Positions 1 through 64,000 of a DNA stretch of 64,000 nt are shown here, one piece after another (positions within the stretch are counted from its first letter, which is position 1; the number at the start of each line of letters is the position of its first letter). The stretch comes from Chiloscyllium plagiosum (taxonomy: Eukaryota), in the NCBI RefSeq assembly GCF_004010195.1, contig NC_057740.1:43269633-43333632 (forward strand), in the 5' to 3' direction. The translations under genes and the position numbers were made by a program. Under the pieces are notes generated by a model. It was not told where the DNA came from and searched no databases. It was given only the letters and a program-made list of their open reading frames with translations.

Positions 1-690
1 TAAGATTCGCATCCAACAGCATTTATGGCAGATATAATCCGCAGTAACCCTTAAACTCTCTTTAAACTCCCACATCTGACAAGAAGTACATATCACTGCA
101 AAGGCCATTTTTGCTCCTTCACAATCTACAGACCCAGAAAGTAACATCGTCTTATTCCTCTACAAACACTGCCCCAGGTTAAATTAATAGCTATGGCTTA
201 TATTTTAAGTTTAATCAAGAGAGACTAATCTCCAAAAACATATAATCAAGAAAGAATCCACTATACTCACTACTGCAGCCTCTCACTTGGACAGACTTAA
301 AATAACAATTAACTTATCTAATTCTGTGCTGTGAACTTCGCCCAACAGTTCCTCCAAGATTAGTTGTGAATTTCACTGTTTGTTAATTTTCCCAGATGCA
401 CTTCGATGTCCAGCGATACACAAATTCAAACAGCAAAGGAGGTAACTGTGCAGGTTCTCTCTCTCTCTCTCCTGCACTGACCTCACCATGTGCTTCCTTT
501 GTCTGCTCTTCTCCCTTTTAAAACTGCTGTTGTTTTGACTTTTTTTCCCGAAAGTTCCAAAACAAACAGTAATTGCTACTCCTGGAATTTGTGGAAACCA
601 CCTCCAACACCTAAAATACCTCAAAAAAAAGGGGAGCAGCTCTTACAGCCAGAATTTTTTTCTGTCCTCCATCTTGGATTACCCAGAATC
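1..690 (-). mobile_element. 5' end (UTR + ORF1 start) of a CR1 LINE
   Basis: Minus strand from the ATG at 108 reads MAFAVICTSCQMWEFKESLRVTADYICHKCCWMRIL, the CxxC-MWE...CxKC zinc finger typical of CR1 ORF1. The upstream UTR boundary is approximate. Confidence 0.7.
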
Positions 691-1140
691 ATGGAAAAGC
701 ATAAGCCTTCCATTAAAGTTATTAATTTTAAGGCAAATTTTAATGGTGCAAGACTCAAATGTTGATTGGAGTAGACTGTTCACAGATAGAAGGATGTCTG
801 ACTAGTGAGTATTTGAGAGCGTGATGAGGAGTGTTCAGAGGCATTTTGTTCCTGTTAGAGTGAAGGGAAGGTTGGTAAGATTAAGAAACAATGGATGAAT
901 AAAGATGTTGAGGTTCTCGTCAAGAATAAAAGATGATCTTATTTTAGATATAGATAACTTGGTTTAAGTGAATCTGTTAATCAATATAAAGAGTGTAGAG
1001 GCATTCATAAGGGAGAAGTGAGGAAGGCAAAGAGGGGATATGAGATAACATTGGCAGATAAGGCGAAGGATAATCCAAAGAGATTCTACAAGAAGAAGCA
1101 AGAGCAAGAGGTTAACTAGAGAGAGGGTAGGGCCTCTTAA

Positions 1141-2885
1141 CATTCAAGACACAACCCACGCCCTCCACCTCCTCCAAGACTTCAGTTTCCCCGGCCCCCA
1201 ACATTTCATCTTCACCATGGATATCCAGTCCCTCTAAACCTCCACCCGCCTCCAAGCCAGGGCCTCCAAGCCCTCCGTTTCTTCCTCTCCGGATGTCCCC
1301 AATAGTACCCTTCCACTGACACTCATTCATTTGGTTGAACTGGTCCTCAACAATTTCTCCTACGAATCCTCCCACATCCTCCAGACTAAATAGGTAGCCA
1401 TGGGAACCTGTATAGGCCCCAGCTATGCCTGTCTCTTTGTTGGCTATGTAGAACAGTCCATCTTCACCGGCACCACTCCCCACCTCATCCTCCGCTACAT
1501 TGATGACTGCATTGGCGCCACCTTGTGCTCCCGCGAGGAGATTGAGCAATTCATCAACTTCACCAACACATTCCACCCTGACCTTAAATTCACCTGGACC
1601 ATCTCTGACACCTCCCTCCCTTTCCTGGACCTCTCCATCTCCATTAACGACGACCGACTGGACACTGATTTTATTTTTTACAAACCCACCGACTCCCACA
1701 GCTACTTGGATTACACCTCTTCCCACCCTACCTCCTGCAAAAATGCCATCCTGTATTCCCAATTCCTCTGCCTCATCTGCTCCCAGGAGGACCAGTTCCA
1801 CAATAGAACACACCAGATGGCCTCCTTTTAAGCCCACAATTTCCCTTCCCAAGTGGTTGAAGATGCCCTCCAACGCATCTCATCCACATTCCACACCTCC
1901 GTTCTCAAACCCCACCCCTCCAACCGTAACAAGGACAGAACCCCCCTGGTCCTCAACTTCTACCTCACCAACCTTCGCATAAACCGCACCGATATTTCCA
2001 CCACCTCAAATGGATCCCACCAACACAGATAAATGTCCCTTCGCACCCCTTTCCGTTTTCCGCAAAGACCATTCCGTCCGTGACTACCTGGTCAGGTCCA
2101 CGCCCCCCTACAACCTACCCTCCCTTCCTGGCACCCTCCCCTACCACCGCAGGAACTGTAAAACCTGTGCCCACACCTCCTCCCTCACCTCCATCCAAGG
2201 CCCTAAAGGAGCCTTCCACATCCATCCCAGTTTCACGTGCATATCCACCAATATCATTTATTGTATCCGTTGCTCCCGATGGAGTCTCCTCTACATTGGG
2301 GAGACAGGATGCCCCCTTGCAGAGCGCTTTAGGGAACATCTCCGGGACACCCGCACCAATAAACCCCACCGCCCCGTGGCCCAACATTTCAACTCCGCCT
2401 CTCACTCTGCCGAGGACATGCAGGTCCTGGGCCTCCTCCACTGCCACTCCCACACCACCTGATGCCTGGGAGGAAGAACGCCTCATCTTCCGCCTCGGAA
2501 CACTTCAATCCCAGGGCATCAATGTGGACTTCACCAGTTCCCCAATTTCCCCTCCCCCAACCTTACCCCAGTTCCTAACTTCCAGCTCAGCACCACCCTC
2601 ATGACTTGTCCTACCTGCCAAACTCCCTTCCCATCCGTCCCATCCTCCCCTCTGACCTATCACCTCCATCCACCCATTGTACTCTTTGCTACCTTCTCCA
2701 CAGCACTCCCCCTCCCCCATTTCTCTCTCCAGCCTGGAGGCTCCCTGCCTCCATTCCTGATGAAGGGCTTTTGCCCGAAACGTCGATTTTCCTGCTCCTC
2801 GGATGCTGCCTGACCTGCTGTGCTTTTCCAGCACCGCTCTAATCTAGACTCTGGTTTCCAGCATCTGCAGTCCTCACTTTTGCCT
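1141..2885 (+). mobile_element. 5'-truncated Penelope-like retroelement (RT + GIY-YIG endonuclease + pLTR), frameshifted
   Basis: PLE RT motifs MGTCIGPSYACLF, LRYIDD, LPFLDL, FYKPTDSHSYLDYTSSHP. CKTC linker, then GIY-YIG NIIYCIRCSR..LYIGETG..LAERFREH. Flanked by the duplication GCCTCTTAA (1132-1140 / 2882-2890). Confidence 0.92.
2753..2788 (+). ncRNA. Minimal type-I hammerhead ribozyme motif (family A) in PLE pLTR
   Basis: ATTC-CTGATGA-A-GGGC-TTTT-GCCC-GAA-ACGT-C-GATT: core CUGAUGA/GAAA, 4-bp stem II, palindromic ACGU helix III, GUC cleavage triplet (after 2784), stem I AUUC/GAUU. Confidence 0.8.
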
Positions 2886-3228
2886 CTTAATGATCAAGGA
2901 GTTCGTCTTTGTGTTGAACCTCAGGAGATGGGAGAGTTACTAAATGAATAATTCGTCTCAGTTTTTACTGTGGAAAAAGAAATGGAGTCTGCAGAATGCA
3001 AAGAAATAAACTTTGATGTTTTAAAAACAGTTCACATTACAGAAGACAAAGTTCATAAGGTTTAGAGAATATAAAAGTTGATAAACTTCCGGAACATTGT
3101 GGGAAGTAAGGGAGGAAATTACGAGATCCCTTGCAGAAATATTTGCATCATCCATAACTATGGGTGAGGTGCCTGATGACTGGAGGGTGGCTAATGTTGT
3201 ATCTTTGTCAAGAAAAATTGTCAAGAGA

Positions 3229-3728
3229 NNNNNNNNNNNNNNNNNNNNNNNNNNNNNNNNNNNNNNNNNNNNNNNNNNNNNNNNNNNNNNNNNNNNNNNN
3301 NNNNNNNNNNNNNNNNNNNNNNNNNNNNNNNNNNNNNNNNNNNNNNNNNNNNNNNNNNNNNNNNNNNNNNNNNNNNNNNNNNNNNNNNNNNNNNNNNNNN
3401 NNNNNNNNNNNNNNNNNNNNNNNNNNNNNNNNNNNNNNNNNNNNNNNNNNNNNNNNNNNNNNNNNNNNNNNNNNNNNNNNNNNNNNNNNNNNNNNNNNNN
3501 NNNNNNNNNNNNNNNNNNNNNNNNNNNNNNNNNNNNNNNNNNNNNNNNNNNNNNNNNNNNNNNNNNNNNNNNNNNNNNNNNNNNNNNNNNNNNNNNNNNN
3601 NNNNNNNNNNNNNNNNNNNNNNNNNNNNNNNNNNNNNNNNNNNNNNNNNNNNNNNNNNNNNNNNNNNNNNNNNNNNNNNNNNNNNNNNNNNNNNNNNNNN
3701 NNNNNNNNNNNNNNNNNNNNNNNNNNNN
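3229..3728. other. Assembly gap, exactly 500 N (likely fixed-size scaffolding gap)
   Basis: Run of 500 N. The CR1 sequences on the two sides look like different subfamilies. Confidence 0.9.
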
Positions 3729-4950
3729 TAAAGTTAGCATGGTTTCATCAAGGGGAGGTCATGTCTGACAAATCTGCTAGAATTCTTTGAGGAAATAACA
3801 AGCAGGTTAGACCGAGAGCCAATGGATGTTATCTACCTGTGTTTCAAGAAGGCCTTTGTCACGGTGACTGAGTAAGATTAGGGCCCGTGGTGTTAGAGGC
3901 AAGGTGCTGGGCATGGACAGAAGCTGGGCTGTCTGGCATAAAGCAGAGTGGGGATAAAAGGGTCCTTCTCAGGATGGCAGCCGGTGACAAGTGGTGTTCC
4001 ACAAGGGTCAGTGTTGGAACTTTTCACTTTATACATGAACATCTAGATGGAACTGAGGGCCCTCTGGCTAAGTTTGCAGATTATACAAAGATAGGTAGAG
4101 GGACAAGTAGCATTAAGGAAGAGAGAGGCTGCAAAAGGTTCTGGACAGGTTAGAGTGGGCAAAGTGGCAGATGGAGTTCAATGTGGGAAAGTGTGAGGGG
4201 CTCATGCATTTTGGTAGGAAGAATAGAGGCATGGACTATTTTTCTAAATGGGAAGAAAATTCAGAAGTCTGATGTGCAAAGAGACGTGAGTTCTAGTCCA
4301 GGATTCTCTGCAGGTATACTTGCAGGTTGAGCCTGTAGTTAGGAAGGCAAATGCAATGATGGCATTTATTTGAGGACTTGAATGTAAAAGCAGGATTTAC
4401 TTGAGGCTCTGGACAGACCACATTTGGAGTATTGTGCACAGTTTTGGGTCCCGTATCTCAGGAAGGATGTGTTTTCAGAGGAGGTTCATGGTGATGGTCC
4501 CAGGAATGAAAAGCTTGACCGATTAGGAGCATTTGAGGACTTTGGGTTTGTACTGAGTTTTGAAGGATTTGGGTTTGTACTGAGTTTTGAAGGATTTGGG
4601 TTTGGGGGTGGGGTGGTGTAGAATCTAATTGAAACATTCAGTATACTGAATGGCCTGAACAGAGTGGATGTTGGGAAGATCTCCCCATTGGTCGGAGAGA
4701 CTAGGACCCAAGGGCACAGCCTTTGAGTAAAGGGAAGATCCTTTAGAATGGAGATAAGTGTGGTGAATCTATGGAATTCATTGCCACAGACAGCTGTGGA
4801 GGCCAGGTCATGGAGTATATTTAAGACTGAGATAGGTTCTTGAGTATCAAGGAGATCAAGGATTATGGGGTTTGAGAAACACATCAACCATAATTGAGCC
4901 TGTTCCACCATTCAATGGTCTGCCCTAATTTCTGCTCCTGTCTTATGGGA
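3729..4950 (+). mobile_element. CR1 LINE 3' RT fragment, decayed
   Basis: [46 protein letters not shown] and a CR1 3' tail. Internal 27-bp tandem duplication at about 4542-4600. Confidence 0.85.
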
Positions 4951-5525
4951 TGTGTGACAGGTGGGGGTGGGGAGGGATGGTTGGGGAACAGGTGGGTTGG
5001 GGGCACCTCTGGAAGTTCTGTCTTTGGGGGTGAGGTATCACAGCTTCATGCTGCTGATGTGCCCCCCCCCCTGATTATTGAGGGTGGTTTGGGTAGTATT
5101 GTTGGGGGGGGGTGGAGACTGAGACTCACTGGTTTCCATCGTCTTCCTCAGGAAGGAGAAGCAAAACGCTCTCCAGAATAAAACTGAAGCTGCAAAGTGT
5201 TAAATTGAAGATGGTGTACAGTGAGTCAGACATTTACAAGATTGTTGATTTGAGCTGATTAGTGTATAAAATTGGAGCAGTGCAACACTGTAGCTCAAGG
5301 GACATTACCCTCTCGCAGCCAGAATTAAACCTGCCTGGTTGGCAGCCATAAGATAAACAGCCAGGTTGTCTGGGATTTAAAGATGTTAATTGAGGATGTC
5401 AAACTGAGGGAAGAACAGGATGTGAATAACTGAGGTTAACAAAGGGGAACCTGAATGTTTTAAAGGGGTAGTGAATTTGTCAATGACCTGGATTTTATTG
5501 GGATGTTTGTGCATTTGGTCATTAA

Positions 5526-5657
<132 letters not shown>

Positions 5658-5742
5658 TAGGGGCTGTGGCTATTGGGTTCAGCTTGACAGCACAATGTTG
5701 GCTTTATCTGACTCCATTTGCATTGTTTAAATTTCCATTCAG

Positions 5743-5845
5743 AGTCCACTCTCCATCTGGTGCTGCGTCTGAGAGGTGGTGTTTTGGACCCGTCCCTCCG
5801 CATTCTCGCTCAGAAATATAACTGTGACAAGATGATCTGCCGCAA
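5743..5845 (+). CDS. UBA52: UBA52 coding exon (ubiquitin C-terminus + eL40 N-terminus)
   Basis: AG/GT-flanked 103-bp exon: [33 protein letters not shown](K). Phases are compatible with both neighbouring exons. Confidence 0.97.
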
Positions 5846-6329
5846 GTGAGTAGCTGGAGAGACTTGCTCAGTGGTGTGGTCATTTCTTTCCTTTGAAGAA
5901 AAAGGTTATGCAGGATTTTTGGGGGGGGGGGAGAAGAGAGAGGAGGGGGGGGGAAGAGTGGAGTGGAGGTGGTTGCCTAGCTGCAAGAGGAAAAGGAGGG
6001 GATTCACACAGCCCCTAACCTGCACTAACATGCTGTCACTTAGACTTCCACTGTCTTTTGTAAGGGCTGATATTTTTGACATTGCCTATGAGCAGCCTGG
6101 ACGGTTTTTTTAAGAAAAGGCTCTGCCTCCTTGTTTTGCATCCTTTCCTACATCCCTCGGGGCCCCCTCTAAAAATCCAGATGGTGACTTCATTGACTGA
6201 CTAATCCCCTAAAGTCCCTGACTTAGATCACACCTTGGGTTTTCCACTTGTGGGTGAATTCTGATTCAGTCTGTGCGATTCTCACTGTTCAGAAAATATT
6301 CAGCTGCCTATTATAAAAACAAAAATGGT

Positions 6330-6780
6330 CTTAGAGCACAAACAGACCCTTCAGTCCAACTCTGCCATGCCAGCCAGGTTTCCCAAATAAGTCCCATTTG
6401 CTTGTTTGTTCCATATCCCCCTAAACCTTTACCGTTCATGCACCTGTCCAGGTGTCTTTAAACTGAACCTGCATCTATCACTTTCTCTGGCAGTTCATTC
6501 ATATGAACCGTGCAATATGGAAAACATTGCCAGAGGTTTCTTTAAATCTTCCCTCTCACCTTAAACCTGCGCCCCCTAGATTTGAACTCTCCTGCCCCTG
6601 GGGAAAAGACCTTTACTGTTCACCTTGTATCACTCATAAGGTGACCTCTTTAAGGTCACCCCCTCAACCCCTTATGCTCCACTGGAAAAAGTCCCAGCCT
6701 ATTCAGCTCACCTTATCACACAAACCCTCCAGTCTTGGTGACGTGCTTGTCCATCTATTCTGCACCCTTTCCAATTGAAT
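6330..6780 (-). mobile_element. CR1 3' end fragment in UBA52 intron
   Basis: Similar to the other CR1 3' tails in the window (acagacccttcagtccaac...ccctctcaccttaaacct). Confidence 0.7.
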
Positions 6781-7333
6781 ATGGAGATCATGAAACAAAA
6801 CAGCAGGAAGTGTGAGAGTAACTCTGGTGTTTTGAGCTCAATATGACTCTAATTAGTCAAATATGACAAACTTCAAATGCGCAGTCAGACCTTAGTATCT
6901 GCATTTCTAAGTTTGTCTTTTGTGTTTCTTGAGTATCCTTCATTTGCCCAGTCTGAAATTGAGGGGTATCAAAAATGTCCCTCCCCAATCTCACTTAATA
7001 ATTTCTGACAGACATTTGAATTGGAAATCATATACTGTTGATGATCAGTACAGAGCAAGGTTGCAGAATGGGCAGTGGGAAAAGAATTTCTGCACAGAAA
7101 AATGGATTGTTTTGTTTTAAAACCAGAGGTCACAGATTGTGGAAGCTAAAGTCTGTGAAGTAGCAGAAGGAAAGGATCTAGCAGTACAAAGTCACCAGTC
7201 AAAGATGTGCTGCCAGTTAATGAAAGCTGTAGGCTTTAGTTTGGGAGAAACGACCACTCAGTGAGGAATGTAACAGGCTAAGCTTTGCTGCTTTTAATCT
7301 TTAACTGTCTGCTTTTCCCCCTATCCCAAACAG

Positions 7334-7427
7334 GTGCTATGCACGCCTCCACCCTCGTGCATCAAATTGTCGTAAAAAGAAATGTGGCCACACAAACAAC
7401 CTGCGCCCTAAGAAGAAGCTGAAGTAA
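7334..7427 (+). CDS. UBA52: UBA52 last coding exon (eL40 C-terminus)
   Basis: CAG acceptor at 7331-7333; [30 protein letters not shown] then TAA at 7425-7427; zinc-binding Cys residues intact. Confidence 0.97.
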
Positions 7428-7478
7428 CTTTTGGGGCAGTTGGTGTCCTCGGCATGTTTGTGTTTGAGCGAAATCTCC

Positions 7479-7484
7479 AATAAA
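7479..7484 (+). terminator. UBA52: UBA52 polyadenylation signal AATAAA
   Basis: AATAAA about 50 nt after the stop, followed by GT-rich sequence; a short 3' UTR is typical of ribosomal protein genes. Confidence 0.8.
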
Positions 7485-7661
7485 AGTGTGCGTTGCATCA
7501 CACTCAGTTGCTGTATCTTTGTGCATCAGTGTGACTGGGAGGGTGAGGAAGGAGGGTGGTGTGGGGGCTCTGGGCTATCCAGAATAAAAATTTCATGAGT
7601 CTGTTTTAACTAAATTGATTTTATTACAATCCAAAACTGAGACAAGTGACAACTAGGTTAA

Positions 7662-9050
7662 TATAGAGTCAGAGATGTACAGCATGGAAACAGACCCTTT
7701 GGTCCAACCTGTCCATGCCGACCAGATATCCCAACCCAATCCAGTCCCACCTGCCAGCACCTGGTCCATATCCCTCCAAACCCTTCCTATTCATATACCC
7801 ATCCAAATGCCTCTTAAATGTTGCAATTGTACCAGCCTTCACCACATCCTCTGGCAGCTCATTCCATACACGTACCACCCTCTGCATGAAGTTTCCCCTT
7901 TAATTCTCTCTCATATCTTTCCCCTCTCACCCTAAACCTATGCCCTTTAGTTTTGGATTCCCCGACCCCAGGGAAAAGACTGTTTATCCTATCCATGCCC
8001 CTCATAATTTTGTAAACCTCTATAAGGTCAACCCTCAGCTTCTGACGCTCCAGGGAAAACAGCTCCAGCCTGTTCAGCCTCTTCCTGTAGCTCAAATCCT
8101 CCAACCCTGGCAACATCCTTTTAAATCTTTTCTGAACCCTTTCAAGTTTCACATCTTTTCTGATGGGAAGGAGACCAGAATTGCATGTAATATTCCAACA
8201 GTGGCCTAACTAATGTCCTGTACAGCCACAACATGACCTCCCAACTCCTGTACTCAATACTCTGACCAATAAAGGAANNNNNNNNNNNNNNNNNNNNNNN
8301 NNNNNNNNNNNNNNNNNNNNNNNNNNNNNNNNNNNNNNNNNNNNNNNNNNNNNNNNNNNNNNNNNNNNNNNNNNNNNNNNNNNNNNNNNNNNNNNNNNNN
8401 NNNNNNNNNNNNNNNNNNNNNNNNNNNNNNNNNNNNNNNNNNNNNNNNNNNNNNNNNNNNNNNNNNNNNNNNNNNNNNNNNNNNNNNNNNNNNNNNNNNN
8501 NNNNNNNNNNNNNNNNTGAGATCTAACCTTGCTAACCAATCTCCCATGTGGAACCTTGTTGAACACCTTACTGAAGTCCGCATAGATCACATCTACCTCT
8601 CTGCCCTTATCAACCCTCTTTGATACTTCTTCAAAAATCGCAATCAAGTTTGTGAGACATGATTTCCCACGCACAAAGCCATGTTGACTATCCTGAATCA
8701 GTCCTTGCCTTTCCAAATGCATGTACATCCTGTCCCTCAGGATTCCCTCCAACAACTTGCCCACCACTGAGGTCAGGCTCACCGGTCTATAGTTCCATGG
8801 CTTGACTTTACCGCCCTTCTTAAACAGTAGCACCACGTTTGCCAATCTCCAGTCTTCCAGCATCTCACCTGTGACTATCAATGATACAAATATCTCAGCA
8901 AGAGGCCCAGAAATCACTTCTGTAGCTTCCCAGAGTTCTTGGATACACCTGATCAGGTCCTGGGGATTTAGCCACCTTTAACCATTTCAAGGCATCCAGC
9001 ACTTCCTCTGCTGTAATCTGGATATTTTGCAAGATGTCACTATTCTCCTA
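7662..9050 (-). mobile_element. CR1 LINE 3' half (RT), contains N gap 8278-8516
   Basis: DWRLANVV..FKKG, NYRPVSLTSVVGKLLE, QHGFVRGKSCLTNL, LERVQKRF and a CR1 tail ending near 7665. Confidence 0.9.
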
Positions 9051-9590
9051 CCTGTAAAACGATTGAAGACTGTTTCCCCTTAATCCTAGTGCAAAGTTGA
9101 TGGATAATCTAAGATTCAGTTTTAATTGAAATCCGATTTGTTCCCAGTTTTATGAAAATATCACAATTCATTAGCAAGAAATGATGTGGCAACTATCAGC
9201 TTCTCAGATATTTTAACCAAGAGAATTGCAGTCTCACATTTTCTTTCTCATGATACCCTGGGTTTGTGAAACAATGTGTCCAGTCAGGGTTGCTTGTTAA
9301 CAGTCAGCGCAAACTCCAGCTCTTCACAGCCAGACTTTGCAGCATTAAAGGCAATTAAACCCCCTCAAACCCAGCAATGTTCTCATAATCAACATTGTTC
9401 ATATCTTTCCCTGGTTAAAAATTGTCCAATCCATCATGGGGATAGCTCCCTGCCCCAGCATCTCCTCCATCCTTCCAGTTTCAGTTGCGTACCCTATCCA
9501 CAGCTTTGTGGGGTAATTGCCCGAGTGACCTAGCTTGGATTTTGATGTGATTCTCCTTCGGTAGATTCCCATCAGCAGAAGCTGCTTTTC

Positions 9591-9596
9591 TTTATT
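9591..9596 (-). terminator. Candidate polyA signal of the PAR4-like gene
   Basis: First AATAAA I found on the minus strand after the stop, about 670 nt downstream. Confidence 0.35.
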
Positions 9597-10263
9597 GAAG
9601 TCTTGACTCTTTAATGGTGAGGCAGAGTAGTGGCAAAGAAAAATCAAGGAAAAGGAAATCCTATGGTCTAGAATTAGTAGTATACGATTGAAATTTACAA
9701 AATTGATCAGTACAGACCTTGTCGAGGGGATCAGTGACCAGGATGCATAATGTTGAGGTAAGAGGTAGGAAGTTTAGAAGAGACACTATGAGAAAAAGCT
9801 TCTCCCCACCAGAGGGTGCTAGAGGCAGGACCCCTCAACAATTAAGTATTTAGATGGTGCACTTTGGCTGTCAAGGTATATGAGGCTGTGGGCCAAATGC
9901 TGGGAAATGAGATTACAATTGCTTTTGAACGGCATGGAATCTAAAAGGCCTTTTTCCTGTTATGTAAGTCTGTAACAGTGACTGGTTGTGATCTAGGATG
10001 TCTCCCTGAAATGGCAGGGTCAACAGGTTTAACTTCCAAAAGGACTGATGTTACTCTGGCAGATGATGCACTTAAAACTGCAGAAGCATTTAAGATCATC
10101 CAATTGAAGTTTCAAAAGAGTAGAAAGGTTTTGAATCTGATGAGCCTGTATGTCCCACAATAATTCTTATGGTTTCTGGTTAGAAAGCACTTGGTAATTC
10201 CTACACACTAGTCTTGAGAGTGAAATTCCCTGAGGAAGCTTCTCCTTGAGCTGAGAAGGAAAA

Positions 10264-11300
10264 CTACACTGGCTGGTGACCTGGCTGGGATGTGCTGTTG
10301 CTCTGAATGAGACTCTGAGCTGACTTTCCAGAACTTGTTTCATTTCTCAGGGTAGAGATTGCAGTTCTGAGTTTATCTCTGAACTCTTCAGAGATGTAAT
10401 AGTAGATGAATGGATCAATGCAGTTATTGAAGGTGCTGAGAACTTGGCAGATCATGGTGTAAGCATAAGTGTCACTGTTGCGTGTGTTGGACTGGGCTAA
10501 CAAGATCACCTGAAATGGAGTAAGGCACAGCAGGAATACTAGCAGAACTAACAGTGTGACCTTTATCGCTTGGGCATATTGCTTGCCATTTGACACCAGT
10601 GTGGCAATGACTGACACATAGCAAAAGACAGTGATTAAACAGGGAATTGCAAAACCTAAAACCACCTGACAAGCAGTGTAATAGAAGTAGTAACCAGACA
10701 GTGCCTCGTCTGGGAGTGCATCATTGCACGTGGTGATATTGAGAGTGTGGATCCGATAAGCCTGCTGGTTGATGTAAAAAGGCAGCAGACCAAGAATGAC
10801 CAGGAGCCAGACTGTGGCACTGACGCAATATGCGGAGCGTGTCCTCCGGACTTCCTTTGAGAGGAAGGGATGTACAACAGCCAGGTACCGGTCAACACTG
10901 ATGCAAGTTAGGAACAGAATGGAACTGTAGACATTCCCATAGAACAGCACAGTGCAGGCCCGACACAGCAGCTCTCCAAAGGGCCAGTTGTTTCCCAGTA
11001 GATAGTAGGAAACTCTAAAAGGAAGGGAAAGGGTCAGGAGGAGGTCAGCCAATGCCAGGTTCAACAGGAAGATGGTAGAGGGCAGCTTTTTAATTCGAGT
11101 GAGCAGGACCCAGAGAGCCAGGGCATTGGCTGGAAGGCCAATGCTGAGCACCAAGAGATAAAGGCAGGGTAGCAGGACTGTGGTCAGTGCACTTTTCAGG
11201 TACATTGGAGTTGAATCATTGAAGGTGTTGATTGTTTTGTTTTGCTTCTGAATGATGGGGAATCTTCGGTTGCCACTTGCATCTTTCTTCCTTATGCATT
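10264..11300 (-). CDS. F2RL3: Protease-activated receptor 4-like GPCR, exon 2 (tethered-ligand region + 7TM)
   Basis: Acceptor ttttcttgcttaaatcacag ends at 11301. The phase-1 exon opens CIRKKDASGNRRFPIIQKQNKTINTFNDSTP in frame with the 313-aa ORF. PAR motifs: GLPANALALWVL, KLPST, WPFGE, SVDRYLAVVHP, TCNDALP, CIDPFIYYYISEEFRDK (PAR4 as recalled: CVDPFIYYYVSAEFRDK). Orthology versus paralogy is not resolved. Confidence 0.85.
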
Positions 11301-11756
11301 CTGTGATTTAAGCAAGAAAACATGTTACCAACAATGAGGATCGATTACAAGGGGAAAGATTGACAGGCCCCTGGTCGACACTTTGTTTCATTGAGAATTG
11401 ATAAGACGGAAGAGTTTAAAATGTGGACATGAGATCAGTATCTCCTCAATGGCAGCAGAGCGTACCCACTGACGTGGAAAGGATGCAGCTTTTAGCAACT
11501 CAACTGTTTCACCTGATCAGCAAACCTCTTGGGAATGAGATGGGGAGGTTGGACAAGAGAGCATCAGGGCTGGAGTCAGAGTCCTACAGCATGGAAACAA
11601 ACCCTTTGGTCCAATCATTCCATGCCGAACATAAACTAAACTAGTTCTACTGCCTGTGCTAGGCCCAAAGCCTTCCAAATGTTTCTTGCTCATATACTTC
11701 TCTAAATGTCTTTTAAGCACCGTCATGGTACTCACATCTGCCACTTTCTCTGGAAG

Positions 11757-11887
11757 GTTAGCCCAGCATGGTGCTGGAAAGGCACAGCAGGTAAGGCAGC
11801 ATCCGAGGAGCAGGAACCTGCTGTGCTTTTCCAGTACCACTCTGATTTAAACTCTGGTTTCCAGCATTTGCAGTCCTCACTTTTGCC
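11757..11887 (+). mobile_element. Short fold-back Penelope pLTR insertion
   Basis: Inverted arms ggtgctggaaaggcacagcaggt / acctgctgtgcttttccagtacc, pLTR end gcagtcctcactttttgcc, and an 18-bp direct duplication TGCCACTTTCTCTGGAAG (11739-11756 / 11884-11901). Confidence 0.85.
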
Positions 11888-12685
11888 ACTTTCTCTGGAA
11901 GTTCATTTCACACGCTAACCACGTATCTTGTGTAAATCTTTCTCCTCTCACCTTAAAAAATAGCCTCCTAGTCTTGAAATCCCCCATCCTAGGGAAAGGA
12001 CCTGTCATTCACCTTATCTATACTTGTCATGATTTTATAAATATCTATTGTCACCTCTCAACCTCCTAAGCTTCAGTGGTAAAAGTTCCAGCCTCTCCTT
12101 ATAACTCAAACCTCCATTCCCTGCTACATCCTGGTAAATCTCTTCTGAACCCTCTCCAGCTTAATAATATCCTTCCTGTATCAGGGAGACCAGAACTGGA
12201 CACTACTGAAGAGGCCTCACCAATATCCTGTACTCAAGGCAAGTGGGCTAAATGCCTTCTAAACCACTCTGCCTATGTGTGATGCAAATGTCAATGAATT
12301 ATTAATCTGAACCCCTGGGTCTCTCTGTACTACACCATTATCAAAGCCATACTTTTAATTGTATAAGTCTGGCCTTTGTCTGTTTTACCTAAATGCAACA
12401 CCTCACATTTATCCAAATTAAACTCAATCTGCCACTCTTCAGCCCATTGATCCAAGCTTTCTTTACAATCATAGATAACCTTTTTCACTGCCCACAATAC
12501 CATCAATATTGGTGTCACTTGCAAACTTATTAACCATGCTTTTTACATTCTCATCCAAATTGTTTATATAAATTACAGTCAAAACTGGACACAATATTGA
12601 TCCCTGGGGAATCCTGCTGGTCACAGGCCTCCAGTCTGAAAAGCAACCCCACCACCACCACCACCCTTTGTCTTCTACTAACGAG

Positions 12686-12880
12686 GAGAAAGTGAGGTCT
12701 GCAGATGCTGGAGATCAAAGTTGAAACTTTATTGCTGGAACAGCACAGCAGGTCAGGCAGCATCCAGGGAACAGGAGATTCGACGTTTCGGGCACAGGCA
12801 AGGGCCTGTGCCCGAAACGTCGAATCTCCTGTTCCCTGGATGCTGCCTGACCTGCTGTGCTGTTCCAGCAATAAAGTTTC
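12686..12880. mobile_element. Fold-back Penelope pLTR insertion with a perfect 77-bp inverted repeat
   Basis: Arms 12723-12799 and 12804-12880 with a 4-nt loop AAGG. 15-bp duplication TCTTCTACTAACGAG (12671-12685 / 12879-12893). Confidence 0.9.
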
Positions 12881-13499
12881 TTCTACTAACGAGCCAATTT
12901 TGTATCCAATTGGCAAACTCACCCTGAATCCTATGTGATCTAACTTTACTAATTACTTTATCATGCCAAACCTTGTCAAAGGGTTTAGTAAAGTCCAAGT
13001 ATACAATGTCTACCTCTCTGACCTCCATCAATCTCCTTGGTTACTTCCTCAAAAAATTGAATCAAGTTTGTGAGATACGATTTCTCACACACAACCATGC
13101 CAGTAATCATTCCTCACTTCTCCAAATACATATAAATCCTAGCTTTCACAATCACTTCGAACAACCTACCACCACTGAAGTCAGACTCGGGTCTATACTT
13201 TCCAGGCTTCTCCTTACATTTGTTTTCGAACAAAGGCACAACGTCAGCCACTCTGCGGTCATTTGGCACCTCACCCGTAGTTATAGATGATACAAATATT
13301 TCTACAAGGGGCCCCACAATTTTCTTCCTAACTTGGAGGGCCGGCAGAGTGAGTGTCAGAAGGGGGGGCGGTGGGTGGTGGTGAGTGTCAGCTTAGCAGG
13401 ACACAGTCACCTGCAGGTCCAAGCCTGCCTGCCAGTGCAGTGTGTGCCCCTCCAGAGGGTAAAACTTCAATCATCCCCTTCCCTGATGATCTTGACTTG

Positions 13500-13722
13500 G
13501 GAAAAATTGAGGACTGCAGATGCTGGAGATCAGAGCTGAAAATGTGTTGCTGGAAAAGCACAGCATCCAAGGAGCAGGAGAATTGACGTTTCGGGCATAA
13601 GCCCTTCAGGAATGAGGAAAGTGTGTCCAGCAGGCTAAGATAAAAGGTAGGGAGGAGGGACTTGGGGGAGGGGCATTGGAAATGCGATAGGTGGAAGGAG
13701 GTTAAGGTGAGGGTGATAGGCC
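13500..13722 (-). mobile_element. Penelope pLTR running into a gap; hammerhead core has a 3-nt deletion
   Basis: Minus strand ATTC-CTGA(---)AGGGC-TTAT-GCCC-GAAACGTC-AATT at about 13581-13613. Confidence 0.8.
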
Positions 13723-13839
13723 NNNNNNNNNNNNNNNNNNNNNNNNNNNNNNNNNNNNNNNNNNNNNNNNNNNNNNNNNNNNNNNNNNNNNNNNNNNNNN
13801 NNNNNNNNNNNNNNNNNNNNNNNNNNNNNNNNNNNNNNN

Positions 13840-14380
13840 GCCATTCAATCATGGCTGAGAGGTTTCTCAACCCCATTCTCCTGCTTTCTCCTGGTAACCC
13901 TGGATCCCCTTGACACTCAAGAACCTGTCCATCTCCGCCTTAAATATACTCGATGACCTGGCCCCCACAGCCTTCTGTGGCAATGAATTCCATTTTTAAC
14001 CACTCTGGGTGAAAACGTTTATCCTTATCTGTGTTCCAAAATGTCTTCCCTTTACTCTAAGTCTCTCCTACCAAAGTCTCTCTTTCCAACAACTACTCTG
14101 TCCAGGCCATTCAATATTCTGTAAGTATGATCCCCCTCATCTTTCTAAACTCCATCAAATTTCGACCCACAGTTCCTCAAACATTCCTCATATGTTAAGT
14201 TTCTCATTCCTGGCACCATTCACATGAACCTCCTCTGAACACACTCCAGGGCCAGTACATCCTTCCTGAGATATGGGCCTGAAAACTGTGCATAACACTG
14301 ACCAGAGCCTTAATGAGCCTCAGAAGTACATCCCTGCTTTTATATTCAAGTCCCCTCAGTATTGTAGTCTGTTCCTTAAC
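13840..14380 (-). mobile_element. CR1 3' fragment
   Basis: Same subfamily tail as 40690-41390. Confidence 0.75.
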
Positions 14381-14577
14381 CTGAAAAGGAAGAAAGAAGT
14401 TTGACTTGTTCGCTCTGATGCCTGGAATTTTTCAATGTGCAATTTTTATGAATGATCCCCCTAAGCTATAAATTTATTGTTTTTGTAATTGTTTTTCACC
14501 AACAATTCATGTTCACTGTTTTGGCAACTCTTAGTTTTCTGAAATTTGCAACCAGCATCTGAAGTGAAATCTGAAAA

Positions 14578-14770
14578 CATAGTCCCTGTGTGTATACAGT
14601 CCCTGTGTGCGTACAATCTCTGTGCGCAGAAACAGTCCCTCTGTGTGTACGGTCCCTCTGTGAGTACAGTCCATGTGCGTATACAGTCCCTGTGTGAGTA
14701 TAGGTCTTGTGTGAGTACAGTCCCTGTGTCTATATAGTCATAGAGTTATACCCTATGTGTGTTCGGTCCC
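14578..14770 (+). repeat. Degenerate 17-bp minisatellite (ACAGTCCCTGTGTGTAT-like)
   Basis: About 10 diverged tandem units. Confidence 0.75.
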
Positions 14771-14859
14771 TTGGTGAAGAGGCTGGACAAGCTTGATCCA
14801 CAGATTACATCATAGATTACATCATAGAAACTCCCCGAGACTCCTGTGATATGGCCCAG

Positions 14860-15130
14860 AAAGACAAGGGCAGCAAATACATGGGAATATCACCGTCTAC
14901 AAGTTCCCCTCCAAGCCACTCACCATCCTGACTTGGAAATATATCGCCGTTCCTTCAGTGTCACTGGGTCAAAATCCTGGAATTCCCTCCCTCAGGGCAA
15001 TATGAGTTAACACACATCATGTGGGCTGCAATGGTTCGAGAAGGCTGCTCACCCCACCTTCTCAAGGGGTAACTAGGGACGGGCAGTAATTGCTAATCCA
15101 TCCAACAATGCCAATGTCCCCCGAGTGAAT
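14860..15130 (+). mobile_element. 3' tail of L2/Crack-like LINE family
   Basis: aagttcccctccaagccactcaccatcctgacttggaaatatatc...ctagggacgggca recurs at about 22120, 41410, 51300 (-) and 62070. Confidence 0.7.
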
Positions 15131-15869
15131 TTTCAACCCACAGTCCCTCTGCCTAATCAAGAGTTTAATGATAAATGAAACACAGATAGGAAGAAGGAAG
15201 GACAGAGGAATGTTTACAGAGAGTAAGGTTAGTGTATGGAACGGTGGCCGTAACACCAAGTGTTATTGTGTCACAAGATAGAAAGTTCAATTTTCCCAAC
15301 AAATGGAATTCCAGGATTTTAGAAATTGACTGGATTAGCCAAAGCATTTCAAGTTTGAATCTGTCGGACAATAAGGAAATGTGAAACAGAGAAAATAAAA
15401 TGGTGATCCGTGTCCCTGAGCATTTGGTTTTACTTTAGGGTGAGGCTGGTGGGAATGTACAGCCCAGGGCAATATCACTGAGATCATCTTGTTGAATTTG
15501 TTCACAAATGAAAATGACAAACCCCCAACATGTTTTAAACTCAAGTTAAAGCTCCCTTCACACCGTCTTTACTAATCCAGTACAATTGCCAGAATATTGT
15601 CACATCTACTGGCTTCAGCTTTCAGCCATTTCATGATATGTGGAGTGAATCGAATTGGCTGAAGGTGGTGTCTGTGATGCTGGGGACCACTGGAGATGGC
15701 CGAGATAGATCATCTCGTCACCACTTCAGATTGGACCTTATTGCAATGTTTTAGCCTTATCTTTTACACTGAGACACTAGGATCTATAATCATTGGGATG
15801 GGAATATTTTTGGACCCCCTACCTGCAGTTAATCATTTAGTTGCCCATCACCATTTATTTGTTTGCAGA

Positions 15870-16850
15870 GTTGAAAGTGGTGTTCCCCAGGGATTGATGT
15901 TTGGATCCCTGCTTTTTCTAAATTAGATAAATTAATTGGAGACAGGTGTTTAGGGCAAAATCCTTAAACGTGCAGATGGTACTAAGCTATGGAGAGTAGT
16001 GGATTATGTTGAGAATGCTGAGTGACTTCAGAGGGACATTGACAGGTTGGCCAAATGGACTGACACCTGGCAGATGAAACAATGTTAGAGAAATGTGAGG
16101 GAATGCATTTTGTTGGAAGAAACACAGAGAGATCATACAGGCCTCAATGGGACAACTCTGAGGGGAGTACAGGAGCAGAGGGACCTCAGGGTTCATGTGG
16201 ATGATTCTCGAAGGTGACCAACAAATTGAAACAGTTGTTAAGAATGCTTTTTGGATCCTTAGGTTTATAAATAGGGGCATAGAATATAAAAGAAAGGAAG
16301 TGATGCTACACCTCTACAAATTATTGGTCAGATCACATTTGGAGCATTGTGTTCAGTTCTGAGCACTCTAGTTAAGAAAGCTTGTTAAAGCCCTGGAGAG
16401 AGTTCAAAAGAGATTTACTAGAATGATCCCAGGAATGAGAAAAGATTAGAGAGATTGGACTTATTTTCCTTGGAGCAGAGAAGATGAAGAGGTGACCTTA
16501 TTGAGGTGTTCAAAATGATGAACAATTTTAACAGGGTAAAGAAGGATATTCTGTTTCCGCTAGTTGGTATATCAGTAATTAGGGCTCACAACTTCGATTG
16601 TCAGCAAGAAAGCTAGGAGTGAGATGAGGAGAAACATCTTTACTCAGAGAGTTGTTAGGATTTGGAATGCACTGCCTGGGAGAGGGTTGGAGGGGGATTC
16701 CACTGGAGGGTTCAAAACAGAGTTACATCTTTATTTGAAAGGGATTAAGTTAGACAGCGATTGAGAGTGCTGGAGAATGGGATTAGCTGTGTACTCTTTC
16801 AGGGGCCGGTACAGACACAATGAGTCAAATGGCCTTCTGTACTGTAAAGT
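15870..16850 (+). mobile_element. Old CR1 RT 3' fragment
   Basis: SGVPQGLMFG, LQRDIDRL..W.DTWQM, HLEHCVQF, LERVQKRFTRMIPG, all degraded. Confidence 0.8.
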
Positions 16851-19066
16851 TATATCTAAAATTCTACTCAGATCCATAGGATTACTTAGCCCTATACAGT
16901 GCATATTGCTGCCATTAGCAGATGTAGGACAGTAAACCCTGGAGTGGATGGTGGCATACAAATTAACTTAGGATAAAGGAAATCTCTTGAATGGTGTTAC
17001 CGTCATTGAATCCCCCACCATCAACATCCTGAGAGTTACATTGACCAGAAACCTAATTGGATTTGCCACATAAACACAGTGGCTACAACAGCAGGTCAGA
17101 GGTTAGGAATACTGCGGCAAGTAACTCACCTCCTGACTCCCCAAAGCCTGTCCATCATCTACAAAGCACAAGTCCACCAGGGAGTGTTGTCGTTGGTGGG
17201 TAAGTTGTTGGAGGGGATTCTGTGGGACAGGATTTATATGTATTTGGAAAAGCAAGAACTGATTAGGGATGGTCAGCATGGCTTTGTGTATGGAAAATCA
17301 TGTCTCACTGACTTGATTGAGTTTTTTGAGGAAGTAACAAAGAGGATTGATGAGGGTAGAGTGGTAGATGTGATCTATATGGACTTCAGTAAGGCATTCA
17401 ACAAGGTTCCCCATAGGAGACTGGTTAGCAAGGTTAGATCTCATGGAATACAGGGAGAACTAGCCATCTGGACACAAAATTAACTCAGAGGTAGAAGACA
17501 GAGGGCGGTGGTGCAGGGTTGTTTTTCAGACTGGAGGCCTGTGACCAGTGGAGTGCCATAAGGATCGATGCTGGGTCCAGTACTTTTCGTCATTTATATA
17601 AATGATTTGGTTGTGAACATAGGGGGTGCAGTTAATAAGTTTGCTGATGATACCAAATTTGGAAGTGTAGTGGACAGCAAAGAAGGTTAGCTCAGAGTAT
17701 AACGGGATCCTGATCAGATGGGCGAATGGGATGAGGAGTGGCAGATGGAGTTTAGTTTAGATAAATACGAGGTGCTGCATTTTAGAAAGGCATTCAGGGC
17801 AGGACTTATATATTTAATGGTAAGGTCCTCGGGAGTGTTGCTGAACAAAGAGACCTTGGAGTGCAGGTTCATAGTTGTTTGAAAGTGGTGTCGCAGGTAG
17901 ATAGTGTAGCGAAGGAAGTGTTTGGTATGCTTGCCTTTACCGGTCAATGCATTGAGTTTGGACATGGGTTAGGCCACTTTTGGAATACTATGTGCAATTC
18001 TGGTCTCCCGGCTTTAGGAAGGATATTGTGAAACTTGAAAAAGTTCAGAAGTGATTTACAAGGATTTACAGGGGTTGGAGGATTTGAGCATTAGGGAGAG
18101 GCTGAATAGACTAGGGCTGTATTCCCTGGAGAGTCAGAGGCTGAGTGGTGACATTACAGAGGTTTATGGAAATGTGAGGGGCATGAGTAGTGTGAATGGT
18201 CAAGTTCTTTTCCCTAAATGGTAGGGGAGTCCAAAACTAGAGAGCATTGGTTTATGTTGACAGGGGAAAGATCAAAGAGGGACCTAAGGGGCAAAAGGTT
18301 CACACAGAGGGTGGTGCATGTATGTAATGAGCTGCCAGAGGAAGTGGTGGAGGCTGGTACAATTACAACATTTAGAACATAGAGCATATAAAACATAGAA
18401 CATTATAGTGCAGTACAGGGCCTCAATGTTGCACCAACCTGTGGAACCAATTTGAAGCCCAACTCTCCAATACTATTCCGTTTTCATCCATATTTTTATC
18501 CAATGCCCATTTAAATGCCCTTAAAGTTGGCAAGTCTACTATTGGTGCAGGAAGGGCATTCCACGCTACTACTCTCAAAGTAAAGAAACTACCTCTGACA
18601 TCTGTCCTATATCGATCACTCCTCAATTTAAAGCTATGTCCCCTCATGTTAGCCATCACCTTCAAGGAAAAAGGCTCTCACTGTCCACCCGATCTAACCC
18701 TCTGATTATCTTATATGTCTCTATTAAGTCACCTCTCAACCTTCTCTCTAATGAAAACAGCCTTGAATCCCTCGGCTTTTCCTCATAAGACCTTCCCTCC
18801 GTATCAGGCAACATCCAGTAAATCTCCTCTGAACCCTTTCCAAAGTTTCCACATCCTTCCTATAATGTAGTGACCAGAACTGTTTGCAATACTCCAACTG
18901 TGGCTGCAGCATGACCTCATGGCTCTGAAACTCAATCCCTCTATCAATAAAAGCACACCTTCTTAACAACCCTATCAACCTGGGTGTCAACTTTCAGGGA
19001 TCTATATACATGGACACTGAGATCTCTCTGCTCATCCACACTACAAAGGATTTTACTACTAGCTTT

Positions 19067-19605
19067 GATTTAGAGATGCCGGTGTTGGACTAGGGTGTTC
19101 AAAGTTAAGAATCACACATCACCAAGTTATAGTCCAACAGGTTTAATTGGAAGCACTAGCTTTCGGAGCGCCGCTCCATCATCAGGTGATTGTGGAGGAC
19201 ACAATTGTAAGACACAGAATTTATAGCAAAAGTTTACAGTGTGATGTAACTGAAATTATATATTGAAAAATACCTTGGTTGTCAGTTGAGTCTCTCATCT
19301 GTTCGAATACCATGATAGCTTCACTTCTTTCATGTGTAAATCACAAAACCTTTTTAAAACGTTACATTCTCAGGTTAACTGTAACATTTGGTGTCAGCCC
19401 AGACAATATTTTGAAGGTGTTAGCCCCCTGTGTTCCCTGTCTATGCCATAATGTTTAGACTGATTCTAATCTAAAAAGTGAGATAAGAGTCTTACATGGA
19501 TTCATGCAGTTTTTGAGCAAAGTATAATGTAACTCTGCAAGTACAAATTCACCCCACAAACATATATGTATAATGTGTGCATGTGGGTCTGTGTGTGCAC
19601 ACATA
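19067..19605 (-). mobile_element. Penelope-type pLTR, family B, nested in CR1
   Basis: Same terminus (gattt.gagatgccggtgttggact) and body as 57594-57793; contains a hammerhead motif. Confidence 0.7.
19154..19188 (-). ncRNA. Minimal hammerhead motif (family B), sense within the PAR4-like intron
   Basis: Minus strand CAC-CTGATGA-T-GGAGC-GGC-GCTCC-GAA-AGCT-A-GTG. Confidence 0.78.
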
Positions 19606-20835
19606 TGCAGCTCTGCAGCTTATCTATGTCTCTCTATAACATAAAACATCCTTCAGCAGTATTCACAACTCCATCGACCTTAGTGTCATCTGCAAATTTA
19701 TGAACCCACCCTTCTCTGCCCCCATCCAGGTCATTTATAAAAATGACAAACAGCAGTGCTCCCAAAACAGATCCTTGTGGTACACCACTAGTCACTGAAC
19801 TCCAAGATGAACAATTCCTATCAATCATCACCCTCTGTCTTCTTTCAGCTAGCCAACTTCTGATTCAAACTGCTAAATCACCCTCAATCCCGTGCCTCCG
19901 TATTTTGTTCCATAGCCTACCGTGGGGAACCTTATCAAACACCTTACTGAAATCCATATACACCACATCAACCGCTTTACCCTCATCCACCTGTTTGGTC
20001 ACCTCCTCAAAAAACTCAGTAAGGTTTGTGAGGCACAACCTACCTTCACAAAACCATGTTGACTATCCCTAATCAGCTTATTCCTTTCTAGGTGATTATA
20101 AACCCTATCTCTTATAACCTTTTCCAACACTTTACCACAACTGAAGTAAAGCTCATGGGTCTAGAGTTATCAGGGTTGTCTCTACTCCCCTCCTTGAACA
20201 AGGGAACATTTGCTCTCCTCCAGTCTCCTGGCACCGTTCCTGTAGACAATGATAACAAAGATCAAATCCACAGGCTCTGCAATCTCCTCTCTGGCTTCCC
20301 AGAGAATCCGAGGATAAATCCCATCTGGCCCAGGGGACCTATTTATTTTCACACTTTGCAGAATTGCTAACATCTCCTCCTTGTGAATCTGAATCCCATC
20401 TAGTCTAGTCGCCTGTAAATCTGTATTCTCCTCAATAACATTGTTTTTTCCCTGGGTGAATACTGATGAAAAATATTCATTTAGCGCTTCCCCTCCACGC
20501 ACAGCTTCACATTCCTGTCCTTGATTGGCCCTAATCTTACTCTTGTCATCCTTTTATTCCTGTTATACCGACAGAAAGGCATCTGGATGGGTATATGAAT
20601 AAGAAGGGTTTAGAGGGATATGGGCCAAGTGCTGGCAAATGGGACTAGATTAGTTTAGGATATCTGGTCAGCATGGACAAGTTGGACTGAAAGGTCTGTT
20701 TCCGTGCTGTAGATCTTGATGACTCTAAGTCAGGAGTGTTATGGAATACTCCCCACTTGCCTGGATGGGTGTGGATCCAACAACATTCAAGAAGCCATCC
20801 AGGATAAAGCAGCCCGCTTGATTGGTACCACAACC

Positions 20836-21950
20836 AATAGACAATAGGTGTAGGAGTAGGCCATTCAGCCCTTCGAGCCTGCACCGCCATTCAATATGAT
20901 CATGGCTGATCATCCTTAATCAGTATCCTCTTCCTGCCTTATCTCCATAACCCTTGATTCCACTATCTTTGAGAGCTCTATCCAACTCTTTCTTAAATGA
21001 ATCCAGAGACTGGGCCTCCACTGCCCTCTGGGGCAGAACATTCCACACAGCCACCACTCTCTGGGTGAAGAAGTTTCTCCTCATCTCTGTCCGAAATGGT
21101 CTACCCTGTATTTTTAAGCTGTGTCCTCTGGTTCAGCACTCACCCATCAGCGGAAACATGTTTCCTGCCTCCAGAGTGTCCAAACCTTTAATAATCTTAT
21201 ANNNNNNNNNNNNNNNNNNNNNNNNNNNNNNNNNNNNNNNNNNNNNNNNNNNNNNNNNNNNNNNNNNNNNNNNNNNNNNNNNNNNNNNNNNNNNNNNNNN
21301 NNNNNNNNNNNNNNNNNNNNNNNNNNNNNNNNNNNNNNNNNNNNNNNNNNNNNNNNNNNNNNNNNNNNNNNNNNNNNNNNNNNNNNNNNNNNNNNNNNNN
21401 NNNNNNNNNNNNNNNNNNNNNNNNNNNNNNNNNNNNNNNNNNNNNNNNNNNNNNNNNNNNNNNNNATCTGACCACTCACCTAATCTGTCCAGGTCACCCT
21501 GTAATCTTCTAACATCCTCCTCACATTTCACCCTGCCACCCAGCTTTGTGTCATCAGCAAATTTGCTAATGTTATTGCTGATACCATCTTCTATATCATT
21601 AACATATATTGTAAAAAGCTGTGGTCCCAGCACTGATCCCTGCGGTACCCCACTGGTCACTGCCTGCCATTCCGAAATGGAGCCATTTATCACTACTCTT
21701 TGTTTTCTATTAGCCAACCAACTTTCAATCCAATCTAGTTCTTTGCCCCCAATACCATGCTCCCTAACTTTACTCACTAACCTCCTGTGTGGGATTTTAT
21801 CAAAAGCTTTCTGAAAGTCCAGGTACACTACATCTACTGGATCTCCCTCGTCCATCTTCAGAGTTATATCCTCAAAAAATTCAAGAAGATTAGTCAAGCA
21901 TGATTTCCCCTTCATAAATCCATGCTGACTCTGTCCTATCCTGTTACTAC
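20836..21950 (-). mobile_element. Young CR1 RT 3' fragment (contains gap 21202-21465)
   Basis: Open frame [51 protein letters not shown]. Confidence 0.92.
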
Positions 21951-23071
21951 AAACCACAAACGTCCACACCCTTCACCACCAACGCTCAGTAGCAGCAGTA
22001 AATGGTACAAGTTGTACTGCAAACATTCACCAAACATGCTCAGATAACACCTTCCAAACCCATGACCGCTTCCATTTGGAAGGACAAGGGCAGCAGACAC
22101 CTGGGAACATCACCCTCTGTAAGTTCCCCTCCAAGACCCTCACCATTCTGACTTGGAAACATATCATCATTCCTTCAGTATCGCTGGGTCAAAATCCTGG
22201 AATTCCCTCCCTAAAGGCGTTGTAGGTCAACCTACAGCACATGGACTGCCACGGTTCAAGAGGCAGGTCATTCCCCACCTTCTCAAGGGCAATTAGGGAC
22301 GGGGAATAACTGCTGGCCCAGTCAGCGACACCCACATCCCAAAAGTGAATGAAAAAACCTCATTGAATTCTGGAACAGATTTGAGGAGCTGAATCATCTC
22401 CTGTTGCCAAGTGAAAGGTCATATGATTCTGGTAAGGCTGCTACATAGTGACTGTTTTTGTGGAGAATGTCACAAGCCCCTATTTGCACTGAGTTCCTCT
22501 TTGCTGACATCCGCAGAAAGCCGGGGATGGTGGACTGCAGCTGCTTCCTGGACTGAGAGCTCCTCATTGAGCTGATGTGGAGCTCAGACTAGGGACAACT
22601 TTCAGTTCCACAACTACCTTTACCACAGTGATCATTTAACTACTCAGAATGAAATATTACTGACAATTAAAGGACTGTTTTTAATATTGCTATTCCTGTC
22701 ATATAAGTGACCAAGTGACAGTATCTGTTCGGAACTTTCTGTGGATCAATTATTTTAATAATGTCTATTTTCCGAGCTCTCTCATGTTTCCATGACTCAC
22801 ACAAAGTAATGACATAAATTCAAACCTCATCATAAGAAGACAAAAGACTCTAGATATGATATTCTAAATAAAATAGCAACAGAATAGTTCATATCAAATT
22901 ATTCATCTGTACAGAATTTCTCAACATTGATACTGGAGATGGAACTTTCTGGATCTAGTGACTTGGACTTTGACTGTTGGAATTACACATCTCCACAAAG
23001 TAACTTTTATTGATTAAGAAGTTGCAAGAATAGTTCACAGATCTTTCTTGAAACAAAAATCTTTTCTTTAC

Positions 23072-23150
23072 CTTTGGTACCTTTGGTGGCAAAGCAGTTT
23101 GTAAAACAACTGACCAGAACAAACAATACGATTATTCGTAGAGACTTCAT
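23072..23150 (-). CDS. F2RL3: PAR4-like GPCR exon 1 (signal peptide)
   Basis: aaaATG at 23150 gives MKSLRIIVLFVLVSCFTNCFATKGTK, a basic-hydrophobic signal peptide. It ends at phase-1 donor AAG/GTAAAG, matching the phase-1 exon 2 and the two-exon layout of PAR genes. Confidence 0.8.
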
Positions 23151-23354
23151 TTTCAGGCTCCAGCTGCCAGTTGTTCAGGCTGCGTCTGTGACAGAGATCT
23201 GGAGGCAATGAGTCTGTAACTCAGTTCAAAACCACAACTCTGCACACACCACAGCCTTTTGGGCAACTCATCAAAGAGGTCAGACCAAAACTCAACAAAC
23301 ATTTGCTGTCATGGGTATTCCCAAAACAAAAAAGATCGATTTGTATAAAGTCTA

Positions 23355-23830
23355 GAGTCATACATCACAGAAATAGGCTCTTCGGTCCAACCAGTTCATG
23401 CCGACCATAATCCCAAACTAAGCCAGTCCCACCCCCCTGTGCGTAGTCCCTATCCCTCCAAACCTTTCCTCTTCATGAACTTATCCAAATGTCTTTTAAA
23501 CATTGTAACTGTACTCATATCCACCACTTCCTCTGGAAGTTCATCCGACTCACAAACTACTTTTTGTGTAAAAAAAAAATTGCCTCTCCTGTCTTTTTAA
23601 AATCTCCTCCTACCTTAAAGATATATGCCCCACCGTAGGGAAAAGACAAATGCTATGCACCTTATCTAACCCTCTCATGATTTTATAAACCTCTATAAGA
23701 TCACCCCTCAACCTCCTACATCCAATGGAAAAACACCCCAGCCTATACAGCCTCTCCTTAAACTCAAAACCTCCATTCCGGGAACATTGTGGTAAACCTT
23801 TTCTGAATCCTCTCTAATAATATTCTTCCT
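23355..23830 (-). mobile_element. CR1 3' tail fragment
   Basis: Similar to other CR1 tails in the window. Confidence 0.7.
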
Positions 23831-24518
23831 ATAGCTCTTGGGACTTTTTTCAAATTATACAGTTCATCTCTTTCTATAAACTTTGGATAATTAACTTGAT
23901 TTCAAGAAGCTTACATTTAAAAAGATTATTCTGAGTCATTGCCATTGCAGAGTATAAAGTGTTCATTGCAAATTTATGAAGAATAGACTGGCCCCAAATT
24001 AAAGGATTGTCTGGCTTTGAGATGTGTGGAGCAGTCTGACTGTAACAGCCTTCAGCAAGATGGCTGCAGGTAGAGAAATTCTCAGTCTCTGCCTATCGAG
24101 AGTCGCCAAAGGCTCAAATCCAGGAACAGAAGTCCATAATATTTAGAAGTTGGAGCCAGCCATTTGTCACCTTGAATCTGTTCCAATATTCACTACAATC
24201 ATGGCTGATCCTCTACATGATCTTCACCTTGCCATTCAGCTCCACATCCCTTGATTCCCCTGAGACTAAAGATCCAGTAAATGATCCTGAACGTCCACTT
24301 GCTGCTACTTTAACACTCTGCTCTGTTCCCAGGCCAACATCCCTGGCTCAGGGTTGCTGCAGTGCTCCAGAGAAGCTAAGTGCAAGTGGGAGGAACACCA
24401 CCTTGTTTTCTGCATAGAGACCCTGCAACCTTCTGCACCCAATATCAAGTTCAATAATTTCAGTTCTGAGGTAGGGTCACTCATCTGAAAATATTAACTT
24501 TGATTTCTCTCCAGTGAT

Positions 24519-24800
24519 GGTGGCACAGTGGTTAGCACTGCTGCCTCACAGCGCCAGGGACCTGGGTTCAATTCCAGCCTCGGGCGACTGTCTGTGTGGA
24601 GTTTGCACATTCTCCCCGTGTCTGCGTGGGTTTCCTCCGGGTGCTCCGGTTTCCTCCCACAGTCCAAAGATGTGCGGGTTAGGTGAATTGGCCATGCTAA
24701 ATGTAGGGGAATGGGTCTGGGTGGGTTGCTCTTCGGAGGGTCAGTGTGGACTTGTTGGGTCGAAGGGCCTGTTTCCACACTGTAAGTAATCTAATCTAAT
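24519..24800 (+). mobile_element. HE1-like tRNA-derived V-SINE
   Basis: tRNA head (tggcacagtggttagcactgctgcctcacagcgccagggacctgggttcaattcc), V-domain tgtgtggagtttgcacattctccccgtgtctgcgtgggtttcctccgg, CR1-like tail and (AATCT)n end. Confidence 0.88.
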
Positions 24801-25589
24801 GCTGCCAGACCTGCTGAACCTTTCCATCAGTTTCTGTTTTTGTTTCAATAATTTTAAGGCTGAGCACCTTCTTCCATGTTGTTAGCCCAACTCCCACAAA
24901 CCAAGCCCTGTCATCACATGGGTTGCTCCCACAATCAATCCATAGTCAGCCGCTAATAGTCCCCATTCTGACCTTTACTCACTCCTTTGTTTATCCAAAT
25001 GCTATTCTATCTCTGGGCTCTATCTTGACCTATACTTTCCTTCTCTCTGTCTCCCCCCTACCTTCAGCAAACTTTTCCTAGCTACCATCCATCCTGAAGG
25101 AGTATCACCAGACGCAAAACATTAACTGTTTTTCTCTCACCACAGATGCTTCCAGACCTGCTGAGTTTCTCCAGCAATTTCTGTTTTGATCCACTGAGCT
25201 CTGACAGATAAAAATCAATGACTGAGCATCTCTGCAGCAGAAAAATCCAAAGTCCCTTTGAGATGGTACAGGAGCATTGACAGATTTCTGCTGTGCATCT
25301 TGTAAATGGTGCACACTGCTGCTCCTGAGCATTGGTGGTGGAGGAAGAGGATGCAGTTTCAACCAGATGGACTGCTTTATCCTGGATGGTGGCAAGTTTC
25401 TCAAACTTCTGTTTTCTGTAAAGATCTCAAACATATGAATTACAAGTAAAAGTGGGCCATTTGGACCCTTGAGCATGTTCCACAATTTGATAAGATTGTG
25501 ATTGTCTTTCTATACCTAATCCCACATTGCATCAACTCCTGATAACTTTAGATTCTATTGCCAAACAAAACTCCATCTACCTTCTCCTT

Positions 25590-25728
25590 TATACACATGA
25601 AGAATGGAAAAGCGACAGGAGTAGATGGGATTCCAATGGAGATTTTCAAACTTGGAGAAGCATCATCTCCACCAACTATTCCTGAAAATCTGGGATAAAG
25701 TATCCTGCCAATCCCAGGGATGCTGTCA
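25590..25728 (+). mobile_element. RTE-like LINE RT fragment at gap edge
   Basis: MKNGKATGVDGIPMEIFKLG...KIWDK motif, unlike the CR1 copies. Confidence 0.45.
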
Positions 25729-26228
25729 NNNNNNNNNNNNNNNNNNNNNNNNNNNNNNNNNNNNNNNNNNNNNNNNNNNNNNNNNNNNNNNNNNNNNNNN
25801 NNNNNNNNNNNNNNNNNNNNNNNNNNNNNNNNNNNNNNNNNNNNNNNNNNNNNNNNNNNNNNNNNNNNNNNNNNNNNNNNNNNNNNNNNNNNNNNNNNNN
25901 NNNNNNNNNNNNNNNNNNNNNNNNNNNNNNNNNNNNNNNNNNNNNNNNNNNNNNNNNNNNNNNNNNNNNNNNNNNNNNNNNNNNNNNNNNNNNNNNNNNN
26001 NNNNNNNNNNNNNNNNNNNNNNNNNNNNNNNNNNNNNNNNNNNNNNNNNNNNNNNNNNNNNNNNNNNNNNNNNNNNNNNNNNNNNNNNNNNNNNNNNNNN
26101 NNNNNNNNNNNNNNNNNNNNNNNNNNNNNNNNNNNNNNNNNNNNNNNNNNNNNNNNNNNNNNNNNNNNNNNNNNNNNNNNNNNNNNNNNNNNNNNNNNNN
26201 NNNNNNNNNNNNNNNNNNNNNNNNNNNN
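25729..26228. other. Assembly gap, exactly 500 N
   Basis: Fixed-size N run with unrelated repeats on either side. Confidence 0.9.
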
Positions 26229-29200
26229 ATCTTGAAAGCGTGACCTCTCGTTATTGAATCCCACATCCTGGGAAAAAGCTTGTCTCTATCCACCCTGTCT
26301 ATACCCTTCATGATTTTGTAAACCTCAATCAGGTCCCCCCTCAATCTACTTTTTTCTAATGAAAATAAACCTAACCTACTCAACCTCTCTTCATAGCTAG
26401 CACCTTCCATACCAGGCAACATCTTCGTAAACCCTCTCTGCACCCTCTCCAAAGTGTCCACATCCACGTGATGGTACAGAGAACACCAAACGGAGAATTC
26501 ACCACAAAGGTACACAGGAAAGCCCCACACACAGACCAAGTCCTGAACTACGAAAGCAACCACCCCAACACAAAAGAAGTTGCATCAAGACCAGAACTGT
26601 ACGCAGTATTCTAAATGCGGCCGAACCAATGTCTTGTACAATTTTAACATGACTTGCCAGCTCTTATACTCAATACCCCGTCCAATGAAGGCAAGCATAC
26701 TATATGCCTTCTTGACCACTCTATCCACCTGTGCAGCAACCTTCAGGGTACAATGGACCTGAACTCCCAGATCTCTCTGCCCATCAACTTTTCCCAAGGC
26801 TCTTCCATTCATTGTATAATTCGCTCTAGAATTAGACTTCCCAAAATACATCACCTCACATTTGTCTGGATTGAACTCCATCTGCCACGTTTCCGCCCAA
26901 CTCTCCAGTCTATCTATATCCTCCTGTATTCTCTGACAGTCCCTTTTGCTTTCTGCTACTCCACCAATCTTTGTGTCATCTGCAAACTTACTAATCAGAC
27001 TAAAAATGTCCTCTTCCAGATCATTTATGTATATCACAAACAACAGTGGCACCAATACTGACCCCTGTGGAACACCACTGGTCACCTTTCTCCATTTCGA
27101 GAAACTCCCTTCAATTACTACTCTCTATCGCCTGTTGCTCAACCAGTTCTTTATCCACCTAGCTAGAACACCCTGCACACCATGTGACTTCACTTTCTCC
27201 ATTAGTCTACAATGGGGAACCTTATCAAACGCCTTACTAAAGTCCATGTATGACATCAACAGCTCTTCCTTCATCTATCAACTTGGTCACTTCCTCAAAG
27301 AACTCTATCAAGTTGGTGAGGCACGATCTCCCCTGCACAAAACTATGTTGCCCATCACCGATAAGCTCATTCCTTTCCAAATATAAATAGATCCTATCTC
27401 TCAGTTCCCTCTCCAGCAACTCCCCCACCACCGACGTCAGGCTCACTGGTCTGTAGTTACCAGGAATATCCCTACTACCTTTGTACAGGGGGACAACATG
27501 AGCAACCCTCCAGTTCTCCGGCACCTCACCTGTGTTTAAGGATGCTACAAAGATATCTGTCAGGGCCCCAGCTATTTCCTCTCTTGCCTCCCTCAGCAAC
27601 CTGGGATAGATCCCATCCGGTCTTGGGGATTTGTCCACCTTAATAACCTCTAGCCTACCCAACACATCTTCCCTACTTATGCCAACATGATCCAGACTAA
27701 TCAAACTTCTATCTCTAATCTCAACATTCATCATGTTCCTCTCCTCAGTGAACACTGATGCAAAGTAATCATTCAGAATCTCACCCATTCTCTCAGGTTC
27801 AACACACAGCCTTCCCTCATTATCCTTTAGTGGACCAATCCTTTCCTTAGTTACCCGCTTGCTTCTTATATAAGAATAAAATGCTTTGGGATTTTCCTTA
27901 ATTCTGCTTGCTAAAGCTACTTCATGACCACTTTTAGCCGCTTGATTCCTTGTTTAAGACTTGTCCCACTCTCCCAATATTCCTCAAGGGCCCGTTCTGT
28001 TCTAAGCTGCCGTGACCTTATGTACTCTTCCCTTTTCCTCTTGGCTAGTCGTACAATTTCTCCTGTCATCCACGGTTCACAAATCTTGCCCTTCCTTTCC
28101 TTTGCCTTCAACAGGACATGCCTATCCTGCACTATCTTTAACCTATCTTTGAAAGCCTCCTACATCTCAAATGTGGACTTCCCTTCAAATAGCTGTGTCC
28201 AATCCACATTTCCCAGCTCTTGCCTAATTTTGTTGTAATTGGCCTTGGCCCAGTTTAGTACTCTTCCCTCAGGACCACTCTCTTCTTTATCTACGAGTAT
28301 TGTAAAACTTACAGAATTGTGATCTCTGTTCCCAAAGAAATCCCCATCGCAACTTCTACCACCTGTCTTGGCTCATTCCCCAACACCAGGTCCAATATGG
28401 CCCCTTCCCTCGTCGGACTATTGATATACTGCTCTAGAAAACTCTCCTGGATGCTCCTTACAAATTTTACCCTATCCAGACCTCTGATGCTAAGTGTATC
28501 CTAGTCAATGTTGGGAAAATTAAAATCTCCCATCACCACTACCCGATTGCCTCAAGTTATTTCCATAATCTGTTTACCTATTTGTTCTTCTACCTCACGC
28601 TCACTGTTGGGAGGCCTGTAATACAGCCCCAACAAAGTAACTGCACTCTTCTTATTTCTCAGCTCCACCCATAATGCCTCAGTATCCAAGACCGCCATAG
28701 TGCCCTCCTTTAGCACAGCCGTGATATTGTCCCTGACCAACTGACCAGCAATGCAACTCCACCCCCCCACCTTTTACTTCCCTCCCTGTCCTGTCTGAAG
28801 CATCTATATCCTGGAACATTTAGTTGCCAATTATCATGCCCTTCCTTCAACCAGGCAATAACGTCATACTCCCAGGCACCAATCCAAGCCCTAAGTTTAT
28901 CTGCCTTACCCACTATACTCCTTGCTTTAAAGTAGATGCACTTCAGGCCATCAGTTCTTTAGTGCTCATCTGCTCTCTGCCTACTCTTCCCTTTATTAAT
29001 GCTATCTTCATAATTCTTACAGTCTCCAGTTTCCACCTCGGTACCTACTTGTCTTCCCTTCTGATTCCCAGGCCCCTGCCACATTAGTTTAAAACCTCCC
29101 CAACAGTGGTAGCAAAAACTCCCCCAAGGACATTGGTTCCAGTCTGGTTCAGATGTAGACCGTCCCTTTTGTAATAGTCCCACGTTCCCCAGAACTGGTC

Positions 29201-30030
29201 CCAATGTCCAACAAATCTGAACCCCTCCCTCCTACACCATCTCTCAAGCCACGTATCCATCCTGTCTATTTTTTCATTTCTACCCTGGCTAGCACGTGGC
29301 ACTGGTAGTAATCCCGCGATCACTACCTTTGAGGTCCTCCCCTTTAACTTCTCTCCTAGCTCCCTGAATTCTTCTTTCAGGACCTCATCTCGTTTTTCAC
29401 TTATATCGTTGGTGTCTGTATGCACCAAGACAACTGGCTGTTCACCCTCCCCTTTCAGAATGCTCTGCAGCTGATCGGTGACATCCCTGACCCAAGCACC
29501 TGGGAGGCAACGTACCATCTGGGAGTCCCGTTTTCGGCCACAGACCCGCCCATCTACTCCCCTCACAATAGAATCCCCTATGACTGTGGTCCTATGAGTC
29601 TTTTTCCCGTCCTTCTGAACAGCAGTGCCCGCCACGGTGCCATGATCTTGACCACTGCTGCCCTCCCCTGGTGAGCCATCTCCCCAACAGTATCCAAAAC
29701 GGTATACCTGTTTTGGAGGGAGATGACCCCAGGGGACACCTGCACTGCCTTCCTACTCTTTCTCTGCCTTTTGGTCATCCATTCACTGTCTCCCTCAGTA
29801 ATTCTAACCTGCGGTGTGACCAGTTCACTAAACGTGCTATCCACGACCTCCTCCGCATCGCGGATGCTCCACAGTGAGTCCATCTGCAGCTCCAGAGCCA
29901 TCATGTGGTCAAACAAGAGCAGCAGCCGGACACACTTCTTGCAAGTTTAAGAGTCAGGAATGTCAGACACGTCCCTGAGCTCCCATATCAAGCAAGAGTC
30001 ACATGCCACGGGTCTGAGGTTCCCTGCCAT
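26229..30030 (-). mobile_element. Near full-length CR1 LINE (ORF1 zinc finger/leucine zipper/SGNH esterase; ORF2 APE + RT), inactivated
   Basis: ATG at 30030: MAGNLRPVACDSCLIWE..*TCKKC. Esterase VIGDSIVRG...DGLHLNQTG. APE (LNVPGYRCFRQDR, LGLYYRPPNS) and RT ([29 protein letters not shown]). Multiple frameshifts and stops. Confidence 0.93.
26466..26590 (+). mobile_element. Isolated internal RT fragment of a different Penelope family
   Basis: VMVQRTPNGEFTTKVHRKAPHTDQVLNYESNHPNT matches the PLE RT thumb motif (YRKPTHT..YL.Y.S.HP). Confidence 0.7.
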
Positions 30031-30179
30031 TGTAAGCTTAGCTTTATACGAACTAACTAAAACCAAACAATGCACTTATAAATAAACTTGATGGGTCTTA
30101 TTTTGGTTGCTATATGCAATAAAATTTGAATCGTTGTTTCAGTATTTGATGGTGTGTGAAATTTCAAACGTAATGTCAG

Positions 30180-30760
30180 AAATTGAATGCAACTTACGGT
30201 GATTTACCCACAACAGTGGTGTGCCCACAATCTGCTGCCCTTGACCTTTTAGCTGATAGAGTTTGTGTGTTTGGAGGGTGCTGGTTAAACATCTTGGTGA
30301 GTTGCTGCTGTGAATCCTGTAGATGGCACATCCTGCTGCTGCTGCTGCTCAGGTGGAGGGACTGGATGTCAATGGTGATGGATGTGGTGCCATTCCTGTG
30401 GGCTGTTTTGTCCTGAATGTTGTTGAGTTTTTTCAGTATTGAGGTTGCACCTATCCAAGCACGTGGAGAGTATTCCATTCCCATTCTTGTTTTATGCCTT
30501 GTAGATGGTGGACAGGCATTGGGGAGACACAAGGCGAGTCGCAGAGATTCCAGTCTCTGATCTGCTCTTTAGTCACAATATTTATGTGGCTGGTCCAGTT
30601 CAACTTCTGGTCATTGGTAATCTACAGGATGTTGATAATGAGGAATTCAATGATGGTAATGCCATTGAATTGTAAGGAGAATAGAATGTCTTGTAGGAGA
30701 TAATCATAGATTGGCACTTGCCTGGTATGAATGTTACTTGTCATTATCAGCCCAAACTTA
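30180..30760 (-). mobile_element. L2/Crack-like LINE fragment
   Basis: MEYSPRAWIGATSILKKLNNIQDK on the minus strand. Confidence 0.7.
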
Positions 30761-30789
30761 GAAATAGACCATTTCAGTATCAGAGCTAC

Positions 30790-31670
30790 AGCTCCCATTC
30801 ACACTGACTCTCACTCGGGAATGGTTTGCGCCCCCCCCCTGCCTTCCACTCGCCGCATCCCCCATCACACTCACACGCTGACTGTCATTGGGGAACAGTC
30901 CACACACACACACTGACTCTCACTGGGATACAGCTCCCACACACACTGACCTTCACTGGGGAACAGTCCCCACACATAAACTGACTTTGTGGGGAACAGT
31001 CCACACACACACACACACACACACACTGACCCTCACTGGGGTATGGGTCCCCCCCCCCCCCCCCACACACACACACACANNNNNNNNNNNNNNNNNNNNN
31101 NNNNNNNNNNNNNNNNNNNNNNNNNNNNNNNNNNNNNNNNNNNNNNNNNNNNNCACACACACACACTGACTCTCACTGGGGTATGGGTCCCACACACACA
31201 CACACTGACTCTCACTGGGGTACGGGTCCCACACACACACACTGACTCTCACTGGGGTATGGGTCCCCACACACACACACACACACTGACTCACTGGGGT
31301 ATGGGTCCCACACACACACACTGACTCTCACTGGGGTATGGGTCCCCCCCACACACACACACACACACACACACTGACTCTCACTGGGGTATGGGTCCCA
31401 TACACACACACTGACTCTCACTGGGTATGGGTCCCCCCACACACACACTGACTCTCACTGGGGTATGGGTCCCATACACACACACTGACTCTCACTGGGG
31501 TATGGGTCCCATACACACACACTGACTCTCACTGGGGTATGGGTCCCCCCACACACACACTGACTCTCACTGGGGTATGGGTCCCATACACACACACTGA
31601 CTCTCACTGGGGTATGGGTCCCATACACACACACTGACTCTCACTGGGGTACGGGTCCCACATTGACAAT
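30790..31670 (+). repeat. Compound minisatellite of about 35-45 bp: CTGACTCTCACTGGGGTATGGGTCCC(A)+(CA)n
   Basis: About 20 tandem units with a variable C-run and CA tract; gap 31080-31153 lies inside. Confidence 0.95.
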
Positions 31671-31939
31671 GACTCGGAGTTAGAATAAGATATTAGAATT
31701 AGATTTTATTGTTAAGTGTCCTCAAGTACAGGAATACAGAAGTACAGTGAAAAGTGTACAAAGTCACCATTCTCCGGCACCATCTTGATTATGAAACCAT
31801 CATTTTCTAAAACTCCAGCAGAATTAAAAGAAAGCTAAAAGGTAAGAAAAACATCCAGATCTTAAGCTCTAAGTCTTATTTTCATAAAGTTGTTTGAAAA
31901 CCACCAATGCATACACAGCGATCTCACTGGGGTACGGCT

Positions 31940-34290
31940 TTCATGCTTTTAGGATCTAAACTTTTATAATTTAAAAGTTCAAGTTCTAAATTGGAGGAAG
32001 GCCAATTTTGATGGCATTAGACAAGAACTTGGAAGAGTTAATTGGGTGCAGATGTTCGCAGATAAAGGGATGGCTGGAAAATAGGAAGCCTTCAAAATGA
32101 GGTAACAGAAGTGCAGATAGAGTATGTTCCTGCTCGGATGAAAGGCAAGGCTGGTAGGTGTAGGGAATACCGAATGACTAGAGAAATTAAGGTTTTGGCC
32201 AAGGAAAAGAAGGAAGCACATGTCAGGTACAGTCAGCAGAGATTGAGTGAATCCTTATAAGAGTACAAAGGGAGTAGGAGTATACTTAAAAGGGAAATTA
32301 GGAGAGCAAAAAGGGGACATGAGATTGCTTCGGCAAATAGGGTTAAGGAGAATCCAGAGGGATTTTACAAATACATTAAGGACAAAAGGGTAACGAGGGA
32401 GAGAATAGGGCCCCTCAAAGATCAGCAAGGCAGCCTACGTGTGGAGCTGTATGAGATAGGGGAGATACTAAATGAGTATTTTGCATCAATGTTTACTGTG
32501 GAGAAGGACATAGAAGATATAGACTGTAGGGAAATAGATGGTGACATCTTGAAAATGCCCATATTACAGAGAAGGACGTGCTGGATGCATAAAAGTGGAT
32601 AAATCCCCAGGACCTGATCAGGTGTACCCGAGAGCTCTGTGGGAGCTAGAGAATTAATTGCTGGACCTCTTGCTGAGCTATTTGGATCACCGATAGTCAC
32701 AGGTGAGGTGCCGGAAGACTGGAGGTTGGCAAACGTGGTGCCACTGTTTAAGAAGGGTGGAAAAAACAAGCCAGTGAGCCTGACGTCCGTGGTGGGCAAG
32801 TTGTTGGAGGGAATCCTGAGGGACAGGACTTGCATGTATTTGGAAAGGCAAGGACTGATTCGGGACAGTCAACATGGCTTTGTGCGTGGGAAATCATGTC
32901 TCACAAACTTGATTGAGTTTTTTGAAGAAGTAACAAAGAGGATTGATGAGGGCAGAGCAGTGGATGTGATCTATATGGACTTCAGTAGGGCGTCCGACAA
33001 CGTTCTTCATGGTAGACTGGTTAGCAAGGTTAGATCTCATGGAATACAGGGAGAATGAGCCTTTTGGATACAGCACTGGCTCAAAGGTTAGAGAGAGAGG
33101 GTGGTGGTGGAGGGTTGTTTTTCAGACTGGAGCAGTGGTGTCCCACAAGGATCAGTGCTGGGTCCACTACTTTTCAACATTTATATGAATGGCTTGGACG
33201 TGAATTTAGCAGGTATAGTTAGTAAGCTTGCAGATTTCAAAGGAAACTTGATTATCCCGCATTCGATTATCTGAATATCGGAATATCCGGCAAGGTTGCA
33301 ACGTACGGATGTTTAGCTAATCTGTGAGCTGGCATTTGATTGTCTGGAATTCGATTAACTGAGCGAAATTCTCCCACCCGTGTCCTCCGGATATTTGAGG
33401 TTCCTTTGTACACCAAAATTGGAGGTGTAGCAAAGAAGGTTACCTCAGAGTACAACGAGATCTTGATCAGGTGGGCCAATGGGCTGAGGAGTGGCAAATT
33501 TAGATAAATGTGAGGTGCTGCATTTTGGAAAGGCAAATTGGGGCTGGACTTATACACTTAATTGGAAGGTCTTGGGGAGTGTTGCTAAACAAAGAAACCA
33601 TGGAGTGCAGGTTCATAGTTCCTTGAAAGTGGAGTCTCAGGTAGATTGGTCAGTGAAGGAGGCATTTAATGCACTTTCCTTTTTTGGTCAGAGTATTGAG
33701 TACAGGAGTTGGGAGGTAATGCTGTAGCTGTACAGGACATTGGTTAGGCCACTGTTGGAATATTGCGTGCAATTCTGGTCTCCTTCCTATTGGAAAGATG
33801 TTGTGAAACTTGAAAGGGTTCAGAAAAGATTTACAAGGATGTTGCCAGGGTTGGAGGATTTGAGCTATAGGGAGAGGCTGAACAGGCTGGGGCTGTTTCG
33901 CCTGGAGTGTTGGAGGCTGAGGTTATTGAGGTTATAAACCTTATCGAGGTTAATAACATCATGAGGGGCATGAAGAGGGTAAATAGACAAAGGGAGTCCA
34001 GAACTAGAGGACATAGGTTTAGGGTGAGAGGGGAAAGGTATAAAAGGGACCAAAGAGGCAATTTTTTCACACAGAGGGTGGTGTGTGTATGGAATGAGCT
34101 GCCAGAGGATGTAGTCAAGGCTGGTACAATTACAACATTTAAAAGGCATCTGGATGGGTATATGAATAGAAGGGTTTGGAGGGATATGGACCAAGTGCTG
34201 GCAAATGGGACTAGATTAGTTTAGGATATCTGGTCAGCATGGACGAGTTGGACTGAAGGGTCTGATTCCGTGCTGTACATCTCTATGCCT
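31940..34290 (+). mobile_element. CR1 ORF2 3' two-thirds, decayed
   Basis: KVLNWRKANFDGIRQEL..., EVPEDWRLANVVPLFKKG, QHGFVRGKSCLTNL, LEYCVQFWSP and a CR1 tail. Confidence 0.92.
33238..33408. mobile_element. Tigger/pogo-like MITE (171 bp) inserted in CR1
   Basis: TIRs CAAAGGAAACTTGATTATCC / GGATATTTGAGGTTCCTTTG (16/20 complementary). TA at 33409-33410 (TT on the left). It interrupts CR1 gcagat|tacaccaaa. Confidence 0.75.
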
Positions 34291-35029
34291 CAATGACACA
34301 CACACACATTCTCTCTCTCTCACTGGAAAGGGGACTTATGGATGTCACGATCCCTCTTCATTATTTTCCGAAAGGTCTGCGGACAGTGTGTTGGTAAAAG
34401 ATTGTACCCCAGCAGGAGTCTGCTTGCTCAATGCCCATCTCCAGCATTCTTACCTCTCAGGAGAAAAAACTCATCACAGTCCTGGACTCATTCAGGTACT
34501 CACTGTCCTCTAGCCTCTCTGCTGCAGACGTTGCTCACATTCAGCTAACTTCACTCACTCATTGTATGTTGCTCCCTTGTCAAATCCTCAATCCCTCACA
34601 CACATTCCTAAGCAGTCGGTGCTCAATGAGGTTCCCAACGTCTGATCTCTGTCTGAGACAGTCAGAAAGGCACATCAAACAGCAATATATACCTGGCCAA
34701 TAAAGCAAATCAGTTGTTTGGTGAAGAAGCAAAGTACTTGGGCAAGTGTTAAAAATATAATGGAGGTAGTGGTTTGGAGGGGGTGGGGGCAGGGGGATTC
34801 AAGACACGGAGGGCCTAGGCACGGAAGGCACAGGCAATGGTGAAGCAATTAAAATCAGTTGCTCAAGAGGCCAGAGTTGAGGAAGCACAGATATTTGGCA
34901 GGGTGATGAGGCTGGAGTAGATTAGAGGTAGGGATTTGGAATCAAAGTCACAGATTTCAAAATTGATGCCTTTCTGGACTAAGAATGAATTCAGGTCAGC
35001 AAAGAAACTTTTAAGGAGGTAAGCAGGAA

Positions 35030-36150
35030 TGTTGATAAGGGTAAGGCTTTTGATGAGGTCCGTCATGGCAGACTGATCAAGAGAATAAGAGCCCACTGGA
35101 TCCAATGCAAAATGACATGTTGGATCTAAAAATTGGCTGAGAAACAGGAAGCAGAGGGTGATGGAATAGGGATGTGTTTGAGATTGGAAATCTGTTTCCA
35201 GTGTGTTTCATCAGGGCTAGTGCTGGGATCCTTGCTGTTTGTGGTGAACATTAACATGGGAAAACTTAAACATGGGAAAGATCAAGAAGATTTAAAATGA
35301 CACGGAAAGTTGGCAGGGTGGGAAATGGTGAGGAGGATAGCTATAAACTGCAAGAGAACGTCAATGGACTGGTCAGGTGGGTCGAGCAGTGGCAAATGGA
35401 ATTCAACCCGTAAAAATGTGGGGCTATACATTTGGGGAGGGCTAACATGTCAAGGGATTACACAATGAACAGTAGGACCTGGAAGGTACTGAAGATCAAA
35501 GGGACCTTGGTATGTACACACACAGATCCCTGAAGGTAGCAGTGCAGGTAAGTAATCTGATTAATGGGTTACTTGCTTTTATTACCCAAGATAAAATATC
35601 CAGATTCTGATGGATGTGTATTAAGCACTGGTTAGGCCATAATTTGAGCACTGCATGCAGTTCAAGTCACAACATCATAGGAAGAATGAGATTGCACTAG
35701 AGGAAGTGCAGAGGATATTTACCAGGACGCTGCCTGGGCTGGAGGGTCTGTGCTGAGAGGAAAGATCAGATAGGCTGGGTTTGCTTTCCTTAGAGCAGCG
35801 AAGAGTGAGAGGGAGCTTGATAGAGGCATATACGATGGGGGAGGGTATAAATAAGGTAGACAAGAAGATACTACAGAGGGATCAATACCAGAGGACATAA
35901 ATGTAAGGTATGAGGCAGGAGGTTAAAGGAGAGTTGAGGAGTAATGATTCCACATAGAGGATAGTGTAAGTCTGAAACTCTCTGCCTGAAAAGATGGTTG
36001 AGTCAGAACCTTGTAACATTTAAGCAGTTTTTACATACTCACTTTTGTTGCTATTGTCTATGGGCCTGGAAAATGGATTAATTGGTTAGATCTTTGTCAA
36101 CCAGCACACATACAATGGACTGAATGGCCTCGTTCTGTGCTCTAAATGTC
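35030..36150 (+). mobile_element. Old CR1 RT 3' fragment
   Basis: KAFDEVRHGRLI, QWQMEFNP.KC, LEEVQRIFTRTLPG, all degraded. Confidence 0.75.
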
Positions 36151-36614
36151 TATGTGTGTGTGTGTGTGTATGTGTACAAGAAATACACGGGTGAGAGTTT
36201 GAGTGACAGTGAAAGGATTGAGTTGGAGGGGGAGGGAGAGATGGCAGTGTTAAGAGGATGGATGAGATAATCTGAAAGGCAATCAGAAAACACAACAGAT
36301 ATGAATCAAATTGCTGATGACTTGTCAACATTTCAGCTAAAGGAAATCCTTAACCATTAACTCAATAAAATAGCCACAGAAAACAGGTGTTAGCAAATCA
36401 CTCTCCGATAAGGAAGCAGTGATGGTTTTCAAGTGTCATTTAATGGGGTTATTATGGGCTAATTGCTGAAAAGCTGTTTGCACTCACTGAAAGGCTTTAT
36501 TTTGCTGACTCTGTACCTCAGAGCCAGGCCTGTCATGAAAGGACAGTGTTGCTAGAATAATCTTCAGGGAAGGCTACCACTGCAATAAAGTAGTGGCTGT
36601 TGTAAAGAAATAAA

Positions 36615-36745
36615 AACAGCAGCCATCATGTACACAGCAAGTTCCCACAGTCTGCAATAACATTGCCCTGAATGGACAGATGGGGCCTTGGGTTCATGTC
36701 TCACCTGAAAAGCAGCCCCTTGGCCAGTGCAATGCTCTCACCGTC
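36615..36745 (-). mobile_element. DeuSINE (SacSINE1/AmnSINE1-like) relic
   Basis: Minus strand gagagcattgcactggccaaggggctgcttttcaggtgagacatgaacccaaggccccatctgtccattcagg and tgtgggaacttgctgtgtacatgatggctgc resemble the Deu domain as I recall it. Confidence 0.55.
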
Positions 36746-37239
36746 GAGACCCTCTAAAGGTGGAGCAGTCTCTCAGTTGTGCAATAGGAATGTCTTATTA
36801 ATCATTTGTTCTCATTTTGAACAACTTTTCCTTTAACTCATCTCATTTTCTCTGAGACAAAGGCCATGGGGGTACCCACCCAGGTCAAGCTATGCCTGTT
36901 TCTCTCTGGGATACGTGGAATATGTTTTGTTCCAGACCTATGTGGGCCTCCATCCACAACTCTTTCTCCAATAATCAACATGTAATCAGTGCTATTTCCT
37001 CCTGTAGTCTGCATTTGGAAAAACAATCCTCAGCTTTGTTTCTGATTGTCATCCTTGTTTTACCTTCACCTCTGGTCCATCTCTGACTCTTCCCTTTCTT
37101 GACTTCACTATTCCCATTTCTCTGAACAATATCCACTACAAAACTCCAACTACCCTTCCTCACACCCTGCTTCCTACAAGGATCCATTCCATTCTCCCAG
37201 TTTTGTTTTGTCTCCATTGCACTGTTCTCATATAAAACA

Positions 37240-38360
37240 AAGTACTGCAGATACTGGAAATCTGAAACAAAGACAGAAATTTCTGGAGAACTCAGCAGGT
37301 CTGCCAGCATCTCTGGAGAGAAACATCAATATTTCAGGTCCAGTGACCCTCAGGACATTTCTGATGTAGAGTCACTGGATTTGAAATGTTAACTCTGCTT
37401 TTTCTCCATGCATGTTGCCAGGCTTGCTGTATTCTCCAGCAATTTCTGCACTTGGTCTGATGATGCCACCTTCCACTGGACTGCCTTCAACACTTCCTCC
37501 TTTATCCTCAAGCAAGGATTCACCCTCACTGTGGTTGTCAGAGTCCTCAACCATTGTCTGATTCACCTCCTACACAACCCTTCCCTCCTTTCCACCCCAC
37601 CTGTCTCCACATTCGAAGGAATGATTGCCATTTCTGACACCTCCAGCAAGATATCAAATACACCTTCTCCTCCCCTCCATTGTCAGCATTCCACAGAGAC
37701 TGTTCCCTTTCTGATACCCCCCTGTCACTCGTCTAGCACTCCTCAGACTTCCTCCCTTCCCCATGGCATCTTTCCATGCAATTGCAGCAAGTGTAACTCT
37801 TGCGTATTCACCTCCTCATGCCTCACTTTCCAAAACCCCAGTTGCAACTTCCAGGTGAAGCAGCATTTTATTTGAGCTTCTACTGCATTCACCTCTCACG
37901 ATGTAGTTTGCTTTACATTAGTGAGACCAAATGGAGCCTGAGTGACTGTTTTGCAGAACACTTCCACTCTGCCAGTTGCTTGCTGCTGTTTCATTAAGTC
38001 ACCTTGCTCTGGTGCTAACATCCAACCAGTGAAGCTCAACACAAACTCAAGGACCAGCATCTCATTTTCCACTGAGGCACTTCACAGGCTCAAGGACCCA
38101 ACATTGAGTCTCACAACTTCAGAGCATGACCTCTGACCTCCAGTTTGGTTACAACTCAATCACTCCTTTAGCCCAATGGTGTTCCTTTGGTTTTTTGCTG
38201 TGGACATTTCATAATCTGTTCCAATCGCTTCTCCTCCTACTCTGTCAATAACATGAAAGACAGCATTTCCCAACTCCTTCCATTTCTGAAAAAATGTCAT
38301 CTTGGAACTGAAACATGAACTCAGTTTCTCTTTTTACAGATGCTGCCAATGTGTTGAGTT
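37240..38360 (+). mobile_element. Old Penelope-like element with inverted pLTR at its left end
   Basis: Decayed FPCNCSKCNSC and YCIHLSRCSLLYISETKW..CFAEH. Inverted ends ctggagaactcagcagg / gctgtattctccagcaatttc; eroded hammerhead cores at about 37361 and 38286. Confidence 0.7.
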
Positions 38361-40114
38361 TAGAGTCATAGAGTCATAGAGATGTACAGCATGGAAACAG
38401 ACCCTTCAGTCCAACCTGTCCACACCGACCAGATATCCCAACCCAATCTAGTCCCACCTGCAGCAGACAGTTCGGTTAGGGACAATGTTTTCACACAGAG
38501 AGTGGTGCGTATGTGGAATGAGCTGCTAGAGGAAGTGGTGGAGGTCGGCACAGTTGCTGGTTTTATTTCAAGGGGCTTGTCAATCTGGATTATGTGTTCA
38601 AATTCTTTGAGCCCATGATTTTCTGGCTGAGAGGAATGAGTGCTCCTCCGGAGACATGGCTGGCAGTTTTAACCCTCAATGCACACTTTTGCACTGAAAC
38701 TGAGTTGAGTAGATGGGAAGCTGGTCATTGTTGGCAGATACATGGGAGCAGCTGTACAACAGTTACAGATCTGCTCTTTCACACAGCTTTATACACAGCT
38801 GTTGCAGGCTCGTTGATGATGGGGAGATGGAAGATGTAAATTCTCACACAAATTCCTCAACTTCCACAGAAGTATTCCAACCAAAGTGTTTACACCCTTT
38901 CTGTAAATCTCCACCTCCTGCTGCTGCAGTCAAATGGCAGCTGAAGTAACAAAAAGGCAGTGAGCCGTCTGGTGAAATGTTTCTCAGCATCAGAATGGCA
39001 GGAGGTCCCCATTCAGGACTGAACAGTTTCCAAGCACAGAAATGAGAGCCTGAAAGTTGCAGCTGTCTGCAACAGAGCAGATGGAAAATGAATAACAGCA
39101 GGGAACTGTGGCCCAAGGAGCAAGGTTCAAGAGCTGGCACTGTATTGAGGGGAGACTTAACCAGGATTGAAGCATGGTGACGAGGTTATTGCAGAGAAAC
39201 TATTTCAACTGATGGCGAGTTGGGTGGGATTGGGGGATGTCGTTAGGAAATGGCCAGAGCAAAAGGAAATCACCTTCTAATTGGAGCCAGGCTGCTCAGG
39301 GATGATGTCAGGAAGCACTTCCTCATACAGACCGGACTGGAAATCTGGCATTCACTCAGACTGGGGTTAGTTGGTTTTTGTCAGGAGTGAGACTGAAATT
39401 TTGTTGGGTTAGAATCACAAAATGGTTATAGTACAGAAAGAGGCCATTTAGCCATTGAATCTGTGCAAACCCTCCCAGGGAGCAGTGCCATTTACCATCA
39501 GTTCCCCGTAACCCTTCTCAAATAACTGTCTAATTCACTCAGGAGGGTCTCAATGGAAGCTGCCTCTGTCACACACTCAGGGGATGTGTTCCACACCCAA
39601 GCCACTCACTGTACGGAAATGTGTTTCCTCATGACCACAGTCTCCAGCACAAATCCAACCTGGAAAATTACCCGTCTGTCATTCTGTCCAGTGAGCAAGC
39701 AGCAACATGATGGAGGGGAAAGTTGACAGTGCTCAGCAAGAAGCTGCTCACTGACAGCCAGTTTGGGATCTGCCATTCACACAGCTCCTTCCCTCAGCAC
39801 AGCTTTCATCCAAACTGGGACATAGACCTGGATTCCAGATGGGAGGTGAAAGTGACGACCCTTGAAATCGAGTCAGGAGTGTGATAAAATACTCCCCACC
39901 TGCCTGGATGAGTGCAGCTCCAACAACACAAAAAAATCTTGACACCATCGAGGACAAAGCCCATTTGAATGGCACCAGACCCATTCTCTCCATGACCAAT
40001 GCTCAGTTGCAGCGCTGTGTACTATCTACAAGATGCACGTGTAGAAATTCATCAAAGATTATTAGACAGCATCCAAACCCACAAAAGCTTCTACCTAGAA
40101 GAACAAAGGCAGTA

Positions 40115-40677
40115 TCTCTGGGATACAAACACTAAACAACCTCACTGCCCCGTGGCCGAACACTTTGACTCCCCGTCCCACTCTGCCAAGGACATGCAGG
40201 TCCTGGGCCTCGTCCATCGCAGCTCCCAAACCACCCAGCACCTGGAGGAAGAACGCCTCATCTTCTGCCTCAGGTCCCTCCAACCACATGGGATCAATGT
40301 GGATTCCACCAGTTTCCCTATTCCCCCCCTCCTCCTGCACCTTAACCCAGATCCAACCCTCCAACTCAGCACTGCCCTCTTCAACTGTCCTACCTGTCCA
40401 TCTTCCTTCCCATCTATCCACTCCACCCTCCTCTCTGACCTATCACCATCATCCCCCCACCTTCATGTACCTATCACAATACCAGCTATTTTCCCCTAAC
40501 CCCACCCTCTCCCATTTATCTCTCAGCCTCCTTGGCCCAGCCCCTCATTCCTGATGAAGGGCTTATTCTCAAAGTGTTGATCCTCCTGCTCCTCAGATGC
40601 TGCCTGACCTGCTGTGCTTTTTCAGCACCACACTTTTCAACTCTGATCTCTAGCACCTTCAGTCCTCACTTTCTCCT
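40115..40677 (+). mobile_element. Penelope 3' fragment (GIY-YIG C-terminus + pLTR, eroded hammerhead at 40551)
   Basis: PVAEHFDSPSHSAKDMQVLGL..LEEERLIF.L.SLQPHGINVD; nested in the L2-like LINE spanning 39870-41590. Confidence 0.85.
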
Positions 40678-40689
40678 CGCAGATACATA

Positions 40690-41390
40690 AGGCCTTAAGA
40701 TATAAAAGCAGAATTTAGGCCATTCAGCCCATCGGGTCTGTTCTGCCATTCGGTCATGGCTGATAAGTTTCTCTCCCATTCTCCTGCTTTCTCCCTGTAA
40801 CCCTTGATCCCCTTGATACTCAAGAACCTATCCACCTTTGTCTTAAATACACTCAATGACCCGGCCTCCACAGCCTTCTGTGGCAATGAATTTCATGTAT
40901 TCCCCACTCTCTGGCTGAAGACATTTCTCCTTATCTCCATTCTAAAGGGTCTTCCCTTTACTCGAAGGCTGTGCCCTTCGGTCCTAGTCTCTCCGACCAA
41001 TGGAAACATCTTGCCAACATCCACTCTGTCCAGGCCATTGTGTATTCTGTAAGTTTCAATTAGATCCCCCCTCATCCTTCCAAACCTCATCGAATGTGGA
41101 CCCAGAATCCTCAAATATTCCTCATACGTTGAGCTTTTCATTCCTGGGACCATTCTGGTGAACCTCCTCTGAACACACTCCAGGGCCAGTACATCCTTCC
41201 TGCGATATGGGGCCCAAACTGTACAGGATATTCCAAATGTGGTCTGACCAGAGCCTTATAGAGCCTCAGAAGTACATCCTGCTTTTACATTCAAGTCCCC
41301 TCAAAATAAGTGCCATCATTGTATTTGACTTCCTAACTACTGACTCAACCTGCAAGTTTACCTTAACAGAATCCTGGGCTAGAACTCCCA
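40690..41390 (-). mobile_element. CR1 3' fragment
   Basis: MRGDLIETYRIHNGLDRVDVGKMFPL...NVFSQRV. Confidence 0.85.
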
Positions 41391-42298
41391 GCACCCCTGC
41401 ACGTTCCTCTCCAAGCCACTCACCATCCTAACTTGGAAATATATCGCCATTCCTTCATTGTGGCTGGGTCAAAATCCTTGAACTCCCTCCCTCAGGGCAT
41501 TGTGGGTCAACCTACAAGGGGGCAACTAGGGACGGGCAATAAATGCTGGGCCCAGCCAGCAACACCCACATCCTGTGAGCGAATAAAAAAATGTTACAAC
41601 TGCTTCTTTTACAAATCACCTCAAATCTCTCCCCCCTTGTTCTTGATCCTTGGGCCAATGGGAACAGTCTCTCTCCATCTACTCTGCCGAGATCCCTGAG
41701 AATTTTGATCACCTCTCAACCTTCTCTTCTGCACTGTGAACTGGCGCAGCTTTTCCAACAACCCCACATCACTGAAGGCGTTTTCTGTACCCTCTCCATC
41801 CAATGTTGTGCTGTCCTCCCTTCACTGTGATGCCGAGACCTGAATATAACGGTGTGGTGGAGGCTGAATCAGTATCCGTTACAGGCTTAAAATCACTTCC
41901 TTGCCCCGAATAACAAAGCCCAGATTATTGTCAACTTTGTTGATAGTGTTCCCAACCTGTCCTGACACACTAATGATCTCTGCACATCTCCATCCAGCTC
42001 CCACTGCACCTGAACCCGCTGTAAAACTGTGCCCTATATTTTGTATTTTCTCTCCATACTTTATGCAAAAATAAATTACGTCAGGCTTGTTTGCATTAAA
42101 TTTTCATCTGCCTCTTGTCTATCCTTTCCGCCAACCTGTCCATACCCTCTTGCAGTTCAAAAACCGAAATCACTGGAGAAACTCAGCAGGTCTGGCAACA
42201 TTTGTGTGAAGGAAGCAGAGTTAACGTTTCTAATTCAGTTTCTGGATTAGTGGTGCTGGAAGAGCACAGCAATTCAGGCAGCATCCGAGGACAGGCAA

Positions 42299-42334
42299 AA
42301 TCGACGTTTCGGGCAAAAGCCCTTCATCAGGAAT
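42299..42334 (-). ncRNA. Minimal hammerhead motif (family A)
   Basis: Minus strand ATTC-CTGATGA-A-GGGC-TTTT-GCCC-GAA-ACGT-C-GATT. Confidence 0.8.
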
Positions 42335-43738
42335 AAAGGCAGAGAGCCTGAAGCGTGGAGAGATAAGCTAGAGGAGGGTAGGGGTGGGGAGAGAGTGGCA
42401 TAGAGTACAATAGGTAAGTGGGGAAGGAGATGAAGGTGATAGGTCAGGGAGGAGAGGGTGGAGTGGATAGGTGGAAAAGGAGCTGGGCAGGTCGGACAAG
42501 TCCGGACAGGTCAGGGGACCGAGTTTCTGGAGGTTAGAAGCTAGGATGAGGTGGGGGAAGGGGAAATGAGGAAACTGTTAAAATCCACATTGATGCCCTG
42601 GGGTTGAAGTGTTCCGAGGCGGAAGATGAGGCGTTCTTCCTCCAGGCGTCTGGTGGTGAAGGAGCGGCGGTGGAGGAGGCCCAGCACCTCCATATCCTCG
42701 GCAGAGTGAGAGGGGGAGTTGAAATGTTGNNNNNNNNNNNNNNNNNNNNNNNNNNNNNNNNNNNNNNNNNNNNNNNNNNNNNNNNNNNNNNNNNNNNNNN
42801 NNNNNNNNNNNNNNNNNNNNNNNNNNNNNNNNNNNNNNNNNNNNNNNNNNNNNNNNNNNNNNNNNNNNNNNNNNNNNNNNNNNNNNNNNNNNNNNNNNNN
42901 NNNNNNNNNNNNNNNNNNNNNNNNNNNNNNNNNNNNNNNNNNNNNNNNNNNNNNNNNNNNNNNNNNNNNNNNNNNNNNNNNNNNNNNNNNNNNNNNNNNN
43001 NNNNNNNNNNNNNNNNNNNNNNNNNNNNNNNNNNNNNNNNNNNNNNNNNNNNNNNNNNNNNNNNNNNNNNNNNNNNNNNNNNNNNNNNNNNNNNNNNNNN
43101 NNNNNNNNNNNNNNNNNNNNNNNNNNNNNNNNNNNNNNNNNNNNNNNNNNNNNNNNNNNNNNNNNNNNNNNNNNNNNNNNNNNNNNNNNNNNNNNNNNNN
43201 NNNNNNNNNNNNNNNNNNNNNNNNNNNNNNNNNNNNNNNNNNNNNNNNNNNNNNNNNNNNNNNNNNNNNNNNNNNNNNNNNNNNNNNNNNNNNNNNNNNN
43301 NNNNNNNNNNNNNNNNNNNNNNNNNNNNNNNNNNNNNNNNNNNNNNNNNNNNNNNNNNNNNNNNNNNNNNNNNNNNNNNNNNNNNNNNNNNNNNNNNNNN
43401 NNNNNNNNNNNNNNNNNNNNNNNNNNNNNNNNNNNNNNNNNNNNNNNNNNNNNNNNNNNNNNNNNNNNNNNNNNNNNNNNNNNNNNNNNNNNNNNNNNNN
43501 NNNNNNNNNNNNNNNNNNNNNNNNNNNNNNNNNNNNNNNNNNNNNNNNNNNNNNNNNNNNNNNNNNNNNNNNNNNNNNNNNNNNNNNNNNNNNNNNNNNN
43601 NNNNNNNNNNNNNNNNNNNNNNNNNNNNNNNNNNNNNNNNNNNNNNNNNNNNNNNNNNNNNNNNNNNNNNNNNNNNNNNNNNNNCCCACCCCCACCCTCC
43701 TCTAGCTTATCTCTCCACGCTTCAGGCTCTCTGCCTTT

Positions 43739-43774
43739 ATTCCTGATGAAGGGCTTTTGCCCGAAACGTCGATT
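43739..43774 (+). ncRNA. Minimal hammerhead motif (family A)
   Basis: ATTC-CTGATGA-A-GGGC-TTTT-GCCC-GAA-ACGT-C-GATT. Confidence 0.8.
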
Positions 43775-44539
43775 TCGCTGCTCCTTGGATGCTGCCTGAC
43801 CTGCTGTGCTCTTCTAGTACCACTAATCCAGAATCTGGTTTCCAGCATCTGTAGTCATTGTTCATACCTCGTTGTTTCTAATTCAGTGACTGATGGCGCT
43901 AACGGGTTTCTCTCCACAGACACTGCCAGACTGGCTGTTTTGCTATCAGGTCTCCAGTACCCGCAGTCCTCTATATCCCCAGGCACACAGCGAGCAGTGA
44001 AAGCGGTGACCCAAGTATGATCTGTTCCTGGGAACAGCACAGACGGACCCAGTGAGGGTGGCCCGGTTTTGCATTCTCAGTTTCACTGACAGAGGATTCT
44101 GAAATCAATCAGGGCGAGCAAATAAAGTTAGCAAAAAAAACGTCCGAGGCAGAGATGTTGATACATGTAACAGGAAAAATAATGCGGGAAATGTTCAGCC
44201 CAGACCATGTTCAGCCGCCTCCTTCTCGCATTCCTGAATGTGTGTGTGAATGTGAGAGAGAGGGTTCTCAGACTCTCACTCTGACTCTGTGTGTGTCAGA
44301 GAGAGAGCTAAGACTCTGCCCTGACTGTGAGAGAGAGAGCCTGGACCTCTCTCTCTCCCGACTCTGTCTGAGTGTCTAAGAGAGACTCCGGTCCCGCTCT
44401 GTGTGTGTGTGTGTGTGTGAGAGAGAGGGGGGGGTTCTCAGACTCTTCCTGTGTGTGAGAGAGCCAAGACCCCACTGTCTCTGCTTCTTTCTCTCAAACT
44501 GTGTGTGTCTGTGTGTGTGTGTGTGAGAGAGAGCTGGGA

Positions 44540-47500
44540 GCCGCTGCCTCTCTCTCTCTCCTGACTGTGTGTGTGTCTCTCTCTCCTGGTTGTTTGTTTG
44601 TGTCTGTGAGAATGTCGCCCTCTCGCCTGAGTGTGTGTCTGTCTGTGAGAGTGTCTCTCTCTCCTGAAACTGCCTCGCACTCTCTCCTGACTGTGTGTGA
44701 AAGTGTCTCTCCCTCCCTCTCCTGACTGTGTCTGTGAGAGTGTCTCTCCCTCTCTCTCCTGACTGTGTGTCTGTGAGAGTGTCTCTCCTGACTGTGTGTC
44801 TGAGAGTATCTCTCCTGACCATGTGTCTGTGAGAATCTCTCCTGACCGTGTGTCTGTGAGTATCTCTCCCTGTCTCTCCTGACTGTGTGTCTGTGAGATT
44901 ATCTCTCCTGACTGTGTGTCTGTGAAAGTGTCTCTCCCTCCCTCTCCTGACTGTGTGTCTGTGAGAGTATCTCTCCCTCCCTCTCCTGACCGTGTGTCTG
45001 TGAGTATCTCTCCCTGTCTCTCCTGACTGTGTGTCTGTGAGATTATCTCTCCTGACTGTGTGTCTGTGAGAGTATCTCTCCCTCTCTCTACTGACCGTGT
45101 GTCTGTGAGAGTATCTCTCCTGACCGTGTGCCTGTGAGAGTGTCTCTCCCTCTCTCTCTCCTGACTGTGTGTCTGTGAGAGTAGCTCTCCTGACTGTGTG
45201 TCTGTGAGAGTATCTCTCCCTCTCTCTCCCGACTGTGTGTCTGTGGGAGTGTCTCTCCCCCTCTCTCCCGACTGTGTGTCTGTGAGAGTAGCTCTCCCAC
45301 TGTCTCCTGACTGTGTCTGTGGGAGTGTCTCTCCCTCTCTCTCCTGACTGTGTGTCTGTGAGAGTGTCTCTCCCTCCCTCTCTCTCCTGTGTGTCTGTGA
45401 GAGTGTCTCTCCCTCTCTCTCCTGACTGTCTGTGAGAGTGTCTCTCCCTCTCCCTCCTGACTGTGTGTATGTGAGATATCTCTCCCTCTCTCTCCTGACG
45501 TATGTGAGATATCTCTCCCTCTCTCTCCTGACTGTGTGTCTGTGAGAGTGTCTCTCCCTCTCTCTCCTGACTGTGTGTCTGTGAGAGTGTCTCTCCCTCT
45601 GTCTCCTAACTGTTTGTCTGTGAGAGTGTCTCTCCCTCTCTCTCCTGACTGTGTGTCTGTGAGAGTGTCTCTCCCTCTCCCTCCTGACCGTGTGTCTGTG
45701 AGAGTGTCTCTCCCTCTCTCTCCTGACTGTGTGCCTGTGAGAGTATCTCTCTCTCTCTCCTGTGTGTCTGTGAGAGTGTCTTTCTCTCTCCTGACTGTGT
45801 GTCTGTGAGTGTCTCTCCCTCTCTCTCCTGACTGTGTGTCTGTGAGAGTGTCTCTCCCTCTCTCTCCTAACTGTGTGTCTGTGAGAGTGTCTCTCCCTCT
45901 CTCTCCTGACTGTGTGTCTGTGAGAGTCTCTCCCTCTCTCTCCTGACCGTGTGCCTGTGAGAGTGTCTCTCCCTATCTCTCCTGACTGTGTGTCTGTGAG
46001 AGTGTCTCTCCCTCTCCTGACTGTGTGTCTGTGAGAGTGTCTCTCCCTCTCTCCCCTGTCTGTGTGTCTGTGAGAGTGTCTCTCCCTCTCTCTCCTGACC
46101 GTGTGCCTCTGAGAGTGTCTCTCCCTCTCTCTCGTGACTGTGTGTCTGTGAGAGTGTCTCTCCCTCTCTCCCCTGACTGTGTGTCTGTGAGAGTGTCTCT
46201 CCCTCTCTCTCCTGACTGTGTGTCTGTGAGAGTGTCTCTCCCTCTCTCCCCTGACTGTGTGTCTGTGAGAGTATCTCTCCCTCTCTCTCATGACTGTGTG
46301 TCTGTGAGAGTATCTCTCTCTCTCTCTCCTGACTGTGTGTCTGTGAGAGTATCTCTCCCTCTCTCTCCTGACTGTGTGTCTGTGAGAGTGTCTCTCCCTC
46401 TCTCCAGACTGTGTGTCTGTGAGAGTGTCTCTCCCTCTCTCTCCTGACTGTGTGTCTGTGAGAGTGTCTCTCCCTCTCTCTCCTGACTGTGTGTCTGTGA
46501 GAGTGTCTCTCCCTCTCTCCCCTGACTGTGTGTCTGTGAGAGTGTCTCTCCCTCTCTCTCCTGACTGTGTGTCTGTGAGAGTATCTCTCCCTCTCTCTCC
46601 TGACTGTGTGTCTGTGAGTGTCTCTCTCTCTCTCTCCTGACTGTGTGTCTGTGAGAGTGTCTCTCCCTCTCTCTCCTGACTGTGTGTCTGTGAGAGTGTC
46701 TCTCCCTCTCTCCCCTGACTGTGTCTGTGAGAGTATCTCTCCCTCTCTCTCCTGACTGTGTGTCTGTGAGTGTCTCTCTCTCTCTCTCCTGACTGTGTGT
46801 CTGTGAGAGTGTCTCTCCGTCTCTCTCCTGACTGTGTGTCTGTGAGAGTGTCTCTCCCTCTCTCTCCTGACTGTGTGTATGTGAGAGAGTCTCTCCCTCT
46901 CTCCCCTGACTGTGTGTCTGTGAGAGTGTCTCTCCCTCTCTCTCCTGACTGTGTGTCTGTGAGAGTGTCTCTCCCTCTCTCCCCTGACTGTGTGTCTGTG
47001 AGAGTATCTCTCCCTCTCTCTCCTGACTGTGTGTCTGTGAGTGTCTCTCTCTCTCTCTCCTGACTGTGTGTCTGTGAGAGTGTCTCTCCGTCTCTCTCCT
47101 GACTGTGTGTCTGTGAGAGTGTCTCTCCCTCTCTCTCCTGACTGTGTGTATGTGAGAGAGTCTCTCCCTCTCTCCCCTGACTGTGTGTCTGTGAGAGTAT
47201 CTCTCCCTCTCTCTCCTGACTGTGAGTCTGTGAGAGAGTCTCTCCCTCTCTCTCCTGACTGTGTGTCTGTGAGAGTCTTTCCCTCTCTCTCCTGACTGTG
47301 TGTCTGTGAGTGTCTCTCCCTCTCTCTCCTGACTGTGTGTCTGTGAGAGAGTCTTTCCCTCTCTCTCCTGACTGTGTCTGTGAGAGTATCTCTCTCTCTC
47401 CTGACTGTGTGTCTGTGAGTGTCTCTCCCTCTCTCTCCTGACTGTGTCTGTGAGAGTGTCTCTCCCTCTCTCTCCTGACTGTGTGTCTGTGAGAGTGTCT

Positions 47501-47595
47501 CTCCCTCTCTCCCCCCTGACTGTGTGTCTGTGAGAGTGTCTCTCCCTCTCTCTCCTGACTGTGTGTCTGTGAGAGTGTCTCTCCCTCTCTCTCCT
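44540..47595 (+). repeat. About 3-kb 39-bp minisatellite (CTGACTGTGTGTCTGTGAGAGTGTCTCTCCCTCTCTCTC)n
   Basis: About 75-80 units; the 13-aa periodicity in the ORF track confirms 39 bp. It degrades leftwards into TG/GA microsatellites from about 44240. Confidence 0.97.
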
Positions 47596-47712
47596 GTTTG
47601 GCTGTCGGGTAATGGGTGATTAATTCGCCAAATGACATCAGCGGCTGTGCTGGGGAGTGTGGAGCTGATCAGTCACAGAGCTGAGAGCTTTCACTGAGGG
47701 ACAGCTCCGCTG

Positions 47713-48225
47713 ATGAAGCCCAAGTATGGTCGCTTTCGGAGTGAGTCGGTGACCAGCTCGGGGAGCGGCTTTCTGCACGGCCTGGCCATGAGCGGCCAGC
47801 TCGGTGCCGCTTCTGTGGCCGAAGAGCCGGAGGATTCCACCACCTTCTGCACCCTCATTCCCAGGATCCCGCACTGGAAGTTCTCGGCGTCTCCGGGCTC
47901 GGGGTTTTTGGGAGGCAGGAGCCCAGCCAAGGGTCAGCCTCCCGGCCGCGCTGGGGGTCTCGGGGCAGCCCCCGGGGCAGCCCCCGGGGGTCCGGCTCCC
48001 GCTCTGCCCGCTGTCCTGGGATCCTGTGACTCGCTGTGCCCCCCTCCCTGCTCGGTGCAGGCTACGGGCCGGCCGCCGGCCGGAGGGAGGAGGCTCCGGG
48101 TGGAAGGAGTCCGCTTGGCCGGAGGGGAATGCAATCGCAAAGGCAGCTTCATCAACAAACCATCAGGAGGCTGGCTGCACCCAGACACCAGGATCCTGGG
48201 CCCGGGGGTCTCCTACATCGTCCGC
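47713..48225 (+). CDS. SHC2: SHC2 (ShcB/Sck) exon 1
   Basis: In-frame TGA at 47695 precedes ATG 47713. TTFCTLIPRIPHWKFSASPG, PALPAVLGSCDSLCPPPC and RKGSFINKPSGGWLHPDTRILGPGVSYIVR match recalled SHC2. Phase-0 donor GTGAGT at 48226. CpG-rich. Confidence 0.93.
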
Positions 48226-48235
48226 GTGAGTAACA

Positions 48236-48590
48236 CGGGCAGTGGGCTCTGGGCAGTGGGCTGTGGTCTCTGGGCATGGCTCTGGGCAGTGGGCTCTGGG
48301 CAGTGGGCACTAGGCATGGCTCTGGGCTGTGGGCACTGGGCTGTGGGCACTGGGCATGGCACTGGGCAGTGGGCTCTGGGCAGTGGGCTCTGGGCAGTGG
48401 GCTCTGGGTATGGCTCTGGGCAGTGGGCAGCTCTGGGCAGTGGGCTCTGGGCTGTGGGCTCTGGGCAGTGGGCATGGCACTGGGCTCTGGGCAGTGGGCT
48501 CTGGGCTGTGGGTATGGCTCTGGGCATGGCACTGAGCTGTGGGCACTAGGCATGGCACTGGGCTGTGGGCACTGGGCTGTGGGCACTGGA
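48236..48590 (+). repeat. G-rich 7-bp repeat (TGGGCAG/TGGGCTC/TGGGCAC)
   Basis: About 50 heptamer units starting 10 nt into SHC2 intron 1. Confidence 0.92.
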
Positions 48591-49269
48591 TGCTACACTC
48601 AGCCCCCATGCAGCTGCTGGGGTCGGAGGACGGGGGCTACTCTCAAGCCCTACCCAGTCTCCTGTCCATTCACTGCCCACAACAAGCTGGGGTGGACTAT
48701 AGCCGGGTCCCTGCACAGGGGAGGCCAGGGGCACAGGGCAGGTCTCAAACCAGTTGTGTTGTTGGGAACTCAGTCATTGTTGGAATGTGTCAGACAGGGG
48801 CGTATCATTGAGAAAGAGGAAGTAATAGACTCGTTAGACCCTGACATCTGCTGTGGTCATGCTATTAGAATCTATAACTGAATTACTTTATGAGAATGTT
48901 ATTAGCATCTATAATATAGGAGAGAGATGTTGATCACTGACAGAAGCTGCTGCAGTTTTGAGAAAGAGGGAGTTTGTAAAGGTTAGGTCTCTCCCAAACT
49001 TGATTGAAGTTTTGCAGGAAGCAACAGGTGGAGTGTTCAGGTAAATATTGCTGGATGCAGTTTGTATGAACGTCAAGAAAGCATTTAATTCAATAATGTT
49101 GAATGTGTACAGCAGAGAAACAGGCAATTCAGCCCATACCATGGAGTAGATGCTTGTAGGGATGTTCCTTCCCATAGAGGTCTCTGGAACTATGGGGACT
49201 AGCAGAGAGTAGATCTGTTGGTTATGGGATCAATTAGATCTGTCTAACACTTGCTGTTTATGATGTTTG

Positions 49270-50718
49270 ACATACAAGTAGTCCTCCTTCACCAGAATGA
49301 CATCTCATTTTCAGGTGCACCCAGTGCTGCCCCTGGCATACCCTCCTGCCCTCTCTGGCTTGATGGTAATGGTTGACTGGGGGATATGCCGGGCCATGAA
49401 GTTACAGATTGTGCTGGAGTACAGTTCTGCTGCTATAGATGGCACACAGCACCTCATGGGTGCTCAGTCTTTAATTGCCTGATCTGTTTGAAGTATGTCT
49501 GTGGTGAAGATACCACACAACATGATGGAGGTTATTCTCAACATGAAGACAGGATTTTGTCTCCACAGACACTGTGCGATAGTTACTCTCACCAATACTG
49601 TCATGAACAGATGCATCTACAGCTGGCAGATTGGGAAGGATGAGGTCAAGTATGTTTTTCCCTCTTGTATGTTCCCCCACCACCCACTGCAGACCCAGTC
49701 TAAAAGCTCTGGCCATTAGGACCCGACCAGCTCGATCAGTATTGCTGCTGCTGAGCCACTCTTGGTGGTGGACAGTGAAATCTCCCACCCAGATGCATTC
49801 TGTGCCGTTTCCACCCTCCGTGCTTCCTCCAAGTGTTGTTCAACATGGAGGAGTACGGATTCATCAGCTGAAGGAGGATGGTACGTGGTAGATACCTGGG
49901 TTCAGTTCCCGCCTCAGGCGACTGACTGTGTGGAGTTTGCACATTCTCCCCGTGTCTGGGCCGAAGGGCCTGTTTCCACACTGTAAGTAATCTAATCTAA
50001 TCTAATCAGCAGGAGGTTTTCTTGCCCATGTTTAACCTGAAGCAGTGAGACCACCGTGGGGTCTGGAGCCAATGTTGAGCATTCCAGGGCAACTCCCTCC
50101 TTACTGTAACAACCCCTCCCCTCCCCCCGGCTGGGTCTGCCCTGCCAGTGGGACAGGATATATCCAGGGATGGTGATGGTGGGATCCGGGACCCTGTCTG
50201 TAAGGTATGATTCCGTGAGTATAACTATGTCAGGCTGTTGCTTGACCAGTCTGTGAGACAGCTCTCCCAATTTTGGCACTAGTCCCCAGATGTTAGGAAG
50301 GAGGACTTTGCAGGGTTGATAGGGCTGTTTCTGCCTATGTCTTTTCTGGTGCCAAGTCAATGCCAGGTGATTCACCTGTTTTCATTTCTTTGAGAATTTG
50401 TAGAAATTGGTACATCTGTATGGCTTTCTAGGCCATTTCAGAGGACAAATGATATTCGACCAAATTGCTGGGGTTCTGGAGTCATATGTAGGCCAGACCA
50501 GGTGAGGACGGCAGATTTCCTTCCCTGAAGGACCTTAGAAATCCTGATGGGTTTTTCTGACAATTGGCAATGGTTTCATGATCATCAGTTGATTCTTACT
50601 CACAGTTTTTTTAATATTGGTTTCAAATTCCAACATCTCTCATTGGTAGGATTTCTGGGTCCCCAGAATATTAGCTGAGTTTCTGGATTAATAATCTAAT
50701 GGTAATACCACCAGGTCA
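49270..50718 (-). mobile_element. 5' portion of L2/Crack-like LINE: tRNA-like head followed directly by an APE endonuclease ORF
   Basis: Minus strand: head tgacctggtggtattaccattagattattaatccag..., then KVLLPNIWGLVPKLGELSHRLVKQQPDIVILTESYL..IPGY and GDFTVHHQEWL..TRGKNILDLIL..SIGESNY. Confidence 0.7.
49891..50003 (+). mobile_element. Internally deleted HE1-like SINE
   Basis: cctgggttcagttcccgcctcaggcgactgactgtgtggagtttgcacattctccccgtgtct joined to gggccgaagggcctgtttccacactgtaag(taatc)n. Confidence 0.8.
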
Positions 50719-51546
50719 CAAATTTGTTGCTTGTGTCCTATAAGCCACTATTGATAAATCCCAGGATCCTATAGACCATATTAACCACCTTCTCGATGTG
50801 TTCTGCCACTCTGTAATTTGTGTGCCTGCACCCGAGCTTGTTCTGCTGCTGCACCCACTTTAGAATAGTTTCCTTTCAGTTTGTGTTGTCTCTCTTTAAT
50901 CTTCTGACCAAACTGAATTACTTCATGAGTCTTGGTGTTAAATTTTATCTCTGCCAACTCCCTGTCCATTTCACCAACCAGCTCGTGTCCTCTTCGAGTC
51001 TATCACCTCATTCACAATATTCACAATATTTCCAAGTTTTGTGGAATTTTGAAATTGTCCCTTGCACATCAATTTTTAAAAATGTGTTCATGGATTGTGG
51101 CTGTCATTGTCTGGGCTAGCATTTAGTGCCCATCACCAAGTGCCCATCCTTGACATGGCTTGCCCTTGAGAAGGTGCTGGTGAACTGCCTTCCCAAACTG
51201 CTTGTGCTCTAGGTACACCCACAATACCCTTAGGGAGAGAATGCCAGGATTTTAACCCTAGTGACAGTGAAGGAACGGCAATATATTTCAAGTTAGGAAG
51301 GTGAGTGGCTTGGAGGGGAACTTGCAGGGGGTGGGTGTTCCCCTGTATCTGCTGCCCTTGTCCTTCTAGATGGAAGTGGCTGTGGGTCTGGAAAAGTTGC
51401 TGTCTAGGGAACTTTCGTGAATTTCTGCAGTACATCTCGTAGACAAAACAAACCACTGCTACTGAGCGTCGGTAGTGGAGAGAGTATATACTTGTGAGGG
51501 TGGTGCCAATCAAATGGGCTGCTTTATCTTGGATGGTCTCAAGCTT

Positions 51547-51731
51547 GGAGAAAGTGAGGTCTGCAGATGCTGGAGATCAGAGCTTAAAAATGTGTTGCTG
51601 GAAAAGTGCAGCAGGTCAGGCAGCATCAAAGGAGCAGGAGAATCGTCGAGAATAAGCCCGAAACGTCGATTCTCCTGTTCCTTTGATGCTGCCTGACCTG
51701 CTGCGCTTTTCCAGCAACACATTTTTAAGCC
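51547..51731. mobile_element. Fold-back Penelope pLTR insertion
   Basis: About 65-bp inverted arms across 51582-51730 with the junction at gcccgaaacgtc. 14-bp duplication ATGGT(C/G)TCAAGCTT (51533-51546 / 51732-51745). Confidence 0.85.
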
Positions 51732-51916
51732 ATGGTGTCAAGCTTCTTGAGTGTTGTTGGAGCTGCACCCGTCCAGGCCAATGGGGAGTATTCCCTCACA
51801 CTCCCTGTGCTGTTGGATAGGCTTTGAAGGGTCAGGAAGTCAGTTATTTGCTGAAATACTTGTAGCCTCTGACCTGCTATTGTAGCTATTGCATTTATAT
51901 GGCTAGTCCAGTTGGG

Positions 51917-52355
51917 ACCTTCCAACCCAAATCCTAGCCACCCGACAACTGGAGGCAGAAGGCCTCATCTTCCACCTTGGCACCCTCCAACCGAAGGAAT
52001 CAATGTGGATTTCACCAGTTTCCTCATCTCCCCTCCCCCCACCTTATCTGAGATCCAACCCTCCAACTCGGCACCACCCTCTTGAACTGTCCTACCTGTC
52101 CATCTTCCTTCCCACCCTATCCACTCCATCCTTCACTCCAACCTATCACAATCATCTCCACCTTCACCCATCTATTGCAATTCTAGCCAATTTCACCCAG
52201 CCCCAATCCCCTCCTATTTATCTCTCAGCCCCCTTGCCACACCACCCCCCTGACACATTCCTGATGAAGAGTTTATGCTTGAAATGTTGACTCTCCTGCT
52301 CCTCGGATGCTGCCAGACTGTCTGTGCTTTTCCAGCGCTGTACGTTTTGACACTT
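51917..52355 (+). mobile_element. Penelope 3' fragment with CpG-decayed hammerhead (52257-52292)
   Basis: LEAEGLIFHLGTLQPKESMW.. followed by a pLTR. 9-bp duplication GTCCAGTTG (51906-51914 / 52356-52364). Confidence 0.8.
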
Positions 52356-52864
52356 GTCCAGTTGAATGTCAGATGTATCCCCCAGAATTTTGATAATGGA
52401 GGATTTAGCAGTGTCAAGGGACAATGGTTCAATTGTCTCTTTTTATAAATAGTCTTTGACTGGCATTTATGGCATGAATACTATTTGCTACTTCTCAGCC
52501 CAAGCTGGATATTGTCCATAAACTGAAATTGCTGGAAAAACTCAGTAGGTCAGGCAGCACTTGTGGAGTGAAAACAGTTAACGGTTTAGGTCCAGTGACC
52601 CTTCTTCAGATTCTTCCAGATTTTGTCCAGTTGTTGTTGCATTTGGACACAATCTGCTTCAGTACTCGAGGAGCTGCGAATGGTGCTGAATATTGCCCAA
52701 TCATCGGTGAACATCCCCACTTCTGACCTTATGATGGAGGGAAGGTCATTGATAAAGCAGCTGAGGATGGCTGGGCCAAGAATGCTATCCTGAGGGACTC
52801 CTGCAGAGACTGGAGCTGAAATGACTGACCTCCAACAACCACAACCATTTTTCTATGTACTAGT

Positions 52865-53180
52865 GAAGTAATGTAGTGGTATTGATTGTGGATTGGTAAT
52901 CCAGAGACCTAAGCAATGTTATTGGGATCTGATTTCAAATTCCTCTGTGACAGATTGTGGAATTTGAATTTTAAACAAAATCTGGAAATAAGTCAATCGA
53001 TGACCATGATCCCATCAGTAATTGTTGTGAAAGATGGGTTTATAACTGAAGTCCTTTCACAGAGAGGTATGTGCTGTCCTGATCTGCTCACCATGTAACT
53101 CCAGACCCACAGCTAGTAGTTGACTTATACCTAGCCTCTGAAATGACAAGCTAACCAGTTTAGACAGGATAAATGCAATG
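52865..53180 (+). mobile_element. tRNA-headed SINE-like element sharing its head with the LINE at 50718
   Basis: gtagtggtatt..taatccagagacc..atgt..ttcaaattcc..tggaatttgaatt, then ctccagacccacagc..ctctgaaatg and ataaatgc. Confidence 0.5.
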
Positions 53181-56100
53181 ACCAGGGTGTCCAGAACCAG
53201 TGGTTGCAGTCTAAGGACACAGGATAATCCATTTAGAACCAATGAGGAGAAATGTCTTCACCCAGAGCGTGGTGAGCCTGCAGAATGTCTTCACCCAGAG
53301 AGTGGTGAGCCTGCAGAATTCTGTGCCACAGAAAATAGTTGGTGCAAAAACATTGAACATTTTCATGGAGTTAGAAATAGTCCTTGGGCTAAAGGGATCA
53401 AATAGAATGGGGGAAAGCTGGAACCTGGTACTGAGTTAGATGATCAGCCATGACTGTGTTGGATGGTGGAGCAGGCTCAAAGGGCCAAAAGGCCTACTCC
53501 TCAAATTTTCTATGTTTGTCTTACCCAACTGCTAATGATTTTTGATTTTAGGTTGCTACCAATAAGAACAGTTAACCACTACCCTCTGTTTCCGATTATT
53601 CAGCCACCTTCATATCCATGCTGCGTTTGTCCCTTTGATTCCAAGCCCTTTAACTTTATTGACAAATCTGTTGCATGTCACTTTATGAAGTATCTTTTCA
53701 AAGTCTATCTACATCCCATCAGCTGCAGTTAACATCATCATCATCATTCAAAGCTCAGTCAAATTAACTGGACACGACATATTATTAACAAATCTCTGCT
53801 GACTTTCCTTAATCAACCACATCTGTTCGGATAGCTCTTAATTTTGCCCTGTCTAATTTCAAGTATATTTCTAAATGTATCTATGTTCTATGGATTTCCT
53901 TTTGTGTTAGTTGCCGGTCTCTTCTCATACTCTTTGATTCTTTTCTTTCCAATTCCTCTTTTAGTGCTCTATGTTTAGCCTGACTCTCAGTTGTATTAAT
54001 AACCTGACACCTTTTCTGCTTCATCTTGCTGTCTTTTGTTGTTTGGGGAGTTCTGGCTTTGTTTGTCTTTCCTCTCTCCTGATGTGTTTCTGCATATGAG
54101 ACCATTGACTCAAATTAAACTTTGTGAAATTAAAGACAAATATAGATCTGGTTAAGAGACGGTTAGATGCTGAGGACAGGGCTCGTGACCATTGGTATGT
54201 ATTCGACCTGAAAGAAGGTAATGACTGGTGTCCGATAAGGATCAGTGTTGGGGCTCTTACTAGTCTCTGCATTACTAAACTTAAGTAACACAATCAACAG
54301 CTGTTTAATGGGTTTACCAATCACTGAGATTGATGGAACAGTGAGTAGTGTTGACAGGAATATAAATTTACAGAGACACATTGATAAAGTGAGTGAATGA
54401 ATAAGACTGTGGCGAGTAGATTTCAGGAAAGGAAAATGTCAGCTCATGGAACCAATAAAGGGGGTAAGATCCCAGAATTATTTAAATACAGCAAAGTTTA
54501 GAAACCGTGGAAGTTCAGAGATTTGGGGATCCATGTACACCGATTGATCATTAAAGTGGAATAGTGAGATTCTGCAAATAATTGAAAAAGCCAATGGAAT
54601 GTTTGCCTTTCGAGGCCCAGTATAGAAAGGGAGAGGAAGCTTCGCTCCAGCACCTGGGGTAACAAAACCTTAACCAGGGGTCCCTGCTCCTTGTACTATC
54701 GGCCAATAGGAACTGTTTTTTCTCTACTTTATCTAAATATGTCTGAATCTGGTCTATCATCAGCAAATCTCCCTTCTTCTCTGAGGAGAACACAATAGTC
54801 TTTCTCTTCTAATGTTACAACTGAATCCCCACCCCAAGACCATTCTGACAAATCTCCTCTTCCCAAGGACCCTCACATCCTTCCTAAAGGATGGCGTCCA
54901 GGGCTACACACCATTCTCTAGCTGTGGCCTGACCAGAATTTTACAAAGACTTAGCGTCACTTGCTGTTTTTGTTCTCAGTGCCTTGATTTATGAAGTCCG
55001 GGATCCTATTTGTTTATTAAATTTCTCTCTTGATGTACCTGTCATCTTTTGTGCTCTGTGCATGTGAACCTCAGGTCTCTGTCTCTGTACATACTTTAGA
55101 ACTGTGCCATTAACTGTATATATTTCCGCTCCTTATCCCTTCTTTCAAAAGATATTACCTCTTACTTTTATGTATTAAGTTCCATCTGTCACTATTACTA
55201 GTTCTGCCATTCTCTCTGTTTCTTGTTGCAGTGCATTAATATCAGCCTCAATCTAGGTCACCCCATTTTCCCCTCCTTAGACGTGTTGTTGGGTCAGTGA
55301 GAGTTCCCATTCTACATTGGTTTCTTCTGAGAGTGAGATCATTCTCTTGCATATTGGTTTGTGAGAGAGACACAGTGGGCAGAATCTAAAATGATTCAGC
55401 ATTTTATCCTTTCCTGGCATTATTGGTGCCCTGTCTGACCTTGCCTCCTCGTTTAATGCAGTATGAGCTGTGATGAGCTACTTAAGAGACCAAAATGTAA
55501 TTTGAGCAGCTGTGAATTCCTATATGCAACCCCTCCTCCAGCCCATAGTATCTGAGCAGCCTCTAGGGAAATACCGCCAGCTCTTCTCTGTATGAACACA
55601 TGCATCTCTCAGGCACAGCCCTCAGTATGAATGTATTTTCTTGGGTTCCAAACCTGATTATATTTGTCTGTGTGTGGACATGCTTCTTAAAGATTTTCTC
55701 TTCTGAAGACCTGTTAACTCAATCCCCTCAAGCAGTCACTACACTCGGCAGTTTTGGCAGCATAGTCATACACATGCACACGGAAATAGACCCTTCGGTC
55801 CAACTCGTCCATACCAACCAGATATCCTAAATTAATCTAGTCCTATTTGCCAGTATTTAGCTCATATCCCTCTAAACCCTTCCTATACCATGTACCCATC
55901 CAGATGCCTTTTTAAATGTTTTAATTGTACCAGCCTCCACCACTTCCTCTGGCAGCTCATTCCATACACACACCACCCTCTGCATAGAAAAGATGTCCCT
56001 TAAGTCCCTTTTACATCTTTCCCCTCTCACCTTAAACCTATGCCCTATAGTTCTGGACTCCCCCAACCCAGGCAAAAGACCTTATCTATTTATCCTATCC

Positions 56101-57131
56101 ATGACATCATGAATTTATAAACCTCTATAAGGTCACCCTCAGCCTTGACTGTGCAGAGAAAACAGTTCACATTTTGGATTGAGTGACCCTTCCACAGACC
56201 CTTCAGTGACTAGGCAGGAATCCTGGCTATTTGTTCCCGTATGGTAAGGGCTGTTCTGTGTGAATACAGGGGGAAGACATTTCTGTCAAAAACGTGGAGA
56301 GAAAAGTGGGCTTGAGTACAAAGGAAGGATCTTGAACTGAACTTTCAGAATGTATGAGTGTAAGTATTTAGAGTGAGTAGTCAATTTGGCCCCTCAAGTT
56401 AGTCCCACAATTCTAGTTTTTTTAAAATCTGGACAGAACATTACTTGGATCTCTGGATTAACAGTCCTGTGACAATGCCACTAAGCCATCTCCTGCTCCT
56501 GAGGAGTTGCAGCAGTTCAAGAAGGCAGCTCACCACCACCTTTTCAAGGGCAACACCCATATCCTATGACAGAATTAAAATTAAACAAAATTGAGGAGCA
56601 TGGATAGAGTAAACAGAAGAAACGTTTCTCCTCAATGCAGGGGTCAATGACTGAGATTTAAGGGAAGGGATTGGAGGTTTGGAGGAATTGTGTGGAAAAA
56701 TGTTTTCACCCAGAGGGTGGTGGGAATCTGGAACTCTCTGACTGTAAGGTTGGGAAAGTCGGAAACCTTTACAACATTGAACAAGGATTTAGATGTGCAC
56801 CTCTGATATCCAGGCAGGCAGTGCTTTTGGTCAAGTGCTGGAAAATGGGGTTAGAATAGTTAGGTAGCTGTTTCTGATTGGTATGGACTTGATGGGCCCC
56901 AAGGCCTTTTTACTGTGCTGAGGATCTCTGTGACTTTCTAAAATGGCAGTAGAAACCGATTCAATAGGAACTTTCAAAAAGGCATTTGAATGAGCAGGGA
57001 AGTGGCCTCATTGGAGACCTCTTTCAAAGAGCTGGCACAAGCACAATGGGCTGAGTGGTCTATTTATAAAATGAAATTTGAAGATTGATCTCTGGTGTAT
57101 TTATGTTTGACCCTGTATCTTCCTGTTACAG

Positions 57132-57202
57132 TATATGGGATGTATTGAAGTGGTCAAATCAATGAGATCCCTTGACTTCAACACGAGAACACAGGTCACA
57201 AG
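57132..57202 (+). CDS. SHC2: SHC2 exon 2 (PTB domain)
   Basis: AG/GT, 71 bp, [23 protein letters not shown](R). Confidence 0.96.
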
Positions 57203-57593
57203 GTAAGATGGTGTTGTATATTATTGACAGAATCGCCATAGGATTGAATCTAGTTATGGTCATTGACTGCTACTGAAGTGAAGATGATTAGAAGCCAAAG
57301 GAGTCGAAATGTAAATGCAATCAATATTCAGTTTCACTCTCAAACATGGTGTTTCTCAAAGGTAGCGCTTGCTTATTTGATTAGACTGCTTTCTTTTTGG
57401 GAATCAGTCCCATAAACATTGACACCTTCCCAATATGACATCCAAATTGAGAGGTTATGGATTCTCCTTTTTATGGTACTCCTCCTTATCTCCCTTTCTC
57501 CCCCTCTCTGTTTTTCTCTCACTTCCTTCCTTTTGGAGTCTGTATCTGTTTCTCTGCCTTGCCCCCTGAACAATGTGTGTTGTAAGTGACTGT

Positions 57594-57793
57594 GATTCGG
57601 AGATGCTGGTGTTGGACTGGGGTGTACAAAGTTAAAAATCACACAACACCAGGTTAGAGTCCAACAGGTTTAATTGGAAGCACACTAGCTTTCGGAGTGA
57701 CAATCACCTGATGAAGGAGCGTCGCTCCGAAAGCTAGTGTGCTTCCAGTTAAACCTGTTGGACTATAACCTGGTGTTGTGTGATTTTTAACTT
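57594..57793. mobile_element. Fold-back pLTR insertion, family B
   Basis: Inverted arms 57629-57697 / 57725-57793. Duplication GTAAGTGACTGT (57582-57593 / 57795-57806). Confidence 0.85.
57705..57739 (+). ncRNA. Minimal hammerhead motif (family B), sense within SHC2 intron 2
   Basis: CAC-CTGATGA-A-GGAGC-GTC-GCTCC-GAA-AGCT-A-GTG; CUA triplet, predicted cut after 57736. Confidence 0.78.
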
Positions 57794-58932
57794 CGTAAGT
57801 GACTGTAATTTGGATCTCTTTGCACAGAGGCTTGTAGAATGGGATTGACAATTTTATATTGATGTGAACAGTTCCTCTGCAATGATCAGCACCATAATCA
57901 GTGCAGTGATGAGAGTGGGGTAGAAATAGCAGCACCAATCGATAGGGCAAAGTGAGAGCTGACTGCAGTGCTAATCTAATATTGATGATGTTTCTTAAAG
58001 AGCCAGCTTGTTCTGAACGTCAGCACAGCGCCACAAACAATGAATAAAATTATCTCTCAAATTCTTGATTGGAAAATTGGAACTCCTTGTTGTAAAATTG
58101 TACCCAATATGTTCTTAGTAAAGAACAAGTTGGAAACATAATTTTCCACATCTGAAATTAACATTGAATGTGAAGCAGCTTCTCAATGCAGCTGAAATTG
58201 TTTTAGAACGTAGAAAAGTACAGAACAGAACAGGCCCTTAGGCCCACAATGTTGTGTCGAGGTTTAATCCTAATGTAAAATATAGCAACTTAACCTACAC
58301 ACCCCTCAACTCACTGCTATCCATCTGCATGTCCAGCAGTCACTTAAATGTCCCCAATGACTCTGCTTCCACCACCACAGCTGGCAACACATTCCATGCA
58401 TTCACAACTCTCTGCGTAAAGAAACTACCTCTGACTTCTCCTTTATACCTTTCTCCTAATTCTTAAAAAAAAATTCAAAAAAATTCTTATATATTCAATA
58501 CTTCCATCTGTAAATACTTGGGGCAACAATGATGATGGTCATCCCGAGATGCTCACTCAGCCTCCTGGACCATGTGATAACTTTGATTTCCCTGAGGCAA
58601 CTGCTGCCAGTAGTTTTGCAGTGGAGAAAGTCACTGTTAAAAAGTATGTAAAAAGGGCTAAAAAGCTGCTGCTTCTGACTGTGGTATAGCCTGAAGTTCC
58701 CAATGCAATGCAGACAGAACCCCGTGATCTCTTTGTGTGCCAATTGGTTAGACAAGGTCCAATTTGGCCTGTGCTTTAGAAATGTGTTATTGACTGTAAA
58801 GAGCTTTGGGATGCACTGTGTTAATGGAAGGTGTTTCGTACAGGTAAAGATGGGCCTCTATATGTCCAGAGATGGGCAGTGCCTGTTATTCTAAACTGAA
58901 TCTTCTCTCACCAAGTTAACCTCATTTTGCAG

Positions 58933-58993
58933 GGAAGCCATTAATCGGCTGCACGAAACAGTTCCAGGAGTGAAAGGGGCTTGGAAAAGGAAG
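58933..58993 (+). CDS. SHC2: SHC2 exon 3
   Basis: AG/GT, 61 bp, EAINRLHETVPGVKGAWKRK. Confidence 0.96.
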
Positions 58994-59384
58994 GTACGAA
59001 CGATGACAGGCTGAGCTTGGATTGTGACTGATTTACTTATCTCAGACTGAACTGCCCCTGCCCTGCCACCATAGGTTCAATGTCCTTGCAAAGTCAAGTG
59101 TCTCATTCCACCTGCTAGCTGCCCACAGCCCTGTGCCTCCTTGGACATTGCAAGTCCACAATTCCCATTGCTACAAGTGAGGCAGTCTCCCTCCAAAACC
59201 CCGGCTCTGATCCCATTGGACGTGTGCGCGTGCATACACATGCTCACTTTCCCTGGGGGACAGGTTTCACAGGCCCTGCTGGACTGGTTGGGGGTTCGGG
59301 ACTAAGACTCACTAACTGCTGACCGTTTAGTTCTTGTTGATGTCTATTCTGTGCCTGTTTGCTTTGCACCTTTACCTCCTTTAG

Positions 59385-59504
59385 CCTTCGAACCAATCCC
59401 TGCAATCCATTCTCGGGAGAAGTAACCTGCGGTTTGCTGGGATGAACATCACCATCAACATCTCCATTGAAGGGTTAAACCTGGCACTGCCCACCACCCG
59501 ACAG
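59385..59504 (+). CDS. SHC2: SHC2 exon 4
   Basis: AG/GT, 120 bp, PSNQSLQSILGRSNLRFAGMNITINISIEGLNLALPTTRQ. Confidence 0.95.
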
Positions 59505-59957
59505 GTACCCACACATTGGGTGTGGTCGGGGGGGGATAAACTGGGGACAGGGAGTGGGGTTAAATGTGGAATGGAGGGAGGGTGAACAGGGGATAACAGG
59601 ATGGGGTGTAAGCATGAGGCTGATACTACCTAGAGATTGGGGAATCACTCAGCAGCAAGCCCACACTCTCCTCCTCCTCCTCTCTCTTATCCCCAAACCT
59701 CTCCACCCAACACGTGCATAGCCACACCCACCCACAGACCCCCACAGTCAGGGCAGTTTCAGGATATGGGATGGCAGGATATTGTGTTGGGTCCTGGAGT
59801 TTTGACAAAAGAGAGAACAACATAAACAATTCCCCTCAAACGTGCAGTTTCTGCTGGTGTCTGTGGGCCCTGGGACTTGTGGAGTGAGGGTTACTGCTGT
59901 TCTTCTCTGCCTGGGGCTGAGAGTATGAGTGAAATGTTTTGTGTGTTTTGTTCCCAG

Positions 59958-60011
59958 ATCATCGCGAACCATCACATGCAGTCCATCTCCTTCGCTTCTG
60001 GTGGGGACACA
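59958..60011 (+). CDS. SHC2: SHC2 exon 5
   Basis: AG/GT, 54 bp, IIANHHMQSISFASGGDT. Confidence 0.96.
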
Positions 60012-60717
60012 GTAAGGAGTTACCTGACCTGACAACATCACTGTCACCACAGCTCCTTTCTAAATTGTCCCACTGGGCAGCTCTAAGGATCACCGGGTGT
60101 GGAGGAACTGCTCAGTGACTAGTTGCTGGGTTTTTGTCAGTGGGTCTATCTTTACTTTGTGATGTAGACAGTGTTCAGTATTTGTGTTTGGTGACTCCCT
60201 CCTTCAGTTGAAGGCAGTGATCGATTGCAGCTTAGTTGATCATTGTGAGGATTCAACTGCAAGATCCAGATGAGCATCATGTAATGACTTTTACTCAGGA
60301 GCAGCAACCCTAACAGATGATCAGGTTTCCTGAATTAGTTGACCAGCTCTCAGACCACTGGCTGAAGAAAGGACACATTATGAACAGGGTCTCCTGATCC
60401 CTTGTATCCAGATTACCAATTTCTATAAACATAATTTCAGGAAACCTTAACCTGCAGTTTCAAATTCCTCAGATGGCTATTTTAATGCCAGTATTTGCTC
60501 ATTATTGTGTAATTTTAAGTAGGTTTGTTCCTATATCAAAATACCAAAGAGGAATTATGATATCTGACAGAGCGACTGAATCTCTCCTGTTCAGATTCAG
60601 GATGTAGTTCAGCATATTCTCCCATCATTCCAGTCCCTGAAATGCACAGACAGGCTGATGTTACTCTTTAATGTGAAGTGTTATTAGAAAGCGGTAAATA
60701 ATTCATGTCTTCTACAG

Positions 60718-60769
60718 GACACTGCTGATTATGTTGCCTACGTAGCAAAAGACCCTGTAAATCAGAGAG
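60718..60769 (+). CDS. SHC2: SHC2 exon 6
   Basis: AG/GT, 52 bp, DTADYVAYVAKDPVNQR(A). Confidence 0.96.
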
Positions 60770-61034
60770 GTGAGTATTTGCAACTACAGATGGGGCCTTT
60801 CTTCAGTGGAGTATTATCAAATAAAATTTAAAACTAAGCCACTCAAGCAGCTCGACTGACACTTACTCATAGTTTAGTTACAGATGGTTTTTAAGGAACA
60901 TCTTAAAAAGAAATGCCAGAGGTTTATAGTCAAGTAGCTGAAGGTATGGTCACCAATAGCAGACCAATGAAACTTGGGGAAATGCCAGAAGGCAGAGCTG
61001 GAGATGCACCAATTGTCTTGGGATGGTTGTGTGA

Positions 61035-61320
61035 TTAGATTAGATCCCTACACTATGGAAACAGGCCCATCGGCCAAACAAGTCCATACCGACCCTCTGA
61101 AGAGTAGCCCACCCAGACCCATTCCCCTACCCAATATTTACCTCTGACTAATGCACCTAACACTACGGGCAATTGAGCATGGCCAATTCACCTTACCTGC
61201 ACATCTTTGGACTGTAGGAGGAAATCGGAGCACCCGGAGGAAACCAATGCAGAATGTGCAAACTCCACACAGACAGTCGCCTGAGGTGGGAATTGAACTG
61301 GGTCCCTGGTGCTGTGAGGC
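61035..61320 (-). mobile_element. HE1-like SINE
   Basis: Reverse complement of the 24519-24800 element, 5' end slightly truncated. Confidence 0.85.
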
Positions 61321-61539
61321 ATTTGGAAATGGGATGGGAGGTTTAAATGTTGCAGGACCAGGAGCCAATGTAGGTAAATGGCCACAGCAGGTGAAACAGG
61401 AGGAAGACTTTGTTTGAGTGAACAAAGCTTTCTCAAAAATGTAATTTTCCCTTAATTTGGTTATGATACTATCAATCAACCTATCTCAATGTTCAGCGTT
61501 GTTTGTGACTCGTCAGATTCTGAAGCACTCTACATCAAA

Positions 61540-62310
61540 ATGCAGCAAGACCTGGACAGTATCCAGGGCTGACAAGAGGTAAATAACATTCATGTTGCAC
61601 AAATACCAGGCAATGACCATCTCCAACAAGACAGAATCCAATATCGGCCCTTAATATTTCAGTGTTACTATCACTGAGTCCACCACTATCCACACCATTG
61701 ATCAGAAAATGACCTAGACTAGCCATGTAAACACAGTGAATACAAAAGCAGGTAACTCATCCCCTGACTCCCCAAAGTCTGTCCACCGTCTACAAGGCAC
61801 AAGTCAGGAGTGTTATGGAATACTCCCCCCTTGCAGCTCCAACAGCACACAAGAAGCCTGGCACCATCCAGGACAAAGCAACCACTTGATTAGCACCACA
61901 TCCACAAACATCCACTCCTTCCACTACTGATGCTCAGTAGCTGCTGTGGGTATTATCTAGAAGATGCACTGCAGAAACTCTCCAAAGATCCTCAGACAGC
62001 ATCTTCCAAACTATTCTCATCTAGAAGGTCAAGGGCAACAGATACGTAGGAACAACACCTCCTGCAAGTTCCCTTCCAAGCCACTCGCTGTCCTGACTTG
62101 GAAATATATTGCTGTTCCTTCATGTTCTATGGTCAAAGTTCTGGAATATCTTCCCTAAGGGCATTGTGGGTCCACCTAGAGCTTCTGGACTGCAGCAGTT
62201 TACAGAAGGCAGCTCACCCCCACCTTCTCAAGGGGCAACTAGGGACAGGCAATAAATGCTGGGCCCAGCCAGTGACACCCACATCCTGTGAATGAATAAT
62301 AAAAAAAATT
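61540..62310 (+). mobile_element. L2/Crack-like LINE 3' fragment with AATAAA and A-rich tail
   Basis: MQQDLDSIQG.., YKAQVRSV.EYSP, tail ctagggacaggcaataaatgctgggcccagcc..aatgaataataaaaaaa. Confidence 0.75.
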
Positions 62311-62813
62311 AAGAAAAGAAAGAGCATTCCAGACGTGTAAATGGGTAAACACTCTGATCTGAAGATACTTAAGTTATTTCATGTGAAATGATTTCTCAGA
62401 GTCATTTCTAGCACTGTTTGTGGTTTTCAAACCACTGAACAGCGTGAGACAAATAGACTTGACATTCAAATATGGCTGTAGTCTCTTTAAATCCAAGTCT
62501 CTCTGAGGTTGGGGTCAGGGGAAGGTCAGGTGGGTTGCTGTCAGAACTGGGAGAGGGATTGGGAGTTTGTGGGAGGGGCAGGGTTGCAGAATTGATTTTG
62601 GGATTATGAAGTGACATTTGGATGAATTGAATAGAAACAGGAAGACTGCAACTGGCCATTTCTCCATTTCAAATCAATATATTGTCACATGTAGTTTGTT
62701 GTAGATCAAATTAGGGAAATTGGCCAGGAAATGGTCTTGGGATTGTGTTGTAATTGCAGGTAGTCAATGAGATACCACACTCGGTAATGGAGTCTCCTGT
62801 TAACATTCCACAG

Positions 62814-62940
62814 CCTGTCATATCCTGGAGTGTTGTGAGGGGTTAGCACAGACTGTCATCAGCACAATTGGACAGGCCTTTGAACTGAGGTTCAAACAGT
62901 ATTTGCACAGTCCCCCGAAAGTGGTTGCTCCTCTTGACAG
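62814..62940 (+). CDS. SHC2: SHC2 exon 7 (end of PTB domain); gene continues beyond the window
   Basis: AG/GT, 127 bp, [41 protein letters not shown](R). Confidence 0.96.
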
Positions 62941-63604
62941 GTAAGACGACTGAGTCTGTGTGAAACAAAATGGTGTCGTTGTGAGTTCTTCAATCTCTTT
63001 GGGGAAATCAAATAAAATGAACCTCATCACGTTGTAGTTGCTAGGCCTGTCACACTTCCTGCCTTCCCTCCTAAAGGTGCTGACTCTCACTGGGCTATGG
63101 GGTCCCCCTCCCTCTCCTGAAGGGGCTGACTCTCATTTTAACTGGTGTTGCAAATCTTGTCTGCGCACTCTCCAATATCTTAGTGTGATTCCTAAGGTTT
63201 GGTGCCCAGATCCAGACATAATCCTCTAACTGTGGCTGAACGAGTGAGCGTTTTTTACATCACCATCTGGTTCATTCACTCAATGTCCACATTGATAAAG
63301 CTGTGGCTATTGTTTGCTTTATGAACCATTCTGTCAATCTGTATGGCCACCTTCAATAACCTCTGCCCCGAAGTCCCTCTGTTCCTTTCGAATTAAGCTC
63401 TTATGGTTTGCATTATCTCCCCATGATCTTCCTAAGAAATTGAATGACTTCATATTTCTCTGTTTCATCTGCCACTTGTTTGCCCATTCCTCCAGTTGTC
63501 TGTGTCCTTTTTCAAGTCTATCACTAACCTCCTCCTAGTTGACTTGTGCTCCCAGTTTGAGTTAACTGTAAATTAATATACCTTAACAAGAGCAGGAGTC
63601 CTGA

Positions 63605-63890
63605 CACATAGTTATACAGCACGGAAACAGATCCTTCAGTCCAACTCATCCATGCAACCAGACATCCCAATGTGACCTGGTCCCATTTGCCAGCAATTAG
63701 CCCATATTCCCTCTAAATCCTTTGTATTCATATACCCATTCTAGATGCCTTTTAAATGTTGTAATTGTACCCACCTCCACCACTTCCTCTGGTAGCTTAT
63801 TCATATACGCACCACCCTCTGTGTGAAAAAGTTGCCCTTCAGGTCCGTTTTAAATCTTTTCCCTCTCACCTTTAACCTATGCCCTCTAGT
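63605..63890 (-). mobile_element. CR1 3' tail fragment (similar ones at 55780-56150 and 58205-58460)
   Basis: Same tail sequence as 7665-7950. Confidence 0.8.
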
Positions 63891-64000
63891 TTTGCACATG
63901 ATCAAAGATTTGACTGACTATCTGCTGCTTTGATTGTAATATGTATTTCTCCGCTGGATGGATGTAGGATGAATGGCAGTGAGGAGTCTGCCTGGGGTGA

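Follow-up and report, generated by a model that had tools for sequence, protein, structure and literature searches.

Hammerhead motifs of Neptune-type Penelope-like elements in Chiloscyllium plagiosum: a probable in-cis dimer of transcript ends rather than a palindrome code

The 64,000-nucleotide stretch of Chiloscyllium plagiosum contig NC_057740.1 analysed here (the window) carries several hammerhead-like motifs whose helix III is a four-base palindrome, which raises the question of how such motifs find a pairing partner. The initial annotation distinguished three families (A, B and C) spread by Penelope pseudo-LTRs and proposed that their palindromes form a family-specific pairing code. A descriptor search of the window returned six matches, namely the five motifs that had been called intact, all with complete cores, and a decayed family A motif at 52261+; each of 30 dinucleotide-shuffled windows gave 0 matches. 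The family C copy at 52609- is not intact because G12 and the palindrome are missing. Four eroded copies aligned to family C copies with scores of 59-110, against shuffled maxima of 23-33, the shuffles being scored against 10 panel copies and the real copies against the whole panel. No hammerhead family was found among the 19 matches (E up to 10) of an Rfam covariance-model scan of the window, and its miRNA matches were rejected, since they scored under the gathering threshold and their sequences are inverted element ends. A hairpin like that at 12765..12838 also occurs at 51621-51691.

Table 1. Coordinates of motif copies, element remnants and predicted signals in the window. Cut sites are predicted.
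Feature	Position	Strand	Details
Broken Penelope-like RT remnant, A lineage	1115..1840	+	Internal stops; YIDD motif; no Pfam RT match
GIY-YIG endonuclease remnant with Cys linker (CxxC), Neptune-type	1983..2462	+	Pfam PF01541, E 1.6e-4, 22.3 bits (cut-off 22.6)
Family A minimal hammerhead	2753..2788	+	C3 2757; cut 2784/2785; 298 nt past endonuclease remnant
Perfect hairpin of two inverted A-lineage ends	12765..12838	.	Both ends 5'-cut
Poly(A) signal AUUAAA (19147-19142); poly(A) added at ~19130 and ~19127	19127..19147	-	
Family B hammerhead	19154..19193	-	C3 19185; cut 19157/19156; helix I 3 bp
TATAAA box	19220..19225	-	Starts 32 nt before the putative start A at 19193
Eroded family C copy	24461..24525	+	Alignment to C copies
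Eroded family C copy	25094..25188	+	Alignment to C copies
Two eroded family C copies, mutually inverted	37300..37453	.	Back-to-back (37357-, 37361+)
Eroded family C copy	38285..38361	+	Alignment to C copies
Decayed family A motif	40547..40582	+	316 nt past endonuclease remnant; absent from initial annotation
Family A hammerhead	42299..42334	-	C3 42330; cut 42303/42302; 322 nt past endonuclease C-terminal remnant (42729-42652)
Family A hammerhead	43739..43774	+	C3 43743; cut 43770/43771; inverted partner of 42330 copy, assembly gap 42730-43684 between
Decayed A-lineage motif, complete core	52257..52292	+	Absent from initial annotation
Family C copy	52575..52613	-	C3 52609; G12 and palindrome damaged
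Family B hammerhead	57700..57739	+	C3 57708; cut 57736/57737; starts at putative transcription start, preceded by G; inverted partial copy upstream (hairpin 57638-57785)

The same descriptor gave 71 matches on 1.14 Mb of the genome and 0, 0 and 0 on shuffled sequence. At least six families (A-F) are present instead of three, with E and F represented by 6 copies each; the existence of family C was borne out by one pattern that recurs in 102 exact copies across the genome. Copy numbers run to tens of thousands, and one A subfamily pattern alone had 47,036 matches genome-wide. The tetramer was ACGU in 39 of the 71 unbiased matches, ACAU in 12, AUGU in 6, AGCU in 11 and something else in 3. Thus 50/71 carry ACGU or AGCU, and 18/71 carry ACAU or AUGU, the two CpG-decay forms of ACGU. 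By majority the palindrome is ACGU in A, C and D, ACAU in E and F, and AGCU in B only, so that the proposed swap of ACGU for AGCU holds for B and fails as a family-by-family rule. A sizeable separate AUAU or AAUU family was considered and rejected, as these forms gave 2,016 matches, mostly A-type bodies that we read as double CpG decay.

The motifs, located in Penelope-like pseudo-LTRs, are structured minimal hammerheads of type I. The core CUGANGA...GAAA..UH is present in the five window copies and in the six family majorities, all of which keep the catalytic bases; it should be noted that this conservation is partly built in, because the families were collected with a descriptor that fixes the core. 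The extra base after A9 and the G10.1-C11.1 pair (G-C in 7/12 copies, G-U in 5/12) are present, and positions 15.2-16.2 are palindromic or in a CpG-decay form in all but 3 of the 71 matches, with no helix III in the monomer. Two details of the earlier description did not survive comparison of copies. Helix I of family A is not fully paired, its third pair being U·U in 119/147 copies and U-A in 14, and the extra base does not vary between A and U in family B, where it is A in 98/100 of the B copies listed. The U in the copy at 19185 is a private mutation, with which the RNA reads disagree (1121/1181); a U in this position is found in family D, which had not been named before.

Covariation was claimed between A and B, which are two distant lineages and do not form one alignment; within the A/C/E/F lineage there are compensatory changes. 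Among 12 hand-picked A, F, C and E copies, two-sided changes occurred at 6/10 pairs (19 cells) and in 0/500 shuffles, which do not control for the relatedness of the chosen copies, and the third pair of helix I was unpaired in 6/12. A-U at the second pair of helix II, seen in an older A subfamily (6/229, p 5e-4), was not counted, since a non-partner control gave p 0.004; age may explain this signal. Folding of A1 gave inactive folds as the minima of both monomer and cofold, and unconstrained cofolding did not recover the active dimer, as expected of a model that is blind to the core.

Two distant Penelope-like lineages carry the motifs in their 3' pseudo-LTRs; the reverse transcriptases (RTs) of A and B are 28% identical. 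A CX2-5CxxC linker between the RT and the GIY-YIG endonuclease at the C terminus, a feature of the Neptune clade in the accessible text of PMC8557442, was found for A (locus L086, intact as Cx4CxxC), B (L162) and C (L051). Judged by this linker, the A, B and C elements probably belong to Neptune, or possibly to Nematis. An A-type endonuclease was followed by an A motif in 23/34 matches, and a B-type endonuclease by a B motif in 9/11, two of them from overlapping loci; for family C, L051 is the one clear case of a link to an RT and GIY-YIG element. The full-length B element L162 reads TATA, motif, AAUAAA, tail, ATG, RT, CxxC, endonuclease and motif, its two motifs standing 3732 bp apart. Among 12 B RT loci, an upstream motif was found at only one, L162 itself, which was the query.

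The ends of the copies bear on where the element RNA starts. The 5' ends of the copies form a pile-up 1-10 nt upstream of the core, away from the cut site: 71/198 ends in A, 23/59 in B and 29/55 in C fall at -10 to -1, against 6, 4 and 2 in the adjoining upstream bin, and subfamilies with upstream sequence absent from the reference panel could inflate the pile-up. In three families its edge lies on initiator-like words just outside the hammerhead structure and ~30-35 nt downstream of TATA-like boxes; in B, the box is at -40 or -38 in 20/81 copies and was not found in 54. These positions suggest that transcription starts at -4 in A and C and at -8 in B relative to the core, which would place the start of the 2753..2788+ copy at 2753, and RNA read depth rises ~8-fold at 2752. 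The putative start is placed from DNA junctions; no pile-up of RNA read starts was seen at the A and B copies.

An extra G often precedes the putative start A of family B (77/100 of the non-templated junctions listed, counted by eye). Among B junctions unexplained by an inverted copy, G was found in 12/17 (p 1.7e-4), and leaving out inverted copies altogether gave a weak 6/11 (p 0.04). The signal in family A is weak (by eye, G 31 and A 26 among 100; p 0.04). In the 30 loci examined, 9/10 G junctions were inverted. Such junctions allow for another reading, namely that the pile-up reflects an RT stop or snap-back at the motif structure, the motif being a protein-binding or template-switch element with incidental cleavage. 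Inverted junctions are indeed very common (A 58/168, B 33/83, C 10/51), and the junction G was templated by the inverted copy in 11/30; moreover, in the accessible account of the Anolis element (PMC11167929), it is uncut RNA that serves as the main substrate. However, the edge is found just past the structure, 30-35 nt downstream of TATA-like boxes and on initiator-like words, the G excess persists at non-templated junctions (12/17), and the catalytic bases are kept in every family majority. We therefore regard an RT stop as unlikely.

RNA reads place the other end of the transcript beyond the motif in family B. Poly-T loose ends at ~19130 and ~19127 account for 653 and 420 of 2943 aligned RNA reads, to which run X21 contributed none, so that >1000 polyadenylated reads cross the family B site uncut, in a library that is blind to cut products. 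AWUAAA lies at +35 to +44 in 60/81 B copies. It was found near +75 in only 13/157 A copies and hardly in C; among the six loose ends listed for A none was a poly(A) end, and none of the sequence records listed as containing the family A stretch is RNA.

The motif probably lies between the transcription start and the poly(A) signal of the element, in which case a single RNA would bring along its own partner for pairing. Our preferred reading is that these are minimal type-I hammerhead motifs that probably act as a slow dimer in cis between the two ends of one transcript, and not through a palindrome code. A TATA/initiator promoter would set the RNA start within helix I, in its 5' strand, capping this helix at ~4 bp in A and C, and the RNA would end past the second motif; the two motifs of one RNA would then pair through their palindromes and exchange strands of helix I. 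Reverse transcription would begin internally, ~90-130 nt past the core, and run to the cap, leaving many 100-140 bp solo and inverted pieces. The D. virilis Penelope, with an internal promoter without TATA, counts against the proposed TATA start.

In the LTRs of retroviruses and LTR retrotransposons, the R region lies between the start and the poly(A) site, is repeated at both RNA ends, and is covered by a short cDNA that extends to the cap. The 5' pile-up before the core, together with poly(A) after the uncut B motif, suggests that the hammerhead likewise fills an R-like repeat at both transcript ends, paired in cis and mostly copied uncut. The full version of this idea seems to us about evenly balanced: that the Neptune pseudo-LTR follows a U3-R-U5-like plan, with the start inside helix I and the poly(A) signal after it, that the ribozyme is the terminal redundancy whose dimer joins the ends of one RNA, and that capped, uncut RNA gave rise, as strong-stop-like cDNAs, to the solo and inverted motifs of 100-140 bp that number in the tens of thousands. 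The likeness goes as far as R function at most: unlike LTR elements, the Neptune pseudo-LTR has no primer-binding site or integrase and is primed at nicked target DNA, and it is not an LTR. By analogy with what is reported for the Anolis element (PMC11167929), cleavage at the predicted sites is likely minor or protein-assisted and unneeded for insertion.

The pairing code, according to which divergence of the palindromes confines dimers in trans to motifs of one family, appears very doubtful to us. An A+B dimer is indeed predicted not to form, as it loses 2/4 helix III pairs and its helix I is broken, and the palindrome is fixed by lineage, with only 6 AGCU A-type bodies genome-wide against the 47,036 matches of the A subfamily pattern. 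However, ACGU is common to A, C and D, across which helix III is predicted to pair 4/4, so that one palindrome per family was not found. A two-base Watson-Crick palindrome has only four possible states, the AUAU and AAUU forms amount to little beyond CpG decay, and several palindromes per genome are already published (Cervera 2014 Figs S2-S4, PMC4209133, in the portion accessible). No selection test supports orthogonality, and pairing in cis requires no code. Helix I, whose strands are exchanged in the dimer, separates the families better than the palindrome does, and helix I together with the presence of both motifs on one transcript, as in L162, explains partner choice more simply. Also highly unlikely is the circle model of Cervera 2014 (PMC4209133), in which efficient in vivo cutting yields unit-length RNA that circularises and templates new copies: the core and helices are conserved and a tandem layout exists (L162), but copies retain the whole motif and do not begin at the cut site (a class rejected with 3 ends at +28 in family A), polyadenylated reads are uncut at B's site, though the library would miss cut products, and the model predicts neither the edge at -4/-8 nor the extra G.

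Cervera and De la Pena 2014 (PMC4209133) had already reported this motif class, to which the window motifs add examples. In the accessible parts of that paper, the min-HHR shares the type-I layout, the additional base following A9, the G10.1-C11.1 pair, palindromic 15.2-16.2, short helix I and pseudo-LTR site, likewise occurring mostly as solo copies and opposite-strand pairs; several families are given for one genome (6 in coelacanth, 8 in Xenopus), with CG, GC and UA palindromes, and a shrimp motif has CAC/GUG and a cut after A, like family B. Those parts tabulate no cartilaginous fish and do not say where the motif stands with respect to start and poly(A) sites, and their counts (4,000-9,000 motifs) are below the 18,175 and 16,880 copies of two exact patterns here. 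The Penelope hammerheads of Lunse et al. 2017, as reported in the accessible text of PMC6765202, likewise have a palindromic, very short stem III and cleave as dimers. The Anolis Poseidon element (Frangieh et al. 2024, PMC11167929, as far as accessible) likewise comes from a vertebrate and has a hammerhead in its pseudo-LTR, an optional tail made by internal RT starts, uncut RNA as the main template and no RNA ends at the cut site; the copy 3' ends here are bimodal, which we liken to its two RT start sites. It differs in belonging to the Poseidon clade, in an ORF that starts inside the motif (the family B ATG lies ~118 nt past C3, in an element with a Neptune-type Cys linker) and in its protein-assisted cleavage, which has been shown, whereas here the motif is known from sequence. 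Non-LTR retrozymes likewise carry type-I hammerheads derived from Penelope pseudo-LTRs and are present in one chondrichthyan genome screened (accessible text of PMC7229834 and bioRxiv 10.64898/2026.07.22.740005). Retrozymes are tandem arrays, whereas the copies in the window are element ends that are solo, inverted or linked to an ORF, and no tandem array with a motif per unit was found within the window. Searches of the accessible literature gave nothing relevant on sharks, on start/poly(A) placement or on mixed dimers.

New here are the pile-up of copy 5' ends before the core, the TATA-like box ~30 nt upstream, the extra G often found in B, and poly(A) after the uncut B motif. The role of Penelope hammerheads is called unclear in the accessible text of PMC8557442. 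Copy junctions and RNA reads together suggest where the element RNA starts and ends, that uncut RNA is the source of new copies, and that each motif finds its dimer partner at the opposite end of its own molecule. This placement would explain the shortness of helix I and gives exact, testable positions; if the U3-R-U5-like layout is true, the solo and inverted motifs would be fossil traces of the cycle by which the element replicates. Furthermore, B copies supply working poly(A) signals and could end host transcripts.

The five hammerhead motifs of the initial annotation were recovered at their places, with their predicted cut sites, by searching for the core and by applying a structural descriptor. 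The window contains six matches to the descriptor, its 30 shuffled versions none; 120 genome stretches selected independently of the motif (1,140,079 bases in total) gave 71 matches, and three shuffles of them none. Exact patterns of two A subfamilies, B, and C matched the genome 18,175, 47,036, 16,880, and 102 times, respectively, and the reversed controls 0 times each. An Rfam search returned no hammerhead model matches. These motifs are further examples of a hammerhead class already described; according to Cervera and De la Pena (PMC4209133), genomes hold four to eight families with CG, GC, and UA palindromes. Our literature search found nothing on sharks, on motif placement relative to start and poly(A) sites, or on mixed dimers, although Lunse 2017 may bear on the last point. 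In a 2026 preprint, one chondrichthyan genome was screened for tandem retrozymes (bioRxiv 10.64898/2026.07.22.740005).

Coordinates of features in the window and at genome loci outside it (L-numbers); motifs are placed by C3, the first core C
Feature	Position	Details
A motif	2757+	cut site after 2784
A motif	43743+	cut site after 43770
A motif	42330-	cut site after 42303
B motif	57708+	cut site after 57736
B motif	19185-	cut site after 19157
Broken RT upstream of 2757 motif	1115-1840	
Cys-linker and GIY-YIG remnant upstream of 2757 motif	1983-2462	Pfam E 1.6e-4, just under cut-off
B poly(A) signal	19127-19147 (-)	
Decayed full-length B element	L162	each end carries a motif; spacing 3,732 bp
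Family D copies	L083 1632-, L123 522+, L072 2143+	7-bp helix II, U extra base, unrelated tail
Family E copies	L111 1542+, L020 870+	
Family F copy	L083 5894-	
Tandem arrays	44300-47000, 30800-31700, 48230-48600	units of ~39, 37, 14 nt
Broken LINE-type reverse transcriptase pieces	19500-20050 (-), 52700-52800 (-)	presumably CR1-like
tRNA-like SINE start	near 24520	many dispersed repeats in window
Long near-perfect hairpins of two inverted element ends	12765-12838, 51621-51691, 57638-57785, 11768-11840, 37329-37389	
Assembly gap	42730-43684	flanked by two inverted A ends

The genome holds at least six families rather than the three first proposed: an A group with several loop variants, B, C, D, E, and F. 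A common tail (31-35 of 46 positions identical) unites A, C, E, and F in one lineage; B and D lack it and stand outside. Many motif copies are dead. In an unbiased sample, all core bases were kept in 58 of 141 A tails (palindrome too in 40) and in 19 of 44 B tails (palindrome too in 17), and the C copies in the window are genuine but damaged. An E-like motif whose palindrome is AUAU and whose helix II contains a mismatch recurred as identical copies in 8 of 100 matches listed (e.g., C1:17220150); these probably descend from a single decayed copy that was multiplied within a different repeat.

Two base-level details had to be corrected. Helix I of A, described as fully paired, reads C-G, U-A, U·U, A-U in most copies (third pair U·U in 119 and U-A in 14 of 147), and it pairs fully only in the subfamily with loop CUGU. 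The A/U variation ascribed to the extra base comes, in B, from a U private to the 19185 copy, since A stands there in 98 of 100 B matches listed and 1121 of 1181 RNA reads differ from that copy. Among 12 chosen A/F/C/E-lineage copies, 90% of cells pair, and sliding the helix partners lowers pairing to 13-47%. Two-sided changes occur at 6 of 10 pairs (19 cells), a level reached by 0 of 500 shuffles; the shuffle ignores relatedness and the families were themselves found through the core, so this covariation backs the fold without measuring selection. The A-versus-B comparison offered earlier is not covariation within an alignment, but it does show that two distant lineages adopt one fold. The A monomer (2753-2788), which has U at core position 7, is predicted to form a UGAUG/CGUCG helix (-11.4 kcal/mol); this inactive fold may be an off state.

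The motifs travel with coding remnants. Across loci, 23 of 34 A-type endonuclease matches had an A motif after them (6 had none and 5 had one of another family), as 9 of 11 B-type matches had a B motif. The A and B RTs share 28% identity over 166 residues. A CX2-5CxxC linker, a Neptune feature (PMC8557442), is present in A, B, and C proteins, which on this linker would be of Neptune type. Among 12 B RT loci, only L162 had an upstream motif in range. A/B mosaics were also seen (L004 1033+, L034 1501-, and the L021/L022 set): in one an A motif comes after the end of a B endonuclease, in another a B motif abuts an inverted A end, and in a third two inverted B ends enclose a piece of A-type RT.

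When each copy was aligned to longer natural copies, 5' ends clustered at -10 to -1 from C3 (A 71/198, B 23/59, C 29/55); the adjacent upstream bin held 6, 4, and 2, respectively. Just three A copies began at the cut site. RNA read depth rises from ~60 to 400-580 at 2752, the same edge, and loose ends and strand-switch joints lie at 2752-2753. Long copies carry what we take to be a TATA-like box (-40/-38 in B, -37 to -35 in A) and initiator-like words whose A lies at -4 in families A and C and at -8 in B. An extra G at a 5' junction is the expected trace of cap copying. The base before the B start A was G in 77 of 100 non-templated junctions listed (counted by eye). In 30 of these loci, 13 B junction bases were templated by an inverted copy, and G occupied 12 of 17 non-templated ones (p 1.7e-4) and 6 of 11 without any inverted copy (p 0.04); the excess at A junctions was weak. 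The 3' ends form two peaks, near +90 and +125, in keeping with the optional tail and the pair of internal RT starts described for the element of PMC11167929. Inverted junctions occurred in 58/168 A, 33/83 B, and 10/51 C copies.

In one single-cell poly(A) run, whose species label is that of the best DNA matches, 2,943 reads aligned to the 19185 B copy at 88% likeness and thus come from many copies. Poly-T loose ends fell at 19127 (653 reads) and 19130 (420), 12-15 nt past AUUAAA. The poly(A) signal in B ends is working: in 2% of the run, ~1,070 reads end there, so B copies may terminate host transcripts, and the reads may be host transcripts ending in a B copy. Of 81 B copies, 60 have AWUAAA after the motif, but of 157 A copies just 13 have it, near +75; no poly(A) end for A was among the loose ends listed. 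Depth continues across the B cut site, which shows that uncut RNA exists; because a poly(A) library is blind to cut products, these reads do not give the cut fraction.

Most likely, transcription from the pseudo-LTR promoter begins within helix I of the upstream motif and stops beyond the downstream one, so that each full transcript would have two same-family motifs able to pair in cis. Internal reverse transcription running to the cap would yield the short solo copies, whereas the inverted copies would arise by snap-back or template switching. Cleavage, the start site, and the dimer are what we infer here. Since copies keep the whole motif, their template would have been uncut, in agreement with Anolis, where cleavage is described as protein-assisted and dispensable in vitro (PMC11167929). 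The layout is not universal, since the D. virilis Penelope promoter is reported as internal and TATA-less (PMC2377424), in contrast to the TATA-like box of long copies here.

The helix III palindrome had been proposed as a code confining dimers to their own family. In an A+B dimer, helix I and two pairs of helix III are lost; in A+C and A+D dimers helix III stays intact and the pair that closes helix I is broken in one direction or both. Cross-pairing of A with B is thus indeed not predicted, but the palindrome does not distinguish every family. Helix I is likewise swapped in a double hammerhead. Among the 71 matches the tetramer was ACGU in 39, ACAU in 12, AUGU in 6, AGCU in 11, and other in 3. 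ACGU is the majority form in A, C, and D, AGCU in B alone, and decayed ACAU in E and F (6 copies each). Six A-type bodies in the genome carry AGCU, and most of the 2,016 genome matches to A/U-only palindromes are A-type bodies, which are read as double CpG decay.

The inverted-end hairpins match miRNA models below the gathering score; if they are transcribed, small RNAs could result. The inverted-end arrangement, as seen at the assembly gap, is a known cause of breaks when Penelope-like elements are assembled from short reads.

Follow-up and report, generated by a model that had tools for sequence, protein, structure and literature searches.

The stretch at 12686-12878 of the window (the whole 64,000 nt of DNA that was analysed) holds a perfect hairpin made of Penelope-like element (PLE) sequence, set into a decayed LINE and turning round at a hammerhead sequence. 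What kind of insertion is this, and does the hammerhead have a part in where it turns? We answer from the insertion and its host site, from the source family, and from the other fold-backs of the same kind in the window.

Insertion, target duplication and host site

The insert measures 193 bp. An earlier note on this DNA had described an insertion of about 195 bp made of pLTR end sequence, with a perfect 77-bp inverted repeat, a 4-nt loop and a 15-bp target duplication, and this description was borne out. In an inverted-repeat search the left arm (12723-12799, minus strand, antisense pLTR end) and the right arm (12804-12880, plus strand, sense pLTR end) are 100% identical, with 4 nt between them. 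The flanking 15-bp direct repeat (12671-12685 and 12879-12893) is perfect, and the 2 nt at 12879-12880 are common to the right arm and the target duplication. The earlier description lacked an unpaired stretch of 37 nt (12686-12722, minus strand). This is the PLE 'tail', found on the left arm only and lying between two presumed reverse-transcription start sites; the right arm is without it and ends at the inner start site. The insert aligns over its full length with the pLTR ends (final 120 nt) of longer PLE copies found in the window. Folding of the fold-back gave a z-score of -23, and none of 200 shuffles was equally stable. Matches to miRNA-like hairpins in Rfam, below the gathering score, were rejected as chance matches to a perfect hairpin.

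The host is a decayed LINE reverse-transcriptase fragment (12300-13150, minus strand), recognised by its translations and by six paralogous places in the window, and presumably CR1-like by its motifs. Two of the paralogous places reach across the insertion site and are 208 and 211 bp shorter there. The difference of 208 bp is exactly the insert plus one duplication and, together with the single target copy in the LINE paralogues (one at 17491-17498), it shows that the insertion is real and recent. Contig pieces from three DNA runs of other, related animals (44,014, 45,985 and 59,901 pieces, LINE flanks included) were placed on the reference; the rows examined were the best 12 of 32 insertions or deletions, 15 of 614 joints, 12 of 600 between-letter rows and 18 of 2,224 loose ends. 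Many LINE paralogues in all three runs skip the stretch, with loose ends at 12684 in 853, 621 and 858 contigs, and the loose-end consensus contains one copy of the target motif. Skips from about 12634-12649 to 12892-12898, which come from paralogous LINE copies, were seen among the best 15 of 614 joints; the 208-nt skip expected of an empty orthologous site was not among these 15, and no contig spans the locus.

A perfect mirror could also be an assembly artefact, or a MITE-like unit that moves as a palindrome. The identity of the arms, the many gaps in the assembly and the lack of a spanning contig would fit such an origin, yet we regard it as very improbable. It leaves unexplained the perfect duplication and the exact size difference to the host-LINE paralogue, and the tail is asymmetric at a known position. 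Older fold-backs in the window have arms of 78-95% identity and cannot be mirrors made by an assembler. A palindrome that propagates itself should give many copies with the same centre. In the rows listed (the best 12 of 32 insertions and 15 of 614 joints) the centres differ, and three insertion rows at 12797-12799 (among the same best 12 of 32) have the same arms around other centres; perfect palindromes break contigs, and these counts are to be read accordingly. Since centres vary between these copies, the mirror is probably built anew each time. The 12686 element is a real, young insertion of two PLE end pieces placed head to head.

The stem II loop variant carried by this copy (at 12806) accounts for 59% and 55% of the depth in two organism A runs, and for 2% in organism B; depth here does not equal copy number, and the split suggests a young subfamily specific to one lineage. 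The element and a second fold-back at 11757 sit 1.4 and 0.45 kb, respectively, upstream of a GPCR frame (10264-11307, minus strand), possibly in an intron. This frame is intact, with 347 codons, and is closest to proteinase-activated receptors (PAR4, E 5e-70; PAR2, E 1e-67). If intronic to the GPCR gene, the 77-bp hairpin would form double-stranded RNA.

The source family and its minimal hammerhead

The reference copy of the family is a long, decayed PLE (1394-2890, plus strand), in which an intact minimal hammerhead and a tail come after fragments of the reverse transcriptase and of GIY-YIG. Its GIY-YIG fragment scores just under the Pfam cut-off (E 1.6e-4; 22.3 bits against 22.6). The best homologue of this fragment is a protein labelled Chiloscyllium punctatum (77% identity), and 23 of 192 candidates passed E 1e-10. 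In two homologues that were read over their whole length (P0001 and P0014), a single ORF holds the reverse transcriptase, a CxxxxCxxC linker and the endonuclease; the linker is degenerate in the window copy, where the ATG of the hammerhead core opens a frame of 17 codons. A CX2-5CxxC linker between reverse transcriptase and endonuclease marks Neptune and is shared by Nematis (PMC8557442). The family is an endonuclease-bearing PLE, by its linker of putative Neptune or Nematis type, and the source PLE is probably Neptune-type.

Units of such PLEs consist of a pLTR, an adjacent inverted and 5'-truncated copy, and a tail of 30-40 bp at one end (PMC8557442, PMC3846280, PMC2377424); the tail is defined in PMC8557442 and PMC11167929. 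The same elements are present here: a pLTR end, aligned to 2757-2886, which follows the GIY-YIG fragment, the inverted truncated copy, the 37-nt tail and the target duplication. Like published EN+ units, the 12686 element has head-to-head inverted pLTR pieces, a tail at one end only, a target duplication and a palindrome at the junction; it differs from them in having neither an ORF nor a direct pLTR, being reduced to two inverted ends. That inverted pLTRs are known for PLEs, as the earlier note said, agrees with all three sources on unit structure. Its recurrent class of ORF-less palindromic insertions is no separate class: the element is an ordinary PLE by-product, the known inverted pLTR plus tail, whose layout is already published.

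The hammerheads at 2757, 42330, 43743 and 57708 are intact in all features of the min-HHR, that is a CUGANGA core, an extra nucleotide, a stem II with G10.1-C11.1, GAAA and a palindromic 15.2-16.2. In detail, they show the core, an extra A, a stem II of 4 bp, GAAA, the palindromic ACGU and a stem I of 4 bp, and by these features the intact window copies carry the minimal hammerhead defined in PMC4209133. The core, the extra unpaired nucleotide, the G-C first pair, the palindromic tetramer and the short stem I of intact copies are as described there, whereas stem II has 4-5 bp here and 7-8 bp in Schistosoma, and the 12686 element has lost the core. In an Rfam search, no hammerhead was found at E values up to 1. 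Three core-like sequences (5151, 10230 and 35214) did not match the family and were excluded. Patterns made from the family sequence had no match in genome, viral or metagenome contigs, and one raw RNA run placed 0 reads on the reference.

Three further stretches of the window were seen in passing. At 24380-24524 (plus strand) the apparent end of a PLE endonuclease frame directly abuts a third-family hammerhead, and the piece is cut off by what we take, from its resemblance, to be a tRNA-like SINE. A decayed third-family piece at 56149-56215 (minus strand) has an apparent short duplication of the core and the start of stem II. The region 44376-47672 is a complex GA/CA-rich tandem repeat of about 3 kb with long spurious open frames.

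Where the fold-backs turn

Positions are numbered from C3 of the CUGAUGA core (+1), so that stem II occupies +9 to +20 and the predicted cut falls between +28 and +29. In the 12686 element stem II lies at 12802-12813 (plus strand; 4 bp, with the 4-nt loop variant CTGT), followed at 12814-12825 (plus strand) by GAAA, the palindromic ACGU that replaces helix III and the 3' strand of stem I, according to the anatomy in PMC4209133. From the hammerhead numbering, the cut is predicted between 12821 and 12822 on the plus strand. The left arm reaches to +11, within the 5' strand of stem II, and the right arm begins at +7; the junction (12799/12800) is blunt and without microhomology. Stem II is therefore present in both arms (10/12 and 12/12 nt), and both overrun the predicted cut, by 18-22 nt. 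The earlier note had placed the turn exactly on stem II (GGGC-CTGT-GCCC). Instead, the element turns at the 5' foot of this stem; its loop (12800-12803, plus strand) is not that of stem II but AAGG, native +7 to +10, which comprises A9, the extra unpaired A and the first two G of stem II. The turn does remove the core from this element (+1 to +6 are missing), except for A9, which is kept. Lacking a complete motif, the element cannot be a ribozyme, and with stem II standing in both arms it cannot come from one snap-back.

By inverted-repeat searches, BLAST and profiles, the window holds 7 pairs of pLTR pieces placed head to head, which belong to three sequence families. We judged the arm ends visually on alignments, and for old copies these readings may be off by a few nt. 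Ends called by profiles match them in the first family; in the other two the profiles run through the palindrome and were not used. The outer arm ends always lie at one of two fixed places. Two further fold-backs that the earlier note had named as turning at the hammerhead proved real, each with a duplication. In the first (51547-51731, first family) the arms end at +9 and +17, and the 14-bp duplication has one mismatch. In the other (57594-57793, second family) the left arm ends in the loop of stem II (+14 to +16), and the right arm begins at -7 to -5 and keeps a complete core, so that removal of the core is not general. Two older third-family fold-backs, unnamed by the earlier note, also turn at the hammerhead, and in both the duplication is not clear: 37232-37448 has arm ends at about +8 and -2, and 42140-43971, split by the insertion at 42241-43873, at about +11 and +18 to +25. 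The latter is a case of nesting: the stem II/GAAA region of this older 42140/43960 copy took up a long first-family fold-back, with a 14-bp duplication (42226, 43874). This long-armed fold-back (42241-43873) is a counterexample and was likewise unnamed before: its junction lies in an assembly gap, and it reaches upstream past the core by about 400 nt in the left arm and at least 58 nt in the right. The fold-back at 11757-11887 switches further downstream, as the earlier note said, with arm ends at +33 and +57, beyond the hammerhead, and an 18-bp duplication. Both of its arms stop at one six-base motif, present at two places of the pLTR, and there is a small local hairpin at the junction. The target duplications of the fold-backs at 51547, 57594 and 11757 measure 14-18 bp each.

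Thus five of the seven fold-backs have both arm ends inside the hammerhead span (-7 to +32), one turns downstream and one far upstream. With arms treated as fully coupled, a count of at least 5 in 7 has a probability of 0.045 when the visible range is 30-150 nt and of 0.010 when it is 30-200 nt; under the most favourable exponential decay it is 0.03. An end at +7 to +11 occurs in four of the six resolved fold-backs, but this interval was picked post hoc, and the corrected P is about 0.07. The ends cluster on the 5' side of the hammerhead, -7 to +17, and not at the 3' foot of stem II (+20/+21). Tail-arm position minus inner-arm position has a mean of 6-14 nt, against 37 nt expected from equal run lengths (P 0.0006-0.01 over four readings, n 5-6), which ties the ends to position or to one another rather than to run length. 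A positional tendency toward the 5' side of the hammerhead is probable, in a small sample (n=7). The idea of a tighter spread of ends among tail arms than among inner arms was dropped because the tail side of 42140/43960 is uncertain. Short solo pieces start at about 0 to -8 (52609, 24466 and 38285) or far downstream (24799).

The same picture might arise with no special link to the hammerhead. Assembly gaps would hide long arms, very short arms would go unseen, and the hammerhead fills much of the visible range, 60-140 nt away from the start sites. Indeed, the 42241/43873 fold-back and a copy at 13500 end in N gaps, the cautious nulls leave the values of 0.045 and 0.03 given above, and two of the five hammerhead-turning fold-backs were chosen by the earlier note for that property. 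Against this, two of the three fold-backs found independently turn at the hammerhead, three families of different sequence behave alike, and tail and inner arms agree in where they end rather than in how long they are. We judge this explanation unlikely.

The contigs of other animals offer a one-sided sample. Among the rows listed, 8 junctions are fold-back-like: three have both ends in the hammerhead, with centres differing from that of the 12686 element, three have one end in the hammerhead and the other at +50 or beyond, and two have both ends downstream (about +40/+49). The reference has its junction at stem II and holds no upstream sequence, so these rows are biased toward the positional claim and cannot be counted as a test of it. 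In run X13 a joint from 12767 to 12733 shows a contig returning to the inner start site after ten other letters. Here pLTR ends form a partial tandem, which is the other layout known for PLEs. A fading of the loose-end consensus 5-10 nt upstream of the core was rejected as a sign of clustered 5' ends because the window subfamilies already differ there.

Origin of the fold-backs

By its layout, duplication, tail, arm ends and blunt junction, the 12686 insertion is a dead-on-arrival product of an endonuclease-bearing PLE. For its formation we favour, with moderate confidence in the model as a whole, two target-primed cDNAs on uncut RNA, both ending on the hammerhead's 5' side before they are joined head to head. 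The GIY-YIG endonuclease would nick both target strands 15 nt apart. Each nicked 3' end would prime a cDNA, one at the end of the tail and the other at the inner start 37 nt further in, and uncut RNA would be the template for both. The cDNAs would pass the predicted cut and stem II and stop at the 5' side of the hammerhead, after which their 3' ends would be joined by a template jump or by host end-joining, and the gaps filled. The RNA template itself probably starts a few nt upstream of the core, so that ends gather there, and the stem II hairpin of the cDNA may help to set where trimming or joining stops (+7 to +11); ends at those positions could be shortened run-off products. The hammerhead would mark the place, and its cutting would play no part. 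A tail on one arm only and an inverted 5'-truncated copy match the published PLE layout, which counts for the model. Five long single copies (2757, 40553, 52261, 13600 and 19067), like the 42241/43873 fold-back, extend far upstream of the hammerhead, which shows that templates do not always start near the core. The five listed contig junctions with one or both ends downstream likewise count against the model.

The earlier note proposed the ribozyme hairpin or its cleavage end as a preferred site of stalling or template switching. The clustering of ends supports a positional link to the hammerhead in a small sample; the cleavage end is not supported. If the ends recorded a 5' end made by hammerhead self-cleavage, they should lie at the cut, and in the preferred readings 0 of 12 resolved arm ends are within 3 nt of it, and most arms run past it, those of the 12686 element by 18-22 nt. 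The nearest cases are the inner arm of the 11757 fold-back, whose end at +33 is 4 nt past the predicted cut, and an alternative reading of the 51547 left arm, which would end at +28, within that distance. Loose ends at the cut site (12781 and 12822) were absent from the best 18 of 2,224 rows. PAc (Poseidon of Anolis carolinensis) uses uncut RNA for insertion and needs no hammerhead cleavage, and no RNA reads starting or ending at the cut were found (PMC11167929). We hold a cleavage-made end to be highly unlikely.

Stem II might instead be the active cause: the end of a cDNA would fold into the hairpin and prime itself, or two cDNA ends would anneal by self-complementarity. The best case is the 51547 fold-back, whose turn shares GCCC in a snap-back geometry on stem II; in one reading it runs antisense across all of stem II and changes to sense at the shared GCCC (antisense 12/14 nt, sense 8/14 nt). 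A picture similar to that of two cDNAs would result if one cDNA snapped back and was resolved at the inner site, and such a course fits this fold-back well. The cDNA copy of stem II forms a hairpin of -2.6 to -4.0 kcal/mol in all three families, the left arm at 57594 ends in its loop, and palindromes at PLE inverted junctions are interpreted as self-priming in PMC3846280, where hammerheads are not brought in. The 12686 junction, however, is blunt with stem II in both arms, which is incompatible with one snap-back, and the right arms at 37232 and 57594 start upstream of the core. Clean snap-back geometry is seen in one of six resolved junctions, and even there it costs a 5-nt deletion and two substitutions. 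Active folding of stem II is possible as a general cause, though we think it doubtful. The ends speak against stalling at the +20/+21 foot of stem II, and template switching on stem II fits the 51547 fold-back only.

L1 twin priming likewise starts cDNA at both target nicks and leaves an inversion flanked by target duplications. Its two cDNAs copy different stretches of the RNA, whereas here both would copy the same stretch and yield a fold-back. Non-LTR retrozymes (10.64898/2026.07.22.740005) resemble the 12686 element in being non-coding, hammerhead-bearing and related to pLTRs, but they are head-to-tail tandems with complete motifs, whereas the element is head-to-head with none complete, and it was ruled out as a retrozyme on these grounds. 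The favoured model follows PAc, which nicks and extends both target strands and starts at two sites that bound the tail (PMC11167929). The family described here differs from Poseidon by its CxxxxCxxC linker, of Neptune/Nematis type, and by a core ATG that opens only the 17-codon frame. That study maps start sites, and not 5' ends or inversion junctions. Our search of mainly open-access literature found no paper that maps PLE inversion junctions onto the hammerhead.

How PLE insertion is completed, and what weakly active hammerheads are for, are called open in PMC11167929, PMC8557442 and PMC4209133. One bold answer would be that the conserved job of the min-HHR fold, or at least of stem II, is to mark the end of reverse transcription and not to cut, with the cDNA hairpin priming itself or joining the cDNAs. 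We consider this improbable; if true, the hairpin would be the PLE route to second-strand completion and the reason why inverted pLTRs arise. On the favoured model of two cDNAs, short fold-backs would be a record of where both of them ended. The tens of thousands of family contig pieces per run suggest a copy number in a shark genome sufficient for a base-level histogram of breakpoints, and such a histogram could separate the RNA-start, hairpin and cleavage models. The positional pattern is a modest, testable refinement of what is known of PLE insertion.
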